Below, piece after piece: positions 1 through 64,000 of a stretch of 64,000 nucleotides of DNA. Under the pieces are notes generated by a model. It made no database searches and was not told where the DNA came from. It saw only the letters and a list, made by a program, of their open reading frames with translations. The translations under genes were made by a program, and so were the position numbers. The stretch is from Thalia democratica (Eukaryota): NCBI GenBank assembly GCA_965202585.1, contig OZ241830.1:72726001-72790000 (forward strand), given 5' to 3'. How positions within the stretch are numbered: the stretch's first letter is position 1; every line of letters begins with the position of its first letter.

Positions 1-354
1 AAGGTGCAGGGGCCGTTCAAGGACCCCGAGGTGGTGCGGCAGCAGCGGTTGAAGGAGATCGACAACCTGATCCAGGGAGAATACCGGTCGGTGGACGAGA
101 AGAGGAAAGTGCTGCTGAGGAGCGAGAGCGCGCAGGTGCTGGCCGGCCCGTGGAAAGTGGACATGGGCGTGGCCAAGGTCAAGTACGAGCTGTACGAGCC
201 GAACTCGCTGACCAACGAGAACTTCGTGGACAAGTGGCGCCACGTGAGCAGGACCCACAGGGACTACAAGCCGGAGAAGTGGCTGGGAAAGAACTTTTTC
301 AACTCGACCAAGCCGGTGGCTATCTTCAGCGAGTTGAACAATCCGTACTCTTAA
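1..354 (+). CDS. C-terminal part (5'-truncated by the window edge) of an unidentified protein, ending ...KPVAIFSELNNPYS*
   Basis: Frame is open from base 1 (AAG GTG CAG GGG...) to TAA at 352-354. It is GC-rich with mostly C/G third positions and drops abruptly into AT-rich 3' flank after the stop. No family recognised. Confidence 0.7.
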   Translation, partial: KVQGPFKDPEVVRQQRLKEIDNLIQGEYRSVDEKRKVLLRSESAQVLAGPWKVDMGVAKVKYELYEPNSLTNENFVDKWRHVSRTHRDYKPEKWLGKNFFNSTKPVAIFSELNNPYS

Positions 355-2355
355 AAGTCTTTTGAAGTTTGTAGACTGTGTAAAAAATAGTATAGAAAAT
401 GTAAAATGGTATTCAAAACCGATATATTGTTGTATTCATTGGGTGAAGGTCTTTTACTAGTTTTTTAATGCTTCTAATCATTTCCTTTTACAAAACTTTA
501 AACTTGTCGAAAATTTGTAGAATTTCAATGAATATTCAACGAAAATGGTAACAAAGTCGTTAAAATACCTTGTCGTTTTATGATACATGATAAATAATAA
601 CTGTTAAAATTGTTAATTGCTAGTATAATAAATTTATTAAAGATTTTTTTGTTGTTTAATTTTATTAAAGTTCGTTAAATTTTATGCATAACAGTCATAC
701 ACTATAGTTTATAGTTATTTTTTGCTTTTAAGAAATTTTACGATGATTTAGACATTAAAATTGCTTACAAAGTTGGTCTTTTAAACATGGATTACAAACA
801 TAAAAGTTAATAACAAAGTTTAAGCTAATTTATTTATGTTAAATATTAATATTAAAAGTGTTAATTTTAAACCATCAAAGTGTAACTTAATGCTAAAAAT
901 TTAAGAAAATTTAATTTTCCAATAACAAACTAAAAAATAAATAATTTTCAGACTTTTTTCTTTGGTTATTCTTCATACAACGTTTTTATTTTAGCTAAAA
1001 GTCATCATTTAAGCTGGGGTTGGCGCAAAAATTCCCCTAAAAACAAACCAAACGTACGATTTGCAGAAGCGGTTTTTCTGTTTTGAAAAATAAAGATCTT
1101 ACAACATAAATCTCAATCTAAACTATTTTAATTTTACTAAAATGTATAAATCGCACACAGTTTTTTCATTATTTAACTAAACTTGTTTTTTCTAATAAAT
1201 TAAAAAGTAAACTTGTAGTTTTTTTCTGTAAAGTGCGAAACAGCTAATAAGAAGAATAGACAACAACAAGTCTTCTAACATAACTAACCGAAAAAATGAA
1301 GGAGATGATTAGATAAAGTAAAAGTTTTTTAAATGAAGTTTTTTAAAGGCACAGGAGATTAATCAGAATTAAGTATTAAAAAGTATTAAATCAAGGAGTT
1401 TTACATAACTTTATAACAGACTATTTAAACTTTTTAAATTCAATACGTTTATTAATAAGAAACTCTCAAACAGTTTAAACGTTTAAAAGTATTTTTGTAA
1501 CGGGGTTTTATCTCATTAAAATGAATAGTCTTCCAAACATAAAAATAGTTATTGATATCATTAGTCAGAATATTAGTCGGTTGAAAAGCAAATGTTTTTA
1601 GTTTTTGTGACAAAAATACTTTGCTAGCTTTTATCTATTTATTTTATTCTCTTTCTATTGGTAACTACTAGATAATATACTTTATTGATAACATTATTAA
1701 CTAATACTCGTTGTAATGTTTAACACCTAAAAACTATCGTTCATTATCTCTTTTATACTAATTCGAATTTTTAGTTTTGAAAAATGTTTTGCAGTTTTGC
1801 TTTAATTTTATAATAAAAAAAGATCATTTAAATATATCATTAACAATATTTTAAATTACTAAATTTTTTATTTACTTACGACATTTCTAGCTAAAAAATA
1901 CAGTTGTACGAAATGTAATAGTACGCTTTTCAAAACGAAAAGAAAAAAATACTTTATTAATTTATTACAACGGATAAAACATTTTTTCTACCACAAAATA
2001 AACTAAAATTTACCCACTGTTAAAAAAACAAGCGTTTGTGAAGTCAGTAAAATGTTAAAATTAGAATAATTTTTTGAGATTTATTAAAAGGGCTTTCAAA
2101 TTTTTAAACCAGCCGACAAATAAATATCACTAATAAACTTCACTAACAAAAAGAAAAGTGGTAAATTCTAAATTTTAAATGCGTTAAGCAAGTTATAAGC
2201 TTCTGCAGGTTATTAAACTTTCAAACCCAAGTAACTATAATAACTTCCTTTGATAAACTTTAAATTCTATAACTTTTTTTGCTACTTTGTTTTATTATAT
2301 TTTGTCAACGATTAATTTATTTTTTTTGCATAATAATTTGCACCACCATGCATTT

Positions 2356-2750
2356 CTAATAAAGTCTGATTCTTACACTTGCAATTGAAAGACGATAAAA
2401 TTGAAAGACGATAAGGTACTTTGGAATCGTGACGCTGTGCCTTGCGACGAACTCATCAAAGACGCTGGCACTACTCATCGGACGCCTCCCGTATCTTCTT
2501 CCCATTTCTCTGTTGTACTCCCCTTCGGTCGGCTGCGGGCTTTCAACGTGCACGTGCTTGTGAAACTGGCGAAGCTCCCCGCAGGTGTCCCGGCCATGGA
2601 CGTCAAGTATGCCTTTTAAACTATGTAGTTTTCATTTGTTCGGACTCTAGCACCTCGTTTACAAAGATGCAGCTCCTAGGAAAAAAGCTCTTCTTCGTTC
2701 TGAGTGTGGCCGTAGAAAACTTCCGGGCATTCGGTCTTGTAGGTTCCCTT
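2356..2750 (-). pseudogene. Decayed GC-rich coding fragment, weakly ADP-ribosyltransferase (PARP/ART)-like C-terminal half
   Basis: GC-rich island. Minus-strand frames give KGTYKTECPEVFYGHT, RSCIFVNEVL and SVFDEFVARHSVTIPKYLIVFQ in order, separated by stops and frameshifts. A 16-nt tandem duplication (aattgaaagacgataa x2, ~2383-2414) shifts the end; removing it gives ...KYLIVFQLQV*. The ART call rests only on motif order. Confidence 0.35.
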
Positions 2751-5700
2751 TTTTATATAAATATCATAAAAAATCACAAGCATTGAGTTTTTTTAAACTT
2801 TTATATACTGTTTAAGTAATTTAATGCAGACGATTTGTTATTTAATATACAGTATTTATAGTTTTGTTAAAGTAATTTTATAATAAAGTTAAACTTCCTT
2901 TCCCTACCAGCCTTTTTCGGAATTTTTAAAACCGTTTTTCAAAACTTTGCTTATGCATCTTTCTTTGGTGCCGTGAAACGATATTAAGTTGTTTCGTTTT
3001 TAATTTGAAGTCTCAACCGGGTTTTTTTTCTAAGACTTTGAAAATTTTGCACCGTAAGCGTTTTTATGAAAGGTTTATCGGATCTGCATTCGTCAAAAAA
3101 AACCTTTCACTGTTTTGAATTCGTCTTTATCAAATAAAAGTATTCTGACGTCGTATTTGTAATTTTTGGTTTTGATAATTTCCATTTTTTTTCTTTTTTT
3201 TTTGTTCGTTTTATTGCTGAAACACATTTCATGTTGTTTATTAAACTATACAAAAAGATTTTCGGTATCATTCAATTTTAGTTTAGTTGGCTCTATATTG
3301 TTTTAGTATGTGAGAATATTAGAGGTTATATATAATTTATACCTAAATAACATTTCATAATATATTCATTTAATACAGATACTATTTACATGACATTTTT
3401 TTTTCTTTTTAAATTGGAGGAGTCAGTTATATAACTCAATAATCAATGTTTTCATAATAAATACATTGATTAAACATAACATATTAAACTAAAAGTCTTG
3501 ATCACAGAACACATCTTAACATACGTACATACTCATTTCATCAATATTTAAAATTATAAAAACAAAATTTTAGAAACTTTTATTTGCAAGATTATAGAAA
3601 AATTTAACTTTAGATCATAAGGTGTTGTTCTTAGCTAAAAGTGACAAATTAAAGTACTTTCTTCTACAATTCAGTTTTATTCTTATAACATTTCTGATTA
3701 AATTAAACCATTATTTAAAAAAATACTCATTAGTTTTTTGTAGTTTTATCGAAATTGTCAATTTTCGACTTTAAGCAGTTTTCAGTACCACAGTTAAGAT
3801 GGTAAGAATACTGGTGAGTTATTTTTTTCTGTGTGACATTTTGATAGGATCTTGAAATGTTTTCAACTTAAAATAAACATTCACGAATTAAGTACTAGTG
3901 TTAGACTTGTAAAAAAATATTCTCGCCTGGCAACACTAACTTCTATCTTAAAAGTTTGTGTATATTTTTCGAAAAAAAATTTAAATTGTGAATGTTTTAT
4001 ATTTTCATCGGACAAACTTAAGTCTTAAGTGACAAAATTTGCAAAACTAAATTAATTTTTTATGCTATTGTTTTTATACTAAACTATATTTTCCAAAACA
4101 GTCTTGCAGATGAACAACCAAAGGAAAAAAACTATCAAATTTAGCTATTAAAAATAACAGCTTAACAATAATCTTTAGATTATTTATAACTTATTAACTT
4201 TGTAAAGTTATAGTGCAACCACACTAAAAACCATATTTAGATTAAACCTAAACTTTACTAATACTAAATAATACTTGGGGCTATTCTATAAAACACTAGG
4301 CATGACAATGAATGAATATATTAAAGAACAGTTGCAAACACTAACAAATATATAAAGAACATCACAGCTTAGAAAATCTATTAACTTTGGTCAAAAATTT
4401 TACACAAGAATTAAATCTAATAGGAATATACTTTAAGAATGTATATAATTAAATAAAGATTTAGCTACTTGAAATTCAGATAAAAAATCAGTTATAAAGC
4501 AATAAATATTATTTAAAAAGAACTTTACAATAAACAAAATAATAACAATTAAATTCAGTTCTGGAACTACATCTGGAAGGTCTTAACTAGAATTATTATT
4601 TCAAGCTTTAGCCTATTTTTATAAAATCCTTATGTGAATAACTAATTAACTACTAGAAATAAATTTTCGATTTAAAAACTTATTTGTAGTAAATTTAAAA
4701 GAAGTATAACCACTTAATTAGATATTTTAAAGTTTCCTTCGCAATACTTAACAAATAAAAAACTGATTTAGAAAAAAAAATACTGTACACGCACAACTTT
4801 TTTATTTAATTTTTATATGTAACAACCATTCAAGTCGCTTAACTATTTTGTTTTTGGTAGTAAAATATTTTACAAACTTTTATTCAAAACACCTTTTATT
4901 CTAGGCTTTTTACATTGTAGAGAAATTTTTTCTAGCACTTTTATGTCTTGATCTTTTACTAATATTTAATCTAATCTTTTTAATGACACTGATGATTTAC
5001 TTAACAGTCGTTCAAAAAAGTTAAGATTACTGTAATAAGTAGTTCAACTTTTAATTCCTATTATTTTAGGTACTAAACAAAATTATTGTTGTCTATTAGT
5101 GCTTTTAAACTACTGTTGTCTATTTTTGAGTAAACAAGCTACTAAATGTTTTTCATTTTTAATATTTTTCTCTAAATTTCTTAGTTTACAATCCTACAAA
5201 ATATATAGCAAAACTTTTTTGTGAACATGTTTTTACAGACAAAACAATTTCAAAGTAAAGCTTTTTCTAATTGTTGCTTAAAAATAAAAAGTTTTAACAA
5301 TCATGTTCAAATTAAATTTAAAAATTAAGCTATAAAAACATTTTAATTTATCATTCAACTGGCTTTAAGCTGTACGGTTTACTTGAAAATTACATAATTA
5401 ATGTTTAGTCAGTTCGCAAAGGATGAATTATTGAAAATACCAACTTTTTTATGTAACTTATAAACATTAAATGATAAACCATTTTTTAGGCTTTTTTTTT
5501 CTCTTCCACTGTAAAATATTATAGTTTTTGCTTTTACATTGAATTTTAATTCTAAATACTCAAATAAAGTATTCGGATGAAGAAATTAACTCTGTTTAAA
5601 TTCAAAATCTCCTTTGATTTTTTTTGCAATATCAAAAGTTCGTTTTTACTAGAAGTAAATTTTAGCAGCGTAAAATATATTTTCAAAAGTTCATACTTGA

Positions 5701-6178
5701 TAACCAGACAGTTTACAAAAAGTTATGAAGTGTTTAAATAATAAAAAAATACCAGTATTCCTTATCCCCTATAATCGACCTCACAAATTCGAGGATGTGC
5801 AATAGTTTTATTTATATACTTATTAAGTTAAGATTTCTCTTACAACTTATTCTTACTCAGGTCATAAAACAAGACTAAACTAAAACTTTAGAGCACTATG
5901 ATAAAATAAGTTTTTGTCAAGTAAGAAAATTTAATGAAAACAGTTAAAAAACGAACTGATTAAAATAATTTGGTTTTTGTACACGATTTGCAAAACACTT
6001 CAACATAATTTTGTAATCAATTAGTTGTCAACAGTAAAATAATGAAACAACATGCGAGTTTTCATTTAAAGTTTGAACAAAATTTAAATAGCTTGCTTTT
6101 TTACATAACAATCTATACGTTAAATTCTACAAACGAAAACTGTTAAAACCAATAATCACTCTTCACAACTGTTATCAA

Positions 6179-7486
6179 CTACAAGTCAAAGCTGGTGAGC
6201 CAAGTGATTTTCTTCTTTTCCCCTTTGCTTTCCTTCGCATCGGCCACAACCTTCTTCGCGAGCTCGGCGCTGAACTCCTCGACGCGCTTTGTGGCGTGCA
6301 CGCCTTTTATCCTGCAAACGTTTCTGTTTCCGGCCCGAACGTTCATCGCTTTCAGCACCCCCATCATGTCCGAGTTGCCTTTCACCCCCAAACCGCTGAA
6401 GTAGGACGAATCGATCAACCTGGCCAGCAACACAGAGTACTTCCCCACGACCGTCTCCTTGCCGTTGACAGCCTCCAGAAAACCTTTCACCTTATTCTTC
6501 CCTTCTTCAATACTCGAGCTTGGATACCCTTTTATCGCCTCCAGCAGTTTCGAGGGTTGCCACCCCAGCAAGTCGCATGTCTGGACGAACAGTGAGGGTA
6601 GGGTCAGACCGTAACCAGTCAGCCGCGACGCTCCGAAGATCTCGGCGCTTATCATCGTCGAAGGGACGCTCAGTTGGACCAGGTAGAGAAGGTAAATCTG
6701 TTTCCTGGCGCCCGAGTCGCCGTTGATGGCGCTAGCGAGCCGTAAAGTCGCGGATTCGGGGAACAAGTGCACCAGAGCTGGGACCTTGTTCTTTTGAGCC
6801 GCGCTCTTCAGATTGTTTCTGACGTAACCGTTGAAGCTGCTCGTGTCCATCTTGCGCAGAAGCGAAATCGTGTTGATGATGGCCAGCACGTAACGTGATA
6901 GGTTCTCATCCGTCAAATCATCGAGAACGGGACCGTAATGCTTTGAATCGTAGGAATTAACCTTCCCGTTTAACTCTGCAGGCTCGTATGCTTTTCGGCT
7001 GGCCTCTTCGTCTTTGAGTATCTGTTTTGCTCTGACACCGACGGTAGAACTTTCCAAAGTCAAGGAGTAGGCGACCTGAAGAAGGTGCTCCAGAGCGGTT
7101 GAAGCTTTCGTTGGGAAAAAAAGAGCTTGAACCGCTTTTTTTGTCTTCGTCATCAGAGACGACCGATCGGTTATTAGTTTGGGAATCGGAAAACTAACGG
7201 TCGAGAGATTGAAAACCGTTGGGCCCGAATCTCCAAGATGAGGACGCCGGCCGGAACGATTCGGCTCTTCGGCTTCTCGGACCGTGTGACTGAAATCATA
7301 CAAACCTAAAGGATCGTCAGGTGAATCGCATAAACCAAGATACATGTCATCCAGACAAAATGGATCAGCAGGCGAATCGTACAATTCATAAGGCCTTTCA
7401 TCTAGATAAAATAGATCATCAAGTCGGCCGTAAAAACCATAGGGCATGTCATCTAGATAATATGGATCGTCAGCGTAGAATTCCAT
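6179..7486 (-). CDS. Intact intronless 435-aa protein; residues ~90-410 resemble a Mononegavirales/Jingchuvirales-type nucleoprotein (endogenous viral element), with an acidic/aromatic repeat N-terminus
   Basis: Long uninterrupted ORF, visibly GC-richer than its flanks. Motifs LLRKMDTSSFNGYVRNNLKSAA, SRLTGYGLTLPSLF and LLARLIDSSYFSGLGVKGNSDM match my recollection of the N-protein pattern (K..Y...R..A; L...G[LM]T; AR[LI][IF]D..YF..L..K.N) of nyami-/xinmo-/chu-like viruses. ORF is certain; the viral assignment is inference. Confidence 0.65.
   Translation of the reverse strand: MEFYADDPYYLDDMPYGFYGRLDDLFYLDERPYELYDSPADPFCLDDMYLGLCDSPDDPLGLYDFSHTVREAEEPNRSGRRPHLGDSGPTVFNLSTVSFPIPKLITDRSSLMTKTKKAVQALFFPTKASTALEHLLQVAYSLTLESSTVGVRAKQILKDEEASRKAYEPAELNGKVNSYDSKHYGPVLDDLTDENLSRYVLAIINTISLLRKMDTSSFNGYVRNNLKSAAQKNKVPALVHLFPESATLRLASAINGDSGARKQIYLLYLVQLSVPSTMISAEIFGASRLTGYGLTLPSLFVQTCDLLGWQPSKLLEAIKGYPSSSIEEGKNKVKGFLEAVNGKETVVGKYSVLLARLIDSSYFSGLGVKGNSDMMGVLKAMNVRAGNRNVCRIKGVHATKRVEEFSAELAKKVVADAKESKGEKKKITWLTSFDL
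7300..7480 (-). repeat. ~3.5 copies of a 51-bp (17-aa) coding tandem repeat at the N-terminus of the N-like ORF
   Basis: tcatc(t/c)aga(t/c)aa recurs at 7347, 7398 and 7449 (spacing 51). Peptides: ADDPYYLDDMPYGFYGR / LDDLFYLDERPYELYDS / PADPFCLDDMYLGLCDS / PDDPLGLYD. Confidence 0.9.
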
Positions 7487-7769
7487 GATTTATGGTGATT
7501 TGCGAGATAAAAGTCAGGTTTCAATCAATTGGTTTATTATACAAGTACTGTTTATAACGCTGAAAAGGGGGATTAAGATTAAGCATTACAAAAAAAACTT
7601 TCTTTAATTAATTTAAAAAATAAGTTTTCTATGTTAAAAAAACACAATACCAACTAAAGTTTTAAATGTTCCAAAGTAATCGTTAAGTAATTAAAATTTA
7701 TTCACTACGCAGCACTGTAGGAAATGTTTACTTTTTTATACTTTACTAGATATTCTTATACACTATGTA

Positions 7770-10700
7770 ATTTACGCAATAGTAATGTAGTATTGAAACT
7801 AAACAATTATTTAATTAAACAAGCGTAAAATGTGTCAGTTCATTACTGTAAACATTTCAGCACATACCATTAAGTTTATATTATATAGTTTATATTTTTA
7901 TTTTACTTGTATATCAATATTCCATATACCAATAACATTAACGATAATTTTAAATCTTAATTGTTAAGACAAAGTTTTCTAAAACATATCTAGCTGCTAT
8001 GAATTTTTCAATTTACTTAGACTTAAGAAAAATAAAGTCAAAAATTTCAACACAAGTAAGCTGAGTTAAATAAATTTATTTAAACATTGAAACCATTGTA
8101 TTATTTTTTTCTATTATTTTTACGAACACCAACAATTAAACTTCCTCTTATTCCTAAAAAAAAATGTTAATAAGCATTAAATCAGATAACTGCTACTAAA
8201 AATAAATTCAATTTAAACGTCGTTATCTTTTATTAGTACTATTAACGCATGATTTTATTTTCATGTGAGAATGAAGCAAAATTATTCTAAGTACAACTCA
8301 CTCAGTGTCGAAGTAACACAGATAAATATTTCAAAAGCGCAGAAATGCAGACGTAAGCAACATTATATATAAGAATTTTAAAAAATCAAACGTTGTAGTT
8401 AACAAGCATTTTTTTACCACCTATAACAATTCATGAAGTTCTTGAACATAATAAAGTGATTTTTACTTTAACCATCATTTTGTCAAAAAAGAAAGTCCAA
8501 TCTTAATTTGATCTTTTTTCAACTTAAATACTTATTTTCATATAGTTTATTAAGAAAACACTTGTAAAATTATCTGCAAATAACTTGTGATGTAACAAAA
8601 AGAAAAAACTAAAAGGAATTGTACAATTATGTTGAACAAAAATAAAGTGTCAATTTAAGTTTTAAGTGTAGACATATTATAGAAAGATCAAGTTAATAAA
8701 AAGTATTTTTTATAGTTTTTACTTGAATATAAAATAATCAATGAAATTTATTAACAACTCATAAAATAAATAAAATACATAAATAAAGTAAAAGTTTGTT
8801 AACACTTTAAATCAATAAATACAACTGATTAATAACCAAAGGCAAGCAAAAGCAAACACATTGAAAGTAATCTTAATAATATGAGTATACATCATTTTAT
8901 CATAAGAAAATGAACAAATTTAAAAAACATATCTCTTTTAATTATAAACTTCCGGAAAACAAAGAGCAGTAACTTAAAACAAATCAACAATAAAGTTAAG
9001 TTTTAGTCTTTTAGCTTTTTTTTTGTTATTAACGATATTTACTATCCAAATAAACTATATAAACTATAAAAAGAATTTACTATGTTAAACATTATATTTT
9101 CACTAAGTGATCTGCATTTACTACAATATATTACACAAAAATAAAGTTACACCAATCTTCAAGAAAAAAAGGCAAGAAATAATATCTAGTAACTTGTAAA
9201 AATGTAAAACTGAAACATTACACTTGGTGTATAATTTATGGTTTTTTACAGTAAATTCTATATTTAAAATAGTATAACATACAAGAAATCATGTAAATAC
9301 TTGTATTACAAGTATAAAGCTGTTTCAAATATAACTAGCTGCTGTAATGTTTACTAAAAACAGTAAAAGAAAAAAATAGCACAAGTTAGCTCAGTAATTC
9401 ATAAAAAAATAACTATTCAACAGCAGTAACAATTATCATAAAAAATAGCACAAGTTAGCTCAGTAATTCATAAAAAAATAACTATTCAACAGCAAATTAT
9501 CTTACTTTCATATAATTTTTTTTAATCTCACTTAAAAACCTTATCAGCGAAGTTAAAACAAAAAATTTTTGTCCTTGTCAAACACGAGATAATTAAATTT
9601 TATCCTCCTTTTTTCAAATGACAAGTAATTTTTTGGGCCGATAAAAAACTTTTAAATTGAAATTTTTTCTTTTAAATTATGTGGTTTACCACAACACTTG
9701 TGCATAAAAAACTCTTTTATGGAAATACTTAAGTTTTTTTCTTACAATTTTTTATTAAAAGCTTTCCAATAGCAACTGCAGGCAACAAGTTTAAGTTCGT
9801 TGAACTTTTAAGAAAATTTAAAATGTTATTACATTCAAACACTTTTAATTTTGTTTGATTTGAAAACTAAATTTAGTTTTAGCTCAACTTTACTTCAACT
9901 AAAAAATCTAAAAAAAATTTTCCAAACAGATTTATAAAAAACTTTTAAAGTTATTCGAAACAGTGTTGAAAGTATAACGTACTTGAAACAAACTTGTACA
10001 ACTTTTGAAAAAAATGTAATAATGTTATAAGGTATTCTTTAACCTTAAGAAATTATATAAGCGATGATTTGAAAATACATTTTTCAAAAATTGCTAAATT
10101 ATTGCGACTCAATAATAATTAGAATGTGAAACCAAGATGTAGAAAGGTATAAGTAAACTTACGTTGTAAATAAAATCTTTATTATATACAAACAAAAATT
10201 ACATGCTTAAATATTACTGAAATTTATTATTTATATAAAACTGATTTATTTCAAGTTAAAAACCATCTTGTTTTAGAACTTTTTTTTTGTTGCTAATATA
10301 TGCATAAAAATTAAAGTATAAATAAAAATTGTAATAACTATATTGCTGTAGCTTTTAAAAACAAAAACAAACAATAAAAAAGCCTTAAAATAAGTTTCGT
10401 TAAAAAGTAAAACTAACTTTAAAATGCACCATTTAGTTTTTTCTTTGCATTCATTTTTGATAAAACAAAACAATTTTAAGAAAAATCAAACATATAATGC
10501 ATCACCGAATAAGAAATAAAAGTTGACCAAAATAATCTTAGATTTTTATCAGTATTTTTGTACTTATACTACTTTCTGAGAAAATAGCAACTGAACTCCC
10601 ATAACTTTGTTAACGAGCTGTTGAACAAAATACTCTTTTAATGCTTCAGAAACTCAAAACATAAATCTTTTACGAGCAAGCTATAAGTTTAAAAAAATAA

Positions 10701-13700
10701 AACAACACTTACAAACATATACGTCAGGCAGACTTGTTAAAATGCTAACAGTTACTATGGTAATTCAGCAATGAAGCCTATAAACTTTGGTTTGTTTTAA
10801 GTTAGTAATTTCACGCTCAAGTAAACAAAGCAGTGCTTTATAACATGTCTGACGTCAGGTGTAAGCAAGTTAAAATGCTGGTCTGGCATAACAACATAGT
10901 CATTTTGGCATGTCTGCTTGTAAGTAATCAGTTTTTATTAATTTCATTGCGAATAAAAACCAATTAAAAGTATTTGAACTTCTTGAAACCTTTAATTAGT
11001 TTTAACTTGTACCGGCTCAAAAACAAACTTAATTTCAGCATGAACTTTGTTTAACTTAAATTTGACCAAAATTTTTTTTTCGAGTAGTATCTACTGAAGA
11101 ACACTTGTCTGCAAACTATTTTTAGAAACAAAGTGATGAAATAAAAAACGTGGATAAAATTTTGTAGGGTGGTTAAACAAAGTTCAAAACAAAATTTGCG
11201 TTAAGAACACACTAGATATATTGAGAAAATCTTCCTTAAGTTTAAGTTTATACTTGGTGTCAAAAATCAGAGTAATTAACTTAATATTTATCAGTTACTA
11301 CATTTCAAACAATTTTGATACATGCAAAAAAAACAAATTGCATGCTTAAATCTATACTTCAACATTCTTTAAACAATTGAAAAATAGAACTGGCAAATTT
11401 TTACTACTGCAGGTTGAAAGAAAAACATTACATATTTCAAACTATATATCTTTAATTTATTTTCTTTTCTTATACATTTAGAATCAAAAAGAAATTGTAA
11501 TATCAATTTTAACATGAAATCTTAAAACCATTTTTTACTTAAAATAATAAATAAAAATTGTAAGTCTTTTACTATCTTTACATATAATATTTACTGAAAT
11601 AGAATTAAAAAATTGCTAAAAACCTCTTACAATAAACTAAAACAGGAGTACAAACAAATTAATATACATTTCATATTTAAAACAAATTCAAATTATCTTT
11701 TTTGTGTAATTGTAACATTATTAAAACATAATATTTTATTTTAGTTGTGTTGAGCTGAGTAAGAATAATTACAAAACATTTTGTTATTTTCATAACTTAT
11801 ATCTTCACTTTTACAGCTACTAAATAAACAAGAAAAACTAAACTAGTATTTTTTTAATTGCAAGAAAACTTACAAACGCTAAACAAGCATAAAAAAGTAT
11901 TACTTAAAAAAAAGTTAAATATAAATAAAACAACATTGTATTTAAAGGTAACTTTATAATAAACGTTTTTCACCAAAGCTTTGTCACAAACAAATGAGGT
12001 AATTTTGTACGTTTCTATAGTTAGCTGCATATTTGTGTTCTTAAGTTAATATAGTTTTATCTTGTGCACCAAACCTGCATTTTACGTAATATTTTTTTAA
12101 TACTTTGTAATTGTATTCTGTTGTACCAACAGAGAGAAAAAGTTTAAAATCAAACAAAATATTGTGAACAACATAATCACATAAGTTGTATATGTATGTA
12201 TTATTTTCAGTACTAAACCTTCAGTTTACATTGGTGTAATCTTTAGTTTATGTGTTCTAATAAGTCAACTCAAGAGAGGGACAAAGTTTCAAATCAAATA
12301 AGCCAGATTTGACAATATAACCAACACTAAAGACAAAAAAACTCATACAACTTGAAAACTTACACAACATCTTCTGTACCAAACTTTTAGTTTACCTTTT
12401 GTTCTTGTCCAAATGTTTGTGCACAAAGTAGAGTCAAAAAATCCAGATTATTATGAGAACATTATGTTATCAATAATGGTTTAGTTTGTTTTAAACTTTG
12501 AAACTCTTGTAAGACAAGTTATGAGAATATAAGTACAAAGTATTAAAAGAATATAATGTAAACTGCAGGTTTTGAGCACAAGTAAATAGATAATTATAGG
12601 ATTTATACTGGTTTTTCTTTTTTGGGTGTCAACTATGATCAATAACAGTTTATGTTATTTGAAACTTTGTCACCCTGTTGAGAGGACTCATGAAAATACA
12701 AAGTATTAAAACATATTATGTAAAATCCAGGTTTAGTGTACAAGGTAAAACTATATGAATATGAACATAAGAACACAAACATGCAGCTAACTATAGTTTG
12801 ATTTTCAAGCCGGCTTACTCCAAAAAAAAATTGAAACAAAACTTCTCTGTTAGAAGGAGTTGATATAAAAAAAAATGTTTTTTATCAAAATTTATCACAA
12901 AGATGTCACTTTTTGATTCGTAAAAACAATTCTGAGTGACCAAAATCTTCAACTGTCCTGATTAGTGATGTATTGGATCAAAGTATCTGGATCCAGAAGC
13001 ATAATTTCTTATGAATTCAGTTTTGGCCGGATCCTAATTTGAAAAACTACCTGGATCTAGTTAGATATTGATTTGAAAAAACATCTGAATCCATTTTGGA
13101 AAATAGTATTTGGATTTAATTGAGTTCTAATTTTGAAATATCCGGATTTGATAGATTGCTGAATTTACTTTACCTGTTTTAGTTCTTTACAGTGGTCTGC
13201 ATAGCTTGGTTGAAAAAAATACATATTTGAGGGGAGGTTTGAGTGACCAAAATGCCTTGACTCATCTTAAGTTTTTTAAAATTGAATTCTTCATCAAAGT
13301 TGGTTATTAAATTACAAAATACTGAAACTAAATCTCAATAAGTTATTTAAAATCATTAGAATCCTATCCAAATTTATATTTGTAATACAAGTTTATTAAA
13401 GAAAAATCCAATGTTTTTATCATATTTTATAACTTTTACTGAGGATATCAAGGTTATAATTTCATTGCTATTAAGAAAAATCCAGGGAAGTGGGAACCCT
13501 ATTTATTATTTGTAGTGCTATATTTAGTAATTAATTTAAAAAAAAGTATTTTCTTCTTAGTTCACAGCCTTTTTGGGAAATTTTAAGAAACACTAAGAAA
13601 TTTTAAAAGTAGTAGTAAAAAAAAAATTAAAATGCTTTTATATGATATTGGCCGACATTTTTAAGATTTAAGTCTTGATATAAAAGACAAAATGCATGAA

Positions 13701-15380
13701 AGTGTATGGGAAATTTATAAGCCTACAACTGCTATGCAATTTTCAAAAAATCACATCAATTAAAAACCAACAAATAATTAATACAATAACTTTGTAAGAT
13801 TAAACATGTTTAAAAAATAAAAAGTTTGTTTCATTACCTTAAATTTATTATTCAAAATCAAATATAGGTTTTAAATGTTAAAATTTATTAGAGCTAGAAA
13901 ATTTACTAATAAGTGTAAAAAAAAAAGTTTTTTTAGGAAAACTACAAAATTGACAAAAAGTAATAGTACAGCTTAGGTTAACAGAAAATAACTAACTACT
14001 GAAAACTTAATTACCTTCATCTCAGTTCATTTTGTTTCTCTAAGTTTATCAAAACTTTAAATTAGCCAGAGTTTTTAACTAACTACAAACTAACCTACCT
14101 ATCAGTAAGACAACCTGTATGTAAAATTTTAAGTATCACAATAACCTCTTTGTTTTTCAAGACAATTGAGTTTTTGGATTTTTTATAGTTTTAATTGAAG
14201 CTATGTGCAAAGTTAAGTTTTTAAAGTTTTTCTGGGGTTTATGTGGTAATGTCAGAATTGAAATGGAACTGAAATATCCTAATACCTGCTCTAAATTGCT
14301 TGTTTTAGGTAGGATTTTTTTTAAATGCTTAATTTCTTTGTTAATTGGTAATTTAAGGGATCGAAAATTTGTCACATGTAGATATGAAACATTCAATTTT
14401 AAAATTATATTATCAATTGAAATACTAAAACATATTTCAATTTAAAATTTAGTTTTTTTTATTTTATCTTTATGTTCACCTGCAAGAATTTAAAATTTTT
14501 CCATTACAATCCTATGCTAGCTAGCCACCCTGAAAACTATCAAACTTTTAGTTTAATCTTTAAAATTTAGTAATATTTAAGCATTATAAAATAACTTTAT
14601 GTAGTTAAGTTATAATGGAGCAAGGGTTTAGATTCTAAACATTTTTAATCAGTCTATGGATAGGAATTTACATGTTGAAATTGTAATGGACGATAAGATT
14701 AGTTTTTCTATTCCATAACAGGATGAAACACAAAAAAGTAAATTACATTTTATTGTACAGTATTTATTGGTCTGAAAAGAAACTCATTTGATTTTAATTT
14801 AACTGTAATTAAGTCACATAACTTTCTAGAACAAAAGAACTAATTCTATACATTGGGCATTACCCTAAAATAAATTGTGTTTCACCATAAATTTTTTAAT
14901 AAAACATAAAAAATTAGTAAAACTTAAAATGGTAGAAATAAGAATTAAAGTTTTTTATCTTTTTAACATTACTCGACAAAAGACTTAACACTTAAAGCTT
15001 CAATTCGAAAAACTACAACTAGAAAAAAAAATTAATTAAAAATTTCCTTTATTTCGGAAATTATTTCAATCACATTGCGCTATTTTAGTATGTATTGAAC
15101 TATTAAAAAGTTGTTATGATGCAAAACACAAATAATGAATTTGACTACTACATAATAAATTAAACCTTAGCTATAGAAAAAACTTTTTTCTTGATATTTT
15201 ATTCAGTTATAGAATTAAAAAAATTTTTTTTGATAAACTATACTGTTTGTTGAACGACAAATAAGCGCTCGAAATATTTGGTCCGATGACCTGGTGCACG
15301 AAAAAAGCTTTCAGTTATCTAGTCAAACACCGCTTGGATACCTTTTAATGTCTTGTTGTCCACGACAAATTTAATTAGAA
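7770..15380. repeat. Copy A of a diverged ~7.5-kb non-coding block, collinear with 33160-40990
   Basis: Collinear anchors: 7772 ttacgcaatagt~33164 ttacgcagtagt; 7982 aaacatatctagctgctat~33364 (same motif); 8250-8360~33655-33760; 10120 aattagaatgtgaa~34950 aatttgaatgtgaa; 10580 gagaaaatagcaactgaactcccataacttt~34530; 13310 acaaaatactgaaactaaa~38563; 13477 cagggaagtgggaacc~39610; 14850-14980~40230-40370; 15290 gacctggtgcacgaaaaaagctttcagttatc~40890. Confidence 0.7.
9372..9494. repeat. Short tandem duplication (~54-bp core, period ~69)
   Basis: aaaaatagcacaagttagctcagtaattcataaaaaaataactattcaacagca occurs twice. Confidence 0.9.
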
Positions 15381-18300
15381 TATTCAAAAAACACCAACAA
15401 AATATAAACCAATTATAAAAATATTACAAAACGACTACTTCAATTAATTTTATTTCTTATTTATTTTAGAGATTCAAAAAATAAAAATTCAACCTACCAC
15501 GCAACAGCTGTAAATAAACATCAAGTTTAAAATATGTTGCTATTCTGTCTAATTTTATGTCTATGATACGAGCTATGAAAACTATTTAAATAATTTATTA
15601 ACCATTTGGTATAATAGTTTTTATTATACAAGCCTTATACTTTTTTACTAGTTAATTTTTTTTACTTGTTTTTAGTGTTTAAATGTAGTTTGTAAACTTT
15701 AGCTAAGCTTTAATGTCTTAATAAATGTTAAGTTCGATTTTAAAAGAGTTAGAATTTAAAATTTTGGATAAAATTGATAAGGGGAAGTGCTATAGATGTT
15801 ACATATATTCTGTTGTATTATTTCTTAACCTCATTTACATGATACGATGACAGGAAAAAATCTAAACTGTCACTATTTTTGCTCGTACTTATACATTCTT
15901 ATGAGTTTGTTTATTTCTGAATATTATTAAGGGTAGTTTTAAAATCCTACAACTTAATTGCATATTTGCTAAATCAACAAAAATAATATACATTTTATTT
16001 ATTATACCCTTATTCCTGACCCACTTAACCTAAACATATAACAAATAAATCTAAAAAATAATTAACATTTAAGATTAAATCTAATATAAATAAAAAACTT
16101 TTTTTTTCTGACTCGGCAAATGTGCAAATGATTTGCTAGTTTTCAAGCTTCCCTTAATCAACTAGTAGCTACCTGCGTTGCAAACTTGGGAAGTCCCCTT
16201 AGATGTAATGCAAAGCAAACATTAAAATTTGTTCAATATTATCACCTTAATTGACTTTGACCCAAAAAATTTATGACCTGTAATAGCATTTATTGTTGCA
16301 TACTTGCATAAAATAACTGAGTAGGTATGCTTGTAAGTTTTTGAAACAATATATGCTTTTTTGCTAAATTGAATATATTTGTTTCAATTAAACTTGCTTG
16401 AGGATTTGAGTTTAAGGATTTACCTTAACTTTATGGTTTTTAATGTCAAGATTTTAATTAACCTTACAAGAGTTTTCTAGATAACAAGCCACTGAGATGT
16501 TTTGTGTTTTCAAATGATATTTTTCTTTGCTTTGTTTATTTGTAAGTAAGTCAAAGTTTATCTTTAACGTGAGGTAAAATTAAACATGATGAAACTTGTT
16601 TGCATAACTCTCACATAAGGTTTATTGTTTAGTAATAAAAGAGTTAGTGATGATGTTTTCTTAGTTTTAATTTAAAAAAATTTATACTTTTTTTGTTAAG
16701 AAAAACCTGGCATTTGAAAGTTTAAAAAATATAAAAAAGTCTTGAATTTTGAACAACTTTGCTTAAAAATAATATAATTTATGATAGATGAAAAATAACA
16801 TTGCACACAAGATTTAAAATGAAAAAAAAAAAACTGAGTTGTGTAACTAAGTAACCTATTTAAAGTTTAATAGTAAAATTCTAGAATTTATCATATATGT
16901 TTAGAAAATCAACAATACAAATCTTGATTAAAAAAAACAAAACTTATAGTGCTAAGTCTACTGCAAATTGTGCTAAGATATTTGTTTAAGTTAATAATTT
17001 TAAAGACATCACCCTAATTTAGCTTAATGAACTATGTATTTACCTTTAGAAAAAGAAAAAAATAGTTATGCTTATACTTTTTTTTTGTTTCAATGAATTT
17101 TTTCTTTACAAACTAAAACAAAATATGTTTATTTAAAAATGTGCACTGGTTTAAAGACAATTTTGAAAAATAAAAGTTGTTTTGAGGTTTTAATTACAAT
17201 CAACTCTTGCAAATCTACACACTTATTTGGTTACACACTTTAGAACTCTCAAAAAAGTTTAAAAAATCTTTAATATTAACATTTTTCTGTGTATAGAGTT
17301 AGAAATAAATTTAAATTTTTATATATCATTTTAAATGCTAATATAAGAGAAGAAGGATTGTTGATAAAATTGATATTTTTGCATATTTAGTTTGTGCCTT
17401 TAATAAAAACCTTCTGAACTCTATGGCTTTGCTCTTTATTTTTTAGATATCTTTTTCCCCCTTTATAACTTTTAATCAAACAAAGTAAAACTTTTAATTT
17501 ACTGAAAATATTTATGGCATAGAGTTTCATTTCTACTCAATAAATCTCTTATTTTTAGCTAATTTGTTCCTTGCCCAGCTAAAAACAGACTTTTTTTGCA
17601 TGGTGTTAGGGAAAGATCTTTTTCACTAATACTATGTAATACAAGCTTAATCTTAGGTGGGCAAGGAAACAGTAAAAAAAAAACATTTTGTATACACATT
17701 AGAAATTTTTATTAAAATACTTTTCACTTTTATATATAATTTGAATTAAAAATGTTTTTATAAACAAAAAAGTGGAAAAGCCCACAAACTGTATTTAATC
17801 AAGTCCATTATAAGAAAACAGCCCAGCCAATGTAGTAGGTATATTACATACCTCTTGTTTAGTTATTTCTCTCATTTATTTACGCTTTTTTGCTTTGGAC
17901 ACAATATGCGTAGACTTGCAAGAGGTGACTGTAATTTAAGCTAGTTTGTAGTCACTCACTGTACTAAGATACTTGAAAAAAACATGGAATAAAGTTTCAA
18001 AAAAAAAACAATGGCTACTCGGAGTTGTATGTACTTTATTACTTTATTTAAAGTGAACTGATGCTCTTTTTTTTACATTTCTCTTAATTCAACACTTTTG
18101 GTAAATAAAAGTTTATGCATTGCTGCTAGCTTTGCTAAAATATTTATAAAAAAACTGTTTTTTTCACAGCTTAATGTAACAAAAAGTGTGAAAATGTATT
18201 TACGTTTCAGCTCTTAGTGATTTAAAAATAAAGTGTAAGTACTTGAAGGCCAAAAGCAGTTGTCTTCTGCATTTAAAATTAGTTGTTCACAGTAGATAAA

Positions 18301-18811
18301 TTAATTTAAACTCAAAAGGTTTAAGTGTCTCGGTAGTTGCATGACAAAAAAACCTTTTTTAATGATGCTGTAAAATGAAGCAAGACTCTGATTTTGCATA
18401 AATGTTAAATATTTTAACTTAAAATATATTTTTGTGCATACTAAAATATATTAAATGCACATAATTTTAAAATATTTATTTTTTCTTTTGAAACAAATTC
18501 AAGCTCGCTAAAGTCAGTTTTTTTTTTCCTCAAAGAAAGGCAAACCTGATGTAAATACTTTGACCTAGAAGTTTAAAAATATTTAAATAAAAAAAGAGAA
18601 ACACGTCAGTTAGTAATTATACTAATATCATTAGCCATAAAGTTTTTTTCATAAACTCAGAGTTTTTAATAAAAATTGCAAAACCTTTGAACTTAATAAA
18701 GTTTGATAATTGATTAAATAGAACTGTAAATTATTAAACAAAAACTATTTGTGTTAGTTTGAAATATACGACTCATTTATACAGACTTAAGTATTTAGTA
18801 GAAATATAGCA

Positions 18812-21800
18812 ATGGCACTGTCTTCAAAATTTGTTTCATCTGGCAGTTTGTTAAGAAACTTCTGCAAAGCAACATGCGGTTCCAGATTCATGTCAAATGG
18901 TAAGTTGACTTGATAAGTTTTGAAACAAATATTTTGTTGGGTTGTGTTGTAAGCATTTTTAATACTTAGAAAAAATTTGTAACTAGTTTTGTATTTAAAA
19001 ACTATAAAATATTTTTTGTATAAAAATATTTTAGTGTTTGCAGATTTTAATTGGTCACACACTTTTAAATTGTTTGTACGAATCCAAACTTGTAAGCTTT
19101 AAATCAATATTTATTTTTTTAATGATTAGCTTTATATGTATTTTTTTAATTTCAGTGTCAAAAATAGTTGTGCACTGCTAAAATATTTAGTGTTCTTTTA
19201 CAAAAGTTGTATAATTTTAGTCTAAGCAATAAAAAAGAAAAATGTTGAAGTTGCTGACACATACGAGAACATCATAGTTGATAATCAATAGAATAATTAA
19301 AAATAAATATATATAAATTATTCTAACATACATGAGAACATTATTGTGAATTTGTACATACATCAATAAATACTATATGAGCAAGAAAAATGTTACAAAC
19401 AATATCTAAAATTGCTGACACATACAAGAACATCATAGTTGGTAATCAATAGAACAATTAAAAATAAATATATATAAATTATTCTAACATACATGAGAAC
19501 ATTATTGTGAATTTGTACATACATCAATAAATACTGTTTGAGCAAGAAAAATGTTGAAAACAATATCAAAAATTGCTGACACATACAAGAACATCATAGT
19601 TGATAATCAATAGAACAATTAAAAATAAATAAATATAAATTATTCTAACATACATGAGAACATTATTGTGAATTTGTACATACATCAATAAATACTATTT
19701 GAGCAAGAAAAATGTTACAAACAATATCAAAAATTGCTGACACATACGAGAACATCATAGTTGGTAATCAATAGAACAATTGAAAATAAATATATATAAT
19801 TTATTCTAACATACATGAGAACATTATTGTGAATTTGTACATACATCAATAAATACTATTTGAGCAAGAAAAATGTTACAAACAAGATCAAAAATTGCTG
19901 ACACATACGAGAACACCATAGTTGATAATCAATAGAACAATTAAAAATAAATATGTATAAATTATTCTAACATACATGAGAACATTATTGTGAATTTGTA
20001 CACACATCAATAAATACTATTTGAGCAAGAAAAATGTTGACAACAGTATCAAAAATTGCTGACACATACGAGAACATCATAGTTGATAATCAATAGAACA
20101 TTTAATAATAAATATATATAAATTATTCTAACATACATGAGATCATTATTGTGAATTTGTACATACATCAATAAATACTATTTCAGCAAGAAAAAAAATG
20201 TTGAAAATAATATCAAAAATTGCAGACACGTACGAGAACATCATAGTTGATAATCAATAGAACAATTAAAAATAAATATGTATAAATTATTCTACCATAC
20301 ATGAGAACATTATTGTGAATTTGTACATACATCAATAAATACTGTTTAAGCAAGAAAAATGTTGAAAACAATATCAAAAATTGCTGACACATACAAGAAC
20401 ATCATAGTTGATAATCAATAGAACAATTAAAAATAAATATGTATAAATTATTCTAACATACATGAGAACATTATTGTGAATTTGTACATACATTAATAAA
20501 TACTATTTGAGCAAGAAAAATGTTGAAAACAATATCAAAAATTGCAGACACGTACGAGAACATCATAGTAGAGAAGAAGGGTGCCAACGGTTCAGTTGGA
20601 TTGATCCAGTTGAACCGTCCCAAGGCGCTCAATGCATTGTGTGATGCTCTCATGAGTGACGTCAACAGCGCTCTTGCCAAGTTTGCTGATGATAAGGACG
20701 TCGGTTGCATTGTTCTCACCGGATCACAAAAAGCTTTCGCAGGTTTGTGAAAGTTTGATGTTCAAAAAGTACTAACAAACTGTCAAGTGCTTTAAAATGC
20801 TATATGCAGTGCTTTAAAAGTTCTTAAACATGAAAAATAAACTTAATTTTATAGTTTTTAGTATGATTTAACAAAAATTTAGTTCAATTTTTTTTTACTT
20901 AAAAATAAATTTATATAACAGTAATATAAAAAGCATGCTAATTATATTTAAAATACATGAAAGTTTCATTGTTCTAATTGGTTCACAAAAAGCTTTTGCA
21001 GATATTTTATACTGAAAGTTGTCAATTGATTTTTAAATTTAAACTTTTTTAAATATATAAATACAGCAAGCTCTCACATAAAGTTTTGTTTAGTTGTTAA
21101 ATTGTCTATTGCTAGATATATATAACAACAGTAATTTGTAGTTTGCTTCTATTCGCTTTTTGATAAATGTAAAATGGTTGCCAAACAATCAGGACACTCT
21201 TTATAACTCAGGATATTTTGAAATTTATGAAAATATCAGGATGACATTTGATAACTCAGTATAAATCAGGATACTATAATTTTTTATTGCAACTTAGGCT
21301 GACTTAGGATGTTTTGTTTTTTTTAATGAAAAACTAAGAATTTTTTTAAAACTAAAAAGTTCTCAAGACACATTGACACTAAATCTAGAGTGAGATTTAT
21401 TTGATCTAGTTACAGCATTATGTCATTTAAATAATTAATTTTTTACAAGTGCTTGACCTTTATTAATTTTAAATTTTTTTATTGATTTAACTTTTTTTAG
21501 CCTTGCGGGTAGCTGTCTACTACTATTACAAATAAAATTTTAGTTTTTGTTTTAAATATGAAATTAATATTCATTATGATTTGAATTTATGTTAAACAGA
21601 AACAGTTAGAGACATATAAAGTTTTACTACTTTTTATATAGTTTTAATAAACTTTTTTACTATAGTTGCTTTTAAAGTATTATAAAATTATATTGTTTTA
21701 TATGTCCTTAGTTTATAGATAAAGTTATTTGCTGTAACTTATAAATACTTGTTTTAAACAAGCAAAGCTAAAAATAAGTTTCGACTAGTACACTAAATTT

Positions 21801-24800
21801 TAATTATTTTATTTAAAATAACTGACATGATTACATATTATCAACATTATTTTTTAAAATTTCAAATGAATAAAATGTTTAACAAATTTTTGATGGTCAT
21901 AGATGTTTTTAATTCAAGTTTAAATTAAAAAATGTGTTTTTAATTCGAAATTTAATCTTCATTGTTAATATAAGTTTAATAGTTAGTTTTAAACTTGAGC
22001 ATTTTTTAAATAAAAACATTGAGTCCAATTATTTTACAAATACAAGTGTCTGGAAAACTTAAAAAAAAAACTACAGCTTGATTGGAACTAATTATTTGCT
22101 TCAGCAAAACAAAGTTTACAACAAAATGTGCTTACAAACGAAAAAAGCTTTGTTTTTTGTCATAACTTGTTTTTTTTATTACAGGCATTAATCAGTAACA
22201 GAACCAAATGTGAAACAAACTTAATCAATTAACTTATAAAGTCATTTTTATCAGAAAAATAACAAAGTTTGTAGTATTACTCTTCTTTGTTTATACCTGA
22301 GATAATTTAGATATAAAATGTGTAACCAAATAAGGTTTGAAATAACATTTCATAGCTAAAAATCAAATTTATCATTAACAGCCGGAGCAGACATCAAAGA
22401 AATGAAGGACAAGACGTTGGTGGATTGCGTTTCAGGAAACTTCCTGGAACATTGGAGCCAGGTGGCTGAAAACAGGAAGCCAATCATCGCTGCTGTTAAC
22501 GGATACGCCGTTAGTAGTAGAATAAAATAAACATGATTACTTATACTATTTTATTATATTGTTTATTAACCATTGCTACTATTAGTGGTACACTATGAAG
22601 TATAAAGGATAATTTTAATAAGTTAATTTTTGATATGTTATTTATATATAAGTTAAATTGTTTTAACATGTACAAACCCCTTTAATCAGTTTTAAACATT
22701 ATTTCACTCAATTAGCAATTAATCTTAACTGTATCCTCAGTAGTGATCTACCAGATCCTAATCCAAATTCATTTTATAAGTCAAGATCCGGCCGAAATCG
22801 GATATTTTTTATTAAAAAAAATCCAGCCGATTCCTAATTCGACCAAAAAAATTTGAAATCCAACCCGATCTTGTTTTTGGATCCGGTAGATCACTAACCC
22901 CAGTTATAATCAATGATTTCTGCTGTCAACGGATGTTTTGTAAGTGGTATATTATGAACACTACTTAACTTGATTTTTTTGTAATATACCTTGTTATTGC
23001 AAATTAAACCAACTATTTTTTTATTTCTTAACTTTATTTTATGAGCAATGCTTTCAAAATTAAGGTAATTCTTTTATCAAAATAATCTCAATACTCATAA
23101 ACTGATCAGTATAAGCACAAATAAGAGTAAACTTACAATTAACACTTTTGTTATTAAAATCCTAGTTTACTTGAGTTGGTGCTGCTGTTAAGGGATACGC
23201 TGATAGTGGTGTTGTTTATAAGATATTAGTTTAACTTAATTGTTTTTTGCTACTTATAACAACTTTAAAAAATAGTTGCCACTTGATAAAGAAAGTTTTT
23301 CATTTTGCCATTTTGCAAAAAAAAAAAGCTATTTTCTTATTCCTGACTACGATGCAGTACATTAGGTATACTATATGGTTTCAACTTTTTTAGAAAAATG
23401 TAAAGAAATGTATGTTAAAATTTATGATTGGGAAAACAAGGGGTTACCATGTTAATTTCTCATGTACTATTAAATCTTTGTTTTGAACACACATACTGAA
23501 AAGGTATACTCACAATTCCCAACTAGATAAATTCCCACCCGCGCACAACTCACACCTGATTTTTTTTTGTTCTTACTATCACTGTTACCCCTAACCCTTA
23601 CCCTTGGTCGGATCTGGTGGGGATTGTTTGCGGTTGAGAACTGATCGTGGGTTGGAACTGAGCGGTTCCCACTTGAAAAGTGTATGAAACTTATTTTGAT
23701 ATTTTTTTAAGTACTTTAAAATTACTTCTGATAGCTGCCAAGAATTAAACCTTATCATGAACCAATGGCGAGATGAAAGCATAAAAAAGTAGTTGTTGTG
23801 GTTTTTTTATGATAAGCTACTGGGCTCATAACCACTACCACTTTGGTGATTTATTCTGCATCACATTTAGTATTCTAATAATCTTTTAAATAACTAACTT
23901 ATATATTATTTTAAAAAATATAACATCCAACTTAAATTTTAGTAAAATGCTAGATAAAAATAAAATTAGATCCCAGCTTAAGAAAACTAGTTGTTTATTT
24001 TTATTTTAATTATTTTAGTAAAGTTTTTAATTTATTTAGTCTAGTGTGAACATTTTATAACGATTTTTTTGCTTGTGTAGGATACTTGAATTATAACATG
24101 ATTTTTAAATTACATTAACAGTTAAGGGGAGGTTGTGAACTAGCTATAATACTTTAGAAGATATTTTATTTACCTTGTGATATCGTTTCATTTACGGCTA
24201 ATTTTGATAAGCTTTATAGGAAGGAAGAAATAAAACTAAACCTAGGAAATTGCTGATCATTTTAATTAATTTTTATTTGTTTTAATAAATAAACAGTTAA
24301 GGGGAGGTTGTGAGCTAGCCATCATGTGTGATATCATATACTGAACATATCATTAAGATACTTATATTATTTATTTAAAATTTTGTTTTAATTAACAGTT
24401 AGGGGGAGGTTGTGAGCTCGCCATGATGTGTGACATCATTTATGCAGGAGACGGTGCAAAATTCGGTCAACCTGAAATATTGCTTGGAACCATACCTGGT
24501 ATGTTTTAATTATTGTTATATCAAGACAAAATTTGAAATAGTTCAGTTTAAATTTAACTTAATTGTTTAACACATGGTATGTGTTATTTTGATTAAGTTT
24601 GAATGTATTCTGTTGAATGGTTTATAAATGAAAACTGTGTGATTTTTACAGTAATTCTGAAAAAAGTTATAAAATTTTTCTATTATTTTTCTTAAGCAGT
24701 TTTTACTGATTAATATAAAGCTTAAAATAGTATTTTTACAGCAATACTTACAAAATTAATTAAAGTAGTGTCTGTTTTAGTTCTCCAGATTTCTAGTTTT

Positions 24801-27800
24801 AAGTAAATACTTTCAAATCAAACGTATCAACTTTAAAATGTAGTAATACAAGATATTAACAACATTTAAAGCATTGTCAACAGTTTTTTATAGAAACTGT
24901 TTTGTAATAAAAAACGCTTAGTCTTAGGTAAGTCCATATTTTTACTTAAAATATATATCTATTTTTCCCACTTATGTATAACACAATTTCACTAATATGC
25001 TAGTTAAACGCTTATGAAACAAGTTTTTTAAGTACCATTAATTAGAGTTATTTTAAAATTAGTTCTACTTTTCCAAGAATTACATTAAAAATCTGAAACC
25101 TGAAGATCATTCAATAATGAATATTTGTATGATATTTATTTTATATGATCAATATTTTTACTTTTTATCACTATTCACAATTTTACTTCATGAATATTTA
25201 TTTGACGTCAAAAAGTTAAAAGTACTACTTTCATGCTACGAGGTCTCTTGTATGAAGCCTTATTTTTGTCTAATAAGATGTTTCCATCTTAATATTTATA
25301 CTAGCTTTAATGTTAATCATTTCTCTAGTATGTAGTTTTTTCTATTTAATAAGATATTTTTATAAAAATATCAATTTTTTTTAATAAACCACAGGAGCGG
25401 GTGGTAGCCAGCAATTATTGAGATTTTTATATATTTGATGAATTATTTTACGTTATACTTTTTTATTTATAATATATAAATACATATAATACAACAGGAG
25501 CGGGTGGTAGCCAGCGATTGACGAGAGCTGTTGGCAAGTCGCTCGCCATGGAGATGTGCCTCACCGGAAACCAGATCAACGCTAAAACCGCTCTCAGCGC
25601 CGGTTACTTTTTATTTTAATTTCATTATTTGCAATAAATATATATGTTTTTTTCTGTATTTTTTTAAATTTTATGATTAGTTATTACTCAACTGGTCAAA
25701 AATCAACGTTAAAACCGCTCTCAGCGCTGGCTAGTTGTTTGTTTCATGATATAATTAATTTTACGTAATTGTATAGTGATTCTATGTTTAAGTGTATTGC
25801 AGTTTAAGTATGAAGCTTATTTATTTTCTGAGTTATGTTTATAAATGTTTCTTCAAAATATTTGTTACACTTTTTACATTTATACCCCTTGTAAAAAACA
25901 CATGTTGTTATCACCTTTTTAAAACTAAAAGTTTTGTGGAATTTATAATTTTTGGAAGTATAGGTAACATTTTTTGAGTTTTTTTTAATGTTTTTTAATT
26001 TTTTTTTCAGAATTAGTGAGTAAGGTGTTCAGTAACGTATTATGAACAAAAATGATTAATTAAAAAAAATTAAATAGCTTAATTGTTCCTGAATAAAATC
26101 TTAATTATTTTCAGGATTGGTGAGTAAGATTTGCCCGAGAGAAGAACTTTTGGATGAGGCGATCAAAACAGCAGAGAAAATTGCCTCAAACTCAAAACTT
26201 ATTGTCGGACTTTGCAAGGAAGCTGTCAACACTGGTAAGTTTATTTTATTTGTTGTATTTTACAATTTGATAAACAATTTTTTTTAGAGACTCGATTGTA
26301 ACGATTTAATAATAACAATTTAAGAATTAAACTTTTTTTTGTTTTATAGTGTTTTTATGTCTTTGAAAATTGGAAAGCTGTTGATACTGGAATGTTGATT
26401 TTTGTTTTGATAAAACGTTTTCAGACACTCTGTTTTATTTTCCAACAAGTTAAAGAATTAACAGCCTTAAATATTAGAATAATTTTATGTCTCTATAAAA
26501 CAATAAGTTTAGTTTTAACTTAGAGTTTTGTAGAGAAAATCTTTAGAGTTTGTATATATAGGGGCTAAACTACATTTAGTTTGTTGTAGTGGAAATATAT
26601 AGTAAGTTGTTTTTACTATTTTAACTGTTTTTTAAACTTTGTTTTTTAAACTTTTTAAGTATGGTACGTTAATTAGATTGAATTTAATTTTGACAAGTAG
26701 TTTTTAATATTTTTAGAGACTATATTTTATCTGGAATAAGTTAAGAATATTTTAAATTTTTGAATGTTTTGTATGTTATTAAAAGTTTTATTTTGAGTCC
26801 TTATAGTTAACAAAAATTCCACAGTTACATTAAAATAAGATTTGAAAAAGTAATGTATGAAATTTAAATTTGTTTTGCCTCAAAATAACTCACAAAAAGT
26901 TTTTTTGCAAAGTTTATAAAAAACTTAACATCCAATTATTTTTTATACTGTTTAAAGGTTACAAATCTAAAAGATCTGATCTTTTGCTACCAGTTTTTAT
27001 CTGGCATAAAAAAATTAGTATTTTTTAAATACGTTTTTATTTATTCACTGTTGTTTTTACTAATAAAGTTCTTGATTTTCTGTAGCTGCCGAATGTCTTA
27101 AGAGTTTATAATTAAAAAAATTCTTCTAATTCATTCGAATTTTAAGGTCAAAGCTTAAATTGTTTTGATTCTGTTCATTTGTTAAATTTATTACAACTTT
27201 AAACAAATTCTAATATATTTATTATTTGTTTTATTGCCCATTTACTTACAGGGTTGCCACTTTACCTGGAATCCTGGAAAAACCTGGAATTTTTAAGAAT
27301 ATTAACATGTTCAGTAGTAAAATTTCGGTTTGACCCAAAAAATTTATCATATAGATAAAAAAAAGTTTGTCATCACCAAAAATTTTTTTACTTAAAAAAC
27401 ACATTTTAAGTAGCTTTACAATATCTTTTCAATCTTTTGTACTATTTATACAGTTTCTTACCTTAAATTTAACTTTAAACAAAAAATAGACCCAAAAATG
27501 TGTACTTTTAAAAACCTGGAAGAAATTTGAAAAACCTAGAAAAAAATTTGGAAAAACGAGTGGCAACCCTGTTACTTAGTTGTTTTATAAAATGTATTTA
27601 AATGTTCTTGTTCAATCAATGATGCATTTGTAAAATATGAATATTATTTTTAGCTTTCGAAACAACGCTGAAAGAGGGAAATCATTTTGAAAAGAAAATA
27701 TTCCACGCTACTTTTGCTACTGTGAGTTTTATTTGAAATATTTTATTTTATTAGTTGAACAAAAGTTTATTTTATTATTTTAAAACTTTTTAAAATCTTG

Positions 27801-28519
27801 ATAATACTTGCGTAGTTTTTTTGCAATATTTGCTTAGTATTGCAAAACTTTAGGCAAATTGTGTTGAAATATCATCTGTTTATATTTTCTTACTGAATTT
27901 ATTTAATTAAATGGTGTTAAACTTTTATACAAATTTCTCTTAATATTTTTAATAAATACTTGATATTAGCTGAATATCAGCTGATTAGTTTCAAATGTTA
28001 GAAAAATGTTTTAAGAATGCGGTCAACTGTTCTACCAAAAAATTGTTTTAAGCAATTTTTTAGAAATAAATATTTTTGACTTCTTTGTTTTTTATATTAA
28101 ATATATAAAAATTATATAGCATAAATATAATCAAACACCTGATATCTTTAAAGGTTTAATACGGTATAAACAAAAGTTTTGATATTAATTATAATATATT
28201 TTTGCTTACTTATTGTTTTTCGTATCTTACTAAAATGTAACAAAAAAAAAACGAAGAAGCTATAAAAAAAATTTTTATTTACTAGATCAATAAACCTCGG
28301 ATAACATTTTTTTTTTAATACTAGGCGTTATAATTTTTATAATAAAAAAGGCATACTAAAAGTATTTCTACTTGATATTTAAATAAATCATTCTTAAGTA
28401 CAAAATTTAAATATTTTTTTGATAAGTTAATTTATTTTTACACTTTTTTGCAGGCTGATAGAAAAGAAGGAATGTCTGCATTCGTTGAAAAAAGAAAGGC
28501 AAACTTTACTGACCAATAA
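18812..28519 (+). CDS. ECHS1: Mitochondrial short-chain enoyl-CoA hydratase, 8 exons: 18812-18899, 20548-20742, 22382-22509, 24399-24498, 25498-25602, 26115-26234, 27654-27721, 28454-28519 (870 nt, 289 aa)
   Basis: All introns are GT-AG with consistent phases. N-terminal basic/Ser-rich transit peptide [29 protein letters not shown]. Crotonase motifs [82 protein letters not shown], and C-terminus [20 protein letters not shown]. Confidence 0.96.
19245..20570 (+). repeat. Tandem array of ~161-bp units, each containing a copy of the ECHS1 intron1/exon2 junction
   Basis: ttgc(t/a)gacac(a/g)tac(g/a)agaacatcatag recurs at about 19253, 19412, 19574, 19735, 19896, 20056, 20221 and 20382, then as the true acceptor at 20547. 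Confidence 0.95.
22741..22896. mobile_element. MITE with TIR TAGTGATCTACC(A/G)GATCC
   Basis: Starts tagtgatctaccagatcc and ends ggatccggtagatcacta. Imperfect flanking repeat (atcctcag/accccag). Related decayed pieces at ~12960-13160 and ~35690-35830. Confidence 0.75.
23503..23670. mobile_element. Small non-autonomous DNA element (Mutator-like?), same family as 57222-60739
   Basis: Shares the internal actatcactgttacccctaacccttaccc(t/c)ggtcgg with 60413-60448. Imperfect TIRs and a near-9-bp flanking repeat (tactgaaaa/acttgaaaa). Confidence 0.5.
27249..27571. mobile_element. MITE with TIR CAGGGTTGCCAC and apparent 7-bp TSD
   Basis: Starts cagggttgccact and ends agtggcaaccctg; ttactta on both sides. 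Family relatives at 38799-39005, 56566-56856, ~43720-43917 and ~62525-62600. Confidence 0.8.
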
Positions 28520-31500
28520 ATAAACAAAAAGTTAATTATTAATTAGCTTCATCATTGTTGATACTGTTACAATGATGAAATAGCGTTTTTGTATTTATTT
28601 CTGTATGAATTATTTTTCCACCCTGTTTTAATTCAAATCTATCTTAGTCAATAAATTAGTTTTAGGTTTGTGATTGGGTTTTTATCGTATTCAAAATTGC
28701 AACTTAGCTTAAATTTATAATTACTGTGTTTAGATTTTTTAAAGCTTAAAAAACACAAGATAAGTTCTTGTATTTAATAAAGATTTTGAAATTGTATTCC
28801 ACAACAGAAAATAATTATTTCTAAAATAAATCAAGTTGAAATATTCTGTCACGCTTTTTTAAGAAAGCATTATAATTAGTAATAAAATATTTTAACTATT
28901 TTAATAATATATTCATGCTTATAGTTATTATTAAAACTCTTAAAGCTTAAAACTGACTTTAAAACATTTGTTTAGCTGATTTCATCTAATTTGTCGTAGG
29001 GACTACTATTAATACAACTCAAAAGTTTAAAACAGTGTTAATAAATAGTTTCCTTAATAAAGAAAAAAAAAATACTTAAAAAAAACTAAACAGACTTATT
29101 AGTAGTGTAATAATAAAATGTCTATTAAACATGATACATTTGAACTGACTACTACTATAAGACTATCTAGATATGAGCTAGATTAAGTTGAAATGTAGTT
29201 TCAAAAAAAGTTTTGTCTTTCTTGAGGAAAGGGTGATTAGCTGAAATAATTTTGCCTAGGCCATAACAAAATGAAGTAGTGCTTTACTGGTCATAGTATT
29301 TACATATATTTCTTACTTGAAAATATCACTTTTGTGACATAGAGAAATGTTTTCTAAAAATTGAAACACCCGTTAAATTTTCACCTACAAGCTGAAAAAG
29401 ATCTTTTATTAGGAAAAAATGAACTTGACTCTTCTGAATTAGTAAATTTTAAATGTACGACAAAAAAAATTTTGTTGAAAAGGTCGGCCAGTAACTGGAA
29501 ATAGAAACACAAAAATACTTGAAAATTAGTGGTCAAAAAGCAAAAAAATCTTAAGCTGCAGAACAAATTTGAAAGTTCTGTGTGTAATTGAAGTCATGCC
29601 AGTTGGCGCGAAGAAATTTGTAATATTTTTGCATGTATCAAATTTGGATGTCTTCAGAATAAAAAAAAATCAATTTGAAAATAACCGTGTCAAATTATAA
29701 ATTTTTGTGTTCTTTTTTTTGTAAATATGTTTTGTTCATTTAGTGTAAATTAATCAGTTTGATAAAGTTTGTATGGATAAGAATTATTTGTATTTTCAAA
29801 CTTTATTATTAACCTGCTAAATCTTTGAAGATTGTCAAAATCGGCTAACTTAGACAATATTAAAGTATAAGTAAAAATAGCTCTTTGATTTTATAAACTA
29901 CAAAAACAGCAAAAAAAAGTCTATAATAGTAGTTTTCTAACTTACATACACTGTTTTAGCTGAAGCGATATAACACCTACCCTTTATTTATTTTTTTCTT
30001 AAACGTTAGTTTTTAACTATTACTTTATCATTCAATAACTATCAAAACTCTGATTTCTAAATGACCGGACAAGCAAAAGTATGAAATTTTAAGTAAACTA
30101 TTGTTTCAATAACTGTTATATTTAAGTTTGATTGTAAATAAAAACCCAAGTAGAAATGTGTTAGGTGGTTGTATACATAAGTCATAATAGATCGTCAGTG
30201 CTCTAAATAAAAAAGTATTATTTTATTTGAACAATATTTTCTACTTAATGCATTGAGGAGCTTTTTGTGAAAAACTTAGCTGAAAAAAAACATCTGAGTT
30301 TTATAAATCTAAACCTTAATTAAAACCGACTCAAAAGTACATAATCAGAAATTTGAAACTATTTAAAACTAAATTCAAACAGACCCTGAAAAAAAGATGG
30401 ATTGCAAAAGCAAACTTTTCTAAAAATTGTTGTTTTTAGTGATAATAAACTTTCTTAACAAGTGCATATTTGTATCAGTTTTCCTGAATTTTGTAATTAT
30501 TTTTCGGTTTTCTTGACTTTTCGGCAATCTTAAATTTAGTTTGCTACAATAGTTATCTAAGTTTGAAATTTCCATCTTAAATCGAAAGTGTGATTAAATA
30601 TGCAATAAAAAAGCATTTGTTATTACTAATTTTTAAAATAAGAGCATAGTTGTGAATTTCAGCTGAAATTAATTTTATATTGTTATGTCTGTATGTTTTC
30701 AGAAAAAGAGTGCACCGCGGGTCGTATTACTTGCTATGCGGGCCGGAGTTTGTTGACCACTACGCTAAATCGTTATTTATGCAGATTGTTGTTATTATGA
30801 GTAAGAGGTGCAAACACATTTGCTAAAAATTAGCGCGTTGGATGCTGATCATAACATGTTTAGTGTTGTTTTAAAATCTGTGTTTTAACACTTTTTTAAA
30901 TATTTGTTTGTTTAAAAGCTTCGTTGAAATTAATAAAATCAAGCTTAAAATTCACACAGCTTGACTTTTAACTTAAAAAAAGTCTTTTTTAATGTCATCA
31001 TATTAATTTGCCTTTAGTTACTACCAAAAAAAACTTCAGTTGAAATTAAATTTTGTTAGCTGATTTTAAAGTATTTTAATTTTTTAAATATGCATATGTG
31101 TAAAATTTTTATTAATTTCATAAAAACGACCTCTAAAATCTTCATACTTTAGCTTAAGAAAAACCTAGGGTTAGTGATCATGCTAACAAAATTAAGACTT
31201 AAACATTCGCCTACTGTTTAAATATTTATGCTTTTTATTAACATAATATTTTTTGCTTCTTATAAAACATTTCAGACACTTTTTATCTGTTTTAAACAGC
31301 TATCATAATTAAAAAAGGTTCAATATACAGAGAATTTAATAAAATGAACGAACTTATAAAAATAAAAAGAATTTTGAACGCAATTTTTAAAGCAATAAAA
31401 CAATATTGATAAAATTGTATTTGGCTAGCTGTAAATACAAAACTAGTTTAATGAATCAAAATAATTTACAAAAAAAACTATTGTTTGAACATGATTTGTG

Positions 31501-31726
31501 AAATTTATGAACATAATTAAAGTAAAATAGTATTTATAAGTGTACTTATGAATACTCTTTACTGACTGTAAATATAAAAACGTTATCAGGATTTTTTTGA
31601 AGACCAACCAGAAAAACCTCCCTAAATACGTAGCAATCAAATGAACCGTACATTTTTGTTTTTAACAAAAAAACTTTACAATGTTGCCATATTCCTATCA
31701 ACATTAAGCAGTAAAACGCAAGCAAG

Positions 31727-32812
31727 TTATTTACTCATTTCGTCAAGGTACCAGCCTGGCAAAAAAGCGTTTGCAGAATTTTTTTCGAGTTTCATTTCAA
31801 CAAAATCACTTTTAAACTCCCAACTCACCACGCAGCAGGTATCGATCTCGTCAACATTTTCCATCGCCTTCACAATTTCCCATAAAACGTTCCCAGTGAA
31901 CCGGACGCACTTTGCAGGGCTCCAAGGGAAACCCTCTAAATGCTGCCTAGCTAAACTTGGCAGCTCACCGACTTCGAACTTCTCAAGTGACCTGACCAGT
32001 CCCTTTTCGTCTCTGAACCCGCAAACTATAGCTGGTGTTCCGCTCAAATAAGCCTCAAGCCACCAATTTAGCAACTTACTGCGAAAAAAAAGTTGCTCTT
32101 GTTTGAAACAAGTCATAATTTTGGTCGTTTTCAACTCGATATGGTTAGCCGGAGAGCCAATAAATCCCTTACCCTTGTCCACACAGTCAATTTGTGTCCC
32201 GAAAATTATCGGCAAATTGTCGCCGAATCGGGACGAAATTACAGAAAAATATGCTTCTTTGGTGTTGACCACCCTCTCTTGCCGTTTTTTGACGTCCATT
32301 TTCGTGTCGTTGCACGGTGCGGTCACGTACTTTTCAAACTTGAGGCCCCAATATCGGTGCGGTTGGTACTGTAAACAGTCGTTATCAGGCGCATGTATGT
32401 CATTCAAGTAAACTACTCCTTTGAATTTCTGCGCTACCAGCACCCATGAATTTCTTGTCTCGTAGTTTGTGCGCATCAGTTTATCTAGACATCTGCGTTT
32501 TGTCACTATCTGATTCGTCGAAGGGCTGAATTTGTCTCTGTTCGCCAAAATCCAGTTCAGCATGGTTCGGAGCCGGCCCTTTTGGTTGGGGTCTCTTATT
32601 ACGAACTGTGTTCGGAAACCGTGATTCAGGTCGAACGGTTCATCGAGGACGATTCGCTTCCAGTCGTTGCGTTTTGTTTTCGGCGGGGCAAAGTAGCTCA
32701 TCTCCTGGTTGCTGTCCCTGAACCTTTGGTTTTCGTCGGTTGAGAACCTGCCCACTTCAACCGGCTGCTGGTACGTCTGTTTTTTCTCGTTGAGTTCTTT
32801 TATGCTGAACAT
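31727..32812 (-). CDS. DXO: Intronless DXO/Dom3Z/Rai1-family decapping 5'-3' exoribonuclease-like protein (361 aa), divergent active site
   Basis: Motifs VGRFS..., RRCLDKLMRTNYE, YWGLKFEKYV, VNTKEAYFSVISSRFG, FGTQIDCVD, IELKT and KLLNWWLEAYLSGTPAIVCGFRD align in order to the DXO motifs WRGHLTKLLTTPYE, YMGYKFEQY, VNTNVAFCSVLRSRLG, FSGEVDC, VELKT and KLLKWWAQSFLPGVPNVVAGFR. Candidate acceptor tttcgcag ends 9 nt before the ATG. May be a paralog rather than the ortholog. Confidence 0.88.
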   Translation of the reverse strand: MFSIKELNEKKQTYQQPVEVGRFSTDENQRFRDSNQEMSYFAPPKTKRNDWKRIVLDEPFDLNHGFRTQFVIRDPNQKGRLRTMLNWILANRDKFSPSTNQIVTKRRCLDKLMRTNYETRNSWVLVAQKFKGVVYLNDIHAPDNDCLQYQPHRYWGLKFEKYVTAPCNDTKMDVKKRQERVVNTKEAYFSVISSRFGDNLPIIFGTQIDCVDKGKGFIGSPANHIELKTTKIMTCFKQEQLFFRSKLLNWWLEAYLSGTPAIVCGFRDEKGLVRSLEKFEVGELPSLARQHLEGFPWSPAKCVRFTGNVLWEIVKAMENVDEIDTCCVVSWEFKSDFVEMKLEKNSANAFLPGWYLDEMSK

Positions 32813-35612
32813 TATTTAAATCTGCGAAAGTATGTGTTGATTTTTAACTCAAAAACAAAAATTTCTTAGCTAAAAATATCAAAAACTTAAAACTTTACAA
32901 AATTCCAAAAACAATTAAGCTTGTTCTACATTTTGAACAAACTGTTTGATTCCGGTTCTTTAACTTAGACCATTTTTTTCAAAATGTTGATTTTGGTTAT
33001 GAGGAGGTGATAAAGTAAATGGGTAATCGACTAGTAAAGAAGCGGTATATAATAAATAATAATATTATTTTTAATTCTACCAAGGAGCTGATTGTGAACC
33101 TGCTATTTTAGGAACTATTCAAATTTTACTTCTTTGTTCGATTTTTTATGCTTATTAGTTAGCTTACGCAGTAGTTTATCTAAAAAAATAAAAAATTATT
33201 ATTAAATTACACAAACAAGAGAGATACCAGTAAATTACTGTATATGTTTAAAAATATAAATAATACCTAGTTTTTGTTTTATGTTTTCTTACCTAGTAAT
33301 TTTTTTTTAACAAATAGCATTAATTTGTAGAAACATTTTGGGATTGAAAGTATAATGTTTATAAAACATATCTAGCTGCTATAAAATTTTTAATTTATTT
33401 AAATTCAAGCAAAAAAAATATGTAAAAGACTTTAATAAAAGTAAGCTTTGTCGAAATGATATTATTTACAAGCTTCAAACCGTAGTTTTACTTTTTTTCA
33501 AATTTTTTATAGGCGAGTTTGAAAATGTTATAACTACCAAACATTGTCTTATTTCTTTTTTTTAATTATAAGCTTTAAAAATAAAACTTTTTACCAACAG
33601 TAAGTTTAAATTATACTTAAACATCAATATGTTTCATAACTAACAACGATACATGGTTTTTATTTTCATTAGATAACAACAAAGTCGTTTATACGAGTTA
33701 TCACATGACTCAGTAGTAAATTAACACAGTTTGTTCCTTCAATGCTGTAGAAATACAGACAAAAGTAATACTTAGAACAAGCAACTTACCAGTTTGAAAT
33801 ATTAATATCAAGCTCAAATTTAAATCAAAGAAAAACTATATAATGACTTTACTTGTAAAGCTTTTAAAAAACATAAATTGCAATTAAATTCGAACAATAC
33901 TTGAATTTTCACAATGTTCACCATCCAAATAAACTGAGCAAAGTAGCAAGTGGTCAACAGAAAATTTTCAATTTGATTATGCATTCACGATAATATATTA
34001 GTAGGTAAAAAACAAAAAAAATCTTCAAAAAAAACGATAGAAATGAAAACTAATAACTTTTAAATAATGAAATTGATAAATACTTTATGTTTTTTTTTCA
34101 GTAAAATTACTATTATTATTACAAAATATGTAATTCGAGTTATTGTTTGTAGTACTAGTTTAAAGTTTTTCATAATCTATCTAGCTATTGTAGTATTTTT
34201 AAACATCAAGAAAAAATTGATAAAAAATCTAATACTAGTAACCTCATTAACTTATTTGTAATAACTAGTACTACATAAACTTACCTTAAACAACATTTTT
34301 TTTTCATTTTAAACTACTTATAAAACCTTCACGTTGAAATTGTTATTAGTGTAATGAAAGCTTTTAGTTTTTTTATTTGTCAAATTTGTCCACTTCTTTT
34401 TACATTGACAATGGACATGAAATTTTAAAGCTCTAAAACTAGATTTATATGATACAACCATAATAAAACACTTTTACATCTTCCGAGTATTTGTTAAACC
34501 ACAACAATTACCGTTTCTTTTGTAATTTTGAGAAAACAGAAATCAACTCCCATAACTTTATCAATAAATAATTTCATAGATAACTCTTTCAACATTGCAA
34601 AAATACGCAAACTTTTTTCAACATTGCAGAAATACGTAAGTTTGTTTCTTACGTAAGCAAAAAGCTTTTAAACGATAATTTTAAGTATAGAAGTTTAAGT
34701 AATTTATTTGCTAACTAAAATCTAAAAGCTTTTGTAACTTTATTTAATTTTTGTTTCAAAAAAACTTTGTTTAGTTTAAATACTTTCAACTTATTTTCAA
34801 CTCTTTTTAAAAGAACACTTGTGAATTTATGAGCAAACAACTCATAAAACAATTTAATAAAGCCATAATTATTTCTAAGTATCATTTTTTAATAAGTTTG
34901 CATAAACGATGTCTTAAGTCATATTTAAATTTGATAAAGCTCAAAAATAATTTGAATGTGAACCAAAAATTTAAAGCACTATTTTTATATAACATTAACT
35001 AATTTTTTCTGTAAAACAACTGCTGTTTTTCAGCAAAAATCGTAGCTAACTGGATTTTAACTCACTTTTATCACAAAACAGAAAACCTTAATAAAAGTTG
35101 TGTTTAAAAACTTAGATTTTTTAATATATATGCTTAGACTTAACAAAAAGTATAACAACTTTACTTGTTACTTTTAAAAGAGAAAAATTGTAATAATATT
35201 TTTGAACTGTATTTTATTAACAACTAATCTACTTCCTTTGAAACAATTAAAAATAAAATACGCATTACATAAATGAAATTCATATTCAATAAAACTTTTT
35301 AACCATTTCATTAGTATATGTTGTACTAAAAACACATAATTTTTTTATTACTCAGTCAGAAAACAGCAACTAAACTCCCAACAAGATATTTAATATAAAA
35401 AATCTTTCAGTACTTCATAAATTTGACAACCAAGTTAGTTACAATATTTTTACAAGCAAGCTAGTATTTAAAAAATTTAAACCAACTCTTATAAGTAATC
35501 AAGTTTGTAACATTTAATTGCAGATAAAAAATTAAACTTCTTAAAATTTTGAATCGATAAAAATGCAAAGTTTAAACTTAACTTGAACTTAAATTTACCT
35601 TAAGGTTTAAAA

Positions 35613-36314
35613 TAGGGGTGGGCAACGTTTTTCAATCAACGAGCCGGATCCGGATAAATTAAGTCTTTTGCGGGCCGGAGCATTTCGAACTAGTGATTTA
35701 CCAGATCCAGTATCTGGATCCAGCCGAAATATGGATTTTTTGATCTGAATCCGACTGGATACTAATTTTAAGTCGAGGTCAGGATCCGGTCGGATTTTAA
35801 TTTTTTTAAAAGTTTTGGATCCGGCCGGATTCCAATTTTATAGATACAATTGATCACTTTTTTGAATCCTTCAAATTCAGAAAAATTTCTCAAGTCTGAC
35901 AACTTAAGATGTAGATTGAGACGTGTCAGATGTTTAAATAATGTCTATAAATAGAATTGACATCGTAATTGACAAATATCGTACTTTAAGAAATACTTTG
36001 CTTGGGTTAATTTGGCACAAAGATATTCCAACTAAGTTAGAAAAACACAAAATATTAGGACAAAATGGTGTATTTATTGGTATACATTAATTAATAAAGT
36101 CATTTTTTAGCATCTTTTTAAAGTCAAATTCTTACAGTTATGTTTTGAAAAAGTATTATAAAACGTTTTATGATACTTTTGTAATATTAACCCTTCGCGG
36201 ACTTGTCACTTTGCTCGCGGGCCGGATCCCATTAAAGTTAGAAGACGGTCGAGGCCGGTCATTTTCACTCTGCGGCCCGGATCCGGCCCGCGGGCCGTAC
36301 GTTGCTCACCCCTA
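35613..36314. mobile_element. hAT-type non-autonomous element, 702 bp, 8-bp TSD GTTTAAAA
   Basis: TIR taggggtgggcaacg / cgttgctcaccccta; gtttaaaa on both sides; subterminal gcgggccggatcc repeats; carries an internal GGATCC-rich MITE remnant. Confidence 0.88.
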
Positions 36315-38798
36315 GTTTAAAACTTCTCGATTATTCTCTACAGTAAAATTGTAAAATTATTGGCAAACACTTTTTACAACAAAAAAAAAACATAGATAAA
36401 ACTTGTTTGTTAATAGTTAATTTAAACTTGTTTAAACAAAACATTTAAAATATTTGGATACTTTTCTCTAAGCTTTAAATATTTAGTATGTGATTCCAAA
36501 AGTTACAGTATCTAATTTAATAAAACTCGTTAGAATTCTGATTAATGCAAAAAATAACAAAATGCATTCTTAAACTAAATTTCAACATCTGAAAAATAGA
36601 GCTTGGAAATCAAAATAAATCAACTGTTTTAATTTTTAAGTTTACAATAATGCTTTTAACGTTATAAATCAAAAATTCTATACTAATCTTCTCTTTTTAA
36701 TTTCTAAAAAAAAAAAGAAGTTGTAAATTCTAAGATGTAAACTTTGAAGCAACTTTTTACTAAATTAATATAACATAAGTTTTTTGATATATTTGCTTCA
36801 CAAAAAACGTTTATTGTAAAAACAAAACACAAACAAAAGACTAGCACAATTTTTGCAATAAGCCAAAACAGGAATATAGACTTTACATTGTTTTATATTT
36901 AAAACCAATTTAACCTCTTTTTTCTAAAGTAATTCAACGTGTTGTTATTGTAAAACTTTATATACTATTTTAAATCAATATCAAAACCCTTTTGCTTTTT
37001 TTCATGACTTATATCATCTGCTATACAGTTACTTGATAACTAAGAAATACAAAGCATTTTTAATGCAATGAAATAAACAAACGTAAACTAAATATAAAAA
37101 CTGTATTACTTAAGTAGAATAATAAGTGAATAAATAAATGTTGAGTCGGAAATAAATTAACTAAAATTTTAAGACAAGTTATGCATTTTTTTGCTTAGAT
37201 GCATTCACCAATTTTTCGCCACTTTTAGCGCTATAGAGCAAAACTTTCCAATCGAAACGGGTTCTGACTCTCGTTGAATTTCAGTTACATATTGTTAAAT
37301 TCAGCATTATTATTCAATACATAACAACATTGTAAACAAATAAAATTAGCCCTAGAAATAATGATTAATGACCTTTATACAAACTTTCAAACAGAAATAC
37401 AAAATGATTTTTAGTTTACTACCAAGAGCAAATTTCTTACTCTTAGCTTGAAAACAAAAAGTAACCAAAATAAATTTAAAAAAATGTTTACAATTGTAAA
37501 ATCAAAAAAGGTGTAAAAAAAATTAAAATTTTCAGGTGAGTTTATAAACATAAGATCTATGGACCATTTTATTTATTTGAATTTTTTTAAATTTTAATAC
37601 TATTAATAAAAATAGAAAATAAAACTGAAATTCAAACGAGAATCACAAATCTTCCAATTTGTGTGAGTGCAACAAAAATTAAAAAAAAAAATTTAAATCA
37701 AATATGTATTAACTATAGAATTTTCTAGTGACTTTTAAGCTTCGACAATCATTTTAAATATAATACTTTTGTTTGTTAATATTAAAACTCCAAAATCATT
37801 ATTTTACGAACTTATAGTATATCAATTGACAATATTAGTAAGATCTTCAGTTATAATACATAACTAAAAATCAAAATAAACTTTTATTGAGAAAGCTTAG
37901 CTTAAGTTTACAATTGTAATTAAACGCATATAATCTGGTAAAGTTATAAAAAAACTAATGAATACTAGTAAAAAGCTTAAGGCTACTATTACTAAAACTG
38001 TTATACAAACTTGTTTCCAAATTACTTTAAGTAAGTAAAGCTTGTGAGTTAATAAACCAACCGTAAATCAATAAATTTGAAACTTTCTTCTTTGACAAAC
38101 TGTTCCTAGGTTCTTGGACCAAATATTTTGACGCTTTTCTATTTTTTTTATCGCTCAATAAACAATTGGATGCAAGTTAGAAATGTCGATGTTGAATGAA
38201 AAAATAGTATACAACATGAAAATTTATTAAGATATACTAGGATTTTAATAAATAAACTTTTTGTTTTAACAATTTAAAAACATATATTTATTTAACACAT
38301 AGTATTAGCTTTAAAACATAACCTTTAAGTTAATCAATTCTAAAAATATTTAACTTTATATCTGATATCATAGTTAAACTAATTAACTTGAAAAAAAAAA
38401 TTACAGTAAATACTTATTACAAAGTTGCCACTCTTTGATCTGTCTTAGGTGACCAAAAACTGTCCTGACTATCCTGAATTTTTCCAGATCCGCAAAAATA
38501 TTTTTTTTAACTTACAAAATCAATAGAAATTAAATTCATCAACATAACTGTCTATAAACTACCAAAATATTGAAACTAAACCAACTAAGTCTCTTTAAAG
38601 GTCTTAGAAAAATATTATAAATAAAATACAATAGTTTACAACAATCAAAAAAAAAAAACTTAAAGTAAAAATATTGATGTAAAGGTACCACCAAGAGCTC
38701 ATTTAGGGTCACACTAAACTTCAAAAAAAAAAACAAGGAGACTGCTTGAAATTAATTCTATCTACTATAAGGACAATTTTTTTTATCTCTATCTACTA

Positions 38799-39005
38799 CA
38801 GTGTTGCCACTTTTTAAATGTCATTCAAAATTTATAAAAAAACTGGTGTGAGACTTTCAAATATTGTAACACTAACATAAGTTTTACTGAAATACTATAC
38901 TGGCCTGAGTAATCCTGAGTTGAAAAAATCAACTAGCCTGAGTTGACCTGAGATTTACAAATATTTCAAGCTGTCATGAGTTATACCAAGTGTGTGGCAA
39001 CCTTG
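38799..39005. mobile_element. MITE of the CAG(G/T)GTTGCCAC family
   Basis: Starts cagtgttgccac and ends gtggcaaccttg; TSD unclear. Confidence 0.6.
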
Positions 39006-41163
39006 CTATTATCTTTATTTTTACCTAAAAGTTTCAAAACGTTTTCAAGTTAGTTAAGTTACTATAAAAAATAAAATTTACTTAACAATTTTGGTGCACA
39101 AGACTTTTCTTTTATTTATATACTGTGAACACAACTTTTAGAGTAAGAGAACTACTTACCAAAACTTCTGTTTGCATTCATCTCATTTAATAGCCGCTAA
39201 ATAAGATATTTGTTAATACCATATTTTAAGTTTAACTTTAAAAATAAAACTTGCTTTCCAATAAGATAACTTTTGTAGTTTTCATTCAAAAAATTACAAA
39301 ACTTTTTAAACTAAGTACAGGTTCAGAAATTAATCACATAAACACAATAAGACACAACTGAAAAGCTTTTGAAATGATTATAAAAGTCTTAACCTCATAG
39401 TTTACAACTCAAAAAATTATAAAAAAATCATCATGAATAACAATATATGATAAGCTTGGTCCATTCATAAGCAGAAAAAAAAAGTAAAATTTAAGAAGAT
39501 CCACTGCTTTTCAATTGTTTTTACAATTTATATACTTTAATATCTAGAGAAAAGTAATGTTTTTTTTATTAGCTTTAAAAAATAATGTGTAGGTATATTT
39601 AAAATAAACACAGGGAAGTGGCAACCTTGTTTCGAATATTTTAAATATTTAACTTTAAAAAATGCACCTTAAATACTGTTATTTCAACAGCTCTTCTAGG
39701 AATTACCATTTAATAATAATGATTAAATTTTAAAAACGATGAGAAATAATAAATGAACGCTGGTTGCATTGAGTTTGGAAAACATTTACAAGATTTAAGC
39801 CTAAATAGAAAAGTAAAAAATAAATGAATATGTATTGGAAAAATATAAGCCTAAAACTGTTTTGTAACTTTGAAACAAAGTTGATATTGAATGATTTGTT
39901 TTCTAACCATTTAACACAGTATCAACATCCAAACTCCTTTCATTTCAGTAGAAATGAAACTTTAGTTCTAAATCCATTTAAATTTGCATAAACAAGTATC
40001 CCATTACACTATTACAGGGTATAAAATTATATACTTAATAACATTTCATTACATGTGTACTCATTAATATAAACAGCAGCACACTAACTTGAAAATCTTC
40101 ATTAATTTTTCTCACAGAATTCTCTAGGATAATACAAATTCTATTAGATTAAATATTGCTGTTTGATACTACGTTCAGCTGTGAAATTTAATAATTGACT
40201 GGATTTGTAATAAAAAATAAAAATTTATTATGTTACATGGGTATTACCCTATTATCGTTTATGTTTCACTATAATTTTTTTTAATTATAGAAACAACTGT
40301 TGGTAAAACTAAAAATGTAGAAATAAAAAGAAAAATTTTGTAGAGTTTTAACATAACTCGACAAAAACTGATTGCTTAAATTTAAACAAAGTAACAGAAT
40401 ATTGATTATAAAAATACTTGCGTTTGTCATTTTGCAATATAAGTTCGTTTATTTACTCGTATATTAATCATATGAATCATATCATATAAGTCATATCATA
40501 TGACATTATAAAAGTATGTGTTGAACTTTTAAAATTCATATAGATAAAATTCCATTTTTTTTATTGATAACAAACTAAATTTAAGCTTCAAATAATAGTA
40601 AAAAATAATTATTTTTTAATTGCAGATTTTTATGATAGTTTTATTTCAACACTTGTCGTTCAATCAATAAGCACATAAAAGGTACGTAGGTCGTAGACTG
40701 AGTATAACTTTACTAGCAAATCAAAAATTTTAATTTTGAAGCATCTTTTTTTTTTCAACACTTAAAGCGTTTTTTTAGTAAACAAGTTTAAAAATATGCT
40801 TAGCATTTTCTTTCATTGTACCTTCAAAGTTATCTAAAATTACAATATAATTGTTTATTGAAAAATTACTTTCAAAAAGTTTTGTCCAAGGACCTGGTGT
40901 ACAAAAAACCTTTCGGTTATCGAGTCATACACCCGAACAGTTTAACGTCATGCCCAGGACAACGAGAAAACAAATCACGATTTTATATCTAAATAATTTG
41001 GCAGCGATGTATATCACTGAAAAGTTGAATTATTTACAAACATTTGTTTGTTTTATCTTAAAGTTTTAAAATTCTCGTGTAATTTTTTGAAAAAAAAAAA
41101 ACTAAAATAACCGGTTTTTAAATTAGGTGATGACTTCACTTACAAAACAATAAGTACGGCTTG

Positions 41164-41364
41164 TATACTTAAAGATCAGTCTGAGCTGAAAAAAGCTTAG
41201 TCAGCAAAAAAAAAAAATTATTTATAACTTTATTTATTTGAACTTTATTTTTTGATTAATTTTTTATACGTTTAGTTAGGGATAAGGGTATAAAAAATAG
41301 TGTAAAAAAGGGCTATACAATTATTGACTGAGCTTTTTTCAGTTCAGACTGATCTATAAATATA
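41164..41364. mobile_element. Palindromic MITE (~200 bp, possibly TA-flanked Tc1/mariner-type)
   Basis: tatacttaaagatcagtctgagctgaaaaaagcttagtca pairs with tgactgagcttttttcagttcagactgatctataaatata. Confidence 0.7.
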
Positions 41365-44300
41365 CTTTCTCATTAGGTACGTTACGATAAAACAACAAGT
41401 TTAAAATTTGTCATTATTCGACTTAAAATGTATAACTGATGAGTAATATATACCAAGCCTAACCCACCCTACCCCTACTTATAACAAAATAATCGAAAGA
41501 AAACTTAATTTAATCGAAATTCAAGTTTAACCAATCAGAAGCGCCTAGAACTTGCAGCTGAATACAAAAGCGAAGACTGGTGCGACCGTAACTATTGAGT
41601 GCACTTTCGACATAATCTTGTTGGAGCCACGAGAAGATGAAAGTTTTATTGTCCTAAATTTTTTTATTGATTTTGTGGAACGACAAATATATCATTCAGC
41701 TTCAATCAAGAAGGAGAACTGCTATTATTTTAAGAAAATCTACAAAATAATAACTTCTTTCTATTAGTAATAAGTTAAATAACGCGCGTGAAAATCTTAT
41801 TTAAGAAAAATTTTGGTATTATAGCATAAATCTTTGGAAACTTTTTTTTAAAGTTAGATAATAAAATTTTGTGATGTAAAACAATAATGTTAACAAAATT
41901 TAAGTTCTTTTTTTTAGTTTAACAACTGTAATTTTTTATATAAGGATATACAAAATGATTACCGATTCTTAGTTGGAATTTTTTTTTTGTATTATTATTT
42001 TGTATTAGTTGGACTATTTTTTATGTACGAAAAAAGTTAGTCTTCATTTAAAAATAGTTATATTTCTAAGAAGAAAAACAAAATGCGGAAGACGTTTGAA
42101 AATAAACTATGATTTTGTGAGTTAATAATAAAAAACCAAAATCAAATAGCCACACTACCTTTACATAGTTATTAGTTTAATAAGGACTTCATAATTTTAA
42201 AAGGAATTTATTTTAAAACTAAATTTATTTATCGACGTACAAGTGTGGCTTTATTCACGATGTAAATTTTACCGTTTCTACTTAAATTCTTTAGTTTTAA
42301 AAAACCATAGCTTCTTTAACTCTACTTGTGAAATAATGTTTTGTACAGAATTTTTAGTTTAATTTGTCTAGTTTTCCAAATTTTATATTTTTTTAGGTTG
42401 GAATAGTATGAGTTGTGCTGTAGCATAGATGAAAGTTGTAAATTTTGCAGTAAATATAGCAAATCTGACAAAAAATTAAGAGTTTTCACTTAATATAGCA
42501 CTCTGCATTTGTCTTCAATTTATTTTTTTAAAAACTAATAAATTATTAAGTTATAAGCTTAATTAATAAGTATTGAAAATTTACTGTTTTTAGTATACTA
42601 TGGTATGTCTCATCAATCATTAAGAAGTAGTTGTTTAGCTTGTAACCGGACTATTAAAAAGTAATTTTTTTCAAAAGTTTGTTTAATAAGTTTAAATTGA
42701 TTATAAAAACATTTAAGTTTTTTATTTGACTGATATTAAAAATAATTTGAGTCATCAAAGTGTAGTTATAATATTGGTTATTAAATCAAAAAAATGTTTT
42801 AGATTGTTACAAATTAAACTAAACTTTCAAGACAGTGTTAGATATATCTTTCGCAAATTAACAAAACATACATATATTAAAAAATGTTAGTGAACATATA
42901 TAATAATTCTTTTTTTAAATTTATTCAAAGCCTAATAAAGCCCTATTTTATTCAAACCAGAAAAAAATCCAATAAAAGTGCTTAATAAATAAAGTTATAG
43001 CGTATTAATTTTACTTCTAAAAATACAATGAAAATCTATGGCAACAAAACAAATTCATAAGGAAGTCTAGTAAAAATATAAATTAGTTATGTAAAAGAGC
43101 TGAGTAATTTTTAATACTTGCGTCTAAACCTTTTTTAACAACTTTCTTTCATAAAAACGAAAACCAAAAACTAGAAGGTTATTTTAAAACTCTAAAAATA
43201 TTTATATATAATTAAAAAAATCCCTTACCGTTTTCAAAGCCGCAGACAGTGAAATATTGGAGAAAAATTTTTGTGCACTCCGATACTTAACAACTACAAA
43301 AAATATATAACAAAGTTTTAAACTTTTTCAGTGTCTTTATATTTAAGTAATTAATGAAAACACTTAATTCATGTTGCTATGTATATCTTTTATAACATAA
43401 AAGTTATAATATAACCGTGCTGTATAAAACATTTTTTCACTTCACTAACCTATTTGTGCTAAGTAAAACAATATTTATGCACATACTTTGCACAGGTGCA
43501 CGCTTTAGTAATTTTTTTTTGTATTTCAATTATTCTTATGATTGAACACTTGAAAAATTGCCTTTTTAAAATGTTCCTTTTTTCTGGTTAGTTTTGAAAT
43601 CTTAAGCTAGTGAAAATTTCAGTTGAAAATATGTCAAACTTTATTTGCTTTGTCAACACTTTCGTTTAAGAAACTTACAATGCAAATAATTGTAAAGCAA
43701 CTTTAATTGTGTTTTGTAATAAAAAAAAAAAAAGATGACAAAATCTTTTTATCTGTATGATAGATTTTTCGTGTCAAATCAAAAATTTACTACTTAACAT
43801 TTCATTACTTAAAAATTGTTTAAAAATTTAAAGTTTTTTTTTTAAATTTCTCAAAATCCAAGTTCCTCTAGGTGTTTTAGCCTAAACTGTCAGATTCCAG
43901 GTTTTTTTGCCACCTTGAATATCTTTTTTGAAAAATAATTAAAATTCAATAGCTTTGTTCTAAGCAATTCTAAAAAATTTGGAAAACATTATTATCAATA
44001 TAAACAAACAAAAGCAAATGTTGTGATTTGTTAATTCAAAAAATGTCACATTATGCCATGTTTTATAACTATCATTTCTAAATAAGTCGCTAAAATTAAA
44101 TTTTTTTATCATCTTGAATTATTTAGGTTTTTTTTTACATTATTATTACGACAAAGAACTATTACTAAAGTTTTAAATTTCTTTAGAAAAAACAGAAATC
44201 ATCTTTACAAATGAAAAAAACAGTTTTCGCAAAATAAAATCATTAAATTAATTAAAAATTTAATCTTTTACTAAGTTCAATTTATAGTTTTCATAATCAA

Positions 44301-44403
44301 GTAGTAGCAATCGAAAACTGCAAAACATTCTAAAAAAGGTAAAATATCAAATAAAACAAATTCTCCTAAAATGAAATGAAGCAGCACAAAGTAGCATAAC
44401 TGG

Positions 44404-47400
44404 TTACCAAGTCAACCGTTGCGCATGGTCGATTTTCTTCTTTGTGGGTTTTATGAATCCCATAAACTGAAGTTCTGAAATCGCACTGAAAAACCTTGCC
44501 CTGTAAAATTTAGATAAAATTCAAATTACATAATACAACTAGCTATTGAATAACATCGATTGATAGTAATTTACAATAAAAATTAAACTATCTATTTAAT
44601 ACAATTTTATAATTATTGAGATTTTATTCAGTATTTAGTTATGTTTAGTGTAAGTATTTCAAAATATACAATTCAAACAAGTTTTTGTAGTAACGTACTA
44701 CTTTATGGTAGGCTGGATTTGAGATTGATTTAACAGTTTAGACAGGGGTTTCCCAAACTTTTTTTCACATGGCTCCCTTTAAACAAATTTAAATAAGGTG
44801 AGGCCCCCTTCAACAAGACTACTCAAAAACTACCATTAAAAACACCTAAAACTTTTTTTGTTATGCTCTTCATCAGCAACTCCGGAATATCTAGTGTAAG
44901 TTACAAATTATGACCTCATGGCCCCTTTACTTCTCATGGCCCCTGAGTATCTGTCATAGCTTCCAAGGGGGCCACTTGGCCTACTTTGGGAAACCCTGGT
45001 TTAGACTCACTCTCAAACAACACAATTTCATATTATAATAGTTAACTGTAATTAGAAACGTCAACATTTTTTAACTTCAATACTTTTTAAATTTATTTCA
45101 AAACGTTTTTTTATCGTTTTAAGCTGCAAATGTTGTCTACTTCTTCAGTGCTTTATAAAAACAGTAATGTATAAAAAATAAGACTTTTTATTTATATAAC
45201 TAGTATTATTTGAACATTTCTCTTTGAAATTTACGGTTCGCCTTAAATATTTCTTTTTATAAAATCTGATGTTAATAAAAACAGTTCATCTTATTGTTAA
45301 ATAAAAAAATTTCCAATTTTTTAATCATTTTAAGCTCAATTATTTTCTTCTTCTTACACTGTTTATACTAGGGGGTATGTTAAAATATTTTATTTTCATT
45401 ACCTTCTAAAACAGTTTCAAATTGTGTTTAAAGCTCACAAAATTTTTTTGGTTGAGTTGTCTCACTACGAAAGCTAGCCACCAAAGATTTTAGATTGGAG
45501 AATTGTCGAAAATTTTTGGGCTAAAATTTGCTGAGTCAGCAATTATTTATTTATTTTATTTTTAACTTTTAACACTAAAACTTAATTTTTTGTTATATTT
45601 TCGGGTAAGTTGGGTTAGAGATAAGGGCATAGATTTTAAATAACTATTTTTTATTTATTTTTCAAAAACTTTGCAGACTCAGCATTTTGCAAGTTGGCAA
45701 TTTTACTTGCAGGTTTTTCAAGCTACCCCTAAAACCCATTGTAGTAATTGTATTTTGTTTCCGTTCTTCAAAGAACTTTCTAATGTAAAACTTACTCTCT
45801 ATAATGATATGTTTTAAATCTTAAATTTAAAGTGAACAAAAAGCAAATAGAGGTTAGTCAATGCCAATAGTTTGGCAAAACATTAATGTTAACTTAGTTT
45901 TTCATTGGGTGTTTTGCTTTGTGTACACAAAGTCATCAAATGCAGTAAAGATAAAACTTAAATCTATTCGTGAGTCTTACAGAGCATTTGTAAAGTTTTC
46001 TTACGAGAAAAGGAGTGAAATATATAATACCTGAATGTTTTTTGAGAACCAATGCATACTCCTTTTGACGTCATAGCTAATGTGAAATATTTGGGAAACC
46101 TGTAGGGTGTAAAAGTGGTTGATGAAGTTTTATAATTCAAAAATATGTCAGTTTCCACAAACAGGATATTGCTCATCATTTGTTCATAGAAAATGAAAAA
46201 TATCAAAAGAAAAGTAAAGTTTAAAAATCTTATTGAGCATATGATATGAACACTTTGCCAGCATCTTGTAATACTAACAGACTAGATTCATATGTAGAAG
46301 CAATTGTTATTTGCTCAACTACAAATGATGATAAGTGACAACTCAACTATTGTATACTTCAATGATGGATCTTGAATGGGTAGAGTTCGCAATTTTGTGG
46401 TTCAATCTGTCACAATTAATGGAAAGCAGCGGACTTTACTAACCATGAGCATTTTTACAAAGTCTCGTGAAAGCTTAGCTGAGTTTGAGAAATCAAAAAT
46501 AAAAACATTATCAGCTGCCGCAGGCTACAAATATTTTGCAAAAGTTTCTACATGAAAAAGTTAATTCTTTAATCACTGATAGCACCGCCCATAATCTAAA
46601 AGTGTTTGACTCTGTTTGTCAAGATCTGGGAGCTGAGCAATCCCCTACCTCTGTGGCCTGTAACATGCATGTGTTAACGATGTTCCAACAAAAAGCTCAA
46701 AAAGTATAAGATAATCATCTTACATTGAAGTCAGATTGGCTAAAAAGGCATTCTAACATGAAAACCGAGCTCTTCAATTTTCAGGTTTAAAAGCGCAGGA
46801 AGAAACTTGACGTCTGATGAGTATTGAAACCTAATCTCAGACTTAGACAACTTGCAGTCACAAATATCAATTATAATAACACACTTACAAAAAGTTTTTA
46901 CAGCATTACATCCGGAAAATTTATATAAAAAGCAAACTAATTGAACATGTTTGGGGCCAGGTAGTTACGTTGCTGTATTTTGTATTGACAGGTAAGTATG
47001 AAAAGCATTTAGCTAATGTGGTAGAAATTTGCATCAGAAATCACAGCAAAGAAGGTTAGATTTGGATATCTCCTGAAGTGCCTGAAGTTATTGAAATACT
47101 AATAGACAAGTATTAGAGCAGGGGTCGGCAGGCAGTTGGTGGTCGCGGGCCAAATTTCAAGTTTACAAAGTCTTCGCGGGCCGCAGTTTTAGTCTTAGTG
47201 ACATTTGAATAATCTTTTAGTTTTAGTTTTAGTCGCACTAGAGAAAAGTTTTACTTTTATTCACCTTATCATTTTAAATAACTTTTAGCTATACATAGAA
47301 TGACTATTTACATTAATTTAAATAAAATTAGAATAAAGTTTACGTTGACTAATATACTTAAAAGTTAATAAACTTTGTACTTTCATAAGCACTTACTAAG

Positions 47401-50400
47401 TTAAATTTAATACTTTTGTAATTTTACATACAATTTAACTCTCTATAAAAACCAAACTTGAATGTAATTTATTAGTAACTTTTATATATTTGTTATATTA
47501 TCAACCCCATTTTTCATATTTCTAAGAATAAAACTTCAAAAAAAAGTTTTTGCAAGTTAAATAGTTTACATTCATTAAAAAATTTAGTAATTAGTTAATT
47601 TAATTAAATTAATACCTGTTTGTATTATAGAAAGCTAGAACAAATTCTTTAATATAATTAATTCTCGAATACTTAAATAAAATATCTTATTAGTATCTAG
47701 TCTTTTACATGGTTGTCACTGAAAAAGAAAAATGTCTGAGTTGTATCAAACCAGCCTAAGTTCATTAAAAGTTTAAAAAGTTAGTAAATCGTTGTAAATC
47801 AAGCTTAAGTACCTAGTAAAAATATCATCATCATTAAAAAGTACACAAAGTGTAAAAAACAAGAAAAAATTACAATTAGTAAACTACACTACAGTCATAA
47901 AAACTATTCTGGGAATTCTAAGATTTATTTTAAGTGTTTGAAATAAAAGTTTCACACACATCTGAGTTTTCAAGCTTTTAAAATAGCCTGTTTGTGTAGC
48001 AACTCAGTTAAAACAAAGTTTACAACATAAAGAAATAACGAAACTTATTAACAGTAAACAAATTACATGCCAAAAAAATATAAGTCAGCTGGAATGGGCA
48101 ATTAACTTTCTTAAACATTTTTAACAAAAGTATAAAACTTAATTGAGTCATTAGCGAAGAGAAAAACCTCTTTTTTATTAAACATTACAGCAATTCTTTA
48201 TCTGCAATAACAATTTAAAAATATTAGTTGTAAAATTAAAAAGACGAGGAACAAAAAAAAACGTTAGTTAGGAGTTATTGCGAGAAACGATAAAAAAACA
48301 AATCACCAAAGTCAGTTCCAACAAAGCACATGATTATCTTCAGTAACTACAGAATTATCAGTAAAAAGTTGTTAAGGCAAGTTATAAAGTAGCAAAATTT
48401 ATTATTAATAATGAGATACCGTTTATAATTGAAAACTTTTTTAAAGAATTTTTGTTGGCAGTAATGAAAAACTTTTGTATATTTCTTCAATGACAACAAA
48501 AAGTCCTATTTAGGAAATGCATTAAGGTTATAAAGTCGCATAAATCAAGTTATGACTTTAATCAATATGTTAAGATGAGAGCACTGAAAGAAAAACTATT
48601 GCTCATCTGAGAATTTTTATTAGAGATGTTTTTTAACTTTGACACTTTAGTATAATTTCTTGGTTTAGTTCAACACGAAGCACAACAATCGGTGAAGTTT
48701 TACAAGTAAAGGTGCAATGCACCAAAAGTTTTTAGAAGTACAATTCCTTGTTTTATTTCTAGTATAAAGTTTAATTAAAGTTTAAAAAGTGTCTTATAAA
48801 GTATATCAATATTAAAAAACACTGTTAAGCTACTTTAGTATATTTTTTTAAAAATAAATGTTTATTTGCTAAATTTTTTGTGTCAAATTGAAATTTCACT
48901 ACTTTACATGTAAAAATTGTTTGAAACTCCAGGTTTTTTCAAAAATTCTCAAATTCAATTTTTTTTTCCAAATTTTTTAAGCATAAATTTTCAAGTTCAT
49001 AGCTTAAAACTGAAACTAACACTTTGGGTTGAGCAAAACTTACATCATCAGTTCAATTTGCCACTCTTTTAAGCAAAAAAGCCAGCCTGAATTAACAAAA
49101 ACATTCCTGATATTTTTGTATACAAAAAACAATTCTAGCCAAAAACTTATAAAATGACTTAGTTGGCCTGAGATTTGAAGTCTTCAAATAGTGATAGTCT
49201 GAGTGTGTGTCAATGTTTATAAACTATCCCTAAGTCTAGTTTATATTAGATATGTAGCTCCAAAAAACAGCAAATGTGTGTATTGATATGCAAAGCATAA
49301 AAGTTAACTTAGTTTGACAAAATCAATGTTTGAAAAATGAAAATGTATTCCTAACAAAAACTATATTAGTTTATGTCATATATACTGTTTTAATTGTGTC
49401 TGTACAAATTTAGATATTACATGTAGAAAAAACAAACTTAGAAAATTATGCATAAACTAAACTTAAACTAACTAAAGTATTTTATAAAAAGTGGTTTAAA
49501 ATATGAGCATTTTTTTAAGTTGGTGTGCATATAAATTAGTTCAAGTGCAAAGAAAACTTCTAAAAAATTAAAATGCGTCAAAACAAAACTTAAATAAACC
49601 TTTTTTTCTTATTACTATGTTATTTTAAATGTTTTTACACTAAAACATAACATTTACAAATAAAAAATATATAAAAGAAACTGAGGTATAAAAAATATTG
49701 GAAATAATATCTAAGCTATAAAGAAATGACACTTTAGTTAATTACTGTGCATTACTTTTGTACAAAATGGAAAACATTTGCATTTAGTTTATTTGATAAA
49801 TAGGTATAATATAACTAACTTATTAAATTCAAGCACTCTGTTTTTAAGACAATTACTTGCTGTTGTAAAATAGAAGTTATTATGAAACTCAGAAAAATAT
49901 CCTGTTAGAATGCTAATCTGTCTTTTTCACATTTTTAAATTAAAGTAGTAACTTCTTCTAATTATTTTTAAATGTTTTACAGAGACTTAAAACCAAACTA
50001 AACAAATTAAATCGAATTACCGAAAAAATTTTTACTTGAAATATATTTTTGCTCAGCGGGCCACTTTTACATGCTCGCGGGCCACAAAATTTTCTTTCGC
50101 GGGCCGCATTCCATTCAAAAAAATAACGTGCTCGCGGGCCGCAATTGGCCCGCGGGCCGCAGTTTGCCGACCCCTGTATTAGAGCATTGATGTTTCATAC
50201 TTTTGTTTAAGTCGAACAAAATGCTGTATAAACAATGAAACTACTATAAGCTTAAACACAGTATTTGAAAAGAAAAATGAACAAGATCAGTTATTGACGT
50301 AAACATTTAAAAAACCTTAAACATTGTTAATTTGTTACCTGTCTTTTGCGTATATGTTGCTGACTTTAGACAATTTTTGCCTAATATAAGGAGCCCTGGT

Positions 50401-53400
50401 GGCTAGCTTTTGAGGTAAGTCAATCCAACCAAACTTTTTTTCTGACTTTTAAACATAATTTACAATGCAAAGAGTAAGTTTTCCTTTAGAAAATTCATTG
50501 AAGAATAGAAACAAAATACAATTACTACAGTTGATACTAGGTGTAGCTTGGAAAATCCGCAAATAAAATTGCAAACCTGTAAAATGCTGAGTCAGCAAAG
50601 TTTTTTTAAAAATATTAGAACATGATTTTTTAAAGTTTTTTTTTATGTATGCCCTTATACCTAACCAACCTTACCCAAAAATATAACAAAAAATAAGTTT
50701 TAGTGTTAAAAGTTAAAAATAACATGATAAAATAGTTTAAAATTTTAGCCCAAAAATTTTCGACAATTCTCCAAACCAAAATCTTTGGTGGCTAGCTTTT
50801 GGAGTGAGACAACTCAACCAAATTTTTTTTGTGAGCTTTAAACACAATTTGGAATCGTTTTAAAAGATAACTGAAGTTGTAATCAAAAAAATCAAAAATA
50901 GCATACCCCCCTATTTATACTACTTTAGTAAGAAAGTCGTTTTATTTATAAAACAATCAGACTTTGACATTTTCTCTTTGAAATCTGTTATTTTTCAATC
51001 CTCAATTTTTCTTTTAGTGTAAACTGTTAAAAAAATAAAGCTCATCTGACTACTCAAATAATAAATATTTAATATTTAAAAGTGTGAGTGAACATTTTTA
51101 TCAGAAAAAAACCAACTGAACCAGGTGTATTATTAGTTTTTCCAGTCTTTTTAGATTAAAAATACTTTTCTAAATGTCCAACAAAATACATCTGTATCAC
51201 AATTTTAGTCAACAAACACAACAATGTTTTGAAATATTAACAATATTCTTCATTATAAACAAAACCAACTGGTTTTCCTCTGAAACTTCTTCGTTCTCTT
51301 CGTCATCATTATATTCTGACGTCACAATGGCGTGGAAAGCTCTCATCCAATCGTAGATGTTGATGAGTTCGCCCGATTCCAAGTGCAGCTTGTAGACGAT
51401 CGACAGGTCGGGAAGCTGAGACGAAATCATACTTGACTCGCTCAGTTCTTTCATCTAACAAAATATATATAATGAATTTTTTATTTTAATTAACTTTTAA
51501 CAGAGTTAATTCTCATTTTTACTTGCGTTAAAAACATATTGAAATATTAAACATTCTTTAGTTTTAATTATAACTTAATTAACTTAATTTTTTTTTTTTT
51601 TTAAATAATTAACAAAACTTGTTTGTTTTTCTAAAACTGCTTTGGGTTTTAAAAGTAGTATTTTTCATTAACGAAATAGATCACTTTTAGATAAGTTCTT
51701 AAAACAAGCATTTTATTCAAATAACTTTCAAATAGCAGCCGGGGTCTGACAGTGCAGTTTGAATGTTGAGCCTTGGTGAAGCAAGTAATCTTTCTTTTAT
51801 TGTTTGAGGAGAATCGAAATAAAATACTTCGTACAAAGGCATCGATGTGGGTGGCTTCAAGTTCTCTCTGTAGTAATAAAAGATGTTGATAAATTCAAGT
51901 AGTTATTAGTTAAATGATTATAATCGTAGTATTGATCAGGGTTTCCCAAACTTTTTTTTTTCAAAAGGCCCCCATTAGAGAAATTAAAATAGCCATGACT
52001 ACTCAAAAAACACCTAAGACCTTTTTTTTGCTCTTCAACATACACTCCAGAAAATCTAGCTTAAGTTTCAAATTATGACCTCATGCCCCAACCCCCTTTG
52101 GCCCACTTTGGGAAACCCTGGTATAGATTGAAGTCTAGAAGGTTTATTTTTATATAAATTTTAAAAAAACCGATAATTAAAATCCTTTAATTTTTATTTT
52201 TTAATATTACATCTAAAGCTACAATTTTTTTATACTAGTAAATTATTATAACGTTTTTAACCTAAATATTATTTCGATTATATTAAAATTAACAAAAATA
52301 ACAAATATCAAAGCAAACTCGAAATATTGGGTGATAGTGGTGAATATTTCATTCCTGAGTTTTTCGAATCTCGTCAGTTTTTTAGTTGTGGCTCTAACGG
52401 CTCGCCTTTCTCTCAATCTCTGTTGATTAAATGAAATAAATAAAGTATTAGTGAAATATTTGGGAAAAAGTAAATATTATACAATAAGACACTATCCCTA
52501 AATATCTATTATGAACTTAAGTCTTCAGAACAAAACTAATCATCAAGTTAATTGAAAAAAAAGTATTTAAATCAAAATACAATAAAAAAACATATATACT
52601 TTTTATAGATTTGCAAAATAAACATTTTTAAAACAAATAGTATGTAGGTAAAATTAAAAGTAATACAACTCCAGCGCTTTTATAACATTTATACGTTAGG
52701 GGTGGGTTTTCAAATAGGAGGTAGACTATAAGTAATAAGAAATTAAACACTGTGCAAATATGACAAACACAATACCAATTAAGTAAAAAATATGTGAATA
52801 AGTATAAAGTTGTTATATGAATGAGATTCTGGTAACTAACAAAAATCTTGATAGCAATTATCAAGACAGAAAATATTTTCTTCTTTTATAAAAAATTAAC
52901 GTTAACTTTGTAATTCTTTTGTTACAATACATTAGTTTTTTTGATAAACTTTATTTTAATTTTAAACTTATGTTTTGTAATTGTTAAGCGTGTTTTACTC
53001 TATTTGTATAAACTAACATTTTGAAGTTGATATGTATATTTTACTTTCTTTAAACTTTCATTATGAAATTTGTAAGTCCATTTTATTTAATTTTTCGACT
53101 AACACTTTGTAGTTGATATGTATATTTTAAAACATTTAATCACTAAACTAACATTTGGCAATATATTTTACTTTATTTAATTATCCAACTAATATTTTGT
53201 AATTGATAAGTATATTTTACTTCATATAATTTCAAGTAACATTTTGTAATTGGTATGTATACTTTATTTCAATTAAACTAACTGTATTTTACTCTATCTA
53301 CTAAAACTTACATTTTGAAGTTGATATGTGTATTTTACTTTATTTATTTGAACTTACATTCTGCAGTTGATAAGTGTATTTCACTTTGTTTAATTGTTCG

Positions 53401-56400
53401 ACTTGATTGTCTTCGTTTTCATATTCATCACTGTCATAATAATCTGATAAAAATGATTATTTATTTACTCAAAGTTTCAACTATATAGAAAAAAAAAACT
53501 TTTAATACCAATGTTCTACAAGGTCACATGACAATTCAAACTCGGACAACTCAAATTCCGACAATTCAAATTTTTGAAAAAATATTTAAAAGACTATATC
53601 TCAATAAATGATTTGAATTTGGAAAAAATGAAAAATACATATGTATATCTTATTATTATCTACAAGCAATTTTTTTCTTTTTTTCAAAATCTTGAGGCCA
53701 TAGGGGGGGGGGGGATAAACCATGTTTTTTACAAGTTGATCTTATTTTATAGAGTTTTTTCTAAGCTTCAAGATGCTTTTAATTGTTTAAAAAAATTCGA
53801 ATCAATTTTTTGAGATATGACCAGTCAAAGTCGGGCCGCATAATAGGTTCCCTATGGGAAGGGAAAACTAAAACAGCAAAAAAAGACTATTTCATTTAAA
53901 ATTTATCTCCTCCTACATTTTTCAAGCAATCTTCTTCAAACTTTCACAGTCTAATCTTAATACAATAACAAAAAAACGTTACTTTGGAATTAAAAAAAAT
54001 TTTGTAAAAATGTTTTTTTTTTTTTTTTTAAATCACTTATTTTTTTTTTTTGTGATAAATTTTTCATTTTTTTGAATTACTAAAATTCTAAAGTAACGTT
54101 TTTTTCCTTTTATTATAAGGAACATTTCCTGAAAATTTGAAGAAGATTGCTAGAAAAATGAAGGAGGAGATAGATTTTTAGTGAATTTTAAAATATTCGA
54201 GAAAATTGACCCCGAAAAATTTGCGGCCCATACGTTTATAAAGAAAATTTTTTACAAAAAATTAAATATCTCAAAAGTTAAATGATATTTTTGAGTTTTA
54301 TTAAAACTGGCTTGTAGTTTGTACTTAAAGCTTTCATATAAAAGCCAAAGTTTATTTTTGTAAAAAAAAATGTTGGACCCCCCCTATGGCCTTATATGTT
54401 TTTCAATTTTTTTTAAATTAATGAAAATAACTATGTTTTTTACTTTATTTAAACCACGTTTGAAATTATGTTTAATTTTTTTCGAAAAGAAAAAAATGAT
54501 TTGTAGATATTAATATGACCTGCATATGTAATTTTTATTTTTGACAAATATACATTACTTTTTAATTTGTGGCCGTTTGAATTTTATTTTTCAAGAATTT
54601 GAATTGTCGTGCATCCGTTCTACAAGTTGCTAGTTTTATATCTAAAAACACTTTAAAAAATGTCTAAACATTTATCAGTTTGAGAAAACGTTTGATCTAA
54701 CACCTAAAATTAATAAAACAAACTTAAAGTTTTATAGTATATAAAAAGTGTCCAACAATTGGTATTTTAAGTTTAAACTAATTTTTAAGATCTACATTGA
54801 ATATACAAATACAAAATTTTTAGGTTTTACAATATTTAATATTTGAGATATCAGTTTGAATGCTGTTATGATAAACATTTAGTGGATTTAAAATATAAAA
54901 TAATACTTTATCAAACTAAAAAAAAAAAGTTAATCAAAATGTTTTAACGTATATCTACTCTTTACACTACAAAGTTATTTTCAAAACCTATTATTTTAAA
55001 TAAAACCTATCATTTATTTTATTTCAATAGTTAGTTTATTTACATAAAAAAAACTCTTTAAGTCGTACCTAGATTAGTGTCGTTGGTTAATGTGTCTAAA
55101 TAGTTGTCGATTTTCATTACCAAGCTTTCCGGAGTGCACACTTCGTTTTCTTCAGATTTCTCAATAAACTCCAGTTCCTTTTCAATCTCTTCGGCTAACG
55201 ACTCCAACAACTCGATGACTGTTCCTTTGTTGGAGACCTAAAGTTTTTAAAAAAATCGTTTAAAAAATGCCCATAGAGTTGTCTATAAAAGTTTTTAAAC
55301 CAGAACAATGTAACCTTTTTTGTGCAGAGAAAAATTAGTGTTTTTTAAACATCAAGTATTATAGACCTTAAAACTTTTTTTTATAACTTATTGAAATTTT
55401 AAAGTTAACTAAGTTATTCAATAATATAACTTTAAATGTGGTCATTAAGAATTGTTGTAAGTTAAAAAATTGAAGTTTAAATATCACCTAAAAATACAGA
55501 GAAGCCTCATTAAACTTAACTTTTAACTGTAAAATTTAAAAGTTAAATAAGTTATTTAACAATATAAATTAAATGGTTATTGTATTATCAGATGTTTCAA
55601 AACATTCAGTTTAAAACATTCATGTTTCAAATCCAACCTTTAAATACAGAGATGCCTCCTTGAATGAAGGACAATTTGTCACTGAAGTTTTGTGAACAAG
55701 ACAGAATATTTCTCGTAACTGAAAAATTAAATTATTACTTTAAAATATTAACTACAAACTTTAACATTTAATTACACAACAAAACCATGAGTTTTGAGTT
55801 ATATAAAATTAAAGTGTTTTACAAACAACGGTTATTGCTAAAGAATTTTAGTTTTATAAAATACTTAAACGACTGTTACTATTTTACAATAAACTTCGTT
55901 CTTTTATATAATTAAAAAAATATTTCATTCATAATTTAACAAAACTTTTTTAAATGCATAACCCCCAACGGTTTATTTTACATATATATATATTTTAATT
56001 ACTTTAAAATAATTTGATAAAACAAACCTGCTTGCCCATGGGAGCACCTGGTATTTCTTTCACTAGCAGGTGAAGACATTTGAGAAAAAGAAAATATTTT
56101 TCGTGGTACCGATATATTTCTTTCACCAACTTTTTTGTTTCTTTCTGTAATTATAGGTTTTGATAAAAACTGAAAAAAGTTTTTAAAAATTTAAAGTTTA
56201 GGACTTTTTATTTCACGCACTTATTGTTGAAACTCTATCGTTAAATTAAATGTTACAACTTTAATTCATTTATCATGGGAATAAGGTTGCTATTTAAATT
56301 TGAATAGTTTAACTATTTTATTTTTTCTCACCTTAGAAAAACTTTAGAAGAAAAAACTAGAAGAAAGTATTTTAAATTGAGTTGAATAAGTCTAAAATAA

Positions 56401-59400
56401 AAACTAACTTAACGACCAAGTTGTGAAACTTATTGAGATAAAAACTCAGTCTGTTTTAAGACTGCTTTTTGAACGTAAAAATTTAAACTAAGAATGTTTC
56501 TTACTAATATCTTTAATGGAAAGTTTTGCTAACAAAAACCCTGAGTTATAGTCATTGAGACATAACAGGGTTGCCACTGATTTTTGAAAGTACATGTGTT
56601 TCGGTCTATTTTTAATTAAATTAAAATTTAAGGTTAAAAACTGTGTTCACTAACACAACAACATTGAAAAGATACTATGAAGCTACTTCAAATATGATTT
56701 TTAATAAAACAAATGTTGATGATGACAATTTTTTTTATCTACGTGATAGATATTTCGTGTCAAATCAAAATTTTACTACTTAACATGTAATTTTTTTTTA
56801 AATTCCAGGTTTTTTTTTTCAAAATTTCTCAATTTCCATGTTTTGTGGCAACCCTGGTATAAGCAACATTATAACAATTAAAAATATAAACTAACACGAA
56901 GCAAGCCGGCTGTAGTGAGTATTTTCTTCGCATCAGACGTATTCATCTTTGCTAGATACCTAATTTTAAAATTTTGTATCATTGTAAAATGCTATATGAT
57001 GCATATGAGTACAAATGACTGTTTTTTGTAAGTAGGTAACTAAATATTTCACTTTACAAAGTTTTGATTTACACCATATGACATAGTTTTATTAGAGAAG
57101 TTTTGTTTAAAAATATAGAAAAATCGAACAAAAAAAAATTAATTTGTAGGAAAATTTAAAAATTGGCAGAACATGATTTCCTTTGAACTTGTTAAAAATT
57201 CTGGTATTCTGATTTTATTTAGGGTAGCTGTCAAATTTGAACGAAGGGTCACTTTTGCACAGGGGTCGGCAAACTGCGGCCCGCGGGCCAATTGCGGCCC
57301 GCGAAGGGTAAATCTGCGGCCCGCGAGCACGTTATTTTTTTGAATGGAATGCGGCCCGCGAAAGAAAATTTTGTGGCCCGCGAGCATGTAAAAGTGGCCC
57401 GCTGAGCAAAAATATATTTCAAGTAAAATTTTTTTCGGTAATTCGATTTAATTTGTTTAGTTTGGTTTTAAGTCTCTGTAAAACATTTAAAAATAATTAG
57501 AAGAAGTTACTACTTTAATTTAAAAATGTGAAAAAGACAGATTAGCATTCTAACAGTATATTTTTCTGAGTTTCATAATAACTTCTATTTTACAACAGCA
57601 AGTAATTATCTGAAAAAACAGTGCTTGAATTTAATAAGTTAGTTATATTATACCTATTTATCAAATAAACTAAATGCAAATGTTTTCCATTTTGTACAAA
57701 AGCAATGCACAGTAATTAAATAAAGTGTCATTTCTTTATAGCTTAGATATTCTTTCCAATATTTTTTACCTAAGTTTCTTTTATATATTTTTTATTTGTA
57801 AATGTTATAATTAGTGTAAAAACATTTAAAATAACACAGTAATAAGAAAAAAAGGTTTATTTAAGTTTTGTTTTGACAAATTTTAATTTTTTAGAAGTTT
57901 TCTTTGCACTTAAACTAACTTATATGCACACCAACTTAAAAAAATGCTCATATTTTAAACCACTTTTTATAAAATACTTTAGTTAATTTAAGTTTAGTTT
58001 TTGCATAACTTTCTAAGTTTGTTTTTTCTACATGTAACATCTAAATTTGTACAGACACAATTAAAACAATATATATGACATAAACTAATATAGTTTTTGT
58101 TAGGTATACATTTTCATTTTTCAAACATTGATTTTGTCAAACTAAGTTAACATTTATGCTTTGCATATCAATACACACATTTGCTGTTTTTTGGAGCTAC
58201 CTATTTAATATAAACTAGACTTAGGGATAGTTTATAATCATTGACACACTCTCAGACTATCACTATTTGAAGACTTCAAATCTCAGGCCAACTAAATCAT
58301 TTTATAAGTTTTTGGCTAGAATTGTTTTTTGTATTCAAAATATCAGGAATGTTTTTGTTAATTCAGGCTGGCTTTTTTGCTTAAAAGAGTGGCAAATTGA
58401 ACTGATGATGTAAGTTTTGTTCAACCCAAAGTGTTAGTTTCAGTTATAATATATGTTATAATATATCAAGTTCAAGCTTTGAACTTGAAAATTTATGCTT
58501 AAAAATTTTGGAAAAAAACTTGAATTTGAGAATTTTTGAAAAAGTCTAGAGTTTCAAACAATTTTTACATGTAAAGTAGTGAAATTTCGATTTGACACAA
58601 AAAATTTAGCAAATAAACATTTCTTTGTTAAAAAATATACTAAAGTAGCTTAACAGTGTTTTTTTAATATTGATATACTTTATAAGACACTTTTTAAACT
58701 TTAATTAAACTTTATAGTAAAAATAAAAGAAGGAATTGTACTTCTAATACTTTTGGTGCATTGCACCTTTACTTGTAAAATTTCACCGATTGTTGTGCTT
58801 CGTGTTTGCACTAAATGAAGAAATTATACTAAAGTGTCAAAGTTAAAAAACATCTCTAATAAAAATTCTCAGATGAGCTACAGTTTTTCTATCAGTGCTC
58901 TCATCTTAACATATTGATTAAAGTCATAATTTGATTTATGCGACTTTATAACCTCAATGCATTTCCTAAATAGGACTTTTTGTTGTCATTGAAGAAATAA
59001 ACAAAAGTTTTTCATTACTGCCAACAAAAATTCTTTAAAAAATATTTCAATTATAAACGGTATCTCATTATTAATAATAAATTTTGCTACTTTATAACTT
59101 GCCTTAACAACTTTTTTCTGATAATTCTGTAGTTACTGAAGATAATCATGTGCTTTGTTGGTACTGACTTTGGTGATTTGTTTTTTTATCGTTTCTCGCA
59201 ATAACTCCTAACTAACGTTTTTTTTTTTGTTGCTCGTCTTTTATTTTACAACTGATATTTTTATTTCTTTAATGCAGATAAAGAATTGCTGTAATGCTTA
59301 ATAAAAAAAGAGGTTTTTCCCTTCGCTAATGACTCAATTAAGTTTTATACTTTTGTTAAAAATGTTTAAGAAAGTTAATTGTCCATTCCAGCTGACTTAT

Positions 59401-62276
59401 ATATTTTTGGCATGTAATTTGTTTACTGTTAATAAGTTTCGTTATTTTTTTATGTTGTAAACTTTGTTTTAACTGGGTAGCTACACAAACAGGCTATTTT
59501 AAAAGCTTGAAAACTCAGATGTGTGTGAAACTTTTATTTCAAACACTTTAAATAAATCTTAGAATTCCCAGAATAGTTTTTATGACTGTAGTGTAGTTTA
59601 CTAATTGTAGTTTTTTATTTTTTTTTTACACTTTGTGTACTTTTTAATGATGATGATATTTTTACTAGGTACTTAAGCTTGATTTACAACGATTTACTAG
59701 CTTTTTAGACTTTTAATGAACTCAGGCTGGTTTGATACAACTCAGACATTTTTGCTTTTTAAGTGACAACCATGTAAAAGACTAGTTACTGATAAGATAT
59801 TTTATTTAAGTATTCTGAATTAATTATGTTAAAGAATTAGTTCTAGCTTTCTATAATACAAACAGGTATTAATTTTAATAAAAAACTAATTACTAAATTT
59901 TTTAATGAATGTAAACTATTTAACACGCAAAAACTTTTTTTTGAAGTTAATATTTTTAGAAATATGAAAAAAGGGGTTGGTAATATAACAAATATATAAA
60001 AGTAACTAATAAATTGTCTTTCAAGTTTGGTTTTTATAGAGAGTTAAATTGTATGTAAAATTACAAAAGTATTAAATTTAACTTAGTAAGTGCTTATGAA
60101 AGTACATAGTTTATTAACACTTAAGTATTTAGTCAATGTAAGTTTTATTCTAATTTTATTTAACTTAAATAGTCAAATTATGTATAGCTAAAACTTTTCT
60201 CTAGTGTGACTAAAACTAAAACCAAAAGATTATTCAAACGTCACTAAAACTAAAACTGCGGCCCGCGAAGACTTTGTAAACTTGAAATTTGGCCCGCGAC
60301 CACCAACTGCCTGCCGACCCCTGCTTTTGCACAAGCAGACAATTTTGCACAGGTTGAATTTATTTTATAGTTTTTTATTACTTTTATATTTTTAAATATA
60401 GTTATTTTTTATACTATCACTGTTACCCCTAACCCTTACCCTCGGTCGGTAGCTTTTTTTCTTTTTTACTAATTTATATTTATTCATATACCTTTTTTTT
60501 AATTATTTTTATTATCATTGTTACCCCTAACCCTTGGTAAGTCACTTTTTTTTTTCTTTTTGTTTTTTATTAATTTATCTTTTTCTTTTTTTACTCTGAT
60601 ACGAAAATAAACTTTGGTGCAAAATCGAACCTAGGTACATAATTGTCTTCGTGCAATTTTGTGCCCTGGTGTAATTTTGTCTTTGCGCAATTTAGTCCCC
60701 TCGTGCAATTTTATCTTCGTACAATTTTGACCCGTTCCCATTTTTTTAGTGTATCAATTCTAGATTATTACTACGCTTATCTAAAAAATCATGCTTTGCT
60801 CATAAATAACACTTCAAGTCTACATTTATACTAAGGTCATATGGAATACAAAATTTAAATGTAGAAAATAAACAAACAGTCAATGATAAAATATAACAAA
60901 TATGTAAAATTTTTAACAGATTCAAGATGGGTTATTTGTTTGAGCATTACAAAAATACATAAATGTTTAATAATAAAATAATTTATTAATTTACTTTTTA
61001 ACAGATTCAAGATGTGCCACTTGTTTGAGCTGGTTATTTTTAAGTTGATCAACAGCGAGTAGTGAGCTTTCTACATCCATACAACATAACACGCTCAGTG
61101 GCTGAAATAATAATATTTGATGTAAATAGTAATTTGTTACAAGTTCTTTTTTTTTGTAATCCTTGAGAAATGGTTATTTTAAACAGAAATCTACAAATTA
61201 TTACTATTACTGACTTGTAATTATTCTATAATTAATAAATATTGACCTTTTAGTACAAAACTTTTGTCTACAACGTGTTACTTTTAAGTACCAAAAAAGA
61301 TAACAAGCTGAGAAAACATTCTTTTTAATTATAAACTAAATATTAATTAACATTTCAAAACAAAACATTAAAAAAATCACAAAAAAAACGAATTAAAAAT
61401 AGGCACAATCATTCAATCAAAATTCCATATATAAAAAACACCAAACCTGTTTCCTGTAGTGTTCGATGACGCAGAATTTCAGTGATCTGATGAAATTGTT
61501 GATTGAGAAGTCGAACCTGAGAAACACGTCTATCAACGTTTGAACGCATCTACCACTCAACTTGAATGGTACTTCCTCTGTTAACAATATCTGAAAATAT
61601 TTTAAGATAGTAATTAAGTTGTTAAGTATTTGTTGAATATATTTAAATTTAAGAATTAAAGACGATTTACATGAATAAACTCTGACGCTACAAACTTAAA
61701 ATAGTTGTTATATTAAGTTAAACCAAAAACAAAACATAATTGCAAAATGTTACACATACTTTATATGATGAAATGTTTAAGCAGTTACAGTTATTTATAT
61801 TACAAATATAAAGCTTAAAAACTAACCTATATAACATACATAATCAATATTATAAACAGTTTAACATAAGCTTAAACTATCTATATACACATTTACATTA
61901 TACTCCAAATTTTAACTACAAAATTTAAAAATAATATTATTAGTTTTCATTATTATATATATAATATTCTAATTAAATTTTATAATATTTATTTTCTACA
62001 ACTACTAGTATGTTATACTTTTATAATAGAATAATTATGTAATATATATGATTATTTTCAAAAATTATGAAATAATAATGAAACTACTCATCATACTCAT
62101 CATAATTTCAAACCTTTTTAAATATAATCGCCAGGTGTCGCGAGGGAGGCGGTGCGTTGAACTTGGTGATGAGGAGCTTCACCACCGTGCTGTGGTCGAT
62201 CAGGCGTGACGATATTTCTTCCCACGAGGTGGAAACCCCCAGTATGAAAACAAAGTTAACTTTTGACGAGTGAAAG
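44404..62276 (-). CDS. ORC3: Origin recognition complex subunit 3, 3' 12 exons (5' part beyond the window): 62114-62276, 61447-61590, 60995-61101, 56896-56959, 56028-56144, 55638-55718, 55069-55237, 53358-53443, 52319-52419, 51726-51867, 51270-51454, 44404-44500
   Basis: GT-AG exons join in frame (1456 nt, ending TAA). Peptides [131 protein letters not shown] and [31 protein letters not shown] match ORC3 through the winged-helix C-terminus. Confidence 0.95.
44743..44998. mobile_element. hAT-type MITE, TIR CAGGGTTTCCCAAA (same family as 51937-52120)
   Basis: Starts caggggtttcccaaact and ends actttgggaaaccctg; flanked by gtttaga(c); internal sequence similar to 51937-52120. Confidence 0.8.
46270..46710 (+). 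pseudogene. Decayed DDE-type transposase remnant with hAT-like motif order
   Basis: Peptides [46 protein letters not shown] and, after a frameshift, [27 protein letters not shown]...VACNMHVL give a D(GS) ... TDxxxN ... CxxH order; stops and frameshifts present. Confidence 0.6.
47119..50176. mobile_element. Non-autonomous hAT element, 3058 bp, 8-bp TSD TATTAGAG (copy 1)
   Basis: TIR caggggtcggca / tgccgacccctg; tattagag on both sides; subterminal gcgggcc arrays; no long ORF in the track. Confidence 0.93.
51937..52120. mobile_element. hAT-type MITE, TIR CAGGGTTTCCCAAA, TSD gtat(t/a)gat
   Basis: Starts cagggtttcccaaa and ends tttgggaaaccctg; 8-bp TSD with one mismatch. Confidence 0.85.
53011..53345 (-). 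repeat. About five decayed tandem copies of the 3' end plus donor of ORC3 exon 53358-53443
   Basis: acattttg(a/t)a(g/a)ttgata(t/a)gt(a/g)tattttactt at ~53011, 53101, 53187, 53236 and 53305 vs the genuine acattctgcagttgataagtgtatttcactt at 53356. Confidence 0.85.
53522..54616. mobile_element. Foldback, Mutator-like (MULE) non-autonomous element, 1095 bp, 9-bp TSD GTTCTACAA
   Basis: gttctacaa at 53513-53521 and 54617-54625. Arms pair along nearly the whole length (gacaattcaaa/tttgaattgtc; ggccataggggg/ccccctatggcc; tttcaagcaatcttcttcaaa/tttgaagaagattgctagaaa). Confidence 0.88.
56566..56856. mobile_element. MITE of the CAGGGTTGCCAC family
   Basis: Starts cagggttgccac and ends gtggcaaccctg; internal sequence shared with ~43735-43800. 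Confidence 0.78.
57222..60739. mobile_element. Older Mutator-like MITE split by hAT copy 2
   Basis: Left end gggtagctgtcaaatttgaacg resembles the reverse complement of the right end cgtacaattttgacccgttccc. Subterminal tgcaattttgtc-like repeats occur on both sides of the hAT insertion. Confidence 0.55.
57260..60323. mobile_element. Non-autonomous hAT element, 3064 bp, 8-bp TSD CTTTTGCA (copy 2, inverted relative to 47119-50176)
   Basis: Same TIRs; cttttgca on both sides; reverse complement aligns along its length with copy 1, with scattered substitutions and small indels. Confidence 0.93.
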
Positions 62277-62844
62277 CTGTGAGGAGTTTTGAAAATGTTT
62301 AAACTTATTTTTGATGTCTAAAAAGCAAATCATCTAGTTAGTGGGTAGTGTTTAAAGAGAAATTGTTTTAAATTGAAGTTAAGATAAAACTTAGACATTA
62401 AAATGTTTAAGATAAACTGACAAAAAACGTTGATTCTATGCAGGTAATAATTTTTAACTTAATACTACGTTTAGAAAAAAAAATTCTTAATGTTAATGAC
62501 AATTTTTATTCTACTTCTAAATAGCATGGTTGCCACTCAAAAAACTGAGAAGAATTTCCTGACTTTTCCTGACTTTTTCCTGACTTTTTACCAAAGTTTT
62601 CCTGACTTTTCTAAATCAAACTCTTAAATTAGACTTATTCCAAAATACATAATCTAACACTTGAAACTATATAAAACTTCCAATCTAACTTTAAAAACAA
62701 TAGTTTTTTGCTGAATTCTAGAATCAAACTTCCAGTACATCACTTAAACCATCTGTGTATGATTGATGTTTGTAATAAACAGCTCTATCAGCAAAATTCT
62801 TGTATTTTTACCTTATAAACACAGCTTGTCTGAAAAACGAAACA

Positions 62845-63170
62845 ATTTTTTAGAAAATCCTAGCATAAATGTATCTAGATAAACAAACGACATATAAGGA
62901 ACTTTTACAATTAAAACCTTGAATTAATAACGAACTTTCACAACTAAAATCTTAAAACAATAACAAGTTTTTACAGTTGAAACCTTAAAACAATAAATAA
63001 TACTATTTTTTAGAATTTCCTAGTATAAATGTATCTAAATGAACGAAACAACATATAAGGAACTTATAAAATTGAAACCTTAAATTAAGAAGGAACTTTC
63101 ACAACTCAAACCTTAAAACAATAACGAACTTTTACAGTTAAAACATAAAAACAATAAAGAAATTAATCAA
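62845..63170. repeat. Tandem duplication, ~160-bp unit with ~30-bp subrepeats, in an ORC3 intron
   Basis: tttttagaa..tcctag(c/t)ataaatgtatcta...catataaggaactt...aactttcacaact occurs twice. Confidence 0.8.
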
Positions 63171-64000
63171 ATACTGTTTTTTTAAATTTATGTACTAAAA
63201 TTTATTTTCTCCGTTTTTTTATTAGCACTTCAACCTCTTCATCTAATGAAGTCATGGTTTATCTAATTACTCATTTACTCTCTATCAGTAATAAGCTATT
63301 TATTTAACTAAAAAAGTAAACTTTAGTCAGATTTAGCATATAAGTTGTAAAATAAATCTAGTAATAAAATTTAGCGTATAAGTTAAAAATATCTAGTAAT
63401 AAAAAGTATTTACTTAAAACATGTTTTACTTATATAAATTGTTCACTTAGTTTTATAAAATACTACCCAAACTATACAATATAAAATCCTTAAATAAAAA
63501 ATAAAAAAGAATATAATTAAGTGACTGTAAAAAAAGACATAAAAAAGTAAACTATATATCTGTTGTATAAAATATTTCCTCTTATCATTTAGTATAAAAT
63601 TTGTAACAAATAAATATACTCTTATTTACTTTAAAAAGTTGAGTTACTCTACAAAAAATAAAAATAATAAGTAAATTTAATCTTGGCATATACCTCTCTT
63701 ATAACTTATTTAAAAAATTTAAACAAATTTGAAAAAATTATAAAGAGGTAAAGTATACACATTAACTTGTTACATCAAATACTAAACTAACTGGTTAGTT
63801 ATAAAGAACTCAATTGTTTACTTGGACAAAAAACTCTTTGATTCTAAAATTATGCTAGATAAACTTTTGTGTATATATCACAGTTTCACTATGGAAGTGT
63901 CCTTGCTGCAGATCATAAATACTAAAAAGCTTACAAAAACTGCTTGATAAAGTAGGGTAGTTGTTCAATATGTTAATATAAAATTTTTGCAGTATTATAA

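Follow-up and report, generated by a model that had tools for sequence, protein, structure and literature searches.

Genes derived from mononegaviral nucleoproteins (N) and co-opted by their hosts are already known, namely the EBLNs and the filovirus NP elements. The itEBLN of the thirteen-lined ground squirrel is N-derived and was proposed to co-assemble with the viral RNP and to act as a dominant negative (PMC4964890). Suppression of bornavirus was reported for itEBLN, with 77% identity, whereas hsEBLN-1, with 41% identity, did not suppress it (PMC4982594). The afrotherian cluster I EBLNs exhibit N open frames under purifying selection with an omega of 0.34 and were duplicated at the DNA level in elephants (PMC4982594), and the spalacid filovirus NP-like ORFs are a further mononegaviral N kept open under purifying selection (PMC11398700). 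Novirhabdoviruses are major fish pathogens, and their early-chordate origin was argued from ascidian metatranscriptomes with an indirect host assignment (10.1101/2024.12.15.628590). The novirhabdo-like viruses of Ciona, Botryllus and Botrylloides are exogenous contigs whose host was deduced indirectly, and the same authors state that thaliacean viromes were not fully explorable; the supplements of this work may hold the closest viral N sequences (10.1101/2024.12.15.628590). A co-opted N of novirhabdovirus-like origin, or from a tunicate, is apparently unreported. No novirhabdovirus-like or tunicate nucleoprotein EVE appeared in the titles and abstract openings of a mainly open-access literature, the main text of a paper on tunicate horizontal transfer (PMC13390645) mentions neither rhabdoviruses nor nucleoprotein, and an amphioxus survey names rhabdoviruses only in a reference (PMC10145014).

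The gene described here, called family A, shares with the N of novirhabdoviruses and of Chemarfal virus 1 the PF03216 family, the two-lobed N fold and common motifs, and differs from them in being chromosomal and alone, in having no long C-terminal tail and in carrying an N-terminus made of a 17-aa repeat. The ascidian novirhabdo-like viruses are of the same virus lineage and were assigned to the same subphylum, but they are exogenous, whereas family A is integrated in the germline (10.1101/2024.12.15.628590). None of the matches of family A could be recognised as one of their N sequences, and a direct kinship is at most putative. The afrotherian EBLNs and the spalacid NP ORFs come from another virus family and other hosts, and expression, orthology and age were shown there, whereas family A is described from its sequence (PMC4982594, PMC11398700). 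Unlike both of these, family A and its paralogues (family B) were amplified in tandem, show a turnover of pseudogenes and include a newly acquired repeat module. Finally, itEBLN is a young element with 77% identity to its target (PMC4982594), whereas family A appears ancient and no close target of it is known.

The window, which is the whole 64-kb stretch of DNA that was analysed, contains one intact copy of the gene (Table 1). The original prediction had described a 435-codon uninterrupted ORF, and the frame indeed runs on the minus strand from the ATG at 7486 to the TAG at 6179 with zero internal stops. It is the longest among the 11 stop-to-stop frames of at least 100 aa in the window. The five alternative frames across it contain 15-24 stops each, and after shuffling of its bases (n=300) the longest open frame averaged 111 aa, with a maximum of 208 aa; the 435-aa frame is therefore far beyond chance. 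The ORF forms an island of 48-51% GC inside DNA of 24% GC, and host coding sequences near the locus have a similar GC content, with a GC3 of 0.56-0.92. As had been claimed, no viral genes neighbour it: no other long virus-like ORF was found in the window or in the preceding 20 kb, and genome-wide the mononegaviral L-like matches were restricted to contigs C1 and C7. An Rfam search of 4000-10000 gave 0 matches.

Table 1. Coordinates of the family A gene and of its candidate signals in the window.
Feature	Position	Strand	Detail
Family A gene, intact 435-aa ORF, endogenous gammarhabdovirus-like nucleoprotein	6179..7486	minus	one assembly copy
Nucleoprotein core, aa ~92-435	6182..7213	minus	sequence, fold model
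Pfam PF03216, aa 125-378	6353-7114	minus	E 3e-12
51-bp (17-aa) tandem repeat, aa 6-66	7289..7471	minus	3 units and a degenerate fourth
AT-rich 3' flank, likely 3' UTR	5860..6160	minus	best block common with family B at 6023-6039
AATAAA, candidate polyadenylation signal	5807..5812	minus	366 nt past the stop; sequence
Pyrimidine tract and CAG, splice/trans-splice acceptor look-alike	7560..7571	minus	ends 74 nt before the ATG; sequence

An 81-Mb contig carries the gene. Host genes flank it, on one side an IQ-motif gene that ends at 354 and that we take to be SPATA17-like, on the other enoyl-CoA hydratase exons starting at 20511, and the intergenic DNA in which it stands is AT-rich. Its 3' end is spanned by the public contigs X3 (5977-6234) and X4 (6080-6275) and its 5' end by X1/X2 (7117-7547) and X4 (7455-7874). 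These bridging sequences are assembled contigs, not long reads, and come from 3 samples of 3 studies; each extends at least 31 letters on either side, with an ORF depth like that of the flanks. Runs assigned to organism A and to organism B both contain the locus, and near-identical copies are present in marine metagenomes. The 48% GC island amid 24% GC DNA could point to an assembly chimera or a contaminating virus. Against this reading, the local host ORFs match the family A ORF in GC and GC3, contigs from other samples span both ends at flank-like depth, and the paralogues are located within host segmental duplications. Because both ends are bridged in 3 samples, the locus is not an assembly chimera; such an origin is already largely refuted and retains hardly any probability.

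The original prediction had placed the ORF amid heavily decayed repeats, which did not hold. A genome search with 4500-9500 gave only a 94-bp edge repeat and the paralogues on contig C10 among the 40 candidates scored of 444, and the flanks are essentially single-copy. The intronless state, correct in that the gene is a single ORF, is not diagnostic and says little, since the neighbouring PSMB5, DUF2053, TPR gene and DXO likewise read as single long ORFs. The apparently intronless conserved genes lying 6-20 kb before the window (TPR/FKBP-like, PSMB5 and DUF2053/TMEM147-like) have a GC3 of 0.66-0.76, and the genome exhibits a strong contrast between coding and non-coding GC (gene GC3 0.66-0.76 in 24% GC DNA). 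The DXO/RAI1 decapping nuclease gene is a single ORF on the minus strand at 31727-32812 (PF08652, E 7e-73) that probably sits within other host genes or in the space separating them. Elsewhere in the window, a 161-bp satellite (19251-20569, 8.2 copies, 94% identity) immediately precedes the first of the enoyl-CoA hydratase exons that were found, and a second 161-bp period occurs at 62845-63158. The GC-richer stretch 2356-2790 contains several short frames and is possibly a decayed retroelement or gene fragment; the one frame examined gave no Pfam match. The host is, judged on its sequences, a tunicate, likely a pelagic one and probably a thaliacean. PSMB5 had its nearest named matches in Ciona, Clavelina and Phallusia and fell in the same clade in a quick tree, and the mitochondrial COX1 used AGA/AGG for glycine at 32 conserved positions (code table 13). 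Several decayed COX1 copies at C4:56.84-56.94 Mb and on C757 are nuclear mitochondrial insertions.

We then examined the family A protein itself. Its PF03216 score was 47 bits for a cut-off of 25 (E 3e-12). A HMMER search of 1.84 billion representatives returned 9 matches, four from the element's own family and five PF03216 proteins from the virus side. The named viral matches were the N of Carpione rhabdovirus (3e-21), Chemarfal virus 1 (2.5e-18) and IHNV (7e-13), and the unnamed ones were a JGI protein (8e-21, 32% identity) and a Logan protein on an 11-kb contig (6e-17). We take Carpione rhabdovirus to be a Novirhabdovirus and Chemarfal virus 1 to belong to Margarhavirus/Gammarhabdovirinae. 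Of the virus-like relatives, the JGI protein (P0016, 475 aa) comes closest to the element; it and the Logan proteins P0018/P0026/P0027 (419 aa, on contigs of about 11 kb) are unnamed PF03216 nucleoproteins and probably the N of undescribed gammarhabdoviruses. Local identity with the N of Carpione rhabdovirus, Chemarfal virus 1, IHNV and VHSV was 26-32%, and over the core columns the nearest known viral N reached 21-26%. A PDB sequence search gave no relative (best E 0.76), and the ESM Atlas gave no usable match for the core or the N-terminus.

The core model (aa 88-435, built from 28 alignment rows including viral ones) had a pLDDT of 84 and exhibited the two-lobed helical fold of mononegaviral N. 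In a structure search it ranked VHSV N first (E 9e-10, TM 0.77). A wide search of the PDB gave mononegaviral N in all of the top 15 rows (SVCV N: Z 17.1, rmsd 4.1, 296 aligned; rabies N: Z 16.3), with the first cellular row at Z 6.8, and every row listed by Foldseek against the PDB was N (best E 1.8e-3). The first AlphaFold model, made from 6 close rows and no viral rows, was poor (pLDDT 42) and was kept solely as a control independent of viral sequences; it still ranked VHSV N first (E 8e-5), with the xinmo- and lispi-labelled rows far below. The homodimer prediction scored 0.00 and gives no verdict either way. Both motifs quoted in the original prediction, RLTGYGLT among them, are present in the protein. 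The motifs common to family A and viral N lie around K212, R288-G293, P311-L314 and F363-N371. Of the columns invariant in five viral N proteins, family A keeps 14/25, including K212 and R288, and R356 (R/K in all five) is retained in this allele; by analogy, K212, R288 and R356 may have a role in RNA binding. In a leave-one-out comparison, families A and B kept 47-59% of the virus-invariant columns vs 67-93% for the viruses. The core stops short of the long C-terminal tail of viral N.

The PF03216 matches, the named viral relatives and the top rank of VHSV N with both structure models indicate a gammarhabdovirus-like (novirhabdovirus-like) N as the source, as far as sequence and modelled fold can tell. 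The nyami-, xinmo- or chu-like N that had been proposed was not borne out: no such family occurred among the 9 HMMER matches, the xinmo-/lispi-labelled structure rows had E values of 0.11-0.73, chu-like structure rows were weak too, and the relatives found are PF03216 gammarhabdoviruses. The broader claim of an integrated mononegaviral N gene agrees with the PF03216 match, the N fold and the chromosomal flanks, and with both ends being bridged, although by contigs rather than by the long reads that had been suggested for excluding a chimera. Family A is almost certainly a real integrated gammarhabdovirus-like N gene.

The original prediction overlooked the N-terminal tandem repeat and five broken paralogues of the gene. 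The first 66 residues contain 18 D/E, 15 Y/F, 7 P and 2 K/R, and the repeat region is predicted to be disordered. Its GC3 is 0.30 in comparison with 0.66 for the core. The 17-aa repeat occurs nowhere else in the genome, and neither family B nor viral N has it. A derivation from the N-terminus of family B, suggested by a likeness of the type SPxDP...GxY, was not significant, 22/200 shuffles reaching the score. Upstream of the ATG, one C10 copy has an acceptor-like site similar to that of family A, 39 nt before its own ATG. Look-alikes of the viral transcription stop were not found next to the family A ORF, as would be expected from erosion with age.

The five broken paralogues form family B (four on C10 and one on C4) and are about 46-48% identical to family A. 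The four C10 copies lie in tandem segments that are 95-99% identical, each copy with a stop or a frameshift; the C4 copy has 10 stops in its match, and the C10 flanks common to C4 are about 79% identical. The segmental duplications at C10:20.945-21.14 Mb that carry the copies are about 55-70 kb apart. These copies adjoin a gene resembling DXD glycosyltransferases (PF04488, E 0.003); one unit has it intact, as a 497-aa frame, and in other units it is broken. Marine metagenomes contain intact A-type proteins (P0002 and P0007, 435 aa full length, 96%), frameshifted A-type relatives (P0004-6 and P0013, 88-90% identity), intact B-type proteins in two sub-lineages that are 76% identical to each other (P0003/9 and P0011/42/43), and fragmented B-type sequences that correspond to the C10 copies (P0012, P0014 and P0044). 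Several metagenomic relatives on contigs of about 1.7-1.85 kb could be read as mRNA; GC-biased DNA assembly gives the same picture, and they were not counted. Pattern matches for related loci in metagenome and viral contigs numbered 428 and 600, none of them confirmed, and a 17-nt pattern scan of metagenome contigs gave chance matches (0/120 with a tblastn match, for at least 120 loci). Families A and B form one clade (support 100/100) on a long stem, whose position among the viruses is uncertain in this N tree with long branches and no outgroup.

Two further loci in the genome carry rhabdovirus-like L sequences. The first, C1:23095391-23098442, is a long broken L-polymerase element from a VSV/rabies-like rhabdovirus (PDB VSV L, E 9e-122) with a GC3 of 0.41, and is a second, independent mononegaviral capture. 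At the other, C7:31964677-31968066, a rhabdovirus-like virus of greater divergence has left a tandem pair of L-polymerase fragments with open frames of 718 and 370 aa. A GIY-YIG-like ORF (PF01541, E 1.4e-4), which presumably resembles the end of a Penelope-type retroelement, immediately precedes them; these fragments may show the capture route and may belong to a novirhabdo-like virus. The two L elements are unrelated and record repeated germline infection. We rejected the GC3 of the family A core (0.66, with 0.56-0.92 for host genes and 0.41-0.43 for the L elements) as proof of amelioration, since novirhabdovirus genes are themselves GC-rich.

The dN/dS between A and B informs on the host phase only if the two share a single origin. 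At shared degenerate residues, 81/157 codons were identical vs 57 expected from codon usage (p 2e-4), in a saturation test that compared the two families with each other. Both families terminate at the same place, and the first ~300 nt past the stop are collinear at about 55%. When 1024 tiles were scanned blind with the C4 and C10 3' flanks, two queries that are not independent, the 400-nt tile following the A stop came 1st and 2nd. The flank score was reached by 5/1500 real control stretches, and two tests against real sequence gave a p of 0.003-0.02; by nhmmer the shared flank had an E of 10-12, and it was not among the top 6 of blastn. The 3' flank of A is thus probably homologous to those of B, with moderate support from the alignment. 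No homology was aligned further out or upstream of the genes. Counting occurrences of the shared 3' motif across the genome (9 matches, 5 of them at A/B loci) was post hoc and was set aside as a test. Because the codons are unsaturated, the end point is the same, the 3' flank is collinear and the two families form one clade, we consider it likely that A and B come from a single integration followed by host duplication.

Given this single origin, the selection on the frame was estimated from the comparison of family A with the C10 copies, which gave a dN of 0.43-0.45, a dS of about 1.5 and an omega of 0.3 (bootstrap CI 0.19-0.43). Neutral drift of 0.25-0.75 substitutions/site would predict 11-43 stops, and even 0.25 substitutions/site at least 10 stops and about 9 frameshifts; family A has none of either. 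Since its dN/dS is about 0.3 and its frame is unbroken, purifying selection probably acted in the host, provided that the single origin holds. Among the C10 copies, C10a vs the others gave an omega of 1.2-1.5, which identifies them as neutral pseudogenes. In population contigs, gaps were present in 0/10 ORF pieces vs 18/22 flank pieces among the 32 listed of 633, and the ratio of ORF to flank divergence was 0.40-0.76 in 3 samples among the pieces listed, while the broken C10 gene bodies diverged about 2 times as much as their flanks. Calibrated on those broken gene bodies, the indel deficit of the ORF had a P of 0.01-0.17 among the 12 listed of 67 indel rows. Both in-ORF SNPs among the 40 listed of 325 SNP rows were non-synonymous. 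The core differs from P0002 at 13 positions, about 10 of which look derived in this allele, with radical changes such as three K-to-E, K-to-I and S-to-F; P0002 itself is without the conserved R356. The selection on family A is now possibly relaxed or positive. The overall picture is one of long moderate constraint with gene turnover. Between the two outcomes offered by the original prediction, long purifying selection is thus favoured over a recent capture, and its choice of this gene as a domestication candidate was right. Domestication at some stage is likely, and family A is somewhat more probably than otherwise still domesticated today.

Two other histories would account for part of these data. 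If A and B were separate captures from related viruses, the omega of 0.3 would reflect the viral phase and A would be intact only through its youth. The A-B identity of 46% indeed equals that of Carpione rhabdovirus vs IHNV (47%), 17 amino-acid changes without a stop are not improbable, and the 5' flanks are without homology. Such an origin is nonetheless quite improbable in view of the unsaturated codons and the 3' non-coding flank common to both families, and in addition the deeply conserved motifs are gone on both branches, a host-like AT-rich repeat was inserted in frame, and a duplication younger than the B integration already has flanks that are ~20% diverged, with intact B-type ORFs persisting. 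Somewhat less improbable, though still unlikely, is a gene domesticated long ago that has outlived its target virus, with B dead in this genome and A starting to decay. The derived and often radical changes that make up about 10/13 of the core differences from P0002, the existence of frameshifted A-type relatives and the breakage of all five B copies would fit such a decay; the 0 gaps in the 10 listed in-ORF pieces, an ORF divergence below that of the flanks in 3 samples and the two full-length 435-aa relatives P0002 and P0007 speak against it, and the radical changes could equally come from positive selection.

As for the function, the reading that we favour, tentatively and by analogy, is that the family A protein is a decoy. 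The tandem amplification, the pseudogene turnover and the hypervariable N-terminus would resemble the birth and death of immune genes; a decoy fits this pattern and the repeated germline infection, and itEBLN is its precedent. A cellular job, as was proposed for the afrotherian EBLNs, would use the RNA-binding or scaffolding N fold with the new acidic aromatic N-terminal interaction module. It explains the same selection evidence (omega 0.3, unbroken frame), and the omega resembles the 0.34 of the afrotherian EBLNs, which are ER-localised proteins (PMC4982594); the distance from known viruses, the loss of virus-invariant columns and the repeat module would suit it as well. The frequent pseudogenisation of A and B better fits a dispensable immune gene, and a cellular role has a minor, if real, share of the probability. 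An element acting as RNA, a piRNA or siRNA source whose protein would be irrelevant, has a precedent in rodent and primate EBLNs (PMC4964890) and is very improbable here: the selection acts on amino acids and frame, the locus is a gene-bearing intergenic stretch with no repeat cluster, and the element would share too little nucleotide identity with any present-day virus to target it.

In the decoy reading, the N mRNA of a novirhabdovirus-like virus would have been reverse-transcribed and integrated in the tunicate germline, where it would have gained host signals, the acceptor-like site at 7560 and the AATAAA at 5807-5812, and host-driven expression. Duplication in the host would have followed; the divergence of A and B would have accrued there, and the repeat would then have been gained in A. 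The family A protein may co-assemble with incoming viral N or N0-P, or bind viral RNA, and the mixed nucleocapsids would be templates unreadable by the viral polymerase. The acidic aromatic repeat, at the position of the viral N-arm, may add steric blocking or a docking site for a host factor. The dominant-negative mechanism of the original prediction is plausible in this respect by analogy. Since known viral N are 21-26% identical to family A and the 41%-identical hsEBLN-1 did not suppress bornavirus, a decoy would need an unsampled closer virus. Taken jointly, an N-derived tunicate gene integrated once, duplicated in the host, kept by purifying selection and serving as an antiviral decoy is a possible account that we hold at a little under even confidence. 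That one lineage of pelagic tunicates long ago domesticated a novirhabdovirus-like N into a rapidly turning-over antiviral family, with the repeat as its effector module, is a wider and rather unlikely proposal; families A and B were possibly kept reciprocally in sister species.

This germline fossil, as a gammarhabdovirus-like N, is direct evidence of a novirhabdovirus-like lineage infecting tunicates, the closest invertebrate kin of vertebrates, and orthology of family A across species would date the infection. If selection and expression are confirmed, co-opted N, so far of bornavirus and filovirus origin in mammals, would gain an example from an invertebrate chordate and another virus group, one that forms a small gene family and has added a repeat module of its own. 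A virus-derived immunity of this kind would be directly testable with the existing fish-rhabdovirus minigenome systems.

Follow-up and report, generated by a model that had tools for sequence, protein, structure and literature searches.

The window analyzed here, a single 64-kb stretch of genomic DNA, raises the question of how two unrelated intronless ORFs, one derived from a viral nucleoprotein gene and one of DXO type, came to lie within copies of the same flanking DNA. The origin that we favor, with a probability of about 0.62, is an ancient segmental duplication of the whole DXO locus in which a viral gene replaced the coding exon of one copy. A sequence-only reading of the window had already offered this origin as the first of two, in which the ORF of a duplicated DXO locus gave way to a viral N cDNA, and the proposal has been strengthened by paralogous sequence found to bracket both ORFs.

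The minus-strand ORF at 31727..32812 (361 aa, one exon) is predicted to encode a DXO (Rai1/Dom3Z family) decapping exonuclease, in agreement with its first identification. It matches the Pfam RAI1 family over model positions 1-332 of 333 (E = 6.7e-73, 246 bits) and solved DXO structures over residues 14-360 (1e-46), and the nuclease motifs KFE.Y,.DC. and ELKT are kept in the full-length alignment. The orthologue in a sister species is 82% identical. The ORF lies in exon 2 (31454..32821, minus strand, 3' end approximate), which starts 9 nt before the ATG, right after a tttcgcag acceptor. Upstream of it are a GT...AG intron of 1463 nt (32822..34284) and a non-coding exon 1 (34285..34389), also on the minus strand, whose approximate 5' end is the start of cDNA contig L010 from the sister species. 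This contig jumps from a stretch matching window positions 34387-34297 (82% over its nt 4-91) to the base after tttcgcag, and the joined exon model agrees with its nt 1-142 in 115 of 149 columns. From the start of exon 2 onward, and only there, L010 matches the sister genome (L009, L003) along with the window. At the points of the jump, the window has a canonical donor (AAG/GTAAGT) and acceptor (CAG/), and the sister cDNA contigs end opposite window positions 31454 (L010) and 31498 (L011). Exon 1 is single-copy in the window, and intron 1 is conserved at 77-83% with sister loci L009 and L015. The acceptor that the sequence-only reading had noticed before the DXO ATG is real and is used in L010. 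The promoter, 5'-UTR exon and long intron which that reading proposed stand in part: DXO does have a non-coding exon and an intron, but exon 1 lies at ~34.3 kb, 1.46 kb upstream, and not at ~40.9 kb, 8 kb upstream. Because the leader exon is this close, most of the shared block lies upstream of the DXO start site and not within a long intron.

The second ORF (6179..7486, minus strand) is intact and encodes 435 aa. Its residues 125-378 match model positions 35-290 of 293 in Pfam PF03216, Rhabdo_ncap_2 (E = 3.1e-12; 47 bits, curated cut-off 25), which bears out its designation as viral-N-like, and the relatives P0001, P0002 and P0013 have the same precomputed Pfam match. PDB searches with the single sequence and with a 4-sequence profile returned no relative, and the nucleoproteins of vesicular stomatitis and rabies viruses were not among their results; the AlphaFold model is all-helical, with a mean pLDDT of 42 that is too poor for a fold search. 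Residues 1 to ~66 consist of 17-aa acidic/aromatic repeats that are absent from 46%-identical relatives, and a 51-nt tandem repeat lies within the ORF at 7343-7472. The gene is a non-retroviral endogenous viral element, that is, a viral gene in host DNA without the other parts of the viral genome: DXO and an enoyl-CoA hydratase gene of several exons lie in the same 64 kb, no further viral-like ORF of at least 150 aa was found in the window, and orthologous loci are present in other taxa. The GC profile places the ORF in a GC-rich island (0.48) of about mRNA size at 6101..7576 (minus strand), which is probably the extent of the virus-derived insert, and a short A-run (6 nt) lies ~70 nt past the stop codon. 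As signs of retrotransposon-mediated cDNA integration (poly(A) tail, target-site duplication), this A-run and an 8-nt AT-rich direct repeat at the slot borders do not exceed chance. An intact 435-aa orthologue, 96% identical, occurs on two metagenome contigs (L001 and L002), giving a dN/dS of 0.36-0.38 between the window and these contigs (32-33 substitutions; P ~0.004-0.009 against neutrality). The orthologue on L012 is a pseudogene with 2 stops, 7 indels that shift the frame and 3 that keep it. The 46%-identical relatives are intact and transcribed in a distant species; their relation is one of sequence likeness, and orthology is only putative. The N-like gene is thereby a candidate, at most, for a viral gene domesticated under purifying selection.

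Self-BLAST of the whole window returned six same-strand, collinear matches between DNA at the N-like gene (copy A) and DNA at DXO (copy B), confirming the two collinear diverged copies of the sequence-only reading. These pair 7718-8122 with 33109-33509 (62%, E = 8e-24; anchor 1), 11311-11938 with 36534-37143 (62%, E = 9e-16), 13279-13361 with 38527-38609 (73%), 13582-13750 with 39709-39878 (68%, E = 4e-19), 14827-14996 with 40211-40380 (73%, E = 6e-21) and 15247-15331 with 40851-40933 (76%), at A-to-B offsets of 25.2 to 26.1 kb. The last of these islands reaches 15354 in copy A and 40950 in copy B, and beyond it a rightmost island (16015-16065 with 41458-41508) was the best of 5000 diagonals. 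The upstream side thus spans 7693..16065 in copy A and 33095..41508 in copy B (both minus strand), past the ends that had been placed at ~15380 and ~40990. Homology had also been said to start 280-350 nt upstream of the ATGs; it starts slightly closer, at ~210 nt in copy A (near 7693-7718) and ~285 nt in copy B (near 33095-33109). MAFFT extends anchor 1 to ~8390 on the copy A side; on the copy B side, anchor 1 lies within DXO intron 1, from 33095 to ~33800. Together with a patch on the 3' side, there are eight islands of 61-77% identity, each single-copy in the 64-kb window, and copies A (5950-16065) and B (31347-41508) are old collinear same-strand paralogues. Judged by these several collinear, same-strand, single-copy matches, the pair would qualify as a segmental duplication.

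Could independent dispersed repeats, or AT-rich stretches of low complexity, instead have produced this chain of matches by chance? The alignable share is ~1.7 kb, or ~20% of the block outside the slot that holds the ORFs, and ~80% is at background identity. In a global MAFFT alignment of A and B, column identity was 44.9% against 43.0% for an unrelated control, and only 16% of 100-nt windows exceeded the control's 99th percentile. The rightmost island and the 3' patch are short (51-61 nt, 70-73%) and owe their support partly to collinear position, and the element at the far end of the block, perhaps with the core of the 14827-14996 island, recurs in other contexts in a distant species. Such a chain is nevertheless very hard to reconcile with single E-values as low as that of anchor 1, with control regions that yield no comparable matches, and with islands on one strand and in one order, for which the chance is ~2e-7 with eight independent elements. 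Dispersed repeats proper have 3-5 copies in the window, whereas the A/B pieces have no further match in the 64 kb, and the chain of high-copy repeats that the sequence-only reading had set against itself is not supported. Anchor 1 moreover has clear A-type and B-type orthologues in other taxa.

These orthologues also date the duplication relative to related taxa. In a five-way alignment, anchor 1 groups by copy, as (A_window, A_L012) against (B_window, (B_L009, B_L003)), and the A-B distances (0.43-0.64) exceed the distance of B_window from its sister (0.38); the duplication and the N-like insert therefore predate the taxon splits. The N-like gene lies beside an A-type anchor 1 in another taxon as well (L012). 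The search for block copies covered the 64-kb window and ~60 kb of related contigs; in scans of JGI metagenomes, a single additional far-end element turned up, and no N-like relative.

The 3' flanks of the two ORFs had been described as lacking similarity. A paralogous patch is present there, however, in which positions 5950-6010 of copy A match 31347-31407 of copy B at 70% over 61 nt (E = 1.7e-5, offset 25397). None of the other diagonals among 5000 scores as well (36/50 matches; the mean is 26.0 +/- 1.6), and a three-way alignment with sister locus L003 suggests a weak extension to ~6085 and ~31480. On copy B, the patch (31347..31480, minus strand) straddles the 3' end of the DXO transcript; on copy A (5950..6085, minus strand), it is paralogous to the DXO transcript end and the DNA just beyond. 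The offsets on either side of the ORFs, 25397 at the 3' patch and 25391 at anchor 1, agree within 6 nt. Since the 3'-side homology lies at the same offset, the unrelated ORFs share one slot of ~1.6 kb in a duplicated DXO locus, and this slot is equal in A and B to within ~6 nt despite its unrelated contents. A tblastn search traced neither protein in the other copy's slot and found no second N-like or DXO copy in the window. Given the gene model from the spliced cDNA L010, the homologous region of copy B is exactly the DXO transcription unit plus upstream DNA, with most of intron 1, exon 1, the promoter region and ~7 kb further upstream on the far side of the slot.

We propose that a local segmental duplication of the whole DXO locus, roughly 10 kb, came first, and that the unit would have comprised ~100 nt past the transcript end, exon 2, intron 1, exon 1, the promoter and ~7 kb further upstream. 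Its copies would be the two blocks that today share one orientation at a spacing of 25.4 kb, of which B is the working DXO gene. In copy A, a stretch that began with the last ~270 nt of intron 1 and reached almost to the end of exon 2 would have given way to a GC-rich insert of mRNA size, with its rhabdovirus-type nucleoprotein ORF oriented as DXO is. Capture of a viral cDNA at a break, together with loss of the redundant DXO coding exon, would be the likeliest route, and both copies would later have drifted to background similarity except for ~8 islands. We infer both the direction of events, with DXO ancestral and the viral gene as the newcomer, and the mechanism of replacement. Two observations pull the other way. 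Equal slot length is not predicted by insertion plus deletion and would be either a coincidence of ~1% or the trace of a mechanism not yet thought of, and the intronless DXO coding region could itself be the newcomer.

In a different history, the duplication would have left two paralogous sites without a gene, which were then filled independently at one preferred target position, one by a DXO retrocopy and the other by a viral N cDNA, with DXO later recruiting its leader exon. In its favor, both slot contents are intronless, GC-rich and mRNA-sized within AT-rich DNA, the slots are nearly equal in length, and short direct repeats lie at the slot borders (an 8-mer in A and a 7-mer in B). DXO also has a different neighborhood in a distant species, where it lies 266 nt after a PSMD9-like gene that has no homologue in the window. 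The border repeats are, however, too short, AT-rich and not above chance: three shared 8-mers are at chance level, and a 10-mer was shared in 71/500 shuffles. DXO has no poly(A) tail behind it, 272 nt of the B slot belong to a functioning intron, and hitting the same nucleotide position twice requires a site-specific mechanism, none of which is known here. We consider independent filling improbable and retain the replacement of the coding exon in a duplicated DXO locus.

The second origin offered by the sequence-only reading was a large element with ORFs as cargo, so that the block would be a Helitron, Maverick or other cargo carrier that picks up ORFs and was inserted twice. Unrelated ORFs at the same position between related flanks would suit such a carrier, as would the far-end element, a conserved non-coding unit of ~95 nt at 15263..15354 in copy A (nhmmer 1.9e-25) and 40864..40950 in copy B (1.1e-22). 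This unit contains a short palindrome, has no Rfam match and is found at other loci and in other species: both copies were aligned with L005 and L007 (85% over 62 nt between copy B and L005 11299-11360). In a distant species it lies 330 nt after DXO and also flanks the N-like gene on its downstream side, and in L013 its context is unrelated. The far ends of the block had been taken for a promoter or first exon on account of their conservation and GC content. They are indeed the best-conserved islands and mildly GC-richer (0.34-0.35 against ~0.24), but the element recurs elsewhere and is no promoter or first exon peculiar to the two genes. Its occurrence without the remainder of the block also speaks against a mobile block, and no terminal direct or inverted repeats (LTR, TIR) were found at the block ends. 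The blocks have no transposase, reverse-transcriptase or integrase ORFs, their ORFs of at least 70 aa have no Pfam match, and tblastx gave no strand-specific coding signal or coding conservation. Identity of 61-77% confined to islands would mean very old, inactive copies, and copy B amounts to DXO itself together with its intron, leader exon and upstream DNA, collinear with sister species. A twice-inserted cargo carrier is thus very improbable, and the duplicated DXO locus remains our preferred source of the flanks.

Within that duplicated locus, copy A might still work as a shared cassette, keeping a DXO-type promoter and leader exon spliced to a candidate acceptor at ~7557; the N-like gene would then be expressed like DXO, and co-regulation would be possible. 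The N-like gene lies inside a paralogous DXO unit in the same orientation, with intron sequence upstream and transcript-end sequence downstream, and exactly this layout is used by DXO itself. The candidate acceptor, a pyrimidine tract followed by cag at the 5' edge of the GC-rich island, is plausible and conserved in L001, L002 and L012. At least two taxa have an intact ORF, at the dN/dS given above, and EBLN/TMEM106B provides a documented precedent. Against this, no counterpart of DXO exon 1 and promoter is detectable in collinear copy A (local score 17 against a null of 16.2 +/- 3.2, positive control 50), which, at this degree of divergence, is not proof of absence. Similarity to exon 1 and promoter does not rise above background elsewhere in the window, exon 1 is not among the conserved islands, and no AG/GTAAG-type consensus donor lies near the collinear copy A position ~8919. 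The only N-like transcript available, L004 from a distant species, is collinear with its genome and unspliced over at least 158 nt of leader; the contigs that carry close N-like orthologues are unspliced genomic DNA, and a transcript that joins the block to the N-like gene was not found. The L012 orthologue is a pseudogene despite an upstream flank that is ~89% conserved. The shared cassette by which the sequence-only reading explained N-like expression is thus only putative in copy A, and we regard it as unlikely, though it keeps some weight. For transcription of the N-like gene today, we would by a small margin favor a start site within the proximal ~300 nt over the former promoter and leader exon of DXO type, which may nonetheless have driven the gene on its first arrival.

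In the boldest version of this history, which we consider a long shot, the viral gene would have been slotted, span preserved, into the coding position of a second DXO transcription unit instead of merely landing in a dead duplicate, and DXO-type signals would still direct its transcription and processing. If this were true, an RNA 5'-end surveillance nuclease would be expressed in the host together with a virus-derived RNA-binding protein, the two forming a paired module that persisted beside DXO in zooplankton lineages with DXO proteins of only ~50% identity. The distant-species far-end element, which follows DXO and also flanks the N-like gene, is a lead for such persistence.

Among known situations, ordinary tandem or segmental duplication with loss of one copy likewise leaves same-orientation blocks, here 25 kb apart and decayed to islands. 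The locus differs in that the place of the redundant coding exon is held by a foreign intact ORF of almost the same span. DNA close to a retrogene can supply it with a promoter, introns and 5' non-coding exons, and DXO resembles such genes with its intronless coding exon, non-coding leader, 5'-UTR intron and acceptor a few bases before the ATG. Two unrelated ORFs that share flanks are, however, unpredicted by a retrogene model alone, and DXO as a retrocopy is only putative. Endogenous elements derived from rhabdovirus-like nucleoproteins are found in arthropods and other animals (e.g. PMC2987831). Like them, ours is a lone N-type ORF without adjoining viral genes, intact in some taxa and decayed in others. 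Such elements usually appear as insertions scattered over the genome, in many cases within piRNA clusters or repeat-rich DNA; ours differs in occupying the coding slot of a duplicated host gene and in its new repetitive N-terminal extension.

The closest precedent appears to be a viral nucleoprotein fossil in a partial duplicate of a host gene, namely the afrotherian EBLN loci, which took up a duplicate of part of TMEM106B (Kobayashi et al. 2016, PMC4982594). There, exon 1, the donor and ~450 nt of promoter are recognizably homologous, spliced transcripts, protein and promoter activity have been demonstrated, and the insert is marked by target-site duplications and a poly(A) tail; what the viral gene is proposed to have gained is a promoter, leader exon and splice donor already in place (PMC4982594). 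A host-derived exon 1 of this type was found neither in the collinear A region upstream of the N-like ORF nor in the rest of the window, and the collinear site has no consensus donor. In both systems, an intronless, mRNA-sized nucleoprotein ORF of a negative-strand RNA virus lies downstream of host-gene-homologous sequence (first exon, flanks and intron in EBLN), and the host gene survives elsewhere. Our locus is similar to this known route by which viral fossils take over the scaffold of a host gene, with promoter borrowing today as a candidate only: it is in the leader exon and promoter that the viral copy shows no detectable conservation. The virus family here is rhabdovirus-like and the host gene is DXO. 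Unlike at EBLN/TMEM106B, the homology brackets the viral ORF on both sides, and the whole host gene was duplicated, not its 5' part alone.

The window is very AT-rich (GC ~25%), with few GC-richer islands, and it holds two ORFs of more than 150 aa, both on the minus strand. The first (6179-7486) encodes a 435-aa rhabdovirus-nucleoprotein-like (N-like) protein matching Pfam Rhabdo_ncap_2 above the curated cut-off (E 3e-12). The second (31727-32812) encodes a full-length, 361-aa DXO/Rai1 protein (Pfam 7e-73; solved DXO structures 1e-46) in which the nuclease motifs are kept. All relatives of the two proteins came from marine plankton metagenomes and metatranscriptomes, mainly Tara Oceans. Between the two loci, on the opposite strand, lies a multi-exon enoyl-CoA hydratase gene (20511-26284). 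Its exon at 20511-20747 adjoins a 161-nt satellite (19251-20569; 8.2 copies, 94% identical) whose unit includes the initial ~30 coding bases of that exon, indicating that the 5' end of the gene was tandemly amplified; another partial copy of the exon end is found near 20872-21012. GC-rich, coding-looking pieces at 1-351 (plus strand; 117 aa, stop-free at the window edge) and 2318-2803 have no Pfam match and are probably exons of a neighboring gene.

Whole-window self-BLAST detected six collinear matches on the same strand between 7718-15331 and 33109-40933 (62-76% identity, E down to 8e-24), bearing out the sequence-only reading that two diverged, collinear copies lie here. Each of the six pieces is without any other match in the window, in contrast to the genuine dispersed repeats found there. 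A yardstick for the latter is a short, SINE- or MITE-like family (27275-27515, 43689-43817, 48728-48941, 56581-56814 and 58537-58747; 66-80% identical) that is common to the window and a distant species (contig L005, 3285-3572). Position-aware tests added a short island at either end of the blocks (A 5950-6010 / B 31347-31407 and A 16015-16065 / B 41458-41508), each being the top-scoring diagonal among 5000 tested and lying inside the collinear band. Copy A, with the N-like ORF, thus spans ~5950-16065, and copy B, with DXO, ~31347-41508. A chance chain of repeats could in principle produce such a series, but a common order and strand for eight independent elements is expected by chance at ~2e-7 and the six self-BLAST pieces are single-copy, leaving this explanation next to negligible. 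The sequence-only reading had also offered a large mobile element that captures ORFs as cargo; neither terminal repeats nor transposon proteins were found for the blocks, and we regard such an element as very improbable.

The likeness of A and B is confined to the islands. Global alignment of the blocks gave 44.9% identity vs 43.0% for the control, ~20% of the block is alignable, and k-mer diagonal counting (k=11) is insensitive at this divergence. Coding signal was absent from the islands by tblastx, and the idea that they are exons from a duplicated protein-coding gene was rejected because the matches were short, favored neither strand and were broken up by indels. The 'GGGTATTACCC' core of the island at 14827-14996 was likewise discarded as a recurrent promoter motif, as it occurs only in both copies and once in L005, the remaining weak matches being AT-rich noise. 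Copy A alone carries an inverted-repeat cluster (12015-12796, arms 72-77% identical), which probably stems from the later insertion of a foldback or MITE and explains part of the drift in A/B offset. Elsewhere in the window, a 3-kb inverted repeat (47219-50168 / 57286-60257; 93.5% identity) is much younger than the A/B duplication and contains no recognizable protein.

The A/B offset drifts by 170-900 nt elsewhere in the block, but it is 25397 at the island 3' of the ORFs (the 3' patch) and 25391 at the island on their 5' side (anchor 1; A 7718-8122 / B 33109-33509). These two offsets indicate that the unrelated ORFs sit at one and the same place (the slot) within a duplicated segment, at ~6086-7692 in A and ~31481-33094 in B. 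The slots, ~1.6 kb each, are equal in length within ~6 nt despite their unrelated contents. The 3' flanks had earlier been described as lacking similarity, which the 3' patch contradicts, since homology lies on both sides of the ORFs. A tblastn search detected no DXO remnant in the A slot; nor did it find N-like or DXO a second time in the window. The A slot holds a GC-rich, approximately mRNA-sized insert (6101-7576) with a short A-run past the 3' UTR; the 5' edge of the insert carries a pyrimidine tract together with cag. Short AT-rich direct repeats are present at both slot borders in either copy. That two empty paralogous sites were filled independently, one with each ORF, is improbable.

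The structure of DXO was read from contig L010 (a JGI sample), which carries the gene of a sister species (82% aa identity). Its match to sister-species genomic contigs L009 and L003 begins just 5' of the ATG, and its first ~108 nt were not found within 1.5 kb of upstream genomic sequence in either. This leader matches window 34387-34297 (82%), and at the two jump points the window has an AAG/GTAAGT donor and, on the acceptor side, tttcgcag/ATTTAAATA-ATG; the coincidence of jump, donor and acceptor identifies L010 as a spliced cDNA. On the minus strand, DXO therefore comprises a non-coding exon 1 (~34389-34285), a GT-AG intron 1 of 1463 nt (34284-32822) and an exon 2 that starts at 32821, 9 nt 5' of the ATG. 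The spliced cDNA confirms the tttcgcag acceptor predicted before the DXO ATG and moves the leader exon, which had been placed at ~40.9 kb, to 1.46 kb upstream. Anchor 1 is intronic in DXO, and the sister cDNA contigs (L010 and L011) end opposite window 31454 and 31498, respectively, within the 3' patch. From this exon-intron map and the cDNA ends, block copy B corresponds to the transcription unit of DXO without the slot, its promoter region and ~7 kb upstream. In the distant species (L006, 2461-8655), DXO is the third of three intronless genes arranged head-to-tail, after a 973-aa WD40 protein and a PSMD9-like gene, with intergenic gaps of 266 nt to 1.3 kb that are much more compact than the window; neither neighbor is present in the window.

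The position in copy A collinear with DXO exon 1 is ~8919-9022. Comparison of DXO exon 1 and core promoter with A 8600-9400 gave a local score of 17 (null 16.2 +/- 3.2), vs 50 for an anchor 1 piece of equal length, and no AG/GTAAG-type donor occurs near ~8919-9022. With the score at the null and the donor absent, the leader exon and promoter are the sole part of the proposed cassette (promoter, 5' UTR exon and long intron, with a swapped coding exon) that is not recognizably shared. Given the deep A/B divergence, this comparison weakens the view that both genes still run on a working shared cassette, which we consider unlikely. The cassette idea stands for DXO, with its leader exon, intron and acceptor, and is unsupported as a present-day arrangement for the viral gene, for which it is plausible as a historical route to expression.

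The best-conserved piece of the block is a non-coding, ~95-nt element near its far end (A 15263-15354, B 40864-40950). It had been likened to a promoter or first non-coding exon, but it is not one that belongs to these two genes alone: it recurs in L005 (11277-11372, at 5.6 kb downstream from an N-like gene; the DXO of this species has only 51% identity), in L007 of the same species (2269-2359, 330 nt downstream of DXO) and in L013 (3162-3254, an AT-rich contig where it adjoins unrelated repeats). The element contains a short palindrome and is 72-85% conserved across species with DXO proteins 51% identical, exceeding the conservation of coding DNA. No Rfam match was obtained at gathering or at E<=10 and no tRNA was predicted, and folds of the alignment showed neither compensatory changes nor covariation support, so the element was rejected as an RNA gene of known type or a tRNA-like unit. 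A spliced-leader RNA gene was also dropped, as the leader of the DXO cDNA comes from a cis position 1.46 kb upstream and the element occurs in no transcript. An overlapping ORF (40851-41069) was rejected as a ribosomal L19 exon (Pfam E 0.015, below cut-off; copies differ by indels).

Two genomic contigs (L001 and L002) are 96% identical to the window, collinear over 6080-7924, unspliced, and keep the 435-aa N-like ORF intact. Against these, the window gene has a dN/dS of 0.36-0.38 (18 non-synonymous vs 14-15 synonymous changes; P 0.004-0.009). In another taxon, the orthologous locus (L012; 82-93% nt identity, with an A-type anchor 1) has an ORF broken by seven frame-changing indels, three in-frame indels and two stops. 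The patch at 7694-7842 (94-98% identical between window and L012) was rejected as an N-like promoter, since the whole locus is ~90% identical and the L012 copy is a pseudogene. The distant species represented by L005 has an intact N-like ORF of 384-386 aa (46% identical); a transcript-like contig, L004, from the same source sample as spliced L010, is collinear with this genome over a leader of at least 158 nt, with no acceptor at its start. L005 shares no flanking genes with the window N-like locus and does not overlap L007, and no further N-like loci were found in JGI metagenomes or IMG/VR. Residues 1 to ~66 of the N-like protein are new N-terminal 17-aa acidic/aromatic repeats, encoded by a 51-nt tandem repeat (7343-7472), absent from the 46%-identical relatives and predicted to be disordered. 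Sequence searches found no relative with a solved structure, and the predicted model (pLDDT 42) was too poor for a structure search.

Aligning anchor 1 five ways separates the A copies (window, L012) from the B copies (window, L009, L003) as two groups, with A-B distances of 0.43-0.64 vs 0.38 between window B and its sister. By this grouping, the duplication and the arrival of N-like beside an A-type flank both predate the anchor 1 taxon splits. The blocks are best explained by an old segmental duplication of the entire DXO locus. We infer that in one copy a viral nucleoprotein cDNA, in the same orientation, took the place of the coding exon and the last part of the intron, the direction of this replacement included.

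How a promoter-less RNA-virus cDNA turns into an expressed host gene is a long-standing paleovirology question, and few loci reveal the route. DXO is an RNA 5'-end quality-control enzyme, so a functional pairing with the N-like gene would be biologically suggestive. If the N-like gene uses its own proximal promoter, the locus would be an old segmental duplication of the ordinary kind whose dead copy holds a viral fossil, and no new principle would follow. The clearest route so far is that of the elephant EBLN/TMEM106B locus, where a partial host-gene duplicate gives promoter, leader exon and donor, and the N-like/DXO locus would add an independent second case. RACE and promoter assays showed that bornavirus-like N elements of Afrotheria became transcribed through capture of a partial TMEM106B duplicate, with homologous promoter, exon 1 and donor (PMC4982594). 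Both cases place a viral nucleoprotein gene in a host-gene duplicate; the present one differs in its rhabdovirus-like virus, its AT-rich marine plankton animal and its whole-gene duplicate with the coding exon replaced.
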